Shown: positions 1 through 64,000 of the stretch, in pieces
How positions within the stretch are numbered: position 1 is the stretch's first letter
How the letters are laid out: each line of letters starts with the position of its first letter
Assembly: GCA_040954595.2 (NCBI GenBank)
Contig: CM082586.2
Location: forward strand, 7,037,337-7,101,336
Direction of reading: 5' to 3'
Source: Balanoglossus misakiensis
Lineage: Eukaryota > Animalia > Hemichordata
DNA: 64,000 bases
Translations under genes and position numbers: made by a program
Notes under the pieces: generated by a model
What the model was told of the DNA's origin: nothing
Database searches by the model: none
What the model saw: the letters and a program-made list of their open reading frames with translations, nothing else

Positions 1-100
1 CACAAATTGCCTGCACACAAATACTGTGAATCCTAATGTTTTTACTCCCTTGCAGTTATATATATCCAACCTATTTAGGACCAACCCCTTCCAGCAAATC

Positions 101-2294
101 ATGACCAAGCACACGTGCCGACACTCTTCGCTAGTTATCCTGACACTATGGCTGAACATGTGCGGTCCAGTCGAGGGTAAAACTCTCGCTGAGAGCTTAT
201 ACTCCCGATATTACAAAGACCATTCGCCTTTAGATTGGAACAGAAATATGCATTCAGGTTTGTTTCGTCATATTGTAGTATTATTATGAATCAATCAATC
301 CATCGATTAATCAATATCTCTCTACCCATGTCCAAGATACTATTAAGAATCTACCCACGGAACAGAAGAAGGTCTCCACGTATATTATGAAACCAAACAG
401 AGATACACAAATAAACAATTACAAAGTATGAGAGAGGGGAGGGAGGGAGGGATAGGGGGAGAGGTAGATCTATCTTGCAAGAGATGTGTACCCCCCCCCC
501 TCTCTCTCTCATTAGATCTACGTTTCACAGACCAAGCTGAAAATTTAGGATCCCAGCAGAGCATTCAAGCTGACGAACCTATCGGTGAATGTGGTGGGAC
601 CTACTTCGACGGTATTGGTGAATTCTATTCGCCTGGTTGGCCAAATCCTTACGCCACAGATTCGTTTTGCGTTTACAAAATTGGCATTGAAGGTTACTCG
701 GACAGGAACATCAAGGTGAGTGCGTCGTCATAGTATGACACTTAAAGGCAGAACTGCCCTATAAATAGGGGTAGTGGTGGATTGTAAATACTGAACGGAA
801 GATCAATCACCATAAACACCTTGATCAAACGTTCATTGCGATTACAATAACCGACCATTTGTATTTTTAAAGCTTCACTTTCCGACATTCAACCTATACG
901 GAGAAGGATGTTACAACGACTTCGTTGACATTTATGGTGGCTCCGATGTGTCCGCCCCGCTGATTGGCCGATACTGCGGCGACTACTTCTCGTCAAACGG
1001 CGTCAACGTGACGTCAGTCGGCAGTTCCCTACTGGTCGTCTTCGCCTCGTCTTCCGTCAATTCTGGCGGCAAGTACCAGGGGTTCCACGCCAGGTTTTGG
1101 ACCGTCTATGACGATTCACTCAGCGGTGCGACAGGTACTATTCTCAATATTTTGGTAGTTTGACTAAAATGGGTAATTGTCGAGGAAATTGTTTCTCCTT
1201 TGACTTTTCCTGGACTGACTTTCATCCATTTCATGAATGAGAAATTAATTAACTATATAGACAAAAAGGTCTAGGAATATTAATTCGTCGACTTCAACAC
1301 TTGGAACAAAGTGGTATATTTGGACAAAGTGCGCGGCGTACTTTCCGAAAGACATCTATCGACCATGATGTACGAATGCATGCGTATGTAAATTCTGTGT
1401 TTTCTCTAAATTTCCATGCCTTTCATTTCAGTCGCCCTCATCGTTGTTGGTTGTCTGCTCGCTCTTGGTATTATTTTGCCGTTGATATATATACTGACAG
1501 TTGGATATTTATTGCCATGCGTGCGGAAGGGCTGCAGAACTGGGTCCGAGGACGAAGAGACGAACGCGTCCGCCAACTTCGAGCAAACTATCGTCAACAA
1601 TGACGGGTACATCGATTGTCATTACTTTAGTAATTCCAAATGGAAAAGTGAAACCTTTAACGTCTCGGATCTTGACAATTCAGATTTAACTCACGCTGGA
1701 TATAATCACATGGTTATTCGACGACCCGTGTGTTTTATGGCCTTCTGTGGTGGAGTCAAGTTTTCGTTTTGATTAAACAGTGAACACGTCATCTTCGTTG
1801 ATTGTTACTGACGACGACGAATGTACACCCTGTCTGCTACATGTATTTTCCTTCTCCTTGAATTTCATATGCCTACATGTATCTTGAAAACGAGCTTTTC
1901 TCGTATGACTTACCATACTTCGGTATAAAATCATAACTTTCTAAAGCATGCCAGTTCAACGCAGCTGCTTTCCTGTTTTCTTCATTGCAGGCAATACGAT
2001 GGATTTGAAGCGCCGGACTTTCCACCAGCGTATTCGTCAATTGCCGTTGACGGTGCCCCTACTAATAATTCGGCCTCATCTGTACCACCTGTTGACAACA
2101 CAGCGCCAGCAGGGGGCGACACGGGGAGTGCCCCAGTCCACTCATCAACAGCGCCATCAGGAGGCGAAAATCAAAATACCGCGCTTGGTGATTATCATAA
2201 TGCCGCTTACGACGACGACAGTGATCGACAAAACGCGCCGTCGCTACCGTCCTACGAAGAAGTACTAAAGCTCGAAGCAGAAGAAAAGAGATGA
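101..2294 (+). CDS. Single-CUB-domain type I membrane protein with cytoplasmic PY motifs; exons approx. 101-176, 531-715, 873-1134, 1432-1606, 1991-2294
   Basis: Signal-peptide-like exon (SSLVILTLWLNMCGPVE). CUB motifs CGG..GEFYSPGWPNPY..C..FNL..C..DFVDIY..GRYCG..GFHARF. TM segment VALIVVGCLLALGIILPLIYILTVGYLL. Tail contains PPAY and LPSY. GT-AG junctions are phase-compatible. Confidence 0.85.
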
Positions 2295-2628
2295 AGAGGT
2301 TAGGCATGTTCCGAAAAGTACACCGACTTTCAGAACCCTTAAGCCAAACCCAGGATTATCTCATAAGAGAAATAAATTATTACTTTTAAATTAAAACATT
2401 TTATAAAGATTAAAGCTATGTGTAAACTAAAGTTATAAGGCATTATTTAGATTTCACATGGTGTATCATTGCCAAAACTACTTTTCTGAACAACAAAGCA
2501 AACCCCCCTCCAAAAAAACAGCCATTGATCTTCTTCAAATACCGTGTAGAATTTAGTATGTGAAGCTACTGATTGTACTGGATGTTTCGACAGTGTAGCT
2601 GTACTTGACATCATAGGCAGATACATGT

Positions 2629-4418
2629 CTAACACAAACCAGCTTGGTTACTTCCCATCTTTTTCTTCAATCGTAGATACTGAAAGTAAAAGACACAAAA
2701 AATTCATCAGTTTACTATTCCCACAGTACTTTGCGCAGTCAATAGCTATTATGTACACCACCGTCTTATCTCCTAAAATTCTACAGGTCAGTCCCTATGA
2801 ATATCATACCATGGTAGAGTGGTATGTACTTACATTTTTTCTGCTTGAAATGGCCTGCTGAACCCACAGAAGTTCCATAGCCACATTACTTCGTAGTTTT
2901 TGTAACTCGCCCACATCATTGGGGTATACTATAGAATCTAACAGAATAAAGAAATAGACAAATGACATGAATGACTTCATTTATACGGAACATTACATGT
3001 GTATCTATGCTAAATATTCCCATATTCCTTATTTTTTTGCATTCAAACAAGTTACTTCTCCTGTTTCATTGATTACGAGCCATTATTCTGTCAACATTTA
3101 CCTGTTCCAACAAACGATTTCTCTGTCCCCCAAAACGAAGTCATATCAGCATCTCTGGTGACCTCCAGGGTCGTGTCAAAGTGTTTGCTTCTGTCTACAT
3201 CTCTTGTTCTTCTATCGGAAGTTTCTGTGTCAGCCTTTTCCACATCAGTATTTTCACTCTCGGCATTTCTGTCACTCTCTGCATCACCAAAAGACTCTCT
3301 GCTTCTACGGTCATCGCTTGCAGTAACATTTTCCTTCTCTTCATCACTATTTTCTTCGATGTCCTTCGCATCCGAAGTCGTAGGGTTTTCACTGTCACTG
3401 TCAACATTGATCTTTACAACGTCTGAGATTTCACCTCTGGGGACAAGTTCTTTCACGACATGACGTTGGACAGCGTTGTTCAGAAAAGGACTTTTGTTTT
3501 CTTTGTTGTTTTCATCTTCGTCTTGAATGCCTTCTTGATGTAAACCTTCCACATGGGGTGAATCGTTCAATGTCGGACTGTCTTTGATATCAGCAAGGGC
3601 TTTCCTACTCTTTGGGGTTTTCTCAAGGAAATCAACCTGAGGATTCCCTAAAGTATGATGGTCCAGATTCTCGTCATAAATGACACCATTCGGTTTCTTA
3701 CTTTCATCCATTCCATGCTGCGTTTCATCATAAATGAAATTCTTCGCATCATTATCATTTGCATCATTAAGTCCATCACTGTTTCTTGCGCAACTTTTTA
3801 CACTCTCATTTAGATGTGGGTGTTCTATCTTTTTCTGTGTGATGACACGCTTTCCGATTGAAACTCTGGGTTTACACATTAAACATGATTTCCACTCCAC
3901 CGTAACACCTTGTTCCCCATTATCCACTTCCTGGACAACTTCCTCATAAGCAGCTCGTATGTCTCGAAAATACTTTCGCACGAGAGCCCCTCTCCATATA
4001 GCCTACAATAACAATTACCATACATGTACTATGGGATACATGAATCTCATATATCTAACAGTTACATTAATTTATTATAAGTGCTATCATAGTAACAATA
4101 TGCGATAATATGAACAAAGACCTACGTTCCTTCGTGTAATGCAATGTATTTTTTGTATGAAACCACCTCCAGCAGCATCTCAACTGTAACTTTGACAGGT
4201 CCGAACAAGCAAATCAGTTTCGTTCGATAACATGATAAACTGCCCAAGCGTTTCTAAAAGTCTGGCACAACCAGATACGGTGAAGAGCAACAAAACTGCC
4301 CAGTACTACTTATTAGAGCCTTAACTTATCTTGAAAAGAGTATACGTTGCATTATTACCTGTGCCCGAATAATTTTCTGCTCGTCCACCATCCCTAAGAT
4401 GTTTAGTTCGGCCGCCAT
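2629..4418 (-). CDS. IQCC: IQ domain-containing protein C-like; exons 4418-4359, 4002-3102, 2937-2834, 2679-2629
   Basis: N-terminal IQ motif IIRAQ|AIWRGALVRKYFRDIRAAYEEVVQEVD, a long acidic low-complexity middle, and the C-terminal ELQKLRSNVAMELLWVQQAISSRKN|YL motif typical of IQCC. Confidence 0.85.
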
Positions 4419-4493
4419 TTTAGGTCAACTGAATGCTGGCAGCCGATTGGTCAAAACCTTGTCACGTCCCAGCATGCTGTTTGGCATAACAAG
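4419..4493. promoter_or_regulatory. Very compact bidirectional promoter region shared by IQCC and archease
   Basis: Only 75 bp separate the two divergent ATGs. A CCAAT box (ATTGG, 4446-4450) and a GTCACGT motif lie in the gap. Confidence 0.55.
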
Positions 4494-6811
4494 ATGGCCG
4501 CGCCCAGGGTAAAGAAGACGGCCGAAGGACATTCCGAACGCGATCAGGACGAGAACGTCAAAACTTTCGGCGATTACTCGGGTATGGCAGACGGGGAAGT
4601 CCTTGCTGGCTACGAGTGTAAGTATCAACGGTCTACGTGATCGGAAAACCAACCGAACCGTATTTGTCGTGCATACATACGTGACAGATACAGATTGCAC
4701 AACACGACGCGTGCCATACACACTGTGACAGATGTTCATTGCAATACATGTATCGTAGCAATCAACATGAGAACCTGTACACTTGCAAAATAAATTCGTG
4801 AAATTAAGTGCATGTTCGGATGGTATCAGGACAGATTAACCCCCAGACATCCCCTCGATGGGACTATGGTTACCCTTGTAACCATGGCCACTAACAAACA
4901 CCTTTACTTTTTTCCTCCCCAGATCTGGATCATACTGCAGATGTTCAGTAAGTACATGTACTTCAGGATTTGTTTTACATGTATAGTAAATCATGTGTGT
5001 CAAAGTTTGGTGTTTACATGTACCTCTGCATACATGTAATCACTAATCAAATGAGATTGTGAGTGTTGTTTACTATGTATTGTATTCTGACTTTCTGTAT
5101 TGAAAATCACTAAACTTCATATTCTTCTATTTTTCAGACTTCACTCATGTATCCTTCCCTGAAAAAAGTGAAATAGAGTTATTTAATGTAAAGGCTAATT
5201 GAATACATGTTTCAAGTTGGTTTATCCTGATTGTCTCGACTGGTTACAGAGATGTGCACATTTCAAAAAATCGCTTGCAGTGTCACATATACATGTAGTA
5301 AACATATCAGATGATATGCTAGCAGTTGTTTGCCTTTCCAGAATCCTAGTACATGTACATGTATTCCCTTAACCATGTTTTTTTCAATCAGACGGTAGAA
5401 CACTGGAAGAATCATTTGAGATGGTGAGTCTACATGACTGTGAAAAGTTCAAGAATATTTCATTCATTTTGATACGTGTACTTGCATACTTTTCCAAGTC
5501 CTGCATGGCATTAAAATGATTCTGAAACTGAATTCACTGAAACATAAATCTTTTAAATAAAGTAATGATTCTGCATTTCAGGTAGTACAGGCTATGTTTG
5601 GTTACATGACAGACTTGAACACTGTGGAGAAAAAAGAAACGCAAACCATAGAAGCAGAAGGTAGGTGTGTGATCATCCGTCTTGGGTTTTGTAGTTTAAC
5701 TGAAGTCCATCAGAAGGCCGCCAGCACTGGTGGCAGTCATAGAACCGGGGTCTGGAGACTTATGCCCTGATAGCAAAACCAATATTTGTTTTTTCAGGTC
5801 ATGACCTCCTGTCTCTGCTCTTCCATCTATTGGACGAATTCCTGTTTGTCTTCTCAGCAGAACCGTATTTCATAGCAAAGGTAAATGCCATATGTTATAT
5901 CTGATAAAAGTGTGTGTATTACTGCTTTGACGCATCTTATAACATGTCAGCTGCAGCTGGACTTGTATGTTGAAATTGATAATGAAGATGATTCATTTTT
6001 CTTCGATTTCAGGAAATCAAAATCCTTGAATTTGACAGAGAAAATTTCACTATAATTGCAGAGGGGTGAGTCATAATTACTTGTCACGGGAAGGATACTA
6101 AATACTGAGCCATTTGTAGACATGGGGGACAGTTGGATGATCCTTTCAACAGAAATGGCTCGTAGTCTGTGTGCTATTGATTACTGTACAAAGGTGACAG
6201 CTTATTGCTGACACAGTGACACTTCGTGAACTCTGTTTTAAGATGAACCTACAAATACAATCTGCAGTACCACAGAACGGTCAGCATCCTTCCATTGTTT
6301 GCAATCAGAAATTTAGCCCAATAAGTGCCTAATTGATTGTCTTGTGTTTCTTTACAGGTATGGGGAAACATTTGATCTTAATAAACATCCTCAGGTTAGT
6401 CCTAATTTGATGTTTAACTTTGTTTTCACATTCCCAATTTTGCATTGTACATGGCGTCCCAACATGGCTGACATTCGTGTGCATGTACCCATTCTACTCA
6501 ATGTAGTCTCGAATCTCGACTTGTGTTTTTCGACATGCTCCACACACATGAAAAAAATGTCTAGATTCTAGACTATACTCAATGGTACGTGACAAGCTTT
6601 GCATGGCTTGCTCATCCAGTAGGCTGTAAATGGCGCCCTCATACATACATGGCCAAAAAAGCTACAAATATCAATATACATGTACAATACAGTACTTACA
6701 TTATATTTTGTCATTTCACAGGGAACTGAAGTCAAAGCCATTACCTATTCCAACATGCAGGTTCACCACGAACTCCCGACTAACGACTGCTATGTTATCA
6801 TCGACATCTAA
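4494..6811 (+). CDS. ZBTB8OS: Archease (RtcB tRNA ligase cofactor); exons 4494-4617, 4923-4947, 5138-5148, 5392-5423, 5582-5660, 5798-5880, 6013-6065, 6358-6394, 6722-6811
   Basis: The spliced product contains YEYLDHTADVQLHS, AMFGYMTD, DLLSLLFHLLDEFL and HPQGTEVKAITYSNMQV..VIIDI*, all archease hallmarks. All intron phases are consistent. Confidence 0.95.
5149..5391 (+). other. U12-type (minor spliceosome) GT-AG intron in archease
   Basis: 5' splice site GTATCCTT at 5149. Branch site TCCCTTAAC at 5365-5373, about 18 nt before the AG at 5390-5391. Confidence 0.85.
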
Positions 6812-9561
6812 AGATTGTAGAAATACATTCAGAGCGAAAAATGCCAGAGGATAATCATGAAAAATCTGCAGTTTTTTAATTGGTGAATTTTGAGATGTAT
6901 GCATCGCCCCTCACACTCTGGTATTTTCACCGCGATGTTGTTTTTAGCTCGATACTTCGGCTGCTCAGAAAGTAGGCATGTTAGGGAAAGCACTGCAGCA
7001 GTGTATGCAAACGTAACATTGGTTGACCCACCTTTCCGGACACTAAACAGATTGAAATGAAACTAAAGATTCAACATGTACACAGCAGAAAAAAAATTCA
7101 ACTTGGGATAAAAACACTTCCTGCTTCTCAATATCATGTACTGACAATGTTCTTTCGAAATGTTTATCATGTAAATCGCTTTGCGTTGAGATACAACTAG
7201 AGACTTATTATGCAACTATAGTGTAATGAAATTTAAAATATTTTAAGTTCCGTGCGTTACTTTATCATGTTGTACAGAAAATAAATTATGTTGTTTTTAG
7301 CAAATCTCTGGCTTTACAGAGATTATTGCAACCCTTAATATGAAACTTTACACGCACATCAAATGTCTTAATTTTATATTAAATAAGAATAAACAAATTC
7401 AGTCTGAATAAAAATCACAGGTGTGTTAGTACAGTAGTCTGTTTGCTTTTATTTCCAAAGGTGCTGCTCATTTCTAGAGCTGATTTTTATCAGATTAGTG
7501 TTGTGTTTGAGGCCAAAGCTGCCTAGAATGCAAATACCCCTTTTTCAATTTATGTGTTTGCGATCAAAAAAGTAAACAATCCAAAAAACAAACAATGAAT
7601 CGGCAATTCCTACACACCAGATCATAGCATGCCACTACACTAGCTAATAAGATCAACCACATTGGTGATTTTTTTTATTTCAGAAAATATTGAAATAATT
7701 TAATATTCAGCCATATGAATATATACAACCTCTCAAATTCTATACCAGACACTAAGCCAGATTAGAAAAAAATATTCATAATGTTGTACTAGTAGTCCAC
7801 TGAAAGTGTTGAAAACTGCACTACTGTAAAATTCACCTAAAATAGGTGGAATTGATCAATTCACCAAGGTTCTTATGAACGCAGTGCCAACATTCAAAAA
7901 CTAATATACAGTTAGGTTTATAATTGTGCGGTTGGGGTACTGAATTTTCTTAATTCTGTTAGGATGGCACCTTATAGATCCATACATACGATCGATGGCA
8001 ATATTAAACAGCACAATTTTGCCACGTACATACATTTGCAAGTTTTTTTTTGTAATTGATGGAGCAAAAGAAATGTAAATAAAGATTCAACCTCTAACAA
8101 GCCTCTGAGTTTGCCTATTTCTCTCTTAAATCAACTGACCAAAAATAGTATCTGCATTTCACGTGACCGAAATATTTCCTGAACTAATATGAGTCAATAA
8201 TGGTCAGTGGTAGTATAAACCATGCACACATTACAACTGCTCGCCAAATAAATGTTGCGTTTTACACCCCCATCAAAGTAGAAAGCATGCCTGAGAATTA
8301 TTTAATAGAAATGAAATGCTTGAAAACATTGTGCAGAGCAACATAAAAATCCATAATAATATCATTAAAAAAAGTTTGGACACCATTTTGAATTTCAATA
8401 TGTTGGTAAACCTACAGAAAATATTCACTTTTCTTACTGTCCTTGCTGAGGATAGCAAGCTATAATTTATTTCCATGATTACAAAATAAAGCACTTAATA
8501 TATTAACACTCCCTTCGGTAGAAAAAAGGAATATTTTCAACACACACATACACACACAGGCAGGCAAGGGATAGCAAAAGCTTTCATTATCGTATATAGA
8601 GTAAATTAAGCAAGTTGGAACTAATAATTCCAAACACCTAATTTCCTTGCATGCATCAAAATTGTCCTCTCCAGCAAGACTTAATTCTGACACCATAACT
8701 TGTGGTTTATGGCACAGTTATGGTGATGTGAAATGTTTATCTGATTCTCTATTGTCTATTCACACACTACAGTCAGCTGCATGGATTGAAATTTTGGACA
8801 TACGTACACAAATCATGCATGTGGTGAGCCAAGTGGGTAAGAATTACCCAGAACCAGAAACAATTATCAATCATTGCACTTTGCAGAAAATGTAAATAAG
8901 CATAAAATAAATAATTAAATGCTAAAGTTAGCTTTTGTGCGGAAGACAACGTTCACTTTGTACTAAATGACAAAGATTTTGAAAGTTTATAAATTCTCAG
9001 CTGCCAATCGCCCGACTTGGAGAACACAACAGCTCAAAGCCCACAGTAGTTGCCCCTTACAGCAATTCCAATATTTACAAGTATAAATACTCTAAAATAC
9101 ACAATATTATTTAGAAGTGATCAATCAGTCAACATTAGACATTTTGGCCTGATGCAATTTTATCTAGCATTTACCAGTATAAAAGACTATTTTCAAACTG
9201 CAGTTTACACAAACCTGTTTTGGGGTATGTTATGATCACAGATATTAACACACACGTTACTTTCATTCAATTTCTGCAAAACATACACATGATTCAGGCT
9301 CATGATAGACTTACCAGTACGCTGACAGCAATGGATCATGCACATGATGCTTCTATAGTATTTTCATATCTAGTTCAGCCACACACTTCTCAAACACACG
9401 TACATGTACATGTAAGCAGAAAGCAGAGACACTCAGTCAGCAGTAAACTTTGCCAAAATGCGAAAAAATACCAAAATAATATGAAATGACACAGTGAGTG
9501 ACCTTGGATGTGAACACAAAATTTGAAAGCCCAGAAGTCATGGAACTTTCCTGTTTGTCTG

Positions 9562-9726
9562 TTACAGAGAACCACTTTCTCTCTCTGTTGCTTTCTCTTG
9601 TGGTAGTGACCGACCCTCCTCCTCTGGTAGTGGGAAACTTTCATACTCTCTAGATTGCCTTCGCATCCACCAAAAGACGTAAATTAAATTGCCTCCAATC
9701 AAGAGGATAAAGACAATGCTCCACTG

Positions 9727-9775
<49 letters not shown>

Positions 9776-9844
9776 GAGAGAGATATAGATAGAGAGAGAA
9801 AGAGAGAGAGAGAGAGAGATAGATAGATAGATAGAGAGAGAGAT

Positions 9845-9930
<86 letters not shown>

Positions 9931-12900
9931 GGGTATATTCATATGTGATGTATGTCCTGCATAAATGTGCAATTGTTGAAAATGTCATTCTCATCAATGC
10001 ATCTTACAGAAAGCCCTAGCAACAACAAGAAAATTTAACCTTGCAAAACAGCATCACGTTGCTACACACTCTTGAGTTGCAGTATCGAAGTGAGTACAAC
10101 ATTAACATGATAAAATTCCAGGTAACTTTCCCATTATTTCGTTACCGATTGCTTTCACTTTTTCTCGGTGAAACTTGTATCATGCCATTCCAGCTTCCAT
10201 TCAAAACCTAGCCAGCAAAAGACTGAAGCACATAATTCTGCCATTTTGTTTCTACCATGCATGATACTGTGTAGGTACAAGTACTGAGTGCTCTAGCATA
10301 TTTGCCTTACCTGTACAAAAAGATTCATGAGCGTAGTAGGTCCCATTGTGTACCAATCATCTGTGGTGACTATTTCATCAATGAAGAACCACGCGAGTAA
10401 CACGATCGCTTCAATGGGGGCTATAATTCTGGAGAAAAAAAGACAGAAAAACACACAGTCGATGATACAGTGACTTTTGAATGTTATAGAAGATGCTCTG
10501 TATTTTAGAGATGGCCTCATTTTTGTAAGAGCTCAAAGTTCAGCAAATGCACAGTAAAATTCTTTCAAAATTCTTACACACAAATTACATGTACAAATGT
10601 GAAGAAACACTTCCACACGTACTTCACCAACCACTCCCACGGTTTGTAAAGATGCCAATCATTTGTGCCGTACTCATTGATGACTTCTGTGCGGTATTTC
10701 CTAGTTCCAAATTTTACCACCAGATACTGTAATAGCAGCCCTGATATGATTAATCCATATGCCCAAATATAATCCTGTGTTAAATAAAAAATATTCAAAA
10801 AATATCATGATTAACTACACATACAGTATGTATGTATGTATGTATGTATGTATGTATGTATGTATGTATGTATGTATGTATGTATGTATGTATGTATGTA
10901 TGTATGTATGTATGTATGTATGTATGTATGTATGTATGTATGCATGTATGTATGTATGTTCCTTAAATATAACAAAATACATGTACCAATTTAGTGATTT
11001 GAAAAAATGAGATATTTTCAGATTTAAAAATATTCAAGTCCACCAATAAAATCTGGATATTAAAAAATCATACTACCATAAGATATTTTCTTGACACTTA
11101 CCATGCTGACTAAGAACTCCACACTTGTAGAGGCACCAAAGTTGATGATGAAGACGACTAAGGCACTGACCACCACGGCTACTTTCCTTCCGACTGAACA
11201 AAAGACCAATAGGTTGAGAAGTCAGTTAACACAGCGAGAAGAGAGAAAGGATAACGTGACATCAAGCAGATTTACTGACCATCGAGGTAACATCATCCCA
11301 AATTTCTTGAGACTGAAAGCAGAGATGGTTTACGTCCATGGGGTGGGAACTCATATGACCAACCTCATTAAAGGTATACAGTCACCTCCAATTTATATAC
11401 ACCCTTAAATGGCTGAAATGGCATATTTGAGCGTTCTAAAGAACAAATGATGGCGCTCTTTTTTTCGTGTGTGCCACCCACTGAAAATATGTAATTGGCT
11501 AGATCTCAATTTGCCATGGTAACTATAGCTAATTTTCCATACGTGACCATATACATGTACCTTTAATTTGTGACCTTGCAATGGTCCCTAACACTCATGT
11601 TAAATTAATCAAAATTTGACGAACTGGCTAAATATAGTAACATTAAACTTGCTACCGTATGTGTACACATTCACACATACCTCCAAAGTCTTCCAGAGTT
11701 TTTGCATAGAGTTCCAGGTGAGCTATGAGCGAGCTGATCCCGGCAAAGGCTGTGGCCAGGAAGAATCCCATGGCCAAGTATTTCCCTGTGGCGCCCACTG
11801 TCGAGTATAACAAGGGAACCCTGCAGGAAAGCATGGGGGAATTACTGTAAAACACTTCGTGAGTTGAAATTTTCGTGATATCGAGAGAGGCCACTGTTTC
11901 GCAAGTATTAACTTTCTCTAATTTCATTCACTGCATCGTTTTCTTCAAAAAAAATTACGCAACTTATTTTCATGCTATTTTAGCTCTGGCGTATTTGGCG
12001 AAAATTTATTGCTCGCGAAAATAAAGTGTTTTACAGTATACATGTTGTGCTTTATCACCTGTCATTTTGCAAGGTTGTGAACCACTGAGCAGATACGGTA
12101 AAAGCTAGCACAAAGCTAGCAAAGTATTTATAAGCACATTTCTGGCGCAATCATACCACGTACTTAGCATCTCTGCTTCAGCAAGTCTTTCATGAAAGTT
12201 TTAGCTTGGAGCAACATATGGACGCTGTGAATACATGCAAGTGTGGCATTGTTCTAGTCTGTCCATACCCTCCCTCCCTCCCCTTCCCCCCTCCCAATCA
12301 CTCACCAAACAAAAGTCAATCCAGTATTACCAGGTCCATTATCTTTCAGAATCTTTAAAATCTCTGATGTATTTTTACCATTGGGGATTTCAATAGCAAA
12401 GACTGATGCATATGTTGTCATACCATTAAGCAAACTACGACAAAAAACAAACAAAACATCACCAGACTTGACATGTCAAAAAGCACTTTAACTCTTTTGA
12501 TAGACAAAAGCTAAATCCTGAACACTCTAAATTTACTGTCTATTGGACAATTTATTCCAGGACTGTTATCTATTCTGGTAACAGATGTTCTGGTATATAT
12601 CAGTTAAGGCTTTCGTAGACTGAAACATTCAGTTTTGTGTGGACAATCCATCACCGGTGACCCTCAGTGCTAAGAGTCAAAAGGTGACAGTGGGAAAACA
12701 AATGAATTGATCCTTCATTTGACAGTTTTCTCAAAGTGAGAGAATAATTATTGAAACAGTCAACTCACCTGACCATGTTGTTTCCGGACGGAATGCCGAA
12801 TGATAACTTCACGACCCCGTTCTCTCGGGTCATGTGATTAGCGTAGGAGAGAAACTCGCCATGGCCAGCTCCAGTGTCCCACGCATTCTGGCTGATGGCG

Positions 12901-15900
12901 TCCATCCATGTTATAGGTTCTTTCAGTAACACTGCAGAGATTTAACCCACCATTATAGGTATAGGGTCACCTCAATTTACATACGCCCATATATGGCTGA
13001 AATGGCGTATTTGAGTGTTCTAAAGAACATACGGTGGCGCTCTTTTTATCGCGTGTGCCACCCACTGAAAATCAGTGATTGGCTAGATCCCAATTTACCA
13101 TGGTAACTGTGGCTAAATTTGCATAGGTGACCGTATACCTTTAAGTTACCCACCAAACCCTAATCTTCAATACATGTAACGGTATGTCTCATATTAACTT
13201 TACAGGCGGTTAGGAAATGTCCTGGTACTGGTACTGGGAATAACATAATCCTATAAAACTACAAATCCTTGACATTTCGAACAAAACCAACGAAAAAAAA
13301 TCATCAGAACTCAAGGAAACATCTTCTATGGTCACCTAAGACCATTTAGCCACAGTCCGAATTGAAAGCAGACATCAAAGATTTTAACTTTGCTCCCAAA
13401 TGGTCATTCGAAATTTTAGACACCCTGACCATATATGGATATATGTAAATTAGAGGTGACATAATATATTTCTTATTTGGGCATCCGAAATAAGAGGTGA
13501 CAGTATTCCTTATAAGGGCATATGTACATTGGAAGGGTTGACTATATTCCTTATTTGAGCATATGGGGACTATATTCCTTCAACTTACCCCAGTCCGGCG
13601 AGAACAAGAACTTCAAACCCTCTCCAGCAAAGTCCAAGGTCATCGCCCAGATGAAGTTGAAGAGGAGCAGGAGAAGGAAGGTCGGTACGATGATGGAGCA
13701 CGCGATCTCCAGACTTCTCACCGACCACAGCACAGAGACAGCTGCGATGAGGGCGGCTATGAATGTGGTGAAGATTGGCCAGTAACCTTCCTGTAGTGAA
13801 GGGGGTGAAAATTCAAAAGAGGAGTACATGTATAAGAAACTTACCAGTGTAGAATTTGTGAGGTTTGGACATGGAGGTTGGGGTGGGGGTAAGGGCTAGT
13901 GTATGTATCCCCTGAGTGACTGGAACCCCCCCCCCCTCTCAAATATTTGGGACACTTTAAAGGGACAAAGTCTCTCTCTCGCTGCCATTTTTCCATTAAT
14001 CATGTTTGATACAAGACACCATTTATGTTATTCTACGTGTGGATAAATAGTGAATCAACGTTCGACCACACACAATTTCCATACTACTAAGCTTGTAGAC
14101 ACGAGAGTGAAAAACTCGCCAAAATGAATAATTGTTGTTTACCATTTATTCATTTTAGCGAGATTTTTACTCTCATATCCTACAAGTGGGATGGAAGTTG
14201 TGTGTGGTCGAACATTGATTCACTATATATCCACATGTAGAATAACATAAACGGTGTCTTGTATCAAACATAATTAATGGAAAAACAGCAGCGTCCCTTT
14301 AACAACTGAGCGATTCCATGTACACTAATAGACCATCAGGGGACATGGTATAATAACGCATACACACACACCTCAGTGTATTCATAGAAAATATAATTGC
14401 TCTCTTCTTCCGTTTGAGGCAGGGGGTAAAACGTGAAGTAGTAAAAATAGTACAAGCTCCAGCCACACAATGTACAGTAGTAAGACCTGGAAGCAAATAA
14501 GAAAAATAATAAATTCATTTGAAGAAATCTGTAGATTTTTTGCAGCCATGTCCAAATTGTTATTGTTGAGACCCACACATGAACTGACTTTGCTTCAAAT
14601 GGATTTATGTATATTTTTAGTTTCAATTTTCGAGTTTCAATTTAATGCTAGCATGCCTGAACACCTATGGGCATGTCTACGACATGTTTTTTTTATATAT
14701 ATTGTTCACACCATGCAGTATATCAAATGTCCAAAAATAAACTTACGAAATTCCCATCGTTGCTATGACAATCACGCCACCACACCACATAGTCAGAGGC
14801 CCCAGCAACTGCTTGTAGGACTCAACGACACAGACTTTTGAAAATCGACCGGTTGCGTACTCGATCAACATCATCGGCATGGACCACAGGAACAAAAATC
14901 CGACCCAAATTATCAGAAAATGCAAGGCACCTAGAAGATAGAAATTATTCCGTATTACAATAAAAAAAATTGAAAATGTTGATTTTAATATTTTGAGCTT
15001 TAAAATCTTGGTCATTACCGATCCGATTTTTCGATTTTGTTCCAATTACGACAAAATAAGAAATTTTCCGTTTTGGGACTTTCCTTTAATTTCTGACAAA
15101 TTATCACCAGAAGTGAGGCTTTCGATATTTGATGTAAATGATAAAAATCAATTTCAATGTTCCTGTCTGTCGATCAAATCGCTGGTAGTCCTGTATTGGC
15201 CACTGGTGTGCTCAGGCGATGAATTAATAATTCATGTCAAAATGAAAAGTCAAAAAGGATAAAAATATCACAAGGCTGAATCATCAACAACAATTTAAAC
15301 ACAGCAGGGATCCAATTTAAAATTTTAATCGGGTCTTTTGTTTCTGATGGTATATATTATTATTCATACCTTCAAAGCTTGTCTGGACAGAATATTCTAA
15401 ATACAGCGAACCACGAACTTTTTCCACTACCGGCATTATCTAATTTTTCATGATGAATCAGATTTTTGTAGCTACATGTACAATCAAGCCAAGGATCTAG
15501 TAATCAATCTACCCATACCTCCCTCTCCACTGTTGTTGGCGACAATTCTAGGAAATCTCCATATGTTGCCTGTTCCGACCACACAGCCGGTCAGCGAGAG
15601 TATCATGCCGATTGTGGTGCGAAACTGACCCCTTGGAGCGTCGTCAACGACATTGTCATCCTGAATTTAAGAAAAACATCAAATTGCAATTTTGGTCATA
15701 TCATTCGCCGATAGATTGGTTACCAAAGCGCCAAAATTAATGTGTTGAAAAGTTTAAAAAAAAACTTCTGCATATGACCTAGAATCATTTTGACTTTTAA
15801 TTAAAAACAAGCAGTTTGATATACTGGACTAATTAATTAAAAGTAAAGAAATTTCAGCCATTGTCGTTTCCAAAGTGTGTATCTAAAATTCTAATTTTGG

Positions 15901-16451
15901 TATCTAATACATTTACATATTGGAACACTGCAAAACAAATACCAGCAGCTTCTGTCAACAATTTTGGAAAAAAATGAAAAAAAAAATGTGTATCACATGA
16001 ATATGAATATTACATGAATTTGAATATTTTGTGTAAATGTACTGGTATCTCGTATTTATCAGAAAAAAAATGCTAAAAATACATACATGTACACGACTAC
16101 AATAAGAAAAAAATGAAATTCTCAATATTGTGGACTTCATTGAAATAATTTAAAACAATGAATACAAAGTATTTTGTGGCAACCTCATTACCACATATGT
16201 GGCGATCCCACATTGAAACTCTGAAAGTACAAATTACTGGATGACTACATCATAAATTGTCACATTGTCAAAAAATACCAAAACTGTGAAAATTATAATT
16301 ATAATACATGAAGTTTCCACTGATGTCAAATGGAGGTGGGATAATACAGGTGACTCACCTCGGGGACATTTCCATCTTGGCTTTTCAATAAAGATGCGCT
16401 TTCTGCATTTCGATTTAACGGTGTACTTTCATCCGCAGACGAAGCCATCAT
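9562..16451 (-). CDS. SLC6/NSS (SNF) sodium-dependent transporter of the prokaryote-like type; about 12 coding exons (approx. 16451-16359, 15660-15519, 14930-14746, 14487-14372, 13790-13588, 12931-12769, 12435-12306, 11820-11680, 11193-11103, 10775-10624, 10428-10311, 9723-9562)
   Basis: TM1 motif GCVVGTGNIWRFPRI, plus LWSMPMMLIEYATGR, YYCTLCGWSLYY, GLKFLFSPDW, WMDAISQNAWDTGAG, GPGNTGLTF and FFLATAFAGISSLIAHLEL. Confidence 0.9.
9729..9930. repeat. (GA)n microsatellite; on the minus strand it forms the polypyrimidine tract of the last SLC6 intron
   Basis: About 200 bp of GA/GATA repeats next to the CTGCAAG acceptor region at 9724-9730. Confidence 0.95.
10827..10958. repeat. (TATG)n microsatellite
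   Basis: About 33 tandem GTAT units. Confidence 0.95.
11372..11562. mobile_element. MITE family A copy (TTAA target, Kolobok-like)
   Basis: AGGTATACAGTCACC left end, degenerate right TIR, TTAA flanks. Matches the copies at 12957, 21688 and 28958. Confidence 0.8.
11845..12036. mobile_element. MITE with CTGTAAAACACTT TIRs and TA flanks (Tc1/mariner-like); partial copy at about 19945-20020
   Basis: ta|CTGTAAAACACTT...AAGTGTTTTACAG|ta. The internal sequence GATATCGAGAGAGGCCACTGTTTC recurs near 19984. Confidence 0.75.
12957..13140. mobile_element. MITE family A copy
   Basis: AGGTATAGGGTCACCT...AGGTGACCGTATACCT|TTAA. Confidence 0.85.
13961..14298. mobile_element. Foldback MITE with long inverted arms and TTAA target
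   Basis: ttaa|AGGGAC...GTCCCT|ttaa. Arms of more than 100 bp (TTTCCATTAAT..TTCGACCACACACAA and its reverse complement). Confidence 0.85.
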
Positions 16452-16984
16452 TCCAAATGACTGAAATCTCCCTTGATCGGATTTCAAGACAGGCGAAAGG
16501 AAGTTGTATTCAGAGCGTCTTGTTGTTATTGCACAACTTTTCCTTGCACAGTCAATGGACGTATGTATATCACGGAAGTGTAAGGAGTTCCCGATTCAGG
16601 AAATACTCATCGTATTCATCTTGTACGCGCTTATTAAACTGTAGCAGAACAACCACACCAGGCAGCAAATCCCGGGATTTAAGCCCACATAATATAAACT
16701 GTGATATTTTACCCGGCCGGCAACTTGGAGGTCACGTTGACTTTCCTCTTGCAGCTGCACGTATGTTGATTTCACTCTCATTAAAAGGTCAACACATGGC
16801 GGCGCTCTCATATATACTCAAGGTTTCGGAAAATAAACTTGAAAATATCTTGAAAGCTCTTTACTGTAATACCATAGACCTTAGGGTCTATGATAATACG
16901 AAAGTCATTGAATTACGGGAGACAAAAATACTAGTAGTTAAAATCTAGTCTGGCCTTTCTCTTATTAAAAAGAAATCAGACTAT

Positions 16985-18076
16985 CAGGGATTGCGCTAGG
17001 CCTCAAAATCTTGGGGTCCCTGGGACCCCTATCTTGTGAAAATCAGGGGTCCCTAAATATTTTTGTGGGTCCCCATTTTTTCAATATATTATAACACATA
17101 CGTACTCGCCACACACTTACTGGCGAACTCAACATCACAATTTAAGTGTATTTCCACATTTATTTTCATTTTCTATGAACGTTTCATTTTTTATTATAAA
17201 GTAATTTCCTTCTGGCTTTCTGTTCATTGAAGTTTGACATAGCTTGAGAAAAAGATTTTGCCAATCAATAACAACAACAACAACAAACAAACAAACAAAC
17301 AAACAATAAAATCGCGGAGGGAGAGCCCCCTGTGTTTATACGGGGAACCACAGTGAGGAAGCGATGCATAGCTATCGATGTCAGAGTGTTCTGATCGTTG
17401 ACGAGTTTTGCCCCCATATTTAACCCAGTCCAGCTACATGGAGTCGGATAAATCAAAGATTTTCAAGCGAAAACGGGTGAAAGGATTACATGTACACCAA
17501 TGAAGATAGACAGGCTGTAAAAAGCATAATCAAAAGCGAGAAATTTTCTCTTTTTTGCGGAAATCAAACACATAGAACGAGAGAGTCAACAAAGACACCC
17601 GCTGAACTGTCGAAAACAAGGTCGCGCGCGTTCGATTGACCGTGCGCGGTACATCGGGTCCACCGCTCGATGCAGTCGGCCGGCTGCATGGGTACGTCCC
17701 GCGATCGCGCGCGACCACCTGCTCTCGACATCGGCCCCTAATTAATGACACATCGTTCACAACTTGTTGACAAGGCAATTGGCGGACCTGCCAAAGAAAA
17801 AACGAAGCCAGTTTTTCTTTTGTTGTCAGGAAAACTCTAACATGCTTTAGTCAAATGATTATTTCACACTTTGTTTTTGATTACAAGTGTCAATCTTCTG
17901 GATTAGCAAGCCGTAAAAGCGTTTTTGAATAAACAAATTAAAATTACAAGACGATCATTAATTACTGCAGTGTGCGCTCAGCCGGGGTTCCCCGGACGCA
18001 GACATCAAAGTGAACCCGCGTCCCAGCAAAAAAGCTTGCGTCCCAGACGCGGAATTCTGCGTTAACGCGATCCCTG
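16985..18076. mobile_element. 1.1-kb non-autonomous TIR DNA transposon (hAT-like) with 6-bp TSD
   Basis: GACTAT|CAGGGATTGCGCTA ... TAACGCGATCCCTG|GACTAT. No transposase ORF. Confidence 0.75.
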
Positions 18077-18322
18077 GACTATGGAATATGAAGGTGACAT
18101 TGCATTTGAATTTTTACATAAACTTTTTTTTTACCAAAGACATACATGCGCTACAGTGGAAATACAGACGAATCGCATATAGAGTAATAATTAGAAGTTT
18201 ATAGTTTGCAGTTAATTAAATCTGATCAGCCATTCTTGAGCTTTTTATATGAACACACACGTGCAAAGATGAGGCATACAACATTGGATGCAGCACAAAC
18301 TGACAAAGATGAAAGTGAGCTA

Positions 18323-18501
18323 CAGTCAAACCTGTGTATAGTGGCCAGTCAAGGGACCTTCATAAACTGGTCTTTATAGACAGGTGGTCTTTATAGACAG
18401 GTCAATTAATGCACATGTAAGTTGCACAGGGACTGTAACATAGTGGCCACTATATAGAGGTGGTCACTATATAGAGGTGGTCACTAACACAGGTTTGACT
18501 G
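18323..18501. mobile_element. MITE family B (Tc1/mariner/pogo-like, TA TSD)
   Basis: ta|CAGTCAAACCTGTGT...ACACAGGTTTGACTG|ta. An inverted copy lies at 20373-20551. Confidence 0.85.
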
Positions 18502-18833
18502 TACTAGGATATAGCGCCCTCTAAGATAAACATTGCAACAAGGAAAGAGATAACGAACAAACGAACGGGGTTACCCTCATCCATGTGTTACTGTTAGACT
18601 TGTATGTTCGTATTGGGTTCGGAAAGATCTGGTGGAAATCTGCGAAAACAGATCGAACTCGCACGATCGGGTGATCAGAACATCATCTCTTTTCAGTACG
18701 CATCCTCCCGACAGGATCACTCCGTCCGATCGAAGCAGGTCGAGGTACAAGTTCCCAGCTGCAAGTCAGATGCACACAGAGACAGTCGCATCACGATCTA
18801 GACTGAGGTTGTATAAGAGTAATATAGTCGAGG

Positions 18834-21800
18834 ATGAAAGTCAAAGTACTTTCTCGAAACCCAGATGACTACGTAAGGGAAACTAAAAATGACATACACA
18901 AAGGTGAGAATCCAGGTGGCATTATCGTAGACCCGCCACCAGTCTCTGAGATTGCCATTGGCGTGTACAGTACATGTGTATGTTTGAGGAGCTACATGTA
19001 GGAGAGGGGGGGGGGGGGGGGGGTCTCACTCAGGAATGTGTGTGTTTGTAGCAGAAACTTTGTTAAATAATATTCTTTGTAGAATGTTCTTGTAAACAAA
19101 GACGTATATCTGGATCGATTTCTTACAGTTAATATAAAATTTATCCATGCACAAGTAGACACACAAACAAAAAACTGGAAGGCTGGGGTACAATAATGAT
19201 GATACCAGTAATCCCTACCCTCACTACCCCCCCCCCCTGAGTACGCTTGAGCATAAGCAACGCATTCTTAATTACGAGTACATGCACTAATATTTTCCTT
19301 ATTTTCAGTGCCTAGAAATTACGATCCAGCCCTACATCCGTTTGAAGCTGCCAGGGAATACACCAGGGCCTTGAATGCCACAAAGTTGGAGAGAGTGTTC
19401 GCCAAACCTTTTCTTGGTTCACTCGACGGCCACCGAGACAGTGTTAACTGCATGTGCAAACACCCAACGAGTCTGGCTACACTAGTATCAGGTGGCTGTG
19501 ATGGTGAGGTAGGTCAGCGTATTCCCATTAGTGTATATAGAATCCACAGTAATTTCACCATTTTTTGTATCACCCTCCAACAATTGTACAGATGAAACAA
19601 ATACAAGTATTTGTTGCTTCTTTGTATACAGTATTTGCGCTGTTGGTTTTCTGAAAAACAAGTAAACATCTTTCCTCGTTTTAGATCAGATTATGGGACT
19701 TAGGAAGTATTTGTTACTTCTTTGTATACAGTATTTGTGTTTTGGTTTTCTGAAAGCAAAGTACACATCTCTCCTCGTTTTAGATCAGATTATGGGACTT
19801 AGGAAGAAGGCAATGTAGCAGATCTATTGCGGCACACACGGGGTTTGTCCGAGGTGTGTGTATACGACCGGACGGGGACAGTTTCTATTCAGTAAGTACA
19901 ACAGCATTCTTCATAACATAAAGTTTATATATATATACATGTATACTGTAAAACACTTTATTTTTGCGCGTTGAAATTTTCGCGATATCGAGAGAGGCCA
20001 CTGTTTCACGAGTATTAATTTTATAGTATATGAAAATGTTGAATTGTAATCACTGGTTCTAACTTGTGGGTTAGATGTACAATATAACTTCATTTCTCAG
20101 TTTGAAGATTGTGTTTCACTCGCAATGTTTCAATCATGTTGTTTGTGTATCATGATTATAGGTCGGAGATGACCGCACAATAAAACAGTGGAATATGGAA
20201 CCACCAGGCTATGGCATTGAGGAGGAACCTGTAAACACAATTCTAGGAAAGGTATGTCAATTGATAAAGTCAGTTTATCAATTTGATAGTCTTTCTCCCA
20301 GAAGGAACTACTGCTACATGTAGGTGTATTATAGAAAGGATGGGGTCTGTAGAAGTCTAACTGTGGTATATAGAGTCAAACCTGTGTTAGTGGCCACCTC
20401 TATATAGTGACCACCTCTTTATAGTGGCTACTATGTTACAGTCCCTGTGCAACTTACATGTGCATTAATTGACCAGTCTATAAAAACCACCTGTCTATAA
20501 AGGCCAGTTTATGAAGGTCCCTTGACTGGCCACTATACACAGGTTTGACTGTACTTATCTTGAGCCTAGGCTATGGAGGCCAACTCACCCATCTGCATCA
20601 TCCCTGCCAATCTCTAGCATGTTGCTTCAAGAACTCGCAAGCCTTTACAACCAATTTCCTTTATTCTGCACAGACTGTCTACATCTCTATCGACCACCAT
20701 TGGAGGGATGCAGTGTTTGCAACCAGCGGTCAGCAAGTCGACATTTGGGATGAGAGCAGAACGGATCCAATCCGGTCATTTACATGGGGCACAGACAGTA
20801 TACACAGTGTCAAGTTCAATCCAGTGGAGGTAAGAATTTGTTTTTACCCAACGTTCAAAGCTGAACGCGAGAACCAATGGCATTTGCCGCTCAGCATTCA
20901 ATGTCGGGCACCAAGTTCATGATGGCTGTGTGAGGGCGCTAGTCTTATGAAAAGTGTGTTCTTTCTCTATTCTTTTACAAGTATGGTTTAGAATGTATTG
21001 TGAAACATTTAGTTTTATGTTTGCCCATTCAAAAGTAGTAAATGTATGCATTCATGTACCTGTGTCAAGTGAACTGGGAATTTAAAGTGAAGGGGTCGTC
21101 GCGCCGCGTTTGTTTATAAACATGACAATTCATCCACAACAAATTAGATCATTCTTAGAATGAACGAAGCAGCCAACTGTAGTGTAAGCTGGGCATGGCA
21201 GCAACTGAAGATCCTAGTAGGTTGTGGCGACTGCAGTGGGGTTTTGCGCTGGTATGGGAGGACATATTCTCATCTCACCCTCGCGGCGCGACGACCTCTT
21301 CCCTTTAAAGAACTGTTCTACAGATATACCAGTTTATGTTTCAGTGCCAAATTTTTGAAATCTCTACTGCAGACTCACATACTGGCCAGCTGTGCGGCTG
21401 ACAGAAACATAGTCCTGTACGACATGAGAGGAAGCGCACCACTGAGGAAAGTCATCCTGGATATGAAATCGAACACCATCGCCTGGAACCCCATGGAGGC
21501 ATTTATGTTCACTGCAGCGAATGAAGATTACAAGTAGGTCATCTCTACCTGTACTGTAGATTCTGCAGAATTCCTGAAACCATTTTCATTTTCTGTACTC
21601 TGTGATACAAACATGTACCTGGCTAATATTCTGTTGGCCTTAGCTGAAAATCCAAGACCAAACAAAATGCATGTATTCAACAGTTAAAAGTATTCGGTCA
21701 CCTATGCAAAATAGCTACAGTTACCATGGTAAATTGAGATCTAGCCAATCACAGATTTTCAGTGGGTGGCACAAGCGAAAAAAAAAAGCGCCACCATGTG

Positions 21801-23293
21801 TTCTTTACAACATTCAAATACGCCATTTCTGACATATATGGGCGTATGTAAATCGGAGGTGACCGAATACCTTTAAGTCAGTCAGTAAGTTCACTAGAAC
21901 TGATATTGTTGTGAATTCTGTTTAACTGGATTTTGGGTTCTTAACAGTTTATATACATTTGACATGAGACGACTGGACATGCCTGTTAATATTCACATGG
22001 ATCACGTCTCCGCTGTCTTGGATGTGGACTACGCACCAACCGGAAAAGAGTTTGTCAGCGGCAGCTTCGACAAGACCATCAGAATATTTGCCACTGATAA
22101 AGGACGTAGCAGGTAAGACTGATGGAAGGGCGCCCTCTTTAGGAATAAAGGTGTATACACTACTGTTACTGTAGCTGAAAATGTTTGGGAGAAAGCAAAA
22201 TCTGATTTCTCAGTCAATTTAAGTCTAACCTCACTATCTTTCACTATAACACTGTTTTGAATCGTTGTTCTATCTACAGAGAAGTTTATCACACCAAAAG
22301 AATGCAGCAAGTGTCCTGCGTCAAGTGGTCCATGGATAACAAGTACATTCTGTCCGGATCTGAAGAAACCAACATCCGCATCTGGAAGGCGAAAGCCTGG
22401 GAAAAACTGGGTGTGGTACGTCACTGACAAGAAAATCATTTGCGGTGTCTGGAGTCGCTCTGCAATTCTCCCGACCTTAAATAGGTTTTTGGCTCCCTAA
22501 GTGGGTGATAAAAATCTCACATGGTCGACACAATTTCAAGATGGCCGATTTTTGCCACGTTTAAGGAATAGGAGTTCATAAGCTAAAGTGATGATGGGTC
22601 ATTCTGAAACTTTTTAACAGAAAAAATAACAAAATGTGAAAAAAGTTTAATGAGTTTAATATACAACAAAGACAGACATGTTTGACCCAAGGAAGTCATG
22701 AAATACAGTAAACATATCATTTCTTCTATCTCTTACTACAGTGGGTTGTCGACTTTTCGACCAGAATGCAGTGGGATTTGACCCCCTAGCGCAAAGTGAT
22801 AACCTATTTAAGGCAGCCACAAATTATTGTCATACCACAGACAGTAGAACGAGAGTCTTTCCTCATACTGTGAACTTCCTTGATGACAGGAATCTAATGC
22901 GATTTCCCAGTCTTGAATTCCCGACTTTTTTTGTTCCAGATGAGACCACGAGAGCATGCAGCCATGGAATACAGCGAGAAACTCAAGGAAAAATTCAAAC
23001 ATTTCCCCCAGGTGAAGAGAATCTCTCGCCACAGACACGTGCCGAGAACCATCTATCAAGAAGGCAAAACGATCAGGATACAGAAGGAATCCAAGAAACG
23101 AAAGTAAGCTTATTATTTTTAGAGTCATTTTTTTTCTGTCCTGATCTGTGATCTTCATACTTGAATCTGTGACCTAATTCCTGTGTTTATCTGGTTTGTT
23201 CCCAGGGAATCGAACTTACGGAAACATAGTAAACCCGGTGCGGTTCCGCACGTACCAGAAAGGAGAAAGCATGTCGTGGCAGAGGTGCAGTAG
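18834..23293 (+). CDS. DCAF13: DDB1- and CUL4-associated factor 13 (WDSOF1/Sof1); 10 coding exons
   Basis: MKVKVLSRNPDDYVRETKNDIHK|VPRNYDPALHPFEAAREYTRALNATKLERVFAKPF, WD40 repeats, EVYHTKRMQ, and the Sof1 C-terminus KFKHFPQVKRISRHRHVP..RKHSKPG. Confidence 0.97.
19606..19806 (+). repeat. 99-bp tandem duplication of the DCAF13 intron 2/exon 3 junction
   Basis: CCTCGTTTTAG|ATCAGATTATGGGACTTAGGAAG occurs twice, with acceptors ending at 19684 and 19783. Confidence 0.9.
20373..20551. mobile_element. MITE family B copy, inverted relative to 18323-18501
   Basis: Same TIR (AGTCAAACCTGTGT...ACACAGGTTTGACTG) with TA flanks. Confidence 0.85.
21086..21304. mobile_element. MITE with TTAA target (Kolobok-like)
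   Basis: ttaa|AGTGAAGGGGTCGTCGCGCCGCG ... CGCGGCGCGACGACCTCTTCCCT|ttaa. Confidence 0.75.
21688..21872. mobile_element. MITE family A copy (inverted)
   Basis: GTATTCGGTCACCT...AGGTGACCGAATAC with TTAA flanks. Confidence 0.85.
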
Positions 23294-23772
23294 TTCAGTA
23301 ACTTTGCACCAACAACCAACACTGTTGTATGGCCGGCTGTGACATCACTCAGGACTGTACCAATGAGCAACGTTGTAACTGACTGCATTTAGCAGTGGTG
23401 TCGGTCTCCGCCAATAAGCAGGACCGTTACGGCAGTGATACCGGCCACCACCAATGAGAGGCAGCCTTGCAGCAGCGAGATCAGCTAGCAGGTCGTTCAA
23501 AGTTTAACAAGCAGGATGCCATTCGTTGAAAACCAGTGACATTGTAATACAGCTGTATGCAACCACCCGCAATTATCAACGCAGTATTTTATCACGGTCA
23601 CGCCCTACCATGACTTTTTGCAGCTGATTGATTGCTGATATTGAATTTATTGTACAATTCAGGTTAAATATGGAATAAAACTAATCTTCGGCTATTTTGA
23701 TGGTCAAGGCATTCTATCTATAACATTCTATGTTCGCCAAAACTGGACCACGAGAAGCAAAAAAAAAACATC

Positions 23773-25164
23773 TTAATTTAGATCCAAGTGCAGCGATGAC
23801 TGCAGACAGATGTAATTTTTCAATCGAGTGGGTAGGCGAAGTTCATCCACCGATCGTTCAATTGTCTTCCCCAGTGTACGTCTTACAGTGCATCGACTTA
23901 GATGACGTAGCGTTCTTGGGCCATTTCCCAGTGAACCTACCGATTTATAGAAACTTTGATATTGAGGCGGGGCTACGAGAGGCAGGCAGCCGTCACTGTC
24001 GCGAAGATCTACGTAGGTGGCGCTGTTCAGGAGGACGCAGAGAACTTCGGCCAAATACACGACAGAGGTCTGGATCATCTCCACTGTCATTCTCTTGAAT
24101 TGTGCACCGTGATTTAACAAGTTTATGAAACATTTTGCGACAGTTGCGGAGTATTTGAGGTTGAACGGAGAGCCCGCGTCTGGAGCCATGCTGTTGTACA
24201 AGTGAAAATTAAAGATGTGTTTCACAGCTAGATCAAGTGCAGTGTCACCATCATTCGTCAGGGCGTTGACGTTGTCAATTTTATCCACGAGGTAGTTGAT
24301 ATGGTCGGCAACGCCACCGACACATGCCCTGTGAAGTGCAGTTCTGCCGTATCTATTAGTGATGTTGGGATTTGCACCGTTTTCGTACAGAATTTGGACA
24401 CTGTTGCACGACAGATCCAACCTGGCCGGATCGATTCCGAAGTTGGCGGCGTACGATATTGCTGTCATTCCTCCCGGCCCTTGTTTATTGACGTCCGCGC
24501 CCAGTTCGATCAGCAGTCCGATGTAGCGACTCCTGTCGTAGACCACCGCAAAATGCAGCGCCGTCATCTTCCGATTGTCGACGCCGTCCACGTCGGCGCC
24601 CTGTTGGACCAGCAGCCGCACTATCTCGTCGTCCAGGTTGGCGTCTATCGCTCGGTGAAGGAGCGGCCAGCGCACCAGGAGGAGAGGGGTGTCGGCGCTC
24701 GCCCCCGCCGCCAACAGGAGTTTCAGACACCTCCCCAAGTCGCCCTTCTTGGATGAATCGTAGAGGTGGAAGGGGGCCTGCGTGGACAAGTCAACGAGCG
24801 TGAAATCAACCGCCAAGAGGGCAAAGCACACGGGCGAGTGCCCGTCGCAAGACGAGCCCTCCGTACCAGTGTCCAGCCACAGTCCGTGCCGCAGAAAGAC
24901 CTCCACGCACCGCCAGCTTCCACGAAACACAGCTAAATGCATCGGAGTGACACTGTCGACAGATATCGTCGAGCAAACCCGCCGCCATGCTTGTTTAAAC
25001 GGTTCACCACTTTCGCAATTGTGTAGAGTCGCAGTCTCTATTCTCAAGTCTTCCACATTTCGAGTCGAAGAAAGCAGGGAATCTAAACGGGCCGCGTCAT
25101 CGTTTAAACACGCCATAATGATCTGCCTTTGAATCTCCATGGAAACAGTGGTGGCCGAAGCCAT
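23773..25164 (-). CDS. Ankyrin repeat and SOCS box protein (ASB-like), single coding exon
   Basis: Multiple ankyrin repeats (TPMHLA, TALHFA, GRTALHRAC, GDTALDLA) and a C-terminal SOCS box PRTLRHLSRCTVRRTLG..IDELRLPTRLKNYI-like. Probable ATG at 25164. Confidence 0.9.
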   Translation of the reverse strand: MASATTVSMEIQRQIIMACLNDDAARLDSLLSSTRNVEDLRIETATLHNCESGEPFKQAWRRVCSTISVDSVTPMHLAVFRGSWRCVEVFLRHGLWLDTGTEGSSCDGHSPVCFALLAVDFTLVDLSTQAPFHLYDSSKKGDLGRCLKLLLAAGASADTPLLLVRWPLLHRAIDANLDDEIVRLLVQQGADVDGVDNRKMTALHFAVVYDRSRYIGLLIELGADVNKQGPGGMTAISYAANFGIDPARLDLSCNSVQILYENGANPNITNRYGRTALHRACVGGVADHINYLVDKIDNVNALTNDGDTALDLAVKHIFNFHLYNSMAPDAGSPFNLKYSATVAKCFINLLNHGAQFKRMTVEMIQTSVVYLAEVLCVLLNSATYVDLRDSDGCLPLVAPPQYQSFYKSVGSLGNGPRTLRHLSRCTVRRTLGKTIERSVDELRLPTRLKNYICLQSSLHLDLN

Positions 25165-25544
25165 CTTGGTCTCTGCTGATGGTATCTTCCGGCGACCAGG
25201 CCAATGTGACACGACCGCTTTTGAATAACCGACCGTAAAATTTCTTGTTTGTATGGAACCTGTTGAAAGAGGGAGACAGTGGTCAAAGAGATAGATGTCG
25301 CCCACAAAGAGAGTTGAGTTGCCACCCTTAAGCCTAAATCTAAAGCAGTGGATCACAAAACCAGGCTGTTGGTGAACTTAAAGCCATTGAAATCATTTAC
25401 GAAGCGGTACCGACACTTCTTGGTATAAACTAACGACACTTTATTGAAAAAATACGGCTCTGTTTCTTAAGTACAAAAAACATGACATCATCCGTGGGAA
25501 AATATCATTCCAATCAAATTCACTGTGAAAACACATCGATTGGC

Positions 25545-26834
25545 TCATTTAATCACTAGATTCAGTAAGAGGTAAGATTTAAGCAGCTCCGGCAGCGGCA
25601 AAAGTCCAATACTGCGATGACAGTTTTTCCCGAGTCGCCTCCGTATGGCGCAGCGGCACAGGTGACGTAAGGTCCTCGGGCTGTCGCCTAGCGACAAAAG
25701 TTGCTCAAACAGTATCATTTGCATGTGCGTCCAGTCTTCGGACCACTGCTCCGCTTCCATGGTGATGATGCTGTACAAGTCGATGTAGTCCTGCGAGTTG
25801 ATGAGCATGCGCAACGCGGGGGAAAACTTCACGACGTTCCTGTGTCGGAGGATGGGCAAGAGGAGTTGCGCGTCAAACGTCGTCATGGTAGCGCCGTAGT
25901 TCAAGAGGGTCTGAACGCACTGCGTCACTCTGCTGGGGCGCTTTTCGTATTCGCTTTGCGACATCACGTTCGGAAGTTTTCTAATGAACAGATCCAACGC
26001 CGTGTTGCCATGGCAATTGTACAGATTGATGTGCCGGGTTTTGTCTGCCAGGAAGTGGACGATTCCAACGTGTCCCTGTTTGCAGGCGTGGTGCAGCGCG
26101 GTGTCGTCCGCCCTAGTAACGGCGTTGGGATTGGCTCCGTGGATGTACAGTAGCTGTACCACGCCCAAAAGACCGTAATCTGCGGCGATCACGAGCGCTG
26201 TCCGACCGAGGTTATCCTTGATGTTCAGTTTCGGTCTGTATTTTAGAAGAGTCGTAACATACTGCAGATCGGCGTCTCTTTCTGTGATCACGGCAAGGTG
26301 AAGGGGCGTCAACTGCCTGCCGTTTCTCTTGTTGATTTCCGCCCCCTTCTGCAGGAACGTCTCCAATATTCGAAAGTCCAATTTGAACTCCATGGTCAGA
26401 TGCAGCAGCGAGCCGTAGTAACGTTCGTTTCCTAGCAACGGGTCGGCACCCGCATCCAGCAGCAGCTTCACACACGTCACGTAGTCTTCGGCCTTCTCGC
26501 GTTCCGTGCGAGAGCTGCGCAAGGCCAGGTAGAGCGGCTGGTACATGTACCGATTGGATTTGGCCACTTCGAAGTTGACCACCGCCCTGTTGTCCAGCAA
26601 GACCGCCACAGCGCCACAACTCCCGCAGACCGCGGACAGTTGCAGCGGGGTCAAGAACTCGAAGCCTCCAAAGTTGGCCTTGTACGGAGGCCCCAGCGCA
26701 TCGCAGTGCAAGAGTACATTGGACGCCATTTTGTCTTCTTTCATCAGTCGCTTCAGCGCCTGGACGTCATTGTCGGAGCAGGCCCTGATAATCTCGGCTT
26801 GGACGGATAAGGGCAGCGGATCACGACATCTCAT
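25545..26834 (-). CDS. Second ankyrin repeat and SOCS box protein (ASB-like), single coding exon
   Basis: Ankyrin repeats (TPLHLA, GRTALVIA, TALHHAC) and SOCS box PRTLRHLCRCAIRRRLG..LPLPELLKSYL. Confidence 0.9.
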   Translation of the reverse strand: MRCRDPLPLSVQAEIIRACSDNDVQALKRLMKEDKMASNVLLHCDALGPPYKANFGGFEFLTPLQLSAVCGSCGAVAVLLDNRAVVNFEVAKSNRYMYQPLYLALRSSRTEREKAEDYVTCVKLLLDAGADPLLGNERYYGSLLHLTMEFKLDFRILETFLQKGAEINKRNGRQLTPLHLAVITERDADLQYVTTLLKYRPKLNIKDNLGRTALVIAADYGLLGVVQLLYIHGANPNAVTRADDTALHHACKQGHVGIVHFLADKTRHINLYNCHGNTALDLFIRKLPNVMSQSEYEKRPSRVTQCVQTLLNYGATMTTFDAQLLLPILRHRNVVKFSPALRMLINSQDYIDLYSIITMEAEQWSEDWTHMQMILFEQLLSLGDSPRTLRHLCRCAIRRRLGKNCHRSIGLLPLPELLKSYLLLNLVIK

Positions 26835-28957
26835 TATGAAGACCAACTTGCGAGAAAGAAGATAAAAAATGTACGCTGAGTCACTAGATAAAAGGGACTT
26901 ACATAGCCAATCGTCTTAATGTGTGGTTGTCGAGTGATTGGTCTGTCGTCTTCGTGCATGCTCTTCCAAAATACAAACCACGTAACCGTGTACAAACCAA
27001 ACTAAGATAGGACAAACTACACGCTGGCTTACTTGCAATAGTTTTATAAGACGACGGGGACATGACCAGAAGTATATGCGAAGCCTTAACACCTCAATCT
27101 TTATTTCAAATGTCCACGGCGTTTACCAAGCCTCTCCTTGTCCCAGCCAAAAAGTTGCAATGAGTTTCAGACAGGTCAATTTGCAAGTCATAGTTGCAAT
27201 AAAATTATATACATGTAGTAATTGTACTTCGTGGTATTGCGAAGGAACAGAGAATACTGATAGACTGACATTTGAATGGTGTAGCACCTCGTTCTACTGT
27301 CACCATAGCGACCTTTGGGGGGATATCTTTAATTTCTCTGACATCTACACGTTGAACAATTCGTGTTAGATGCACGTCTGTCGAAAGGAACACTGTCCAG
27401 GAAGCCTAACGATTTACTCTAAAGACAGCACGTAGATGCCGAATATCAAAACAAACAGCGTAAAATTTATGTCAGTGAGAGTAACACGAGAAACGGCCGA
27501 TGAGCACTACTCAGTAATCTGACAGCGTGCGAAAAAAAATCCACATGGCACTTCCTCTACTAACTCAATGACATTCACAAGCACGACCTTGGCGTTTGCC
27601 TTTCCTAGACTTTGAAATTCTCTCAACTTCTCGCTTTGACCTGACAACGAGATGTCATTTTCACCCGAGGACATTTTTCTGACGCTCGACCAACTTAATC
27701 CGTTGGGTGGTCTTATAGAAGGCATGACTGTATCTAAATTGTTTGGTAGGTTAGGTATACTTTCTGTGTACGCGTATCGCCTCAATGGCTTACGTGCGTG
27801 ACTCGCTGAACGAGATCCCTGAGACTATATGCACGATGCCCGTCCACTATTCACCGTGGCTGCAGGTATACGTGTCCCGCTCAAAATGAGGAAGTTACAA
27901 TTTTTGAATGAACCGTCAAACACGAGAAACTTTAAAATGTTTGACAGAGCACTTACCAAAATGGCGTCGAGACGGTCCGTGCCCCTGCAGTGGAAGGTCA
28001 CACCTCGAGTTTCTATGAGAGCTGATATCCCAACTATGTATTGTGGTATGCAGTCGCCGTAACGCAGCGATAGGCCGTTGAAGACGCGTGCGCCAAGATC
28101 ACATTTATGACTTTCTGATCCCATAAAATGACGAATTTATTTTTAAAAATCAACAAAGTCTGGATAATTTCCCGAAATTTGAGCTTTAATTAAATAATAT
28201 CAAAAACTACTCTCTTTCCGCACAATACGCACGGCGTGTTTCTCCCGTCCAAAAAAGTCTTGACACGACAGCAATAAACAAGTGAGCGTCCATTCGGGTT
28301 TGAGAACGTCTCATGAAATGGTAAACCAGGATACTGTTCTACGAGATGTCAAGAAAAACGTGGACGAATACCATATTCACTATTTTATTGTACAAAATAT
28401 GCGTCCCAAATCGCACGAATACGCGAGACGCATTACTGGCCGCTTCATCGGACGCGTGGCACGCGCACCCACAACAGAATCTGGCAAAAGGTGGATGCGC
28501 TTGTCAACTTATGTTATCAACTTCACAACGAGGTCAAAGCGGCTGTGAAATTCTTGCCAACGATTGGCGTCTTGACAAGTTAGCCGCATTCTTTTGCAAG
28601 GTGACACAGGTGGTGATTATAGCGCACGACTGTCGTGTTTACCAATTGAACAGTTTTCGGTGAAATGCTGCATGCTGCCAGCCCCCCTAATAGAAACACA
28701 AACAAAAGCTTGACCAAACCGCACAAGCTGTGGCATAATTGGTCGACTTCTGACCTCGTGTCTGACTAATCCTCTTGATTTCAGGAAGTATTATTTTGTG
28801 GAAAGAAAATGTCAGAAATTTGGCAGCCCGGCCATGGGGCTCTAAAAGTTGTACATATCCCCATAGCCTGGCCTCCAACCTTCAACCACGTGGGATAACA
28901 ACACACACACCCTGCCACGCAGAGAAATGTACATGATCATGGTGTCAATTTCATTAA

Positions 28958-29145
28958 AGGTATACGGTCACCTCCAATTTACATACGCCCATATATGTCA
29001 AAAATGGCGTATTTTAGTTCTAAAGAACATACATGTATGGTGGCGCCCTTTTTTCGCGTGTGCCACCCCCTGAAAATCTGTGATTGGCTAGATCTCAATT
29101 TGCCATGGTAACTCTAGCTATATTTGCATAGGTGACCGTATACCT
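28958..29145. mobile_element. MITE family A copy with perfect TIRs
   Basis: ttaa|AGGTATACGGTCACCT...AGGTGACCGTATACCT|ttaa. Confidence 0.9.
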
Positions 29146-30164
29146 TTAACTGCACCTCTAAGATTCTGTTACTGACGCGAATATCGTACAATTTTTTTCT
29201 CGGATTCTCTGAGTACTTCGGCGTTGAATAACAACTAAATAAACACTGCATTATGTTTTGTAATATCAATATTTCACTGCTGGATGTCAACATAACTATC
29301 CGTGTCGACGCCATTGTCTTACAAATCACCACACAGTTGTTACCTACAGTCGCAGACAATGAATTTACAAACATACAACGTGTCCCTCCATTCAGCAAAT
29401 CTCGCCTGCTTTCATTGGACAGAAATATAATTTCATGCAGTTATTTTATAATCCAAGAAGTTATGTCACGACATGATGTCATATAATGACAACTGAATTG
29501 AGAAAAATAGACACTGACACACATTATTGAAAGAAAAAAATCGAAAAAATTGGGCAATCGACGGCAATCTTCACATACGTTGACCCGATAGTGTTGTTAC
29601 TATGGTAATGACCTACAACATCATCCACGTATAGTTCACTATCTTTGTGTTGGCACGAGACATGTTTTTTTTTCAGCACACAATCTTTTATACATTTCAT
29701 GCGTACTTCTCTGCTTACCGCATTAAAAATTGTCGACTCGTGTTATGGTCGAATTTTGATTAATTCCACAAATCGGTCGCCGGTGGAAATAACAGCTTGT
29801 AATAATGTTTGGATTGCAAAAATGATGTTTTATCGGTTTGGATGCAAATATGCAGGGTGACGGATTTTCGTCAAGTGGACAGACAGGTATTGCCGCTTTG
29901 CGGAGAGCGAAACACCGCGTTACTATGTTTTCTAGTGGAAATGACACGTTGCTGGCTGGCCAGTCTCTGCCCGTGGTTTTTCAATGGCCGACGTCCAATA
30001 TGTTACCAACAGCATTCAAAACTCCACGAAATTATCAAAATAATCCTGTAATCTATGCAAAGCCCCCACAGATGCTTCCAATGCAAATTTACTTTAATAT
30101 TTTATAGTGTTTGGTTGCATTTTCCGTCTCGCGTTCTTGTCACGGTGGCGACTACAGCGAGGGT

Positions 30165-31259
30165 ATGGCCAACGTTGGACAAATCGCGATGTCTTGGGGT
30201 CGTTTCGCCGTGTTTTCTCTCTCGCTCCACCTCCTGGTGACTTCTGCTGTCGGCTTCAACGAGTTCGAACTGCTGCAGCCGAAGTACGACCCTGTATCGG
30301 ACGACGCGCGGTACGACATCGACGCCTACGTGAAGTCAAAGTTCGCCAAGTCGTGCTACGAGGCCAAACCCGGCGACTTGACGGAGAGACTTCTGCGCAG
30401 TACGCCCGATCTGAAGGAACGAGACTGCGCCCAGCGACTCCCCCAGGCCATCATCATCGGCGTGCGGAAATGTTTCTCCGGCAGACTGTTGCAGTTTTTG
30501 CGCTTTCACCCGTCGGTGGAGATGCGGTCGGATTTGGTTCCGCTCGATCTCTTCAGCGGCGCCTATGACAACACTTTAGAGCTGTACCGCAAGCAGATGC
30601 CGTTCACCACCAAGCGACAGATGACCATCGAGAAGACCCCGGAGTTCTTCATCGTCCCGCACGACGTGCCCAAAATCACGCACGACCTCATCGACCCCAA
30701 CATGAAGATCATCGCCGTGGTCTGCGACCCGGTCCGCCGAGCCATTGCCGACTACGTCCGAGTGAAATCCGACCGGGAGCCGACATACGGCGGACTGATC
30801 GGCAACACCTTCGAGGAGACTGTCCTGCAGGCCGAGCGCGAGGGCCACGTCAATCATCTGAACGCGCTGATCGACAGCGGCCTCTACTTCAAACACTTCC
30901 TCCGGTGGCTGCACTACTTCCCGCAGGAGCAGATGTACCTGCTGGACACCAAGCTCCTCACCGTCGACCCCGCCAAGGAACTCAAGAAGCTGGAAGACTT
31001 CCTCGGCCTGCCGCCCTACTTCCAGGAGTCGCACTTCGCCGTCGACGAGAAGGGCGGCCACTACTGCATCGTCTTCCCGCAGAAGGTCTGCTTGCAAGGA
31101 TCCGCCAAGAAGCAGCCCAAGAAGCCAAGCGTAGACGACGGCACCTTGAAGACCCTGTACGAGTTCTTTGCACCGTATGACCGCTCCCTGTCCGACGCCT
31201 TCGGACAAAAACTCACCTGGACAGACAACAAGTACAACGACGACTGGTCAAATAATTAA
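30165..31259 (+). CDS. Heparan sulfate 3-O-sulfotransferase-like protein 1 (divergent; signal-peptide type)
   Basis: LPQAIIIGVRK, HP, YRKQMP, EKTP, DPVRRAIADY, GLY..WL.YFP, LEDFLGL, C..C, LYEFFAPY. Hydrophobic N-terminus. No intron in the CDS. Confidence 0.9.
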   Translation: MANVGQIAMSWGRFAVFSLSLHLLVTSAVGFNEFELLQPKYDPVSDDARYDIDAYVKSKFAKSCYEAKPGDLTERLLRSTPDLKERDCAQRLPQAIIIGVRKCFSGRLLQFLRFHPSVEMRSDLVPLDLFSGAYDNTLELYRKQMPFTTKRQMTIEKTPEFFIVPHDVPKITHDLIDPNMKIIAVVCDPVRRAIADYVRVKSDREPTYGGLIGNTFEETVLQAEREGHVNHLNALIDSGLYFKHFLRWLHYFPQEQMYLLDTKLLTVDPAKELKKLEDFLGLPPYFQESHFAVDEKGGHYCIVFPQKVCLQGSAKKQPKKPSVDDGTLKTLYEFFAPYDRSLSDAFGQKLTWTDNKYNDDWSNN

Positions 31260-33410
31260 CTCTTTTTGTATCCAAGTGCAATTAGTTTATGAACAGGCCT
31301 ATGGACAATACTCTTCATTAGAAATGTTCAACGTGAATTTCAATATACCGTTCATTTTCCTTCAAGCTGTAAATACCTTACTTTCTGACCAAAACAGAAT
31401 TTGCATATCGCTTTAAACAACAATACTAATCATTTTGCCAAACTACCTGTTGATCTCACAGTGGAGGATTTGAATATCGGACAAATAAATAAAAAATTCG
31501 TTGAATCCATCGATTCACACATACTCGTACACTACGAAGCGCACCAAAGGACGCACTATTTGGTCTGAAATGCCGGATTCATGGACTTATATTCTTCGGT
31601 GCTTATTTTTCATCACTTGGTATAGTTGGTGCTGAAGCGATCTTAAAGTTGCTGGAACTCATCTTCGGGAGAAAGTATGATTCGTGGTGTCTAACGGCGT
31701 CTGCCTCACTGTTATAAAATATCATGCATGCGATATATTGCACTGAGTAAAAAATCTTCGAAATTAATAATATAATTGATATACATATAAACTTATAGCA
31801 TTTGTATGTGACTGGCTAACAAGAGTTTTCCTGAATTTATCATCGCAGTGGTGGAATATTTACTTTACGTGTACGTTTTCTGCATTCCTTGTCACTACAT
31901 AAAGTTTATACCGGGTACCGGAAAATGAAATCGTTTATTGCGTGAATTATTACGTCAAATTACAAATTATTACGTCGCACACTGGGACCACGTGCGTGCG
32001 TGCGTGCGTATAAGTAGGCCTAGGCCTATGTATGTATGTATGGATGTATTTATGTATTTATGTACGTATGTAGACATGCGTTTGTCTGTAGAAGAATGTC
32101 TATGAATATAAGGCAGCAAACACGAACGCCATATGGACATTTGTGTGGTTTGTCAACAACTTTGTTCGGATTAATCTGGCAAGCCACTCGACACACAAAT
32201 GAACCCGCACAAATTTAACTGAACTCTGTCGTCAACATTACATCATGACCTCCGACATGTCGATTTTGTGACTGTAGTAGAATGTGGCACAGATTGCATG
32301 AAGCGACTCGTATGCCTGGTGGGCTCATCAAGAAAGGATTACTATATGTTGGAATTAAAGCCCCCACAATATATATTTCACAAATTACCTTTCAATACTG
32401 CAGTGTCTGTATCTGAGTGTACATGGCGGCCATTTTGTTTTATTTTCCCCGTCGAGCATGCGCATAAAACGAAGATTCAAGTGAAGTTGATTAGGATGTG
32501 TATGTGGACGTGGCGGCCATATTTGGGGTGCACCCAATTATTATACCTGCATTCCCACACTCAGAATTACCCATGCACTAGTTATTCAACTCTAATAAAA
32601 ACATAAATATAAATCTCTTGGTGTGTATAATTAGATGACATAACCCCAGTTTAAAATAAAACCATGAAAATAAAAAAAAGAAACCGCAACGAGTCTTTTG
32701 TTACGCGTAGGTGGTGTACAACTGACACCAGTGACTATTATTCGTAATCCACAAAATCAGACGAAGTGGCTGTATCGACCCGGAAAGATTAAAAAATTAT
32801 CCGCATATTGTAAAAGTATTTGCTTCAGTCTGTGCACAAATCCCTAAACGGGAACTGTCAGAGCTGTAAGTTTTAATTAAGGCATCGTGTAATTATCAGC
32901 ATTCCAAACATATTTAATTTAAAACAAATATTTAATAAATACATTTGAAATCGGAATAATAGGTCAACGTGTGTCCACCTGTGTGAAATGTACCTTCTAT
33001 AAATTATTCCTCGTGGTTTTGTTAATCGCGAATTTAAACTGGTCATGTTTGTGATTACTGGACTGCATGGTTCGTTTGAATTTTCAACCATCAATGATGG
33101 TTACACTCACACTGAGTTGTGCTGTGATTTTAGTGCTTGCTCGTGTCATTATTTCTGATAGATAGTATATGAGAATTGGTTCAACTAGGATACATTTTGT
33201 GACGTAGACCGTCGCAGCTGACGACATGATAAGTGTAAACCTTTGCAGCGACAAGCTGTTACAGACAGATTACCGCCGAACACAATGTATGAAAAAAAAT
33301 CATCTGAAGAGATTTGAATATGACGAGGGGTACTGTCCGCAATTCTGCCGGGTAGGGTCTTTCGTTCTCTGCGCGGTCGGCTGGAACACGGTGCGGTGGA
33401 GAGAAAAAAA

Positions 33411-34583
33411 ATGACACTTCGTCGCAGAGTCCCCCACTCGTTCTTCCGAAGACACGGCATAGAAGTCGTCATTTTGCTGGTGTGCTGCGGACTTTGGATA
33501 GTCTACATATCCGTCCACGAACCGCACATAAAAAGTTCGGTTCTCAGCAGTTTGGGATGGGCGCCGGAGAGCATGCGAAGCAAAGTGCCGCCGATCAGGG
33601 CCACTGCCCGGTACGACGTGGACGAGTACATCCACGCCAAGTTTGACAACTCCTGCTACGTCGCGAACCGCGACGACCTCAGCCAGAGGCAGCTGGTCGA
33701 CAAGAAGGATCTGAAGAGACGGGACTGCCAGCAGCGTTTACCGCAAGCCATCCTCACCGGCGTGCGCAACTGCGGTCTCAGCCGCGTGCTGCAGTTCCTG
33801 AGGTTTCACCCCAACGTGGAGATGAGGGCCGACCTGGTGCCGCTCGAACTCTTCAGCGGCTCCTACGACAAGAACCTCGAGCTGTACCGCAAGCAGATGC
33901 CGTACACGACGGAGCGGCAGATGACCATCGAGAGAACGCCCGAGTACTTCGTCATACCCCACGACGTGCCAAAGCGAATCCACGACGAGATATCGCCACG
34001 TATTAAAATCATAGCCGTGCTGTGCGACCCTGTCAAGCGCTCCATATCAGAGTACGTGCAGGCCAAGGCAAAGGGCGAGCGGGAAAACCAGGACATGGCC
34101 GGGAAAACATTCGAGGAGACGGTCATAGAACAGGAAAAGTGGAAAAACGTGAACCACCTTAACGCCATCATCGACAGTAGCATTTACTTCAAACACTTCT
34201 TAAGGTGGCTGCACTACTTCCCCCAAGAACAGTTCCATCTCATAGACGGTAAGGACCTCCTTGAAAACCCCTCGGGGGCTTTGCAGCAACTCGAAGACTT
34301 CCTGGAGCTGCCGCGTTTCTTCGACGGCACGCACTTCGGCAGCGCCAAGAGTTTCGGCAGCCAACAGTGCCTAGTTTTCCCCCAGCAAGTCTGCATCAAG
34401 CCCAGAAAGTCCAAGCAACGCAAGCGGCCGAACGTCGACGACGACACCAAACAGAAACTGTACGAATTTTTCGCGCCTTATGATCGGTCGCTCTCTGATA
34501 TGTTCAAACGACCATTCTCTTGGTCCAATAAACTAGACGAAGAAGGAGATCTGGTAGACGATGATAGAAAAGTCGAGGAATAG
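33411..34583 (+). CDS. HS3ST-like protein 2 (divergent; type II membrane)
   Basis: N-terminal TM IEVVILLVCCGLWIVYI, then LPQAILTGVRN, ERTPEYF and DPVKRSISEY. Confidence 0.9.
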   Translation: MTLRRRVPHSFFRRHGIEVVILLVCCGLWIVYISVHEPHIKSSVLSSLGWAPESMRSKVPPIRATARYDVDEYIHAKFDNSCYVANRDDLSQRQLVDKKDLKRRDCQQRLPQAILTGVRNCGLSRVLQFLRFHPNVEMRADLVPLELFSGSYDKNLELYRKQMPYTTERQMTIERTPEYFVIPHDVPKRIHDEISPRIKIIAVLCDPVKRSISEYVQAKAKGERENQDMAGKTFEETVIEQEKWKNVNHLNAIIDSSIYFKHFLRWLHYFPQEQFHLIDGKDLLENPSGALQQLEDFLELPRFFDGTHFGSAKSFGSQQCLVFPQQVCIKPRKSKQRKRPNVDDDTKQKLYEFFAPYDRSLSDMFKRPFSWSNKLDEEGDLVDDDRKVEE

Positions 34584-36451
34584 CATGGTGTTACCAGTAT
34601 CTGTTTAGAAAGAAAACACTTCCTGTACACTACAAGTCTATACCATTTCTCTCACCTTTAATTGAAATTAATATTATGGAAAAAAATGTATAATGAACAA
34701 ATTCATTTTCATGGTGATTCCAGTAAGAACATATTGGAATTTCTGGTGGTGTTTCTGGTGTGGGTTATGTGTAACTGGAAGAAATATTGGCGCTTTTTAT
34801 TGAATTTGTCAAAACATCAAATTTACTACAACACACTAGTCATGTGAACACGGTGTACATAATTATGCAGCAGTTCACCTTCTTCAACCAATATGGCCGC
34901 CAATGACGTCATCACGGACATCATGATTTATGAAATCAAATAATACGGCCTGAAAGCATTTGTGGCGCTTAGCATATTGGGACGTGACCGTATCATGATA
35001 CAGTGATTTAGTTTCACCAGTGTTAGGATTTGATAAAACACAAACAACTTGATATTTATGGAACTTCAGTGATTGTGGGTGATATGCAAGAATTACTGGT
35101 ATTCTAGGTTGTTGTATGAATGAATTGTCCGAAAACAAACGTTGTCAGTAATTTTCACCCGTTTTGACGTCATTATTGATTGCGTGTAACAGCTTCGGCA
35201 GTTTTTTTATATGTAAAATAGATCAATATAGGCACAGATGCCGGTTAACGCTTTATATAGAATTTACATATATTCACTGTCGATCGTCAGAACCTGAGCA
35301 ACTTCACCAACCCGTCGACGAATCGTTTGATCAAAGTTCTTGGATTGGGTTTACTGAAATGGCAGAAGAAAAAAAGCACTCGCTGTCAGTAATGTACAGG
35401 GGTATTTGTAAAAATAAATACATCTATTAAAATTAAAATAAATGCATATAATCCCAAACAAACATGATGCTGTAAACACACACTGCAGATGAATCAACTA
35501 GCACAGTAGGTACAGTAGGAAAGGAAAACACACAAACGAAGGCGCTTCTGTGTGCTTGTGCGTTCCGTGAGTTTTTAGAGTGGTATTAGGCCTACTGCGA
35601 TATCCCACATAACGACCAAGAGTTTACTCTTTGTCAAATGAACAAGTCAGCTCCAGTATTAGCCAAATTGGCTACATGCAGCAAAAGCGCCACCACGGTA
35701 GAATTAGAAACAAGGAAACAGTTTGCAGTTTCTTAGTAGGCTTCACGTTTTCTTGAATTTAGCCAAGAAGCCTCTGTCACGTGTTCTACCCCGCGTTGAA
35801 GAAAAACGACGCATGTACAGGTAACAAACGCCCTAGCTCACTTCGCGTGTCACAGATCAGTCACCATGGTCACCATGCCTGGCAACAGATTGGACTCACC
35901 AGGTTCATCATTTGTGTTCTGCAGAACGATTTATGAAAGCACTTGTAGTGACGTAAGAATTCGTATCATGGCCGAGAAGTCGTTCATTCCGATTGACATG
36001 GGAATGATGTCTAACTAAGGAATATACATTTTTGATAAATGAATATCAATAAGGCCCAAGGAATGCGTAAACAAGCGAAGCTAAATTGTACATTTTGGTG
36101 TCATCTGGAAAATTAATTTAGTTTGTGGACAGAACGCATCATCAGATTTCCGACGAGGGCTACATGTTGAACGTATAATAAGCTTAGATTGTTGACGCCG
36201 ATTGTCTGTTGTATTGACTAGAGCGAATTATTATTAATCGGGCAATGAACCAGACAGGTAAAATACCTATACTCCGATTAAATATTTCGTTACACCGAAG
36301 AGAAACGACAAACTTTATATATGAGGCCAGATTTGGTCAGAGCAGCTGACGCCAATAGTTTATCGTTTGTTATTAATACACGTGGAGGTGTCCATTGTGC
36401 AGTTCATATACCAGTAATTAGTGAGTAGATTTTCGAATTTTACTTCGCATT

Positions 36452-37654
36452 ATGTTCTTAAAAAGACTTAACATCTGTCATTTTCTGCGAGTCCATTCCC
36501 TGGAAGTCATAGTCGTGCTGTTCTGTGCGTCGCTATGGGGCGTGTATCTGGCGGAGAGCTACTGGAAATCGTACCACCAGAAACAGAAGCTGGAGGAATC
36601 GTTGTCGCTCTCCCGCGAGAGGTTCCTGAAAGAGCTGGAGAGACAGTCCCGCTACCAGGCTGTGCCGTACGAGGCCAGGCATGACGTGGAGGCCTACATC
36701 GAAGCCAAGTTCAACCGCTCGTGTTACCAGCCCGACCCGACGGACTTGAGCCTGCGCGTTCTGCTTGCCGGGGACGAGTTGGAGAGGAGGGGCTGCAAGC
36801 AGAAGCTGCCGCAGGCCATCACCATCGGCGGCAGAAAATGCGGTTCGGCAAATATCTTGCAGTTCCTGCGTTTCCACCCCGCCATCGAAATGCGAACGTC
36901 GCTGCTCCCGCTCGACTACTTCAGCGGTTCCTACAAGTCCGGGCTCGGGTTGTACAGGAAACAAATGCCTTACACGACGGACAAGCAGATGACGATCGAG
37001 AAGACGCCGGAGTTCTTCGTCGTGCCGTACGATGCGCCGAAGAAAGTGTACGAGGACATCGGACCCCGTACAAAAATCATAGCGGTCGTCTGCGACCCCG
37101 TCAAACGCATCATCACCGACTACGTCAACCTGGTGAAGCGAGATAAAAATCCTGAAGAAATAGAACAATACCTGTCCAAGTCTCTGGAAAACACCATCAT
37201 GACCCGCCCCGGTAAAATCAACCACCTGAACGCCCTCGTCGACGGGAGTTTGTACTTCAAGCACTTCATGCGCTGGCTGCACCTCTTCCCACTGGACCAG
37301 ATCTTTCTCATCGACGCCGAAGTCATCAAAAAGCACCCGTCCCGAGAGCTGCAGCGACTGGAAAATTTCCTGGGCATCGCGCCTTTCTTCGAAGACACCC
37401 ATTTTGTTTTCGACGAACAACACGGCAAGTACTGCCTGAGTTTTCCGCAGAATTTGTGCGTGAAAAGTAAAAGTAAACAAAAGGTCAAAGGGAAGACGTC
37501 GATCAAGGAACAGGAGAAAGCCTTGAACTTGAAGAAAGAAGTGCCCGAACAACTGAAAGCACAACTTTACGATTATTTCGAACCGTACGACCAGATGTTG
37601 GCAGAAAAATTCAATCAAAGTTTATCGTGGAGGCAAAACAAGGGATTAGTATAG
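36452..37654 (+). CDS. HS3ST-like protein 3 (divergent; type II membrane)
   Basis: TM LEVIVVLFCASLWGVYL, then LPQAITIGGRK, EKTPEFF and DPVKRIITDY. Confidence 0.9.
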   Translation: MFLKRLNICHFLRVHSLEVIVVLFCASLWGVYLAESYWKSYHQKQKLEESLSLSRERFLKELERQSRYQAVPYEARHDVEAYIEAKFNRSCYQPDPTDLSLRVLLAGDELERRGCKQKLPQAITIGGRKCGSANILQFLRFHPAIEMRTSLLPLDYFSGSYKSGLGLYRKQMPYTTDKQMTIEKTPEFFVVPYDAPKKVYEDIGPRTKIIAVVCDPVKRIITDYVNLVKRDKNPEEIEQYLSKSLENTIMTRPGKINHLNALVDGSLYFKHFMRWLHLFPLDQIFLIDAEVIKKHPSRELQRLENFLGIAPFFEDTHFVFDEQHGKYCLSFPQNLCVKSKSKQKVKGKTSIKEQEKALNLKKEVPEQLKAQLYDYFEPYDQMLAEKFNQSLSWRQNKGLV

Positions 37655-38768
37655 TGTATCAAAACTTGATAGGGGTCGTTGAGGTTTGGGATTCACGGGT
37701 CTGCCATGTTTGTACTCCACAGCATATACTTCTGACGGCTACACACTAAGTGGTGACGTCAGTCATTTCTGCTTTCATCACAACAGCAGACGTTTCCAGC
37801 TTTTTCAAATTTCACCAGCTCTCCAATGGGGGGGGGGGGCAAACTCATGAATAATTGCGTGTACAATCAAGTCTTTTGTGTTGTTATAATACATTTTAAA
37901 GCAATAAACGACATGTGATGTGAATTACTATCGTTTCTGAGAACGCCTTTATTCTTATATTTTGTCAATTGCCATGAGGTCATTCTGACTGACCTCCCGG
38001 CTCCATACAATTGTGCAACAAAGCGTTTACAGTGCAGTTTCTCAATGTGATATATATACAGATTATCACAGCCATTCTGCGAACAAACACATGATACACC
38101 ACGGTCCAGAGGCTGACGAATAAATTGTTGATATTTAAAAACAGACACAATACATACATAGTGGATTGTTCAACAAATACCCTGATCAAATGACTGACAT
38201 TCGATCTGATAAACTGAATGCACAACCCCCATTTCAGTGAAGGGTGTGGATAAGGAAATATGACAGGTTTTGATTGATACAGAAAATAAAACTGTGAAAT
38301 CATCTAAAAAATACAAGTACTTCCAACAACCTCGTGTAAATGACATAAATATTTCTCAAAGAAATAAAATGCTAATTTTTGGGAATAAAATAACAAATAC
38401 AAAATAAAATCTATGTTATGGATATTTTTTACATACATCTCAGTGAACATATTTACAGTTGTTTATACAGGTTTCTCTCAAATATATACATGTAACAAGC
38501 TATAGCCTATATTTGGCCATTTTCTGGTGGCACATTCCTATTCTTAAATTCTTTTGTCGTTCTGGACAAAATATAAAATTATTCAAATATTTTAACTTTC
38601 CATCACACCCAGTAAGTAGAAAGTATAAATGTGTCATGTTGTGAAAGAAAATAAAGCTTCCACTGTGTATGGCTAGGTTTAGATAACTAGGGTAGGTCCA
38701 GTTATAACACCAAACTCTTGAAAATGACACAAATATGAATCTTGAATGTGTATTTTGTTGTCGTTTGA

Positions 38769-41700
38769 TTATACAACGTGAGAAGAACCCTGAGTGTTGT
38801 AGGTTATAACGTGACGGTGAAGTTTATTGGTCTCAAAGTAAACCTGGTGATCCCAACTGCTGCCTGGCTTTAACTGCTGTGTTACCTTTGCCTGGATCTC
38901 AGCTGATTCATCTTTACTGCAGTTACGGTACCAGACTCTTACATCAAGTGTGATCGATTCTAATGTACTCTGTTGTGTTTCTATTGCCCTGCTAACAGGT
39001 ACCGATACTGTATCTATCAGAGAAGATACAAGAGAGGAGTTGAGCACTTTTATCTTCAAATGTTTGAGAATCCGGTTTTCTTTCAGCGCTGCCACAATGC
39101 GTTGCCCTGTCTCATCTCTTTCTATCGTTTTATAATACAGTGTCAGTGACCGCGCGTGCTTGTTTCTCTTTATGAAACGACACACGATTTCGATATCTTT
39201 GTCTTCTAAGTTTCCAATGCCTACATCGCTCAAGATCATGTTTGTTGATAGTGTATCACATATTTCGGAGTAGAATGCACCTTCCCTACACGCAAAATTG
39301 AGATGTAGGGATTTCAAGCATGGACTCACATTCAACAGAGCTGTATTTAGTTTTGGTATCGAATTTTCCGAGGGGTACGAATTGATTAAATACAGCTTTA
39401 CTGACTCCGCTTTTTCACATTTTCGTATAAAGTAGCACACGTGTTCCATTGATGATTCACTGATTTCCCCCCTCGAGGTATGAACCCACCTGACTTCAAG
39501 GGGACTATTTTGAGTCAGTGTGGCAATATGTTCAAATGAGTCTACAACTGTGAAAAAGGTAACACATTGCAGTGATTTGTTTTCTGAAATTCCTTCAAAG
39601 AGACGTTTTACCTCTGCGGTAAAACTGCTATTGCTTTCATCAGTGGATAGATATAAACACAGTTTTTCTCCTCTGAAGTTTGTAACAACGTCTAATAGAT
39701 TCGTAATTTCTTCCGGTGTCCACTTCCCGAATTTGTATAAAGTAAGATTTTTTATATTAATTGTATATTCTTTCAGTATTTTTACGATGCTTTTCATTTC
39801 TTTAGATTTTAGCCATAACAACCTTAGAGTGACCCTTGCTTTTCCAACAATTTTCAGCATTTGCATGAAATAATGAACGCCGAGACTTTCCTTTAAGTTT
39901 ACTATCACACTGTATAAATCTTCAAACGTGTTCGAATAAAGTCTAAATTCATCACCAATATTGTTGAACAATATACACTCTTTTCTTAATTCATCCAAGC
40001 AATTAATGAGCTCTTCAGCATGCTTTGATTCACACAAACACTTTATACAGTAGCCCCAGACATTTGACAGCTTTTGTATCTTTACACAATCTGATGATGA
40101 CAGTATCTCGTTGTGTATACCTTGTATTTTGTTGTTGAATTTCCCAAAAAACAATTCACCTTCCTTTTTGCTTACTATACCAGAAAGAAACTTCAAAACT
40201 GGAAAGAATTTTCGAGGCGACTTTAGGAAATTATCAAGAATTTTGGTTTCGTTTGAAATCTTCAACTGTATCTGAATATATAATGCTGTGAAATATTCAA
40301 GCCACGTCTTGTGATAGAAGAAATACATTTGTTTAGATTTTCTGATTGCGTGCCCAAGGTCTTTAACTAGTAATCCAAGGTCTAGAGATCGTTCAGAGGA
40401 AATATCCGATTGCTCGAAATTCATTTTGTTTTCTTTATATGCTTTGTAAGCATCGTAAGCCAGGGCATCCCTGTCATGTATGACGTCATCGGGTATCTCA
40501 TCGTTGTGAAGATCAATGTTATTTTTGATGCAATATCTTTTCAAAATACATTGAAGAATATCAGAATACAATTCAGCGAGCGTCTCAGGGAAATATTCGC
40601 CTTCTAACCTGTGGTATTCCCACAAAATGCAGAGAAATGAAACGTGTAAGGGGTTTTTCAGAAGGTCTTTAATAAAATCTTTACTGTCTTTTTGCCGTTT
40701 TAATTCATTAATCAATGATTCTCCTTTTTCACTGTCACTTCCGAAATATTTGCCAATGTATTCGTTTGTACGCTTTTTAGTAAACCCTTCCACTTTTAGA
40801 TACAAATCACATGTGTTCAAATACTTGTCACATAGATGTGGTCTCGTTGTTGCAAGAGCAGTACACCAAGAATATAATTCCTCGGAAATGAGTTTTGGAA
40901 TCTCAGAACTCTTCAACTTATCGTCGTTAATTTCGTCAAGCCCATCGCATAGAATTAACACGGACTTTTCATTTTGTTCAATCAGCTGTTCAAGCTCTTG
41001 CTTTGAAATACGAAATTTATCTGGTAAGAGCTGACTAAATATTTCATCAATCACTTTATCTTCTGTGACGTGTCTCATTTCCAGGAAGAATAGTAGTGTG
41101 AACTGCTCTAACTCACCACAAGACCAATCATAAGCTAGCTTTCTACAAAGTGTAGACTTGCCCATAGCTGGTGCGCCCTCTATCCTTATACGCCTAACAC
41201 CAGATGATTTAAACATATCATGGAGGTTTTTTAGAGTTGTACCAGCTTTCACTGTTCCTCTCTTCACTTCTTGTACCTTCAGTGTTGTGTATACTTCTTC
41301 TAAATTGAGCCGAATTTCTTCATTCCACGGTATCGGTAAGAGTTTAGAGTAATGTCGTTTGTACTTGTCTTTTAGGTATGTGCTCAACCGAGTCATTAGG
41401 CCTACATCTGGCGAGGGGCCAACTACAGGAGGAGAGAAACACGAAACATTTCCTGTTGATATAGTTTTTTCATAAGTACATTACACAATCTTGGGAGTAC
41501 CTGATAATTTTCGAATGCGAGTAAGTATAGGAAGGTGTAGTCTAATCACAACAATTCAATAAGCGTATTCCAGTAAGACGTAAAACGTAAATAATCCACC
41601 AAAAGACATTATTAACAACTTCAAAATGTCAAAGGTGGGCAACTTTATGACTAAAATATTCTTACAAGTACCAATTTAAGTATAGTTTTAAATTCTTAAT

Positions 41701-42688
41701 CCAATGTACCCATATTTTCTAAATCCATATTGTTACAATACCAAATTGTCATACATGTATCTGGATTTATGACTGCAACTGGTTGATGAAACAATACAAC
41801 TCTTGCATTGTATGCCGGTAAAGTATGTGGTTGGAGCCACATTGTCTCGATTTGAACACGACTTGCCCCCAAACAGTGCCTTTAAATTGTTAATACTTAC
41901 CTTGATGGACAGGACCATTCTTGAGAAATGTATTTGAGAGTAAGACCTGACCACTAATAATTAGCATATCTTCCAGATATTCTGTATTAGACTCGCTAAT
42001 TAGTTTCTTGTCAAGCAGTGCATCGAAGAAATCCATGGGTTCTTTAAGTTCACTCAAAGTTTTTGCAGGAATTTGGCCCCAACATAGCTTCTTTAAGTCA
42101 TGTAAGTTTTCTACGGAACAACAGAAAAAACAAAACATTAATAATTCTTTTATATTAGCCTGAACATTTCTAAACGCGTAGACGAGAAAAAGCTTCCCAA
42201 AGCCTAACTTCGAAACATTTGTGTCATATCCAAAATGGCCTCCAGATATAGTCAAAATACTATCACTTCCTCAAACTTTAGACGGTGAACCCGTACATTT
42301 CAAAGTCGGCTTGATATATTGCATGATTCAACTCATATACAGTTTCAGCTATGAATATTAATGAAAACAAGTGTTTGACGATGAAATCAAATTTTCAAGC
42401 CTTTAAAACTGTATGCTGTTCTTGATTTCGAACATTTTAACTGGCATACCGCATTTCAATTTACACCTGTGCTTTCAGACGGAACTGCACAAAACAGACG
42501 AACTGCCCGATGTACATCGACAGGGCGCAGCAGCTAGCAACCAAGGTTGAATAGCTCATGATCCACGTACCATTTGTAATCTCCTTTGACAACAAAAACA
42601 GATTTTTTCTAAACGGGTTGACTCTTGGTCTCTTGCATTCAGGTTCTCCCGAGGTCGTCGGTTCTGCATAGCCCTGTCCGGACGCCAT
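38769..42688 (-). CDS. NLR-A: DED-NACHT-LRR-like receptor; exons 42688-42571, 42110-41901, 41422-38769
   Basis: Exons 1-2 (118+210 nt, phase 1) encode a death-effector-like domain (PFRKNLFLLSKEIT..LKKLC..IP..P.DFF.AL..LIS.SNTEYLEDML). Exon 3 has Walker A GAPAMGKST, Walker B LILCDGLDE, NPL, winged-helix FYHKTWLEYFTALY, and degenerate RI-like LRRs (L.ENRILKHLKI). Confidence 0.88.
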
Positions 42689-43725
42689 GATCGTTTTCTG
42701 CCACAAGCAGCAGCTTCGTCCAATTGAGTTGTGCAATGTTTGCCTTACCGCACTCCCTGAGTGTGTTGTTGGGCAATAAAGTTATTTATGATACACATCC
42801 TGGTTAATCATTACACTGATTTTAATGTGAAACTCAACAAACTCCAATGCAGAATCTGAAGTAGTGCGATAACTCATATTTTGTTGTTTGTTGGCTCGAA
42901 GAAGACAAGTTTCTTCCCTGGATTTTGTTGGGGAACTCACAAGACATGAAAAACGCCCTTGATGTAAATTAATAAGAGCCTAAATCTGAGGATAACTGCA
43001 TGAAATACCAAAGTTGAATCTGACAAAAAAAACACTTGACACAGTTCCGGAGCCTAACGCACTAGCCATCAGCGCAACACACCCTAGAGCCAGGTGTGTT
43101 ATCAGAGGTCACTTTGTAACCTCACCTTACAAAGGTTTAAGTACACATTAATTAAAATAAACAGTGGCGCATACAATTACATTTATTTACCCATATATAT
43201 CACCATGTGTTGACGACAAATTTATTGTACAATATTATGTGATTTTTGCAAATATTTAAATTTTAGGCAAGGAATGGTTGGACAGACACCCACTCACTCA
43301 CAAAGTTTTCATATAAAATCAGTGCTCTTTATTTAAAAAAAGAGAATTCTCCATATATTTGGGTAATTTATGAAACAGTTCTGGTATTGAAAACCCCCAG
43401 AATCAAGAATACATCCATCTATTATTACCTTCAGCAAATATTTTCATTTCAATTGTACCAAGATCTATACCTAAAACACTAAGGATACCAATGAAATAGT
43501 ATTTCAACAGACCCACCCTAACTTTGCTCGCTTATTTCATAAAAGAAACATAGAGTACAACAATAATGCAGTGACAGTAATTATTACAGCGGTACTAAAC
43601 TAGTGAGAGTTTGCGACACTTCGAAATGCTCCAAGGGAAAAACATGCAAGTCTGACTGTGAGGGCAGTGTTCATACAAATATCGAAGGTCATGCAGGAAC
43701 CTCTTCTTTTTTGTGTGTGGATAAT

Positions 43726-44159
43726 TCAACCACCTGAACGCCCTCGTCGACGGGAGTTTGTACTTCAAGCACTTCATGCGCTGGCTACACCTCTTCCCAC
43801 TGGACCAGATCTTTCTCATCGACGCCGAAGTCATCAAAAAGCACCCGTCCCGAGAGCTGCAGCGACTGGAAAATTTCCTGGGCATCGCGCCTTTCTTCGA
43901 GGACACCCGTTTTGTTTTCGACGAACAACACGGCAAGTACTGCCTGAGTTTTCCGCAGAATTTGTGCGTGAAAAGTAAAAGCAAACAAAAGGCCAAAGGG
44001 AAGACGTCGAGCAAGGAACAGGAGAAAGCCTTGAACTTGGAGAAAGAAGTGCCCGAAAAACTGAAAGCGCAACTTTACGATTATTTCGAACCGTACGACC
44101 AGATGTTGGCAGAAAAATTCAATCAAAGTTTATCTTGGCGGCAAAGCAAGGGATTATAG
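43726..44159 (+). pseudogene. 5'-truncated duplicate of HS3ST-like 3 (C-terminal about 140 codons)
   Basis: Near-identical to 37218-37654. It begins abruptly mid-gene at TCAACCACCTG and continues into a duplicate of the 3' flank. Confidence 0.9.
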
Positions 44160-45175
44160 TGTATCAAAACTTGATAGGGGTCGTAGAGGTTTGGGATTCA
44201 CGGTTCTGCCATGTTTGTACTCCACAGCATATACTTCTGACGGCTACACAATAAGTGGTGACGTCAGTCATTTCTGCTTTCATCACAACAGCAGACGTTT
44301 CCAGCTTTTTCAAATTTCACCAGCTCTCCAATGGGGGGGGGGCATACTCATAAATAATTGCGTGTACAATCAAGTCTTTTCTGTTGTAATAATACATTTT
44401 AAAAGCAATAAACGACATGTGATGTGAATTGCCATCGTTCCTGAGAGCGCCTTTATTCTTATATTTTGTCAATTGCCATGAGGTCATTCTGACTGACCTC
44501 CCGGCTCCACACAATTGTGCAACAATGCGTTTACAGTGCAGTAATTCTCAATGTGATAGATTTACAGATTATCACAGCCATTGTTCGAACAAACACATGA
44601 TACACCACGGTCCAGAGGCTGACGAATAAATTGTTGATATTTAAAAACAGACACAATACATACATAGTGGATTGTTCAACAAATACCCTGATCAAATGAC
44701 TGACATTCGATCTGATAAACTGAATGCACAACCCCCATTTCAGTGAAGGGTGTGGATAAGGAAGTATGACAAGTTTTGATTGATACAGAAAATAAATCTG
44801 AAATTATCTAAAAAATACATGTACTTCCAACAAACTCGTGTAAATGACATAAATATTTCTCAAAGAAATAAAATGCTAATTTGTGGGAATAAAATAACTA
44901 ATACAAAATAAAATCTATGTTATGTATATTTCTTACATACATCTCAGTGAACATATTTACAGTTGTTTAAAAAGGTATCTCGAAAATATATACATGTAAC
45001 AAGCTATAGCCTATATTTCGCCATTTTCTGGTGGCACCTTCCTATTCTTAAATTATTTTGTCGTTCTGGACAAAATGTAAAATTATTCAATTTCAACTGT
45101 TTCCATCACACACAGTAAGTAGAAGGTATAAATGTGTCATGTTGTGAAAGAAAATAAAGCTCCCACTGAATATGG

Positions 45176-48100
45176 CTAGGTTTTGATACCTAGGGCAGGT
45201 CCAGTTATAACACCAAACCTTTGCAAATGACACAAATATGAATCTGTAATGTGTATTTTGTTGTCTTTTGACCACACAACGCGAGAAGAACCCTGACTGT
45301 TGTAGGTTATAACGTGACGGTGATAAGAACCGATCTCAAAGTAAACCTGGTGATTCCAACTGCTGTCTGGCCATGACTGCTGTGTTACCTTTGCCTGGAT
45401 ATCAGCTGATTCATCCTTACTGCATTGGCAGGCTCTTACATCAAGTGTGATTGATTCTAATGTACTCTGTTGTGTTTCTATTGCCCTGCTAACAGGGACC
45501 GATACTCTGTCTATCAGAAAAGATACATGAGATATGTTGAGCACTTTTATCTCCAAATGTTTGAGAATCCGGTTTTCTTTCAGCGCTGCCACAATGCGTT
45601 GCCCTGTCTCATCTGTTTTCATCGTTACATAACACAGTGTCAGTGACCGCGCGTGCTCGTTTTGCTTTATGAAACGACACACGATTTCGATATCTTTGTC
45701 TTGGAAGTTTCCAATGCCTACATCACTCAAGGTCATGTTTGTTGACAGTGTATCATATATTTCGGAGTGGAATACAACTTCCCGACACGCAAAATTAAGG
45801 TGTAGGGATTTCAAGGATTGACTCACATTCAACAGAGCTGTATTTAGTTTTGGTATCGAATTTTCCGTGGGGTACGAATGGATTAAATACAGCTTTACTG
45901 ACTCCGCTTTTTCACATTTTCGTATAAAGTAGCACACGTGTTCCATTGATGATTCACTGATTTTCCCCCACAAGGTATTAACCCACCTGATTTCAAGGGG
46001 ACTATTTTGAGTCAGTGAGGTAAAATGTTTAAATGAGTCTACATTTGTTATGCAGTTAACATATTGCAGTGATTTGTTTTCTGAAATTCCTTCAAAGAGA
46101 CGTTTTAGCTCTGCGGTATAACTGCTATTGCTTTTATCAGTGGGTATATATAAAAACAGTCTTTCTCCTCTAAAGCTTGTAACAAGATCTACCAGATCTG
46201 TAATTTCTTCCAGCTTCCACTTCCCGAATTTGTAAAAATTAAGATTTTTTATATTAATTGTATATTCTTTCAGTAATTTTACGATGCTTTTCATTTCCTT
46301 GGATAACAGCCACAGCTCTCTCAGAATAATCCCTGCTGTTTCAACAATTTTTAGCATTTGCATGAAATAATGAACCCCGATATTAGTTAAGTTTGCTAGT
46401 ATACAACTATATGAGTTTTCAAATATGTTCAAATACGTTACTTCATCAAGAAGAAAATCATCACGACCGGGGTTGAATAATATACATTCTTTTCTCAATT
46501 CATCCAAGCAATTAATGAACTCTTCGGCATGCTTTGATTCACACAAACACTTTATACAGCAGCCCCAGACATTTGACAGAGACTTTGACAGCTTTTGTAT
46601 CTTTACACAATCTGATGATGACAGTATCTCGTTGTGTATACCTTGTATTTTCTTGTTGAATTTCCCAAATAACAATTCACCTTCCTTCTTGGTTACTATA
46701 CCAGAAAGAAACTTCAAAACTGGAAAGAATTTTAGAGGCGACTTTAGGAAATTATCAAGAATTTTGGTATCGTTTGAAATCTTCAACTGTATCTGAATAT
46801 ATAATGCTGTGAAATATTCAAGCCACGTCTTGTGATAGAAAAAATACATTTGTTTAGATTTTCTGATTGCGTGCCCAATGTCTTTAACTAGTAATCCAAG
46901 GTCTAGAGATCTTTCAGAGGAAATATCCGATTGCTCGAAATTCATTTTGTTTTCTTTATATGCTTTGTAAGCATCGTAAGCCAGGGCATCCCTGTCCCGT
47001 ATGACGTCATCGGGTATCTCATCGTTGTGAAGATCAATGTTATTTTTGATGCAATATCTTTTCAAAATACATTGAAGAATATCAGAATACAATTCAGTGA
47101 GCGTCCCAGGGAAATATTCGCCTTCTAACCTGTGGTATTCCCACAAAATGCAGAGAAATGAAACGTGTAAGGCGCTTTTCAGAAGGTCTTTAATAAAACC
47201 CTTACTGTCTTTCTGCCTTTTTAATTCCTTAATCAACGATTCTCCCCTTTCACTGTCACTACTGAAATATTTGCCAATGTATTCGTTTGTACGTTCTGCA
47301 GTAAACCCTTCCACTTTTAGATACAAATCACATGTGTTCAAATACTTGTCACGTAGATGTGGTCTCGTAGTTGAAAGAGCAGTACACCAAGAATATAATT
47401 TCTCGGAAATGAGTTTTGGAATCTCAGAACTCTTCAATTTATCGTCGTTAATTTCGTCTAGTCCATCGCATAGAATTAACACGGAATTTTCATTTTGTTT
47501 AATCAAACGTTCAAGCTCTTGCTTTGAAATACCAAAGTTATCCGGTAAGAGCTGATTAAATATTTCATCAATCACTTTATCTTCTGTGACGTGTCTCATT
47601 TCCAGTAAGAATAGTAGTGTGAACTGCTCTAACTCACCACAAGACCAATCGTGGGCTAGCTTTCTACAAAGTGTAGACTTGCCCATAGCTGGTGCGCCCT
47701 CTATCCTTATACGTCTAACATCAGATGATTTAAACATATCATGGAGGTTTTTTAGAGTTGTACCAGCTTTCACTGTTCCTCTCTTCACTTCTTTTACCGT
47801 CAGCGTTGTGTATACTTCTTCTAAATTGAGCCGAATTTCTTCATTCCACGCTATCGGTAAGAGTTTAGAGTAATGTCGTCTGTACTCGTCTTTTAGGAAT
47901 TTGCTCAACCGAGTCATTACATCTGGCGAGGGGTCAACTAGAGGGAAAAAACACGAACGATTCTCAGTCGATTTTGTTTTGTGCTATAAATGCATAAAAG
48001 TGTAATCCCGGGGAGTACCCAACTATTTACATGTGAGGGTAAGTATAGGAAGGCGGACCATTCAAAAGCAAAGTTAACATACGTTGCACATTTGTTTTAC

Positions 48101-49459
48101 TTTGCATTCATTCATACATTAATAAAAAAGACGAGGTCTTTTTTATTAATTCTTACCTTGATGAACAGGACCATTTTTGAGAAATCTTTCCGAAAGTGTG
48201 ACCAGACCAACACAAAGTAGCATCTGTTCTAAGAACTTTGTATCAGACTGGTTAATGAGATTCTGATCAATCAGTGCATAGAATAAATCCAGGGGTCCTT
48301 TCAGGCCACACGCCTTATTTGCAGGAATTTTGCCCCTGCATAAATCCTTTAAGCGGTGAAAGTTTTCTGATGAACAACAGAAAAAGCCGATTATTAGTAT
48401 GACCATAAAATCAACATACAGTGTAATGATAATGTTGGTATGTCTGTCTCGTTAATTTATGTATTATTCATGCCTTGGACTTGAAGAACTTGCTACAACG
48501 ACGCGGCGATGAAACACGATTTCAGCCACAGTCGTTTTGGAGTTGGGTCGTATATACACGGCGATCGTAAATACACGGCGATCCTGTACTAGGCGATCGC
48601 CGTGTATATACGACCCAACTACCAAGCGACTGTGATTTCAGCAATAAACTTTAATTCTATCGAATCCCACACAACAGTCAAAATTGATATTTAGCGTGGC
48701 ATGTGCATTTTGCATACGGGCGCTTTGGAAGCAAAGCGGACAACGCTAGATAGACCTAAGTGCAATTCAAACACGAATACTGTAGGCCAACAATTCAACA
48801 TAACCACAGAACAGGGAGTGCTGTGGGGTCAAAGTCAACTTCTTTATTGCATGTTCATTTGAAGGCTACTTATGGCAAAACTTCCCGTTCAGGTTCGTAA
48901 ACGTCGAGGGTTGTGATGCCCTGTTCTGCACTCATCGCCAGAATTTCAAAATAAATTTTATGAAACACGTACGCGTCCTGGTTAATCATTAAATCGATTT
49001 GTTAAACTCGCCGAAATTTCAATGGAGAATTTCAAAAATCGTCCGCCTAAACGACACGATAAATCTCGGTTTAAGCACTGGTCCAGTTATTTTCTTCCAT
49101 GTATTACAGTTTGTAAAGCCTGAACAAGCGAACAAATTCAAAAGTGTACACCAGAAAAAAAACTTCCCATATCTTCAAAATCTCTGTCTCTTTAGTACCA
49201 TTATCCTTGAACCAAAATGGCACCCAGTGAAAAAAAACACTTCAACATACTGTAGACGGCGAACCGTCATATATGAAATTGAAAACAAGAATTTTGGCGA
49301 TGAAACCAATTTCAAGCCTTTTAAAATCGTGATCCACGTACCATCTGTAATCTCCTCCGACAGCAAAAACAGATTTCTGTAAAAAGGGTCGACACTTCGT
49401 CTCTTGCATTCAGGTTCTTCTGAGGTCGTCGGTTCTGCATAGCCCTGTCTGGACGCCAT
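45176..49459 (-). CDS. NLR-B: DED-NACHT-LRR-like receptor; exons 49459-49342, 48366-48157, 47937-45176
   Basis: Same exon sizes and phases as NLR-A, intact ORF, identical Walker A/B. The C-terminus is extended by loss of the stop codon. Confidence 0.88.
48527..48634. mobile_element. 108-bp palindromic MITE with 8-bp TSD in NLR-B intron 1
   Basis: ATTTCAGC|CACAGTCG..AGTTGGGTCGTATATACACGGCGATCG...CGATCGCCGTGTATATACGACCCAACT..CGACTGTG|ATTTCAGC. Confidence 0.85.
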
Positions 49460-49945
49460 GATCGTTTATGGTAAACACCCTGGTTAATCATTAAATTGGT
49501 TTTAATGTGAAACTCTGCAAATTCCAATGAAGTATCTCAAGTAGTGCGAGAACAAGTTTTATTAATTGCAGCTTGGTGGCTCGGAGAAGAAAAGTTTCAT
49601 TCCCTGAATTTTGTTGGGGAAGGCACAAAACAGGATAAACGTCATTGATATAAATAATCAGCATGAAATACCAAAGTCGAAATTTGATTAAAAACAAACA
49701 CATGAAAATATTCCTGAGGGTAACGAACTATCGTAGCAACATAGACTAAATTCAGATGTGTTATCATGGGTGCCTATGTAACCTCTCCTGGTGAAGGTTA
49801 AAGTTCTTTTAAACAAACAATGACGCATACAATTACACTTATTTACTCATGACATCACCACCTGTTGCTGTCATTCATCAAAATAATTTTTATATTCACT
49901 ATACAATTTATAAAATTTATTGTACAATATTATGTAATTTTTGCA

Positions 49946-50850
49946 CCGGACGCCATGATCGTTTTCTGTCACAAGCAGCAGCTTCGTCCAATTGAGTTGT
50001 GTAATGTTTGCCTTACCGCACTCCCTGAGTGTGTTGTTGGGTAATAAAGTTATTTATGATACATATCCTGGTTAATCATTAAACTGATTTTAATGTCAGT
50101 GAAACTCAACAAATTCCAATGCAGAATCTGAAGTAGTGCGATAACTCTTATTTTGTTGTTTGTTGGCTCGAAGAAGGCAAGTTTCTTCCCTGGATTTTGT
50201 TGGGGAACTCACAAGACATGAAAAACGCCCTTGATGTAAATTAATAACAGCCAAAATCTGAGGATAACTGCATGAAATACCAAAGTTGAATCTGACAAAA
50301 AAAAAACTTGACACAGTTCCGGAGCCTAACGCACTAGCCATCAGCGCAACACACCCTAGAGCCAGGTGTGTTATCAGAGGTCACTTTGTAACCTCACCTT
50401 ACAAAGGTTTAAGTACACATTAAAATAAACAATGACGCATACAATTACATTTATTTACCCATATATATCACCAACTGTTGACGACAAATTTATTGTACCT
50501 TGCAAATATTTAAATTTCAGGCAAGGAATGGTTGGACAGACACCCACTCACTCACAAAGTTTTCATATAAAATCTGTGCTCTTTATTTAAAAAAACGAAT
50601 TCTCCCCATATTTGGGTAATTTATGAAACAGTTCTGGTATTGAAAACCCCCAGAATCAAGAATACATCCATCTATTATTACCTTAAGCAAATATTTTCAT
50701 TTCAATTGTACAAAGATCTATACCTAAAACACTAAGGATACCAAAGAAATAGTATTTTAACAGACCCACCCCGGCTAACTTTGCTCGCTTCTGTTATGAA
50801 CAATTCACACACATGAAGTACAATAATTATGCAGTGACAGTAATTATTAA
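49946..50850 (-). repeat. Duplicate of the NLR-A start codon, 5' UTR and upstream region (42678-43590), stacked upstream of NLR-B
   Basis: Near-identical sequence starting CCGGACGCCATGATCGTTTTCTG. Only the first few codons of exon 1 are retained. Confidence 0.9.
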
Positions 50851-50852
50851 AA

Positions 50853-51032
50853 CAGAATTTGTGCGTGAAAAGTAAAAGCAAACCAAAGGTCAAAGGGGAC
50901 ACGTCGAGCAAGGAACAGGAGAAAGCCTTGAACTTGGAGAAAGAAGTGCCCGAACAACTGAAAGCACAACTTTACTATTATTTCGAACCGTACGACCAGA
51001 TGTTGGCAGAAAAATTCAATCAAAGTTTATCG
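50853..51032 (+). pseudogene. Second, shorter fragment of HS3ST-like 3
   Basis: QNLCVKSKSK..EKALNLEKEVPEQLKAQLY.YFEPYDQMLAEKFNQSLS, followed by the same 3' flank. Confidence 0.88.
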
Positions 51033-52229
51033 TTTGGGATTCACGGTTCTGCCATGTTTGTAGTCAACAGCATATATTTCTGACGGCTACACAATAAGTG
51101 GTGACGTCAGTCATTTCTGCTTTCATCACAACAGCAGACGTTTCCAGCTTTTTCAAATTTCAGCAACACGTGGGGGGGGGGGAACTCATAAATAATTGCG
51201 TGTACAATCAAGTCTTTCGTGTTGTAATAATACATTTAAAAGCAATAAACGACACGTGATGTGAATTACTATCGTTTCTGAGAACGCCTTTATTCTTATA
51301 TTTTGTCAATTGCCATGAGGTCATTTAAACTGACCTCCCGGCTCCACACAATTGTGCAACAACGCGTTTACATTGCAGTAATTCTCAATTTGATAGATTT
51401 ACAGATTATCACAGCCATTCTGCGAACGAACACATGATACACTTCGGTCCAGAGGCTGAACCGTGAAGAATAAATTGTTGCTATGTGGAAACAGACACAA
51501 TACTAGACTCTCTCACAGCCCACGGTTCGCTACGCCCCCTCAACCGTTTGGCAAGGGAGAAGCACCGTTTGGTGTTGTGTAGCTAACCTAACACAATACA
51601 TACATAGTGGATTGTTCAACAAATACCCTGATCAAATGACTGACATTCGATCTGATAAACTGAATGCACAACCCCCATTTCATAGAAGGGTGGGGATATG
51701 GAACTATGACAGGTTTTGATTGATACAGAAAATAAAACTTAAATTATCTAAAAGATACATGTACTTCCAACAATCCATGTAAATGACATGTATATTTCTT
51801 ATAGAATAAAATGTTAATTTGTAGGAATCCAATAATTAATACGAAATTAAATGTTATATACATCTCAGTGAACATATTTACATTTACATCATATTTACAC
51901 AGTAAGTGTATAGGCCTGAATGCCTCATGTTGCAAAAGAAAAGAAAACAAAGCCACTGTTTATGGCTTGGTTTATATACCTATGAAGTTAATCCAGTTAT
52001 CATAACTCCAACTTGAATTCTGAAAAATGACACAAAATAGCCTATAACTACTCTTGAAGTTATTTTGTAGTTCTTGACAAAATATACAATAATTCAAATA
52101 TTTGAAATGTTTCCATATATAACACACTGTAAGAAGAATGTATAAATACCACACGTTGTAAAGGTAAAAAAAAACGAAGCTCCCACTGTGCATGGCTAGG
52201 TTTATATACCTAAGAGTAGATCCTCATAA

Positions 52230-52956
52230 GGGACCGTTCAGTTTTTACGGCTGGGGGGGGGGGCGGCAAGTTTCAAAATCAGGCCGACCCCCCTTCACCC
52301 AGAACCAAAAAAATGATGACCCCCCCCCTTTGACAGGTCAAAAAAATATGATGCCCCCCCCCCACGCCGAAAACATTCGCCGTCCTGATCCTATGTACAC
52401 TGTATGCAATAAAGGGAATGAGGCTCCCCACACGTCAATTATAAATTTCTTAAAGTAATTGAAGTATATAATAGTATATCATTGCAATAAAGAAATCAAT
52501 GAACAAATTAAAATGACAAGTCAATATAATAGTTGCTAGAATCGGTAAAACAAGAAAAGTGGGGGATGGGTTAAGAAAAGTTTGTAAAATACAGTGCTCA
52601 AAGTTGCATTTTAATGAACTCTAAAGCAAAATAACTCAATGTTGGGAGGACCAATTTAACTTTTTTCCACTCCACCCAAATAAGCATCGGGGTGGGGTGG
52701 CAAGAAGTCTGCCCTGGTACACTAGACAAACCAGCCAATAAATTAAATGTAGCGAAGAATGGAGGGGGTGGGTGTGGGAGGGGGTAATTTTCTAAAATAA
52801 AGGCGCAAAACTGCAATTTTGTGGACTCAAAAGAAAAAGTTCGGTGGCAAAAGTATGTGACCCACCCCTGAACGTTTAAAAAAAAGATGACCCCCTTTGG
52901 GACTTTAAAATTTAAGTGACCCCCCCCCCCCCTGGATTTTGCCGTAAAAACTGAAC
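52230..52956. mobile_element. PIF/Harbinger-like non-autonomous element with a truncated right TIR
   Basis: taa|GGGACCGTTCAGTTTTTACGGC ... GCCGTAAAAACTGAAC|taa. Homologous to 56448-57541. Confidence 0.8.
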
Positions 52957-53046
52957 TAACTCCAAACTCTGAGAAATGACACAAAATATAACGACTCTTG
53001 AATTGTATTTTGTTGTCTTATTTGATTACACAACGTGAGACGAACC

Positions 53047-56000
53047 CTAATTCTTGTAGGTTATGACGTGACGGTGGTGTTCGAGTGCTAAGTAAATCTG
53101 GTGATTCCAATTGTCTGGCTTTGACTGTTGTGATACCATTGTCTGGATTTCAGATGATTCATCTTTACTGCAGTTGTGAGCTGGTACATCAATTGTGATT
53201 GATTTTAATTTGCTCTGTCGTGTTTCTATTGCTCTACTAACAGGTATCACTATTTTGCGTATCAAGGCTGATACAACATTTTCCAAGAGGTCCACCCCTT
53301 TTATCTTCAAATGTTTGAGAGTCGCGTTTTGCTTTAGTGCTTTCACAATGCGTTGCCACGTCTCATATGTAGCTAACTGTGCAAGGTACAGTGTCAGTGA
53401 CCGTGCGTACTTGTTTTGCTCAATGAAACAGCACACGATTTCAGTTTCTGTGTCGTTGAATGTTCCTATGCCTACATCTCTCAAGGTCATGTTTGTTGAC
53501 AGTGTAGCATATATTTCGGAGTGTAATGCAGCTTTGCTGCACGCGACGGTGAAGTGTAGGGATGTCAAGCATGGTCGACTCACATTCACCACAGCCATAT
53601 TTAGATTTTGTATCATATTTTCCGAGCACCCTTCGCGCAAATGCAGCTTTAATGACTTAACTTTTTCACATTTTCCAATAAATTTGCACAGGCTTTCAAT
53701 TGATGATTCGCTTAGTTCGCTTATCGAGAAGGGCCGGTCCGTAACACACCTGACTTCGGGAGGACTACTTTGAGTTAGTGTGGTCAAATGTGCAAATAAG
53801 TCTGCATCTATTACAAAGGTAACACGTTTCAATGATTTGCTTCCTGAAACCCCTTCGAAGATGCGTTTTACCTCTGCTGTATAAATGCTACTGCTTTCAT
53901 CAGTGCGTATTGATAAACAAAGATTTTCTCCTCTGAAGTTTGTAACAACGTCTGCCAGATCTTTTATTTCTTTCAGCTCCCTGTGAGTTTCTTTGTCAAC
54001 AGTGAGACTGTTTACATTTATTGTAAATTCTTCCAGTATTCGTTCAGTGTTGCTCATTTTCGTTGAGAAAGATCCATGCAGCTGTAGCTCTTTAAGATTG
54101 ACACATGCTTTGCTACCAATTTTCAACATTTGTTTCAAATTATGAATGCCTACATTTTTCTTATTCAACTGTACCAACATATTTGTATTTAAGCCTTGCA
54201 ATTCTTTCAAATAAGGTACATCATCATAATTAGGAACGTACAATATACTTTCTTTACTTAATTCATCCAAGCATTTAATGAACTCTGTGGCATGCTTTGA
54301 TTCACACAAGCACTTTATACAGTAGCCCCAGACATATGACAGATGCTTTGATAGTTTTTGCCTCATGAAGCAATCTGATGATGGCACCGTCATTTTGTGT
54401 ATATCTTGTATTTTCTGGTTGAATTTCTTAAAAAACAATTCACCTTCGTTCTTGCTTACTATGCCAGAAAGAAACTTCAAAACTGGAAAGAACTTTTTAG
54501 GATACTTTAGCAAACTATCAAGAATTTGGGTATCGTTTGAAGCTTTTAGCTGGAGATGAATGTACAATGCTGTGAAATATTCAAGCCATGTCTTGTGATA
54601 GAAAAAGTACATTTGTTTAGATTTTCTGATTGTGTGTCCCAGGTCTTTAACCAGTAATCCAAGGTCTAGAGATCTTTCAGAGGAAATATCCGATTGCTCG
54701 AAATTCATTTTGTTTTCTTTATATGCTTTGTAAGCATCGGACGCCAGGGCATCCCTGTCACGTATGACGTCATCGGGTATCTCATCGTTGTGAAGATCAA
54801 TGTTATTTTTGATGCAATACCTTTTCAAAATACATTGAAGAATATCAGAATACAATTCAGTGAGCGTCTCAGGGAAATATTCGCCTTCTAACCCGTGATA
54901 TTCCCACAAAATGCAAAGAAATGAAACGTGTAAGGGGTTTTTCAGAAGGTCTCTTATAAAATGCTTACTGCCACTTTGTCTTTTTAATTCGTTAATCAAC
55001 GATTCTCCTCTTTCACTGTCACTACTGAAATATTTGCCAATATATTCCTCTGTACGTTTTGCAGTAAACCCTTCCACTATTAGATACAAATCACATGTGT
55101 TCAAATACTTGTCACATAGATGTGGTCTCGTAGTTGCAAGAGCAGTACACCAAGTATATAATTCCTCGGAAATGAGTTTTGGAATCTCAGAACTCTTCAA
55201 CTTATCGTCGTTAATTTCGTCAAGCCCATCGCATAGAATTAACACGGAATTTTTATTTTGTACAATCAGCTGTTCAAGCTCTTGCTTTGAAATACGGAAT
55301 TCATCCGGTAAGAGCTGATTAAATATTTCATCAATCACTTTATCTTCTGTGACGTGTCTCATTTCCAGGAAGAATAGTAGTGTGAACTGCTCTAACTCAC
55401 CACAAGACCAATCGTGGGCTAGCTTTCTACAAAGTGTAGACTTGCCCATAGCTGGTGCGCCCTCTATCCTTATACGTCTAACATCAGATGAGTTAAACAT
55501 ATCGTGGAGGTTTTCAAGAGTTGTACCAGCTTTCACTGTTCCCCTCTTCACTTCTTGTACCTTCAGCGTTGTGTATACTTCTTCTAAATTGAGCCGAATT
55601 TCTTCATTCCACGGTATCGGTAAGAGTTTAGAGTAATGTCGTCTGTACTTGTCTTTTAGGTATTGGCTCAACCGAGTCATTGGCGAGGGGCCAACTAGAG
55701 AAGGAGAGAAACACGAACGATTTTAAGTCGATTTTGTTTTGTGCTACAAATACATAAACGTGTAATCCCGGGGAGTACCCAACTATTTGCATATGGGGGT
55801 CAGTATAGGAAGGCGGACCATTCTACGTACGTCGAACAGAAATTGCACATTTGTTCTACTTTACATTCATTCATTCATTCATTCATTCATTCATTCGTTC
55901 GTTCGTTCGTTCGTTCGTTCGTTCGTTCGTTCGTTCGTTCATTCATTCATTCATTCATTCATTCATTCATTCGTTCGTTCGTTCGTTCGTTCGTTCGTTC

Positions 56001-58906
56001 GTTCATTCATTCATTCATTCATTCATTCATTCATTAATTCATTCATTCATTCATAGGAATTTGCTCAACCGAGTCTGTGCCATCGCCTCAACATCTGGCG
56101 AGGGCCAGCTAGGGGGAGGAGAAACACGAAACATGTTCTGTCGATATTATTTTGCACCTCACAACAATTGGAAAACCATGATATAGTATTTCAGTCTTAG
56201 CTACTTAAGTATTTATATATCAAGTTCTTTACACTCTGTAATAAGCCTACACATTACGTGTACTGGAGAAGGCTTATTTACAAGTCTGTGGTTTTTGCGT
56301 ACCAGTAGACCCGTGTGCAAATGTCCACTATCTGGCTTGGAGTGGGAATTGTCAGACTTCTGGTATGTTCAGAAAAACTGCCAGTTTGCATTCGCGCATA
56401 TTTTTTTTTCTCGAACCGACACAGTAGACAGTAGACAATGTTAGTAAGGGACCGTTCAGTTTTTACGGCCGGGGGGGGGGGTCGGCAAGTTTGTGTCATC
56501 GGTTTTCAAAATCAGGCCGACCCCCCCCCCCTTCACCCAGGACCAAAAAATGATGACCCCCTTTGACAGACCCAAAAATATGATGACCCCCCCCCACGCC
56601 TAAAACATTCGCCGTCCTGATCCTATGTACACTGTATGCAATAAAGGGAATGAGGCTCCTCACACCTCTATTATAAATTTCTTAAAGTATTATTGAAGTA
56701 TATAATAGTATATCGTTGCAATAAAGAAATCTATGAACAAATTAAAATGACAACTCAATACAATAGTTGCTAGAATGGTAAAACAAGAAAAGTGGCGGGG
56801 GTGGGCGTGGGAGGGGGTGCTCAAAGTTGCATTTTAATGAACTCAAAAGCAAATTAACTCAATGTTAGGGAGGACAAATTTTAATTTTGCCACTCCACTC
56901 AGAGTAAGCATCGGGGTGAGGTGGCAAGAAGTCTGCCCTGGTACACTAGACAAACCAGCGAATAAATGAAATGTGGCGAAGAATGGAGGGGGTAGAAAAT
57001 TTTGTAAAAATATGTAGCTCAAAGTTGCATTTTAATGAACTCAAAAGCAAATTATCTCATGTTTGGGAGGACCAATTTTACTTTTGCCACTCCACTCAAA
57101 GTTAGAAGATTTGGCGTCATCTTCGTCATGACATCATTTATAAAACTTCTAGTATATAGAAGATGCAGCGCGAAACTATCAGTTATGCGTAATGGTTTAA
57201 ACCATTATTCTACTTTATGTATATACTTTGTTAAATATTATCATTGGTGGGGTTGGGGTGGCAAGCACTCTGCCCTGGTACACTAGACAAACCAGCAAAA
57301 AATGAAATGTGGCGGAGAATGAAGGGGGTGGGTGTGGGAGGGGGTGTCCAAAATTTTGTAAAATAAAGGGCGCGAAACTGCAATTTTGTGGACTCAAAAG
57401 CAAAAGTTCGGTGGCAAAAGTATGTGACCCCCCCTAAACGTTTAAAAAAACCAGATGCCCCCCCCCCTTTTGGACTTCAAAATTTAAGTGACCCCCCTGG
57501 ATTTTGCCCCCCCCCCCCGGCCGTAAAAACTGAACGGTCCCTAAATGCTCCTATGAAAGAGATTTTGATTGGAAATCAAGGCGATGACATATACACTTTT
57601 ATTGCAAGAAGCAAATGCAACAGACGTCTAGATTTTATCACCCCTGCCTGAATGTCATAAACATTAAAATCGGAATACTACATGTGTTATATCCATATGC
57701 AGATATGTAGGGAGAGTTGAATTGTCACAACCTTCAACAAGTATATTTAAGTGGTCCGACAAAACGCAAAAAATCTATCGAAAGACACTAAAATAATCAA
57801 GACATTGTTGACTCAATAGTTTAATGAATACACATTTAGACTACATTGTTAATATTCCAAATTAACATTTCAATGACATACATATGTGTGGAATTATTAC
57901 AACGGTAATTGAAACCTACAACTCTTGCATTGTATGTAAATTAGGTGGTTGGAGCCACTACACAGTGTCACCATTTGCACTTTACACACAAATTGCCCCA
58001 AAATAGTGCCTTCGTTCTCTGTAACTGAACACTTACCTTCACGAACAGGACCACTTTTGAAATATCTCTCCGAAAGTGGGGCCAGACCAACATAAAGTAA
58101 CATCTCTTCCAATAACTTTGTATTAGACTCGCTTATTAGCTTGTGATCAATCAGTGCATTGAATAAATCTAACGGTTCTTCAAGCCGGCTCACCGTTTGC
58201 GCAGGAATTTTGTCGCCACACAATCTCTTTAAGCGGCGAAGGTTTTCTTCGGAACAACAGAAAAAAACATTGTGAATATGAATGTAAAATCAGCATACAT
58301 CCTATAATGCTGTTTGTTAGGTCTAGGGTTAAATTTATAGTCATGCCCCTAATTGAATATTAGTGGCTACAATGTTGACTGAAAAATAACAATTTATACT
58401 TCTGTCCAACACAACAATCAATATGGTTATTAGCGTGGCCTAAATGACACGACTCATTTCGGTAAGAAAAGTAGTAGTGAAAAAGTATGACTTCAAAATC
58501 TTTGTGTCTTAACCATATGGCAACCAGTAAGTGTAATCACCGGATCAAATTTGTGACGATGAACCCTTACATTTAAATTCTGCTTGAAATTCAACACGAT
58601 TCAACTAATAGTTTCAACTATGACTATCAATGTTGGCAATAATTAACTTGATTTCGAATGTTTTAAATGACACATAACTCACTTCAAATTTACACCTGTG
58701 GTGTCAGTTGCAAAGGCACCAAGCAGGCGAACCACCCAATGTAAACTGAAATGCAACCAAGGAAGTGGTCATATTCTGCACGTACCATCTGTAATGTCCG
58801 CCGACAACAAAAACAGATTTTGTCGAAACGGGTCGACTGTTCTTGGTCTCTTGCATTCAGGTTCTTCTGAGGTCGTCGGTTCTGCATAGCCCTGTCCGGA
58901 CGCCAT
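53047..58906 (-). CDS. NLR-C: DED-NACHT-LRR-like receptor; exons 58906-58786, 58246-58037, 55694-53047
   Basis: Intact exons (121, 210 nt and a large exon 3), conserved NACHT, and an LRR region strongly diverged from A and B. Confidence 0.88.
55864..56054. repeat. Compound (TTCA)n/(TTCG)n microsatellite in NLR-C intron 2
   Basis: Alternating blocks of TTCA and TTCG. The matching site in NLR-B has only about 3 units (near 48105). Confidence 0.95.
56448..57541. mobile_element. PIF/Harbinger-like non-autonomous element in NLR-C intron 2
   Basis: TAA|GGGACCGTTCAGTTTTTACGGCCGGGG ... CCCCGGCCGTAAAAACTGAACGGTCCC|TAA, with internal tandem sub-repeats. Confidence 0.88.
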
Positions 58907-59145
58907 GATCGTTTTCTGCCACAAGCAGCAGCTTCGTCCAATTGAGTTGTTATTTATGATACACATCCTGGTTAATCATTAAACTGATTTTAATGTGAAA
59001 CTCAACAAATTCCAATGCAGAATCTGAAGTAGTGCGATAACTCATATTTTGTTGTTTCTTGGCTCGAAGAAGACAAGTTTCTTCCCTGGACTTTGTTGGG
59101 GAACTCACAAGACATGAAAATCGCCCTTGATGTAAATTAATAAGA

Positions 59146-59235
59146 GTTCTTCTGAGTTCGTCGTTTCTGCATAGCCCTGTCTGGACGCCATGATCGTTCA
59201 CGGTTTATTATACACGCCCTGGTTAATCATTAATA
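59146..59235 (-). pseudogene. Orphan fragment of NLR exon 1 (MASRQGYAETTNSEE)
   Basis: GTTCTTCTGAGTTCGTCGTTTCTGCATAGCCCTGTCTGGACGCCATGATCG resembles the start of NLR-B exon 1. Confidence 0.8.
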
Positions 59236-60162
59236 TTGAGTCATCACATGGGAATGCCATTCCGGAGCCTAAATACTAGCCACCGTGGGTGACTCAGTGA
59301 GCTAATTTCAATAAATTTTAAACAAGGACGAGTCTATTGATACCCGGGTGACAATAGACACTTAAACAGCCTACAGTCATCTATTCTTATATTAAACCAC
59401 ATACATCGTCTACTGACGTCATTTGTAAAAATAATTTTATAACCCTATGATATTGTCATTCCACCTTTTAGTAACAATTCTTGAAAGTTGCTTTTCAACT
59501 GAATGTACTGACTCGGCTCCGCAGATGGCCAAGCTTGTCACCACCAATCTCCAAGGACTTCTAGAACTGGGCTTTTCAAGTCTGTCTTCAAGTTGCTTCC
59601 ATCCCAATCCCGAGTAGACATTTCGATACGACTAGCGTATCTAGATATAGATAAATCATGTCATAAGTAGTCACACAGTTTACATATATATATACTTCTG
59701 ACTGTGCTATGTTTAATATGTTTTAATTGTATCAAAACCAAACATTAGGTAAACGACATAAAATTTCATGTTGTAAAAGAAAAGAAAAGGATCCTACCGT
59801 GTATGACTACAAAGGATTAAGCTTATGATAATTGTGTTTATAGAATAGGTCTGTTAACAACAACTGCAATTAACACCGAAAAAAGACTATATTTTGCCAG
59901 TTTCTGGTAATTGCCTTTTCTTAAGTTATTTTGTAGTTCTTGACAAAATATACAATAATTCAAATATTTGAACTGTTTCCATATATAACACACCGTAAGA
60001 AGAAGGTATAAATGCCACACGTTGTAAAGGTAAAAAAAAACGAAGCTCCCACTGTGTATGGCTAGGTTTATATACCTAAGATAGGATCCAGTTATCATAA
60101 CTCTTTAACTAGTAATCCAAGTTCTAGAGATCTTTCAAAGGAAATATCCGATTGCTCGAAAT

Positions 60163-62484
60163 TCATGTTGTTTTCTTTATATGCTTTGTAAGAATCGGAA
60201 GCCAGGGCATCCCTGTCACGTCAGTGAGTGTCTCAGGGAAATAATCACCCTTTAACACGTGGTTTTCATACGAAATGCAGAGGAATGAAATATATAAGGG
60301 GTTTTTCAGAAGGTTTCCTGTAAACTTTTTTCTGTATCTTTTTCTTTTCAATTCCTTAATCAATGATTCTCCCCTTTCACTGTCACTACTGAAATATTTG
60401 CCAATGTATTCGTTTGTACGTTTTGCAGTAAAGCCTTCCACTTTTAGATATAAATCACATCTGTTCAAATGCATGTCACATAGATGTGGTCTTGTTGTTA
60501 CAAGAGCAGTACACCAACAATATAATTTCTCGGAAATGAGTTTTGAAATCTCAGAACTCTTCAACTTATCGCCGTTAATTTCGTCAAGTCCATCGCATAG
60601 AATTAACGTGGAATTTTCATTTTGTACAATCAGCTGTTTAAGCTCTTGCTTTGAAATACGGAAATCATCTGGTAAGAGCTGATTAAATATTTCATCAATC
60701 ACTTTATCTTCTGTGACGTGTCTCATTTCCAGGAAGAATAGTAGTGTGAACTGCTCTAACTCACCACAAGACCAATCATAAGCCAGCTTTCTACAGAGTG
60801 TAGACTTGCCCATAGCTGGTGCGCCCTCTATCCTTATACGTCTGACATCAGATGATTTAAACATATCATGGAGGCTTTTTAGAGTTGTACCAGCTTTCAC
60901 TGTTCCTCTCTTCACTTCTTTTACCTTCAGTGTTGTGTATACGTCTTCTAAATTGAGCCGAATTTTTTCATTCCACGGTATCGGTAAGAGTTTAGAGGAA
61001 TGTCGTCTGTACTTGTCTTTTAGGAATTTGCTCAATCTTGACATTACATCTGGCGAGAGGTCAACTAGAGGAAGAAAGAAACACAAAATATTTTCTTTAG
61101 ATTTTGTTCTGCCATAAATGCATGAACATTTAACCCCGGGAGTACCCCCTCTATTTACATATGGGTTCAAGTTTCCAAACGCGACACTTGGGCATCCAGA
61201 AAATTAACTCTGTGTGGGAAGATTACAATTATAAAAATTATTGTTATTCCAAACACAAACATTTTTACGAGACCTATTATAAATAAAATAAATAAATAGA
61301 GATAATCCATTTCAAAAGACACTAAAATAATCTCAACATTGTCAATAGTTTAATGAATACACATTTAGGTATGAACCCGTATGTGTATGCTAAATCCACA
61401 TTGTTACAATTCCAAATTAACATTTCAATGACATACATACAATGGTACTCGAAACCTACAACTCTTGCATCATGCATTGTTAGACTCTCTCACAGCCCAC
61501 GGTTCGCTACAACAAGCTCTTCACTGACGCGCCCTCAACCGTTTGGCAAGGGAGAAGCACCGTTTGGTGTTGTGTAGCCACACATGCAATCAGACCATAA
61601 GCCTGCATGGACGGCGAGAGGGGCTGTGAGAGAGTCTACATGCATTTTATGTAAATTAGGCGGAGCCACTACACAGTGTCACCATTTGCACTTTGCACAC
61701 AAATAGCCCCCAAAATAGTGCCTTCGTACTCTGTAACACTTACCTTCACGAACAGGACCACTTTTCAAATATCTCTCCGAAAGTGAGACCAGACGAACTG
61801 TATGTAGCATATTCTCCAAATTCGTTGTATCAGACTCGCTAATTAGACCCTGATCAATCATTGCATAGAATAAATCTAGGGGGTTTTCCAGGTCGGACAG
61901 CTTTTGATCAGGAATGTTTCCCTTACACAGCTGTTTTAAGCGGCGAAGGTTTTCTTCGGAACAACGGAAAAAAAACATTGTGAATATGAATGTAAAATCA
62001 GCATACATCCTATGATGCTGTTCTCATTTCGGTAAGAAAAGTAGTAGTGAAAAAGTATGACTTCAAAATCTTTGTGTCTTAACCATATGGCAACCAGTAA
62101 GTGACAGTAAGTGTAGTCACCGGATCAAATTTGTGACGATGAACCCTTACATTTAAATGTCTGCTTGAAATTCAACACGATTCAACTCATAGTTTCAACT
62201 ATGACTATCAATGTTGGCAATAATTAACTTGATTTCGAATGTTTTAAATGCCACATAACTCACTTCAAATTTACACCTGTGGTGTCAGTTGCAAAGGCAC
62301 CAAGCAGGCGAACCACCCAATGTAAACTGAAATGCAACCAAGGAAGTGGTCATATTCTGCACGTACCATTTGTAATCTCCTCCGACAACAAAAACAGATT
62401 TCTGTAAAAAGGGTCGACACTTGATCTCATGCATTCAGGTTCTTCTGAGGTCGTCGGTTCTTCATAGCCCCGTTTTGACGCCAT
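60163..62484 (-). pseudogene. NLR-D: truncated DED-NACHT gene lacking the winged helix and LRR (pseudogene or short decoy); exons 62484-62367, 61953-61744, 61064-60163
   Basis: Exons 1-2 and the P-loop domain are intact. A deletion at about 60220 frameshifts the ORF (..FPETLTD-VTGMPWL..*). A second deletion at about 60103 joins the remnant directly to the 3' flank. Confidence 0.8.
61481..61638. mobile_element. MITE with TAGACTCTCTCACAGCCC TIRs; partial copy at about 51503-51585
   Basis: 18-bp TIR with flanks CATGCATTGT / CATGCATTTT (about 10-bp TSD, possibly Academ- or MuDR-like). The paralogous site in NLR-C (about 57925) is empty. Confidence 0.8.
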
Positions 62485-62591
62485 GGTATCGTTTATTATA
62501 CACGCCCTGGTTAATCATTCATTAAGTCGGTTTGTGAATCTCGCCAACTGTAATTCCAATGCAAACCTACGCTGCCTATAAATGAGTGTGT

Positions 62592-62879
62592 AGTTATGAC
62601 GGAGATGAAGTGCGCGAACTAGTTGGACTCTATATTCTGAGCATCCTCGCAGAGAAATATTCCAAGAACACCATTGGCTTCTAGAGGGACGACGGCCTGG
62701 GTGCCCTCAAAAACGTATCAGACAGCCAGGCAGAGAGAATAGAGAAAGATTCCACTATTTCCATGACCCTGATCTGAAGATCACAATCGAAACTAACCAG
62801 AAGATTGTTCATGAACTTGACCAACGGCAAATACTATATATACCCGTACAGAAAGTCGAACGACCAGCCAGTATACGTA
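62592..62879 (+). mobile_element. Decayed Penelope-like retroelement reverse transcriptase fragment
   Basis: Translates, with a stop and frameshifts, as SYDGDEVRELVGLYILSIL..IGF*RDDGL..LKITIETNQKIV..PYRKSNDQPVYV. This matches the PLE RT pattern GSYDGAE.CELVGL..YRDDGL..YRKPN. Confidence 0.75.
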
Positions 62880-62880
62880 A

Positions 62881-62978
62881 TAGAGAACCACCGACCCCGA
62901 GGTGGTTCTTGGTTTCGAATCGCCGAAGGCCGCAGGCGATTCGAAACCAAGAACCACCGAAGGGGAGGTGGTTCTCTA
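62881..62978. repeat. 98-bp branched palindrome/hairpin with GNA mini-loops
   Basis: TAGAGAACCACC..GGTGGTTCTTGGTTTCGAATCGCC-GAAGGCCGCA-GGCGATTCGAAACCAAGAACCACC..GGTGGTTCTCTA. Confidence 0.9.
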
Positions 62979-64000
62979 ACTTAAACCACGATCCCCCGCA
63001 GACTTTGTTCCCATCAGAGCTTTGAGTATCTTTAAGACGTCGTATTACACAACGATTCAGTAAAATATAAGGAACAAAATTTTATCAAAGGAGGCTTATT
63101 ATTCATTGCTGACTGTGAAATTTGGTTGGCCACCCCTCTTCCTATAAATGAATCCTGTCGTGGGCAGGTAGTTCTAGACCGCCCTGCTGGGCCTTACAAG
63201 ATCGCCCACGCTTGACAGGTGTTACTCTAAATGTTCATGCTTACGTGTCGGAGTGATACTTCAATTTGCATCAAATTTAACTTTACAGGTGTGTTACGTG
63301 GTGTATTTTGGGAAGGGTTACAGCTATTGGGGTTTTGCGTGCACATGGTAAGCTTACGCGAAAATTTTCTAGGCCAAATGCAGTAGGCCTAAGTGTCACG
63401 TTTTTAGTTTATTTTCCTTCAAATGTCCATGAAATCGATCTGAAGATAGTTCCGATCTATATCATCTGCGAAAACAAGCGGCTACATGTTGGCAAAGCAA
63501 AAACTGGGTCACAATGCTCTACATGGTACTACTCCCCGTCTGTGTATTGGCGGCAACGCGTCTGCATGGTAGCGATATTGGTGAGTAACTCATCTGCGAA
63601 AAGACTTGATACCGAAGTGAAGCTGTCCGACATTAGAAACGCACACCTGGTGAACAGCAACAAAAAGTAAGCAGAATTTTGCAAGGTACGCGGGTTTTGT
63701 TAAATAGTAAAACAGCCAACCTTGTTACATGTCGGTAGTGAAGCAAAATCGAAGTGAAGCATCGGATTAGAGTACTACAAGCAAATCTGGGGATAATGTG
63801 ATTTAGTATAATTTTCTAGAAATTTGTAGTGAATTTATTGCAACGTTAGTTTGTTTCTGGTGAATAGATTTTTTGTCTATTTTATACTTTATCATGTTAT
63901 GAAGACTCTCGACATTAGCTTTGTACGTCAGTAGACAAAACTGTGAATGTGAAGCATTGAATGAAATGATCCGGAGACTGTCGCATATCCAGTTCGCTTT

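What the first reader, a model, noticed from the sequence alone, without database searches (positions are those of the whole stretch)
38769..62484. Tandem array of four DED-NACHT-(LRR) NLR-type immune receptors whose DED exons are hidden from the ORF track
Seen: each long NACHT ORF is preceded by two small phase-1 exons (118-121 nt and exactly 210 nt) with intact GT-AG sites. They encode a death-effector-like domain, giving proteins of about 990-1030 aa in A, B and C. Known: DED-bearing NLRs occur in invertebrate NLR expansions but not as canonical mammalian NLRs, and DEDs couple to FADD/caspase-8-type death signalling. Inference: this is a young, actively evolving innate immune locus with three full receptors and one truncated member.
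Basis: partly seen in the sequence, partly recalled or inferred. Interest (0 to 1): 0.8.

Follow-up and report, generated by a model that had tools for sequence, protein, structure and literature searches.

The report
Acorn-worm immune receptors swap death modules
Four tandem genes, likely from an acorn worm, have splice-site-flanked exons that would join a cell-death signalling domain to a NOD-like receptor body (three complete, one broken by deletions); the design is already known from other invertebrates, but here the death-domain exons differ far more than the DNA around them, likely because copies have exchanged parts.

Summary
There are four minus-strand genes with 118-121 nt and 210 nt phase-1 exons and GT-AG introns: A 993 aa, B 1029, C 992, and D 409 (cut by two deletions). 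Exon 2 passes the Pfam DED cut-off in 4 of 4 copies. Exon 3 of A is predicted to fold as NACHT plus an LRR solenoid (NLRC4, NLRP3, NOD2 closest), though Pfam finds no LRR. The nearest relatives are Ptychodera flava DED-NACHT proteins; one RefSeq isoform pair differs by exactly the exon-2 segment. DED-NACHT NLRs are published from amphioxus, sea urchin and Nematostella, so the architecture is known.

'Young' is only half right. The locus is a mosaic: NACHT cores are alike (dS 0.07-0.16) and DED exons far apart (dS 0.32-0.74). C and D differ at 5 of 401 intron-1 bases but 49 of 210 exon-2 bases. All four DEDs lack the FL phenylalanine and the RxDL motif. Positive selection was not shown; transcription and binding partners are untested. 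Verdict: a real new member of a known kind, of moderate interest.

The parts
42571..42688 (-). Copy A exon 1 (118 nt from ATG; leader and DED helix 1)
   Evidence: helix-1 register to FADD
41901..42110 (-). Copy A exon 2 (210 nt, phase 1-1; rest of the DED)
   Evidence: Pfam DED 37.9 bits
38769..41422 (-). Copy A exon 3: NACHT (Walker A and B intact), helical domains, predicted LRR solenoid of about 11-12 beta-alpha units, stop; protein 993 aa
   Evidence: Pfam NACHT 4e-21; AlphaFold2 pLDDT 87; NLRC4/NLRP3/NOD2 matches
49342..49459 (-). Copy B exon 1 (118 nt)
48157..48366 (-). Copy B exon 2 (210 nt, DED)
   Evidence: Pfam DED 39.7 bits
45176..47937 (-). Copy B exon 3 (NACHT, LRR by homology to A); the stop used by A is lost, adding about 32 residues; protein 1029 aa
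58786..58906 (-). Copy C exon 1 (121 nt)
58037..58246 (-). Copy C exon 2 (210 nt, DED; AAG acceptor)
   Evidence: Pfam DED 42.4 bits
56053..56108 (-). Relic second copy of the exon-3 start inside intron 2 of C, with a strong acceptor and an early in-frame stop; splicing to it would give a 124-aa DED-only protein (untested)
53047..55694 (-). Copy C exon 3 (NACHT; most divergent LRR, 53-54% identical to A and B); protein 992 aa
62367..62484 (-). Copy D exon 1 (118 nt)
61744..61953 (-). Copy D exon 2 (210 nt, DED; AAG acceptor)
   Evidence: Pfam DED 48.0 bits
60096..61064 (-). Copy D exon 3, broken: 94-nt frameshifting deletion at 60222/60221 (stop at 60163), then a deletion of about 1.67 kb that removes HD2 and the LRR; protein 409 aa
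49946..50849 (-). A-type upstream region (92.6% identical to 42678-43586) ending in a broken exon-1 start at 49956, stacked in front of B's own, older upstream region (49465-49867, about 73% to A's)
58907..59238 (-). Stacked 5' ends of C: a broken B/D-type exon-1 start at 59191, followed by an A-type upstream piece
43723..44156 (+). 3' fragment of the neighbouring heparan-sulfate 3-O-sulfotransferase-like gene (97.0% to 37215-37648); marks the left end of repeat unit B
50853..51033 (+). Shorter 3' fragment of the same sulfotransferase gene (96.1%); left end of repeat unit C
36425..37654 (+). Intact sulfotransferase-like gene, tail-to-tail with copy A; the duplication breakpoints lie inside it
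   Evidence: Pfam Sulfotransfer_1; 72% to P. flava XP_070535056.1

Best explanation
This is a tandem array of four genes whose exons, as predicted from their splice sites, would encode DED-NACHT-LRR NOD-like receptors (three complete, one truncated by deletions); they likely act as intracellular immune sensors that would cluster their death effector domains to recruit a tandem-DED caspase or adaptor, and they have likely exchanged segments by unequal crossing-over and gene conversion. Shown: exon structure, open frames, DED and NACHT family matches, intact Walker A/B motifs, the segment-wise mosaic of divergence, and loss of the FL phenylalanine and RxDL motif. Predicted: the LRR solenoid (fold of A; B and C by homology). 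Inferred from vertebrate NLR and DED biology: ligand sensing at the LRR releases autoinhibition, NACHT domains form a ring, and the clustered DEDs nucleate a partner. Because the helix-1/4 face is kept and the FL face is lost, the DEDs would bind a partner one way, with the NACHT ring replacing FL-driven self-assembly. Exchange in the near-identical NACHT core would pair different DED modules with different LRRs.
For: DED in 4 of 4 and NACHT in 4 of 4 copies. The fold of A's exon 3 has pLDDT 87, pTM 0.82; top matches are NLRC4 (Foldseek E 2e-27; Z 35.8, rmsd 15.7 over 722 residues), NLRP3 (Z 29.7, rmsd 6.6 over 712) and NOD2, and ribonuclease inhibitor aligns to model residues about 475-874. 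16 of 48 homologues carry both DED and NACHT, 15 from P. flava and 1 from Glandiceps. P. flava isoforms XP_070533307/308 differ by exactly the segment matching exon 2. Mosaic: NACHT dS 0.07-0.16 against exon-2 dS 0.32-0.74 in 6 pairs; C/D intron 1 differs at 5 of 401 bases against 49 of 210 in exon 2; A/B sulfotransferase fragment 13 of 434 against 54 of 210 in exon 2; stacked broken exon-1 starts. The DED register to FADD is ungapped: positions 1, 4, 8 and 9 are invariant hydrophobic residues, position 25 is K/D/R/Q, and RxD is present in 0 of 4. FADD binds the FL-side surface of caspase-8 DED2 (PMC11074299, passages). P. flava encodes a tandem-DED protein named caspase-8-like (XP_070539021.1).
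Against: No ligand, partner or cell-death activity was tested. The splice model rests on sequence signals and on a relative's annotated isoforms, not on this organism's reads. Helix 1 lies in exon 1, which is itself more alike between copies (84-92% nt), so its conservation may reflect exchange and not constraint. At strictly four-fold sites the exon-2 versus core contrast is significant in 2 of 3 pairs (p 0.017, 0.008, 0.077) and LRR versus core in 2 of 3 (p 0.47, 0.015, 0.003); in C/D only 2 of 18 four-fold sites differ. The 223-aa P. flava tandem-DED isoform showed no caspase domain and its name is an automatic label. Vertebrate NLRs with oocyte structural roles are also among the fold matches, so fold does not fix function.
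Confidence: 0.65

Rival explanations
1. The DED differences are selected: each copy keeps a distinct helix-2/5 surface to escape or bait pathogen DED antagonists, or to pick its own partner, while flanks and NACHT are homogenised.
For: 7 of 86 DED-region positions carry four different residues in four copies; they map to FADD 25, 28, 38, 62, 65, 69 and 74. F25, L28 and D74 are named interface residues (PMC12403089, passages). In C/D, 48 of 49 exon-2 differences lie in nt 20-170, between near-identical flanks.
Against: dN/dS in exon 2 is 0.42-0.86 in 6 of 6 pairs. Silent sites differ too (12.7 of 48.8 in C/D), which points to exchange of old sequence and not to point-mutation selection. The borders of the island were chosen after seeing the data. 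A short conversion from an unseen paralogue gives the same picture. Four sequences have little power.
Confidence: 0.2
2. Birth-and-death debris: the DED is a decaying relic and the copies are drifting toward pseudogenes, signalling weakly or not at all.
For: D is broken twice; B has lost its stop and a proline that is nearly invariant in the family alignment; LRR dN/dS is 0.84-0.94; FL and RxDL are gone.
Against: Exon 2 is exactly 210 nt, open and flanked by intact splice sites in 4 of 4 copies despite dS up to 0.74; 27 of 69 columns are invariant; HD1-WHD dN/dS is 0.16-0.32; the same motif losses occur in 7 of 7 DEDs of the P. flava sister group, so they are old.
Confidence: 0.1
3. The receptors are real but serve a non-immune role, such as development, germ-cell scaffolding or self/non-self recognition.
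For: Oocyte NLRP complexes are among the fold matches; nothing here tests pathogen sensing.
Against: A lineage-specific tandem expansion with a variable LRR and a death-fold effector is the pattern reported for invertebrate immune NLRs (PMC3879445, PMC13012124, passages).
Confidence: 0.05
4. The copies are assembly duplicates of alleles.
For: Blocks of 92-97% identity exist between A and B.
Against: Four distinct exon-2 sequences at 67-78% identity, introns of different length that mostly align only in pieces, and copy-specific insertions and deletions; the window holds no N.
Confidence: 0.02

Closest known systems
Ptychodera flava DED-NACHT(-LRR) RefSeq models (XP_070533139-141, XP_070533307-309, XP_070533088, XP_070535287/288)
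   Same: Sister group in the NACHT tree (SH-aLRT 98, quick tree); same domain order; same boundaries for the DED cassette segment; same loss of the aromatic at FADD position 25 and of RxD (0 of 7); six lie on the same contig as the orthologue of the neighbouring sulfotransferase.
   Different: Only 48-49% identical over exon 3; longer N-terminal leaders and linkers in several; the window's four copies form their own clade in both NACHT and DED trees; close linkage to the sulfotransferase is not shown (accessions not adjacent).
DED-NACHT NLRs of amphioxus, sea urchin and Nematostella (Zhang et al. 2008, PMC2575513; PMC3879445; PMC13012124)
   Same: Same domain combination, absent from vertebrates; an amphioxus DED-NACHT cDNA was recovered, and direct triggering of apoptosis was proposed (passages).
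   Different: The amphioxus proteins nearest by NACHT carry PF18738, not DED, so the published DED-NACHT genes need not be orthologues. No passage I read describes exon layout, DED surface motifs or segment exchange in hemichordates.
Vertebrate NLRC4, NLRP3, NOD2
   Same: NACHT-HD1-WHD-HD2-LRR fold; Walker A and B intact.
   Different: DED in place of CARD or PYD; NACHT and all LRRs on one exon; 12-20% identity; LRRs not seen by Pfam.
FADD and caspase-8 DEDs
   Same: Best real matches among solved structures, ungapped register; hydrophobic helix-1 face kept.
   Different: F25 replaced by K/D/R/Q and the E-RxDL triad absent in 4 of 4; single DED fused to a sensor.
Zebrafish NLR-B30.2 family (Howe et al. 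2016, PMC4852459)
   Same: Gene conversion acting differently on different domains, with NACHT homogenised within groups (passages).
   Different: There N-terminal domains track NACHT groups and B30.2 shows high dN/dS; here the N-terminal effector exon is the most divergent part among neighbours with near-identical NACHT, and dN/dS above 1 was not found.

Membership tests
NLR (NACHT-LRR) | NACHT NTPase domain with intact Walker A and B | tested here: met
   PF05729 at 74-81 bits (cut-off 26.7) in 4 of 4; motifs intact in the alignment
NLR (NACHT-LRR) | HD1-WHD-HD2 after the NTPase | tested here: met
   Model of A aligns to the NLRP3 NACHT module, 419 residues at 3.2 A, Z 27.4; incomplete in D
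NLR (NACHT-LRR) | C-terminal LRR array | tested here: met
   By predicted structure of A only; B and C by 78% and 54% identity; Pfam below cut-off; single-sequence fold of C uninformative; deleted in D
NLR (NACHT-LRR) | N-terminal effector domain in the same transcript | tested here: inconclusive
   Frame, splice signals and P. flava isoform boundaries agree; junction reads from this organism were not available
NLR (NACHT-LRR) | Ligand- and nucleotide-dependent oligomerisation and immune output | not testable with these tools
   needs experiment
Death effector domain (PF01335) | Score above the curated cut-off | tested here: met
   37.9, 39.7, 42.4, 48.0 bits against 35.9, exon 2 alone
FADD/caspase-8-type DED | FL motif on helix 2 | tested here: not met
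   F/Y/W at FADD position 25 in 0 of 4 window DEDs, 0 of 7 sister, 9 of 12 other hemichordate NLR DEDs, 41 of 69 background DEDs; kin are not independent
FADD/caspase-8-type DED | E/D-RxDL charge triad | tested here: not met
   RxD in 0 of 4, 0 of 7, 6 of 12, 33 of 69
Vertebrate NLRC / NLRP subfamilies | N-terminal CARD or PYD | tested here: not met
   Exons 1-2 gave DED and no CARD or PYD match in Pfam

The most novel reading that the evidence does not exclude
An acorn-worm NLR subfamily uses its DED as a swappable, skippable cassette. Recombination re-pairs divergent DED modules with a shared NACHT engine and different LRRs, selection keeps the FL-side surface different in every copy, and exon-2 skipping or the relic acceptor yields DED-less and DED-only regulators. 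Diversity would then be generated on the output side of an animal NLR, through a one-way, FL-independent DED code.
Probability: 0.2. Interest if true: 0.7.

Novelty: new member of a known kind. Interest (0 to 1): 0.4.

Why it matters
DED-NACHT receptors have been proposed since 2008 to wire sensing straight to DED caspases, and I found no functional test of this in the papers searched. This array gives four natural DED variants on nearly the same NACHT core, a compact set for testing that proposal and for asking how a DED without the FL and RxDL motifs signals. It also shows how such genes are undercounted: the DED is split over two small exons and the LRRs fall under Pfam cut-offs. The architecture itself is not new.

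Tried and rejected
No whole genome is held, so copy number elsewhere and a donor for the C/D exon-2 core could not be sought. No RNA holder was listed for 38700-42800, so no reads were laid; this is no evidence on expression. Complex prediction of a P. flava NLR DED (P0004 27-113) with the P. flava tandem-DED protein (P0066 8-202), as stand-ins, gave no verdict: score 0.00, alignments not used. The single-sequence fold of C's C-terminal part had pLDDT 38 and was not used. The word-index search with exon 2 of D against longer proteins found nothing among 31 candidates; the HMMER search found 54, of which the 48 new ones were scanned and 46 carry DED. Pentatricopeptide hits for exon 2 are summed repeat scores of designed proteins and were rejected. 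Positive selection: no region had bootstrap support for pN above pS (highest 0.84); exposed LRR strand positions, picked by hydrophobic parity and not from coordinates, did not exceed silent divergence in 3 of 3 pairs (p 0.21, 0.59, 0.89). Microsynteny with P. flava: same contig, accession numbers not adjacent, so not shown. The careful NACHT tree did not finish; the quick tree is quoted (48 rows; 18 of 66 left out as redundant isoforms, short matches or sulfotransferases). The 92-row DED tree was mostly unresolved and does not name a partner. Paper searches for a description of this hemichordate subfamily or of its DED features and of effector-exon exchange found none. The library lacks most subscription journals, and I did not open supplements (TIAMMAt table 6; PMC13012124 datasets S5, S7), which may list hemichordate DED-NACHT genes.
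Full report
Observation. The four minus-strand NACHT reading frames are present. Motif search and splicing by coordinates give exons 42688-42571, 42110-41901, 41422-38769 (A, 993 aa); 49459-49342, 48366-48157, 47937-45176 (B, 1029 aa); 58906-58786, 58246-58037, 55694-53047 (C, 992 aa); and 62484-62367, 61953-61744, 61064-60163 (D, 409 aa). All 8 introns are GT-AG and phase 1; C and D use AAG at the first acceptor. Acceptors rank in the top 0.2-3.5% of AG sites and donors in the top 0.1-3.7% of GT sites on simple scores. Exon 2 passes the Pfam DED cut-off in 4 of 4 copies and NACHT in 4 of 4. D has a 94-nt frameshifting deletion and a second deletion of about 1.67 kb.

The C-terminus. Pfam gives no LRR above cut-off. 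AlphaFold2 on A's exon 3 with a 33-row alignment gives pLDDT 87 and about 11-12 beta-alpha units after residue 530 of the model. Foldseek ranks NLRC4, NOD2 and NLRP3 first. VIA-align gives NLRC4 Z 35.8 (rmsd 15.7, 722 aligned), NLRP3 Z 29.7 (6.6, 712), the NLRP3 NACHT module Z 27.4 (3.2, 419) and ribonuclease inhibitor Z 18.9 over model residues 477-872. The LRR is therefore predicted for A and carried to B and C by homology.

Relatives. The 16 best of 48 hits are Ptychodera flava proteins, the best 49% identical over 99% of the query; 16 of 48 carry both DED and NACHT. The window is thus likely an acorn worm other than the P. flava reference. Two isoforms of one P. flava gene differ by residues 91-159, the segment matching exon 2 at both ends. 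This supports the exon boundaries and shows annotated skipping; that such isoforms usually rest on RNA data is my own knowledge. Skipping exon 2 keeps the frame in A, B and C. The four copies form one clade in the NACHT tree (SH-aLRT 99, quick tree), sister to seven P. flava proteins, and one clade in the DED tree (96/98), so the expansion or its homogenisation postdates the split from P. flava. The orthologue of the neighbouring sulfotransferase lies on the same P. flava contig as six of the nearest NLRs, but adjacency is not shown.

History of the array. The repeat unit starts inside the sulfotransferase gene: 3' fragments 97% and 96% identical to it open units B and C. A and B are 91.6% alike over 4.3 kb of exon 3 and 3' flank and 92.6% over 0.9 kb upstream, yet their exon 2 differs at 54 of 210 bases and their introns barely align. 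B carries an A-type upstream region ending in a broken exon-1 start, followed by a second, older upstream region; C also has two stacked starts. Across six pairs dS is 0.07-0.16 in NACHT and 0.32-0.74 in exon 2; in the LRR it is 0.14 (A/B), 0.35 and 0.37. At four-fold sites only, exon 2 exceeds the core with p 0.017, 0.008 and 0.077. C and D differ at 5 of 401 intron-1 bases and 3 of 81 at the start of intron 2, but at 49 of 210 in exon 2, 48 of them in nt 20-170. Silent sites share in this (12.7 of 48.8 by counting all codons, but 2 of 18 at strict four-fold sites). The nearest copy changes along each gene. I infer repeated unequal exchange and conversion. The data cannot tell old DED modules with homogenised flanks from recent duplicates whose exon-2 core came from an unseen paralogue. 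Positive selection was sought and not found; dN/dS is 0.16-0.32 in HD1-WHD, 0.42-0.86 in exon 2 and 0.84-0.94 in the LRR.

The DED surface. Ungapped alignments to FADD carried through the family alignment put copy-A residue n at FADD n-22. Published FADD interfaces are M1, L5, L8, H9, L43 on the helix-1/4 face, F25, L26 and L28 on the FL face, and R71-D74 (PMC12403089, passages; PMC4558505, passages). In the window positions 1, 4, 8 and 9 are invariant V, F, L, F and 43 is M or L, while 25 is K/D/R/Q, 28 is W/R/G/K and RxD is absent. An aromatic at 25 occurs in 0 of 4 window DEDs, 0 of 7 sister DEDs, 9 of 12 other hemichordate NLR DEDs and 41 of 69 background DEDs from 45 proteins. These rows are kin, the loss may be one event, and the background includes some probable family members. 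Seven of 86 positions have four residues in four copies (FADD 25, 28, 38, 62, 65, 69, 74); that 62-69 face helix 2 is recalled, not from a call. Drift at freed surface sites could give this at such divergence; I did not simulate it.

Mechanism. From established NLR biology I infer sensing by the LRR, nucleotide-dependent NACHT oligomerisation and clustering of the DEDs. FADD recruits caspase-8 through the FL-side surface of caspase-8 DED2 (PMC11074299, passages). A DED that keeps the helix-1/4 face and has lost its own FL face fits a one-way nucleator whose clustering is supplied by the NACHT ring. This is a hypothesis; conservation of helix 1 is confounded by exon 1 being more homogenised. 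A P. flava tandem-DED protein labelled caspase-8-like was among the best non-NLR matches (E 2e-8) and is a candidate partner, but the isoform seen has no caspase domain. D could be a pseudogene or an LRR-less modulator, and C's relic acceptor could give a DED-only product; neither is tested.

Known and new. DED-NACHT NLRs are reported from amphioxus (with a cDNA), sea urchin and Nematostella (PMC2575513, passages), and DED is listed among invertebrate NLR N-termini (PMC3879445, PMC13012124, PMC2858798, passages). TIAMMAt's NLR section (PMC8662601, section 7 and passages) mentions acorn-worm CARD NLRs and does not mention DED NLRs. Domain-wise conversion is known in zebrafish NLRs (PMC4852459, passages), whereas coral tandem genes show little conversion (PMC10236652, passages). 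PMC11487272 (passages) added nothing. Eight searches found no description of this subfamily's exon layout, DED motif loss or exchange; supplements were not read. Earlier notes on this genome agree on an acorn worm and concern other families; a sequence look-up found none like this. Verdict: a real locus and a new member of a known kind, interest 0.4, with the DED-cassette mosaic as the part worth following.

Noticed in passing
window 30108-31259, 33324-34583, 36425-37654 (+): Three tandem single-ORF heparan-sulfate 3-O-sulfotransferase-like genes, about 66-70% alike in DNA. The PAPS-binding loop differs among them and from the motif I recall for vertebrate enzymes, so activity may differ.
   Followed up: partly
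window 23773-25377 and 25545-26915 (-): Two adjacent single-ORF ankyrin-repeat plus SOCS-box (ASB-type) genes.
   Followed up: no
window 55864-56108 (-): A TGAA/CGAA microsatellite of about 48 units directly follows the relic exon-3 start in intron 2 of copy C; that intron also holds internally repeated pieces shared with C's 3' flank (52227-52769 with 56445-56993, 86%).
   Followed up: partly
copy B exon 3, about 47170 (-): B replaces the proline of the HD1 motif that is nearly invariant in the 33-row family alignment; this could alter nucleotide binding (role recalled).
   Followed up: no
P0066 (XP_070539021.1, P. flava): A 223-aa tandem-DED protein whose first DED resembles the NLR DEDs (45% to copy C) and also lacks FL and RxDL; possibly a family-specific adaptor.
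   Followed up: partly
P0017, P0018, P0006: Hemichordate relatives with other layouts: PF02338 plus DED plus NACHT in Glandiceps and P. flava, and one P. flava protein with two DEDs.
   Followed up: no
window 11365-11562, 12951-13144, 21681-21876, 28951-29152; 18321-18503 with 20371-20553: A dispersed repeat of about 200 nt in four copies (83-89%) and a 183-nt inverted pair at 96%, probably small mobile elements.
   Followed up: no
window 3091-4002 (-): A 303-aa acidic, low-complexity open frame with no Pfam match, probably an exon of a larger gene.
   Followed up: no
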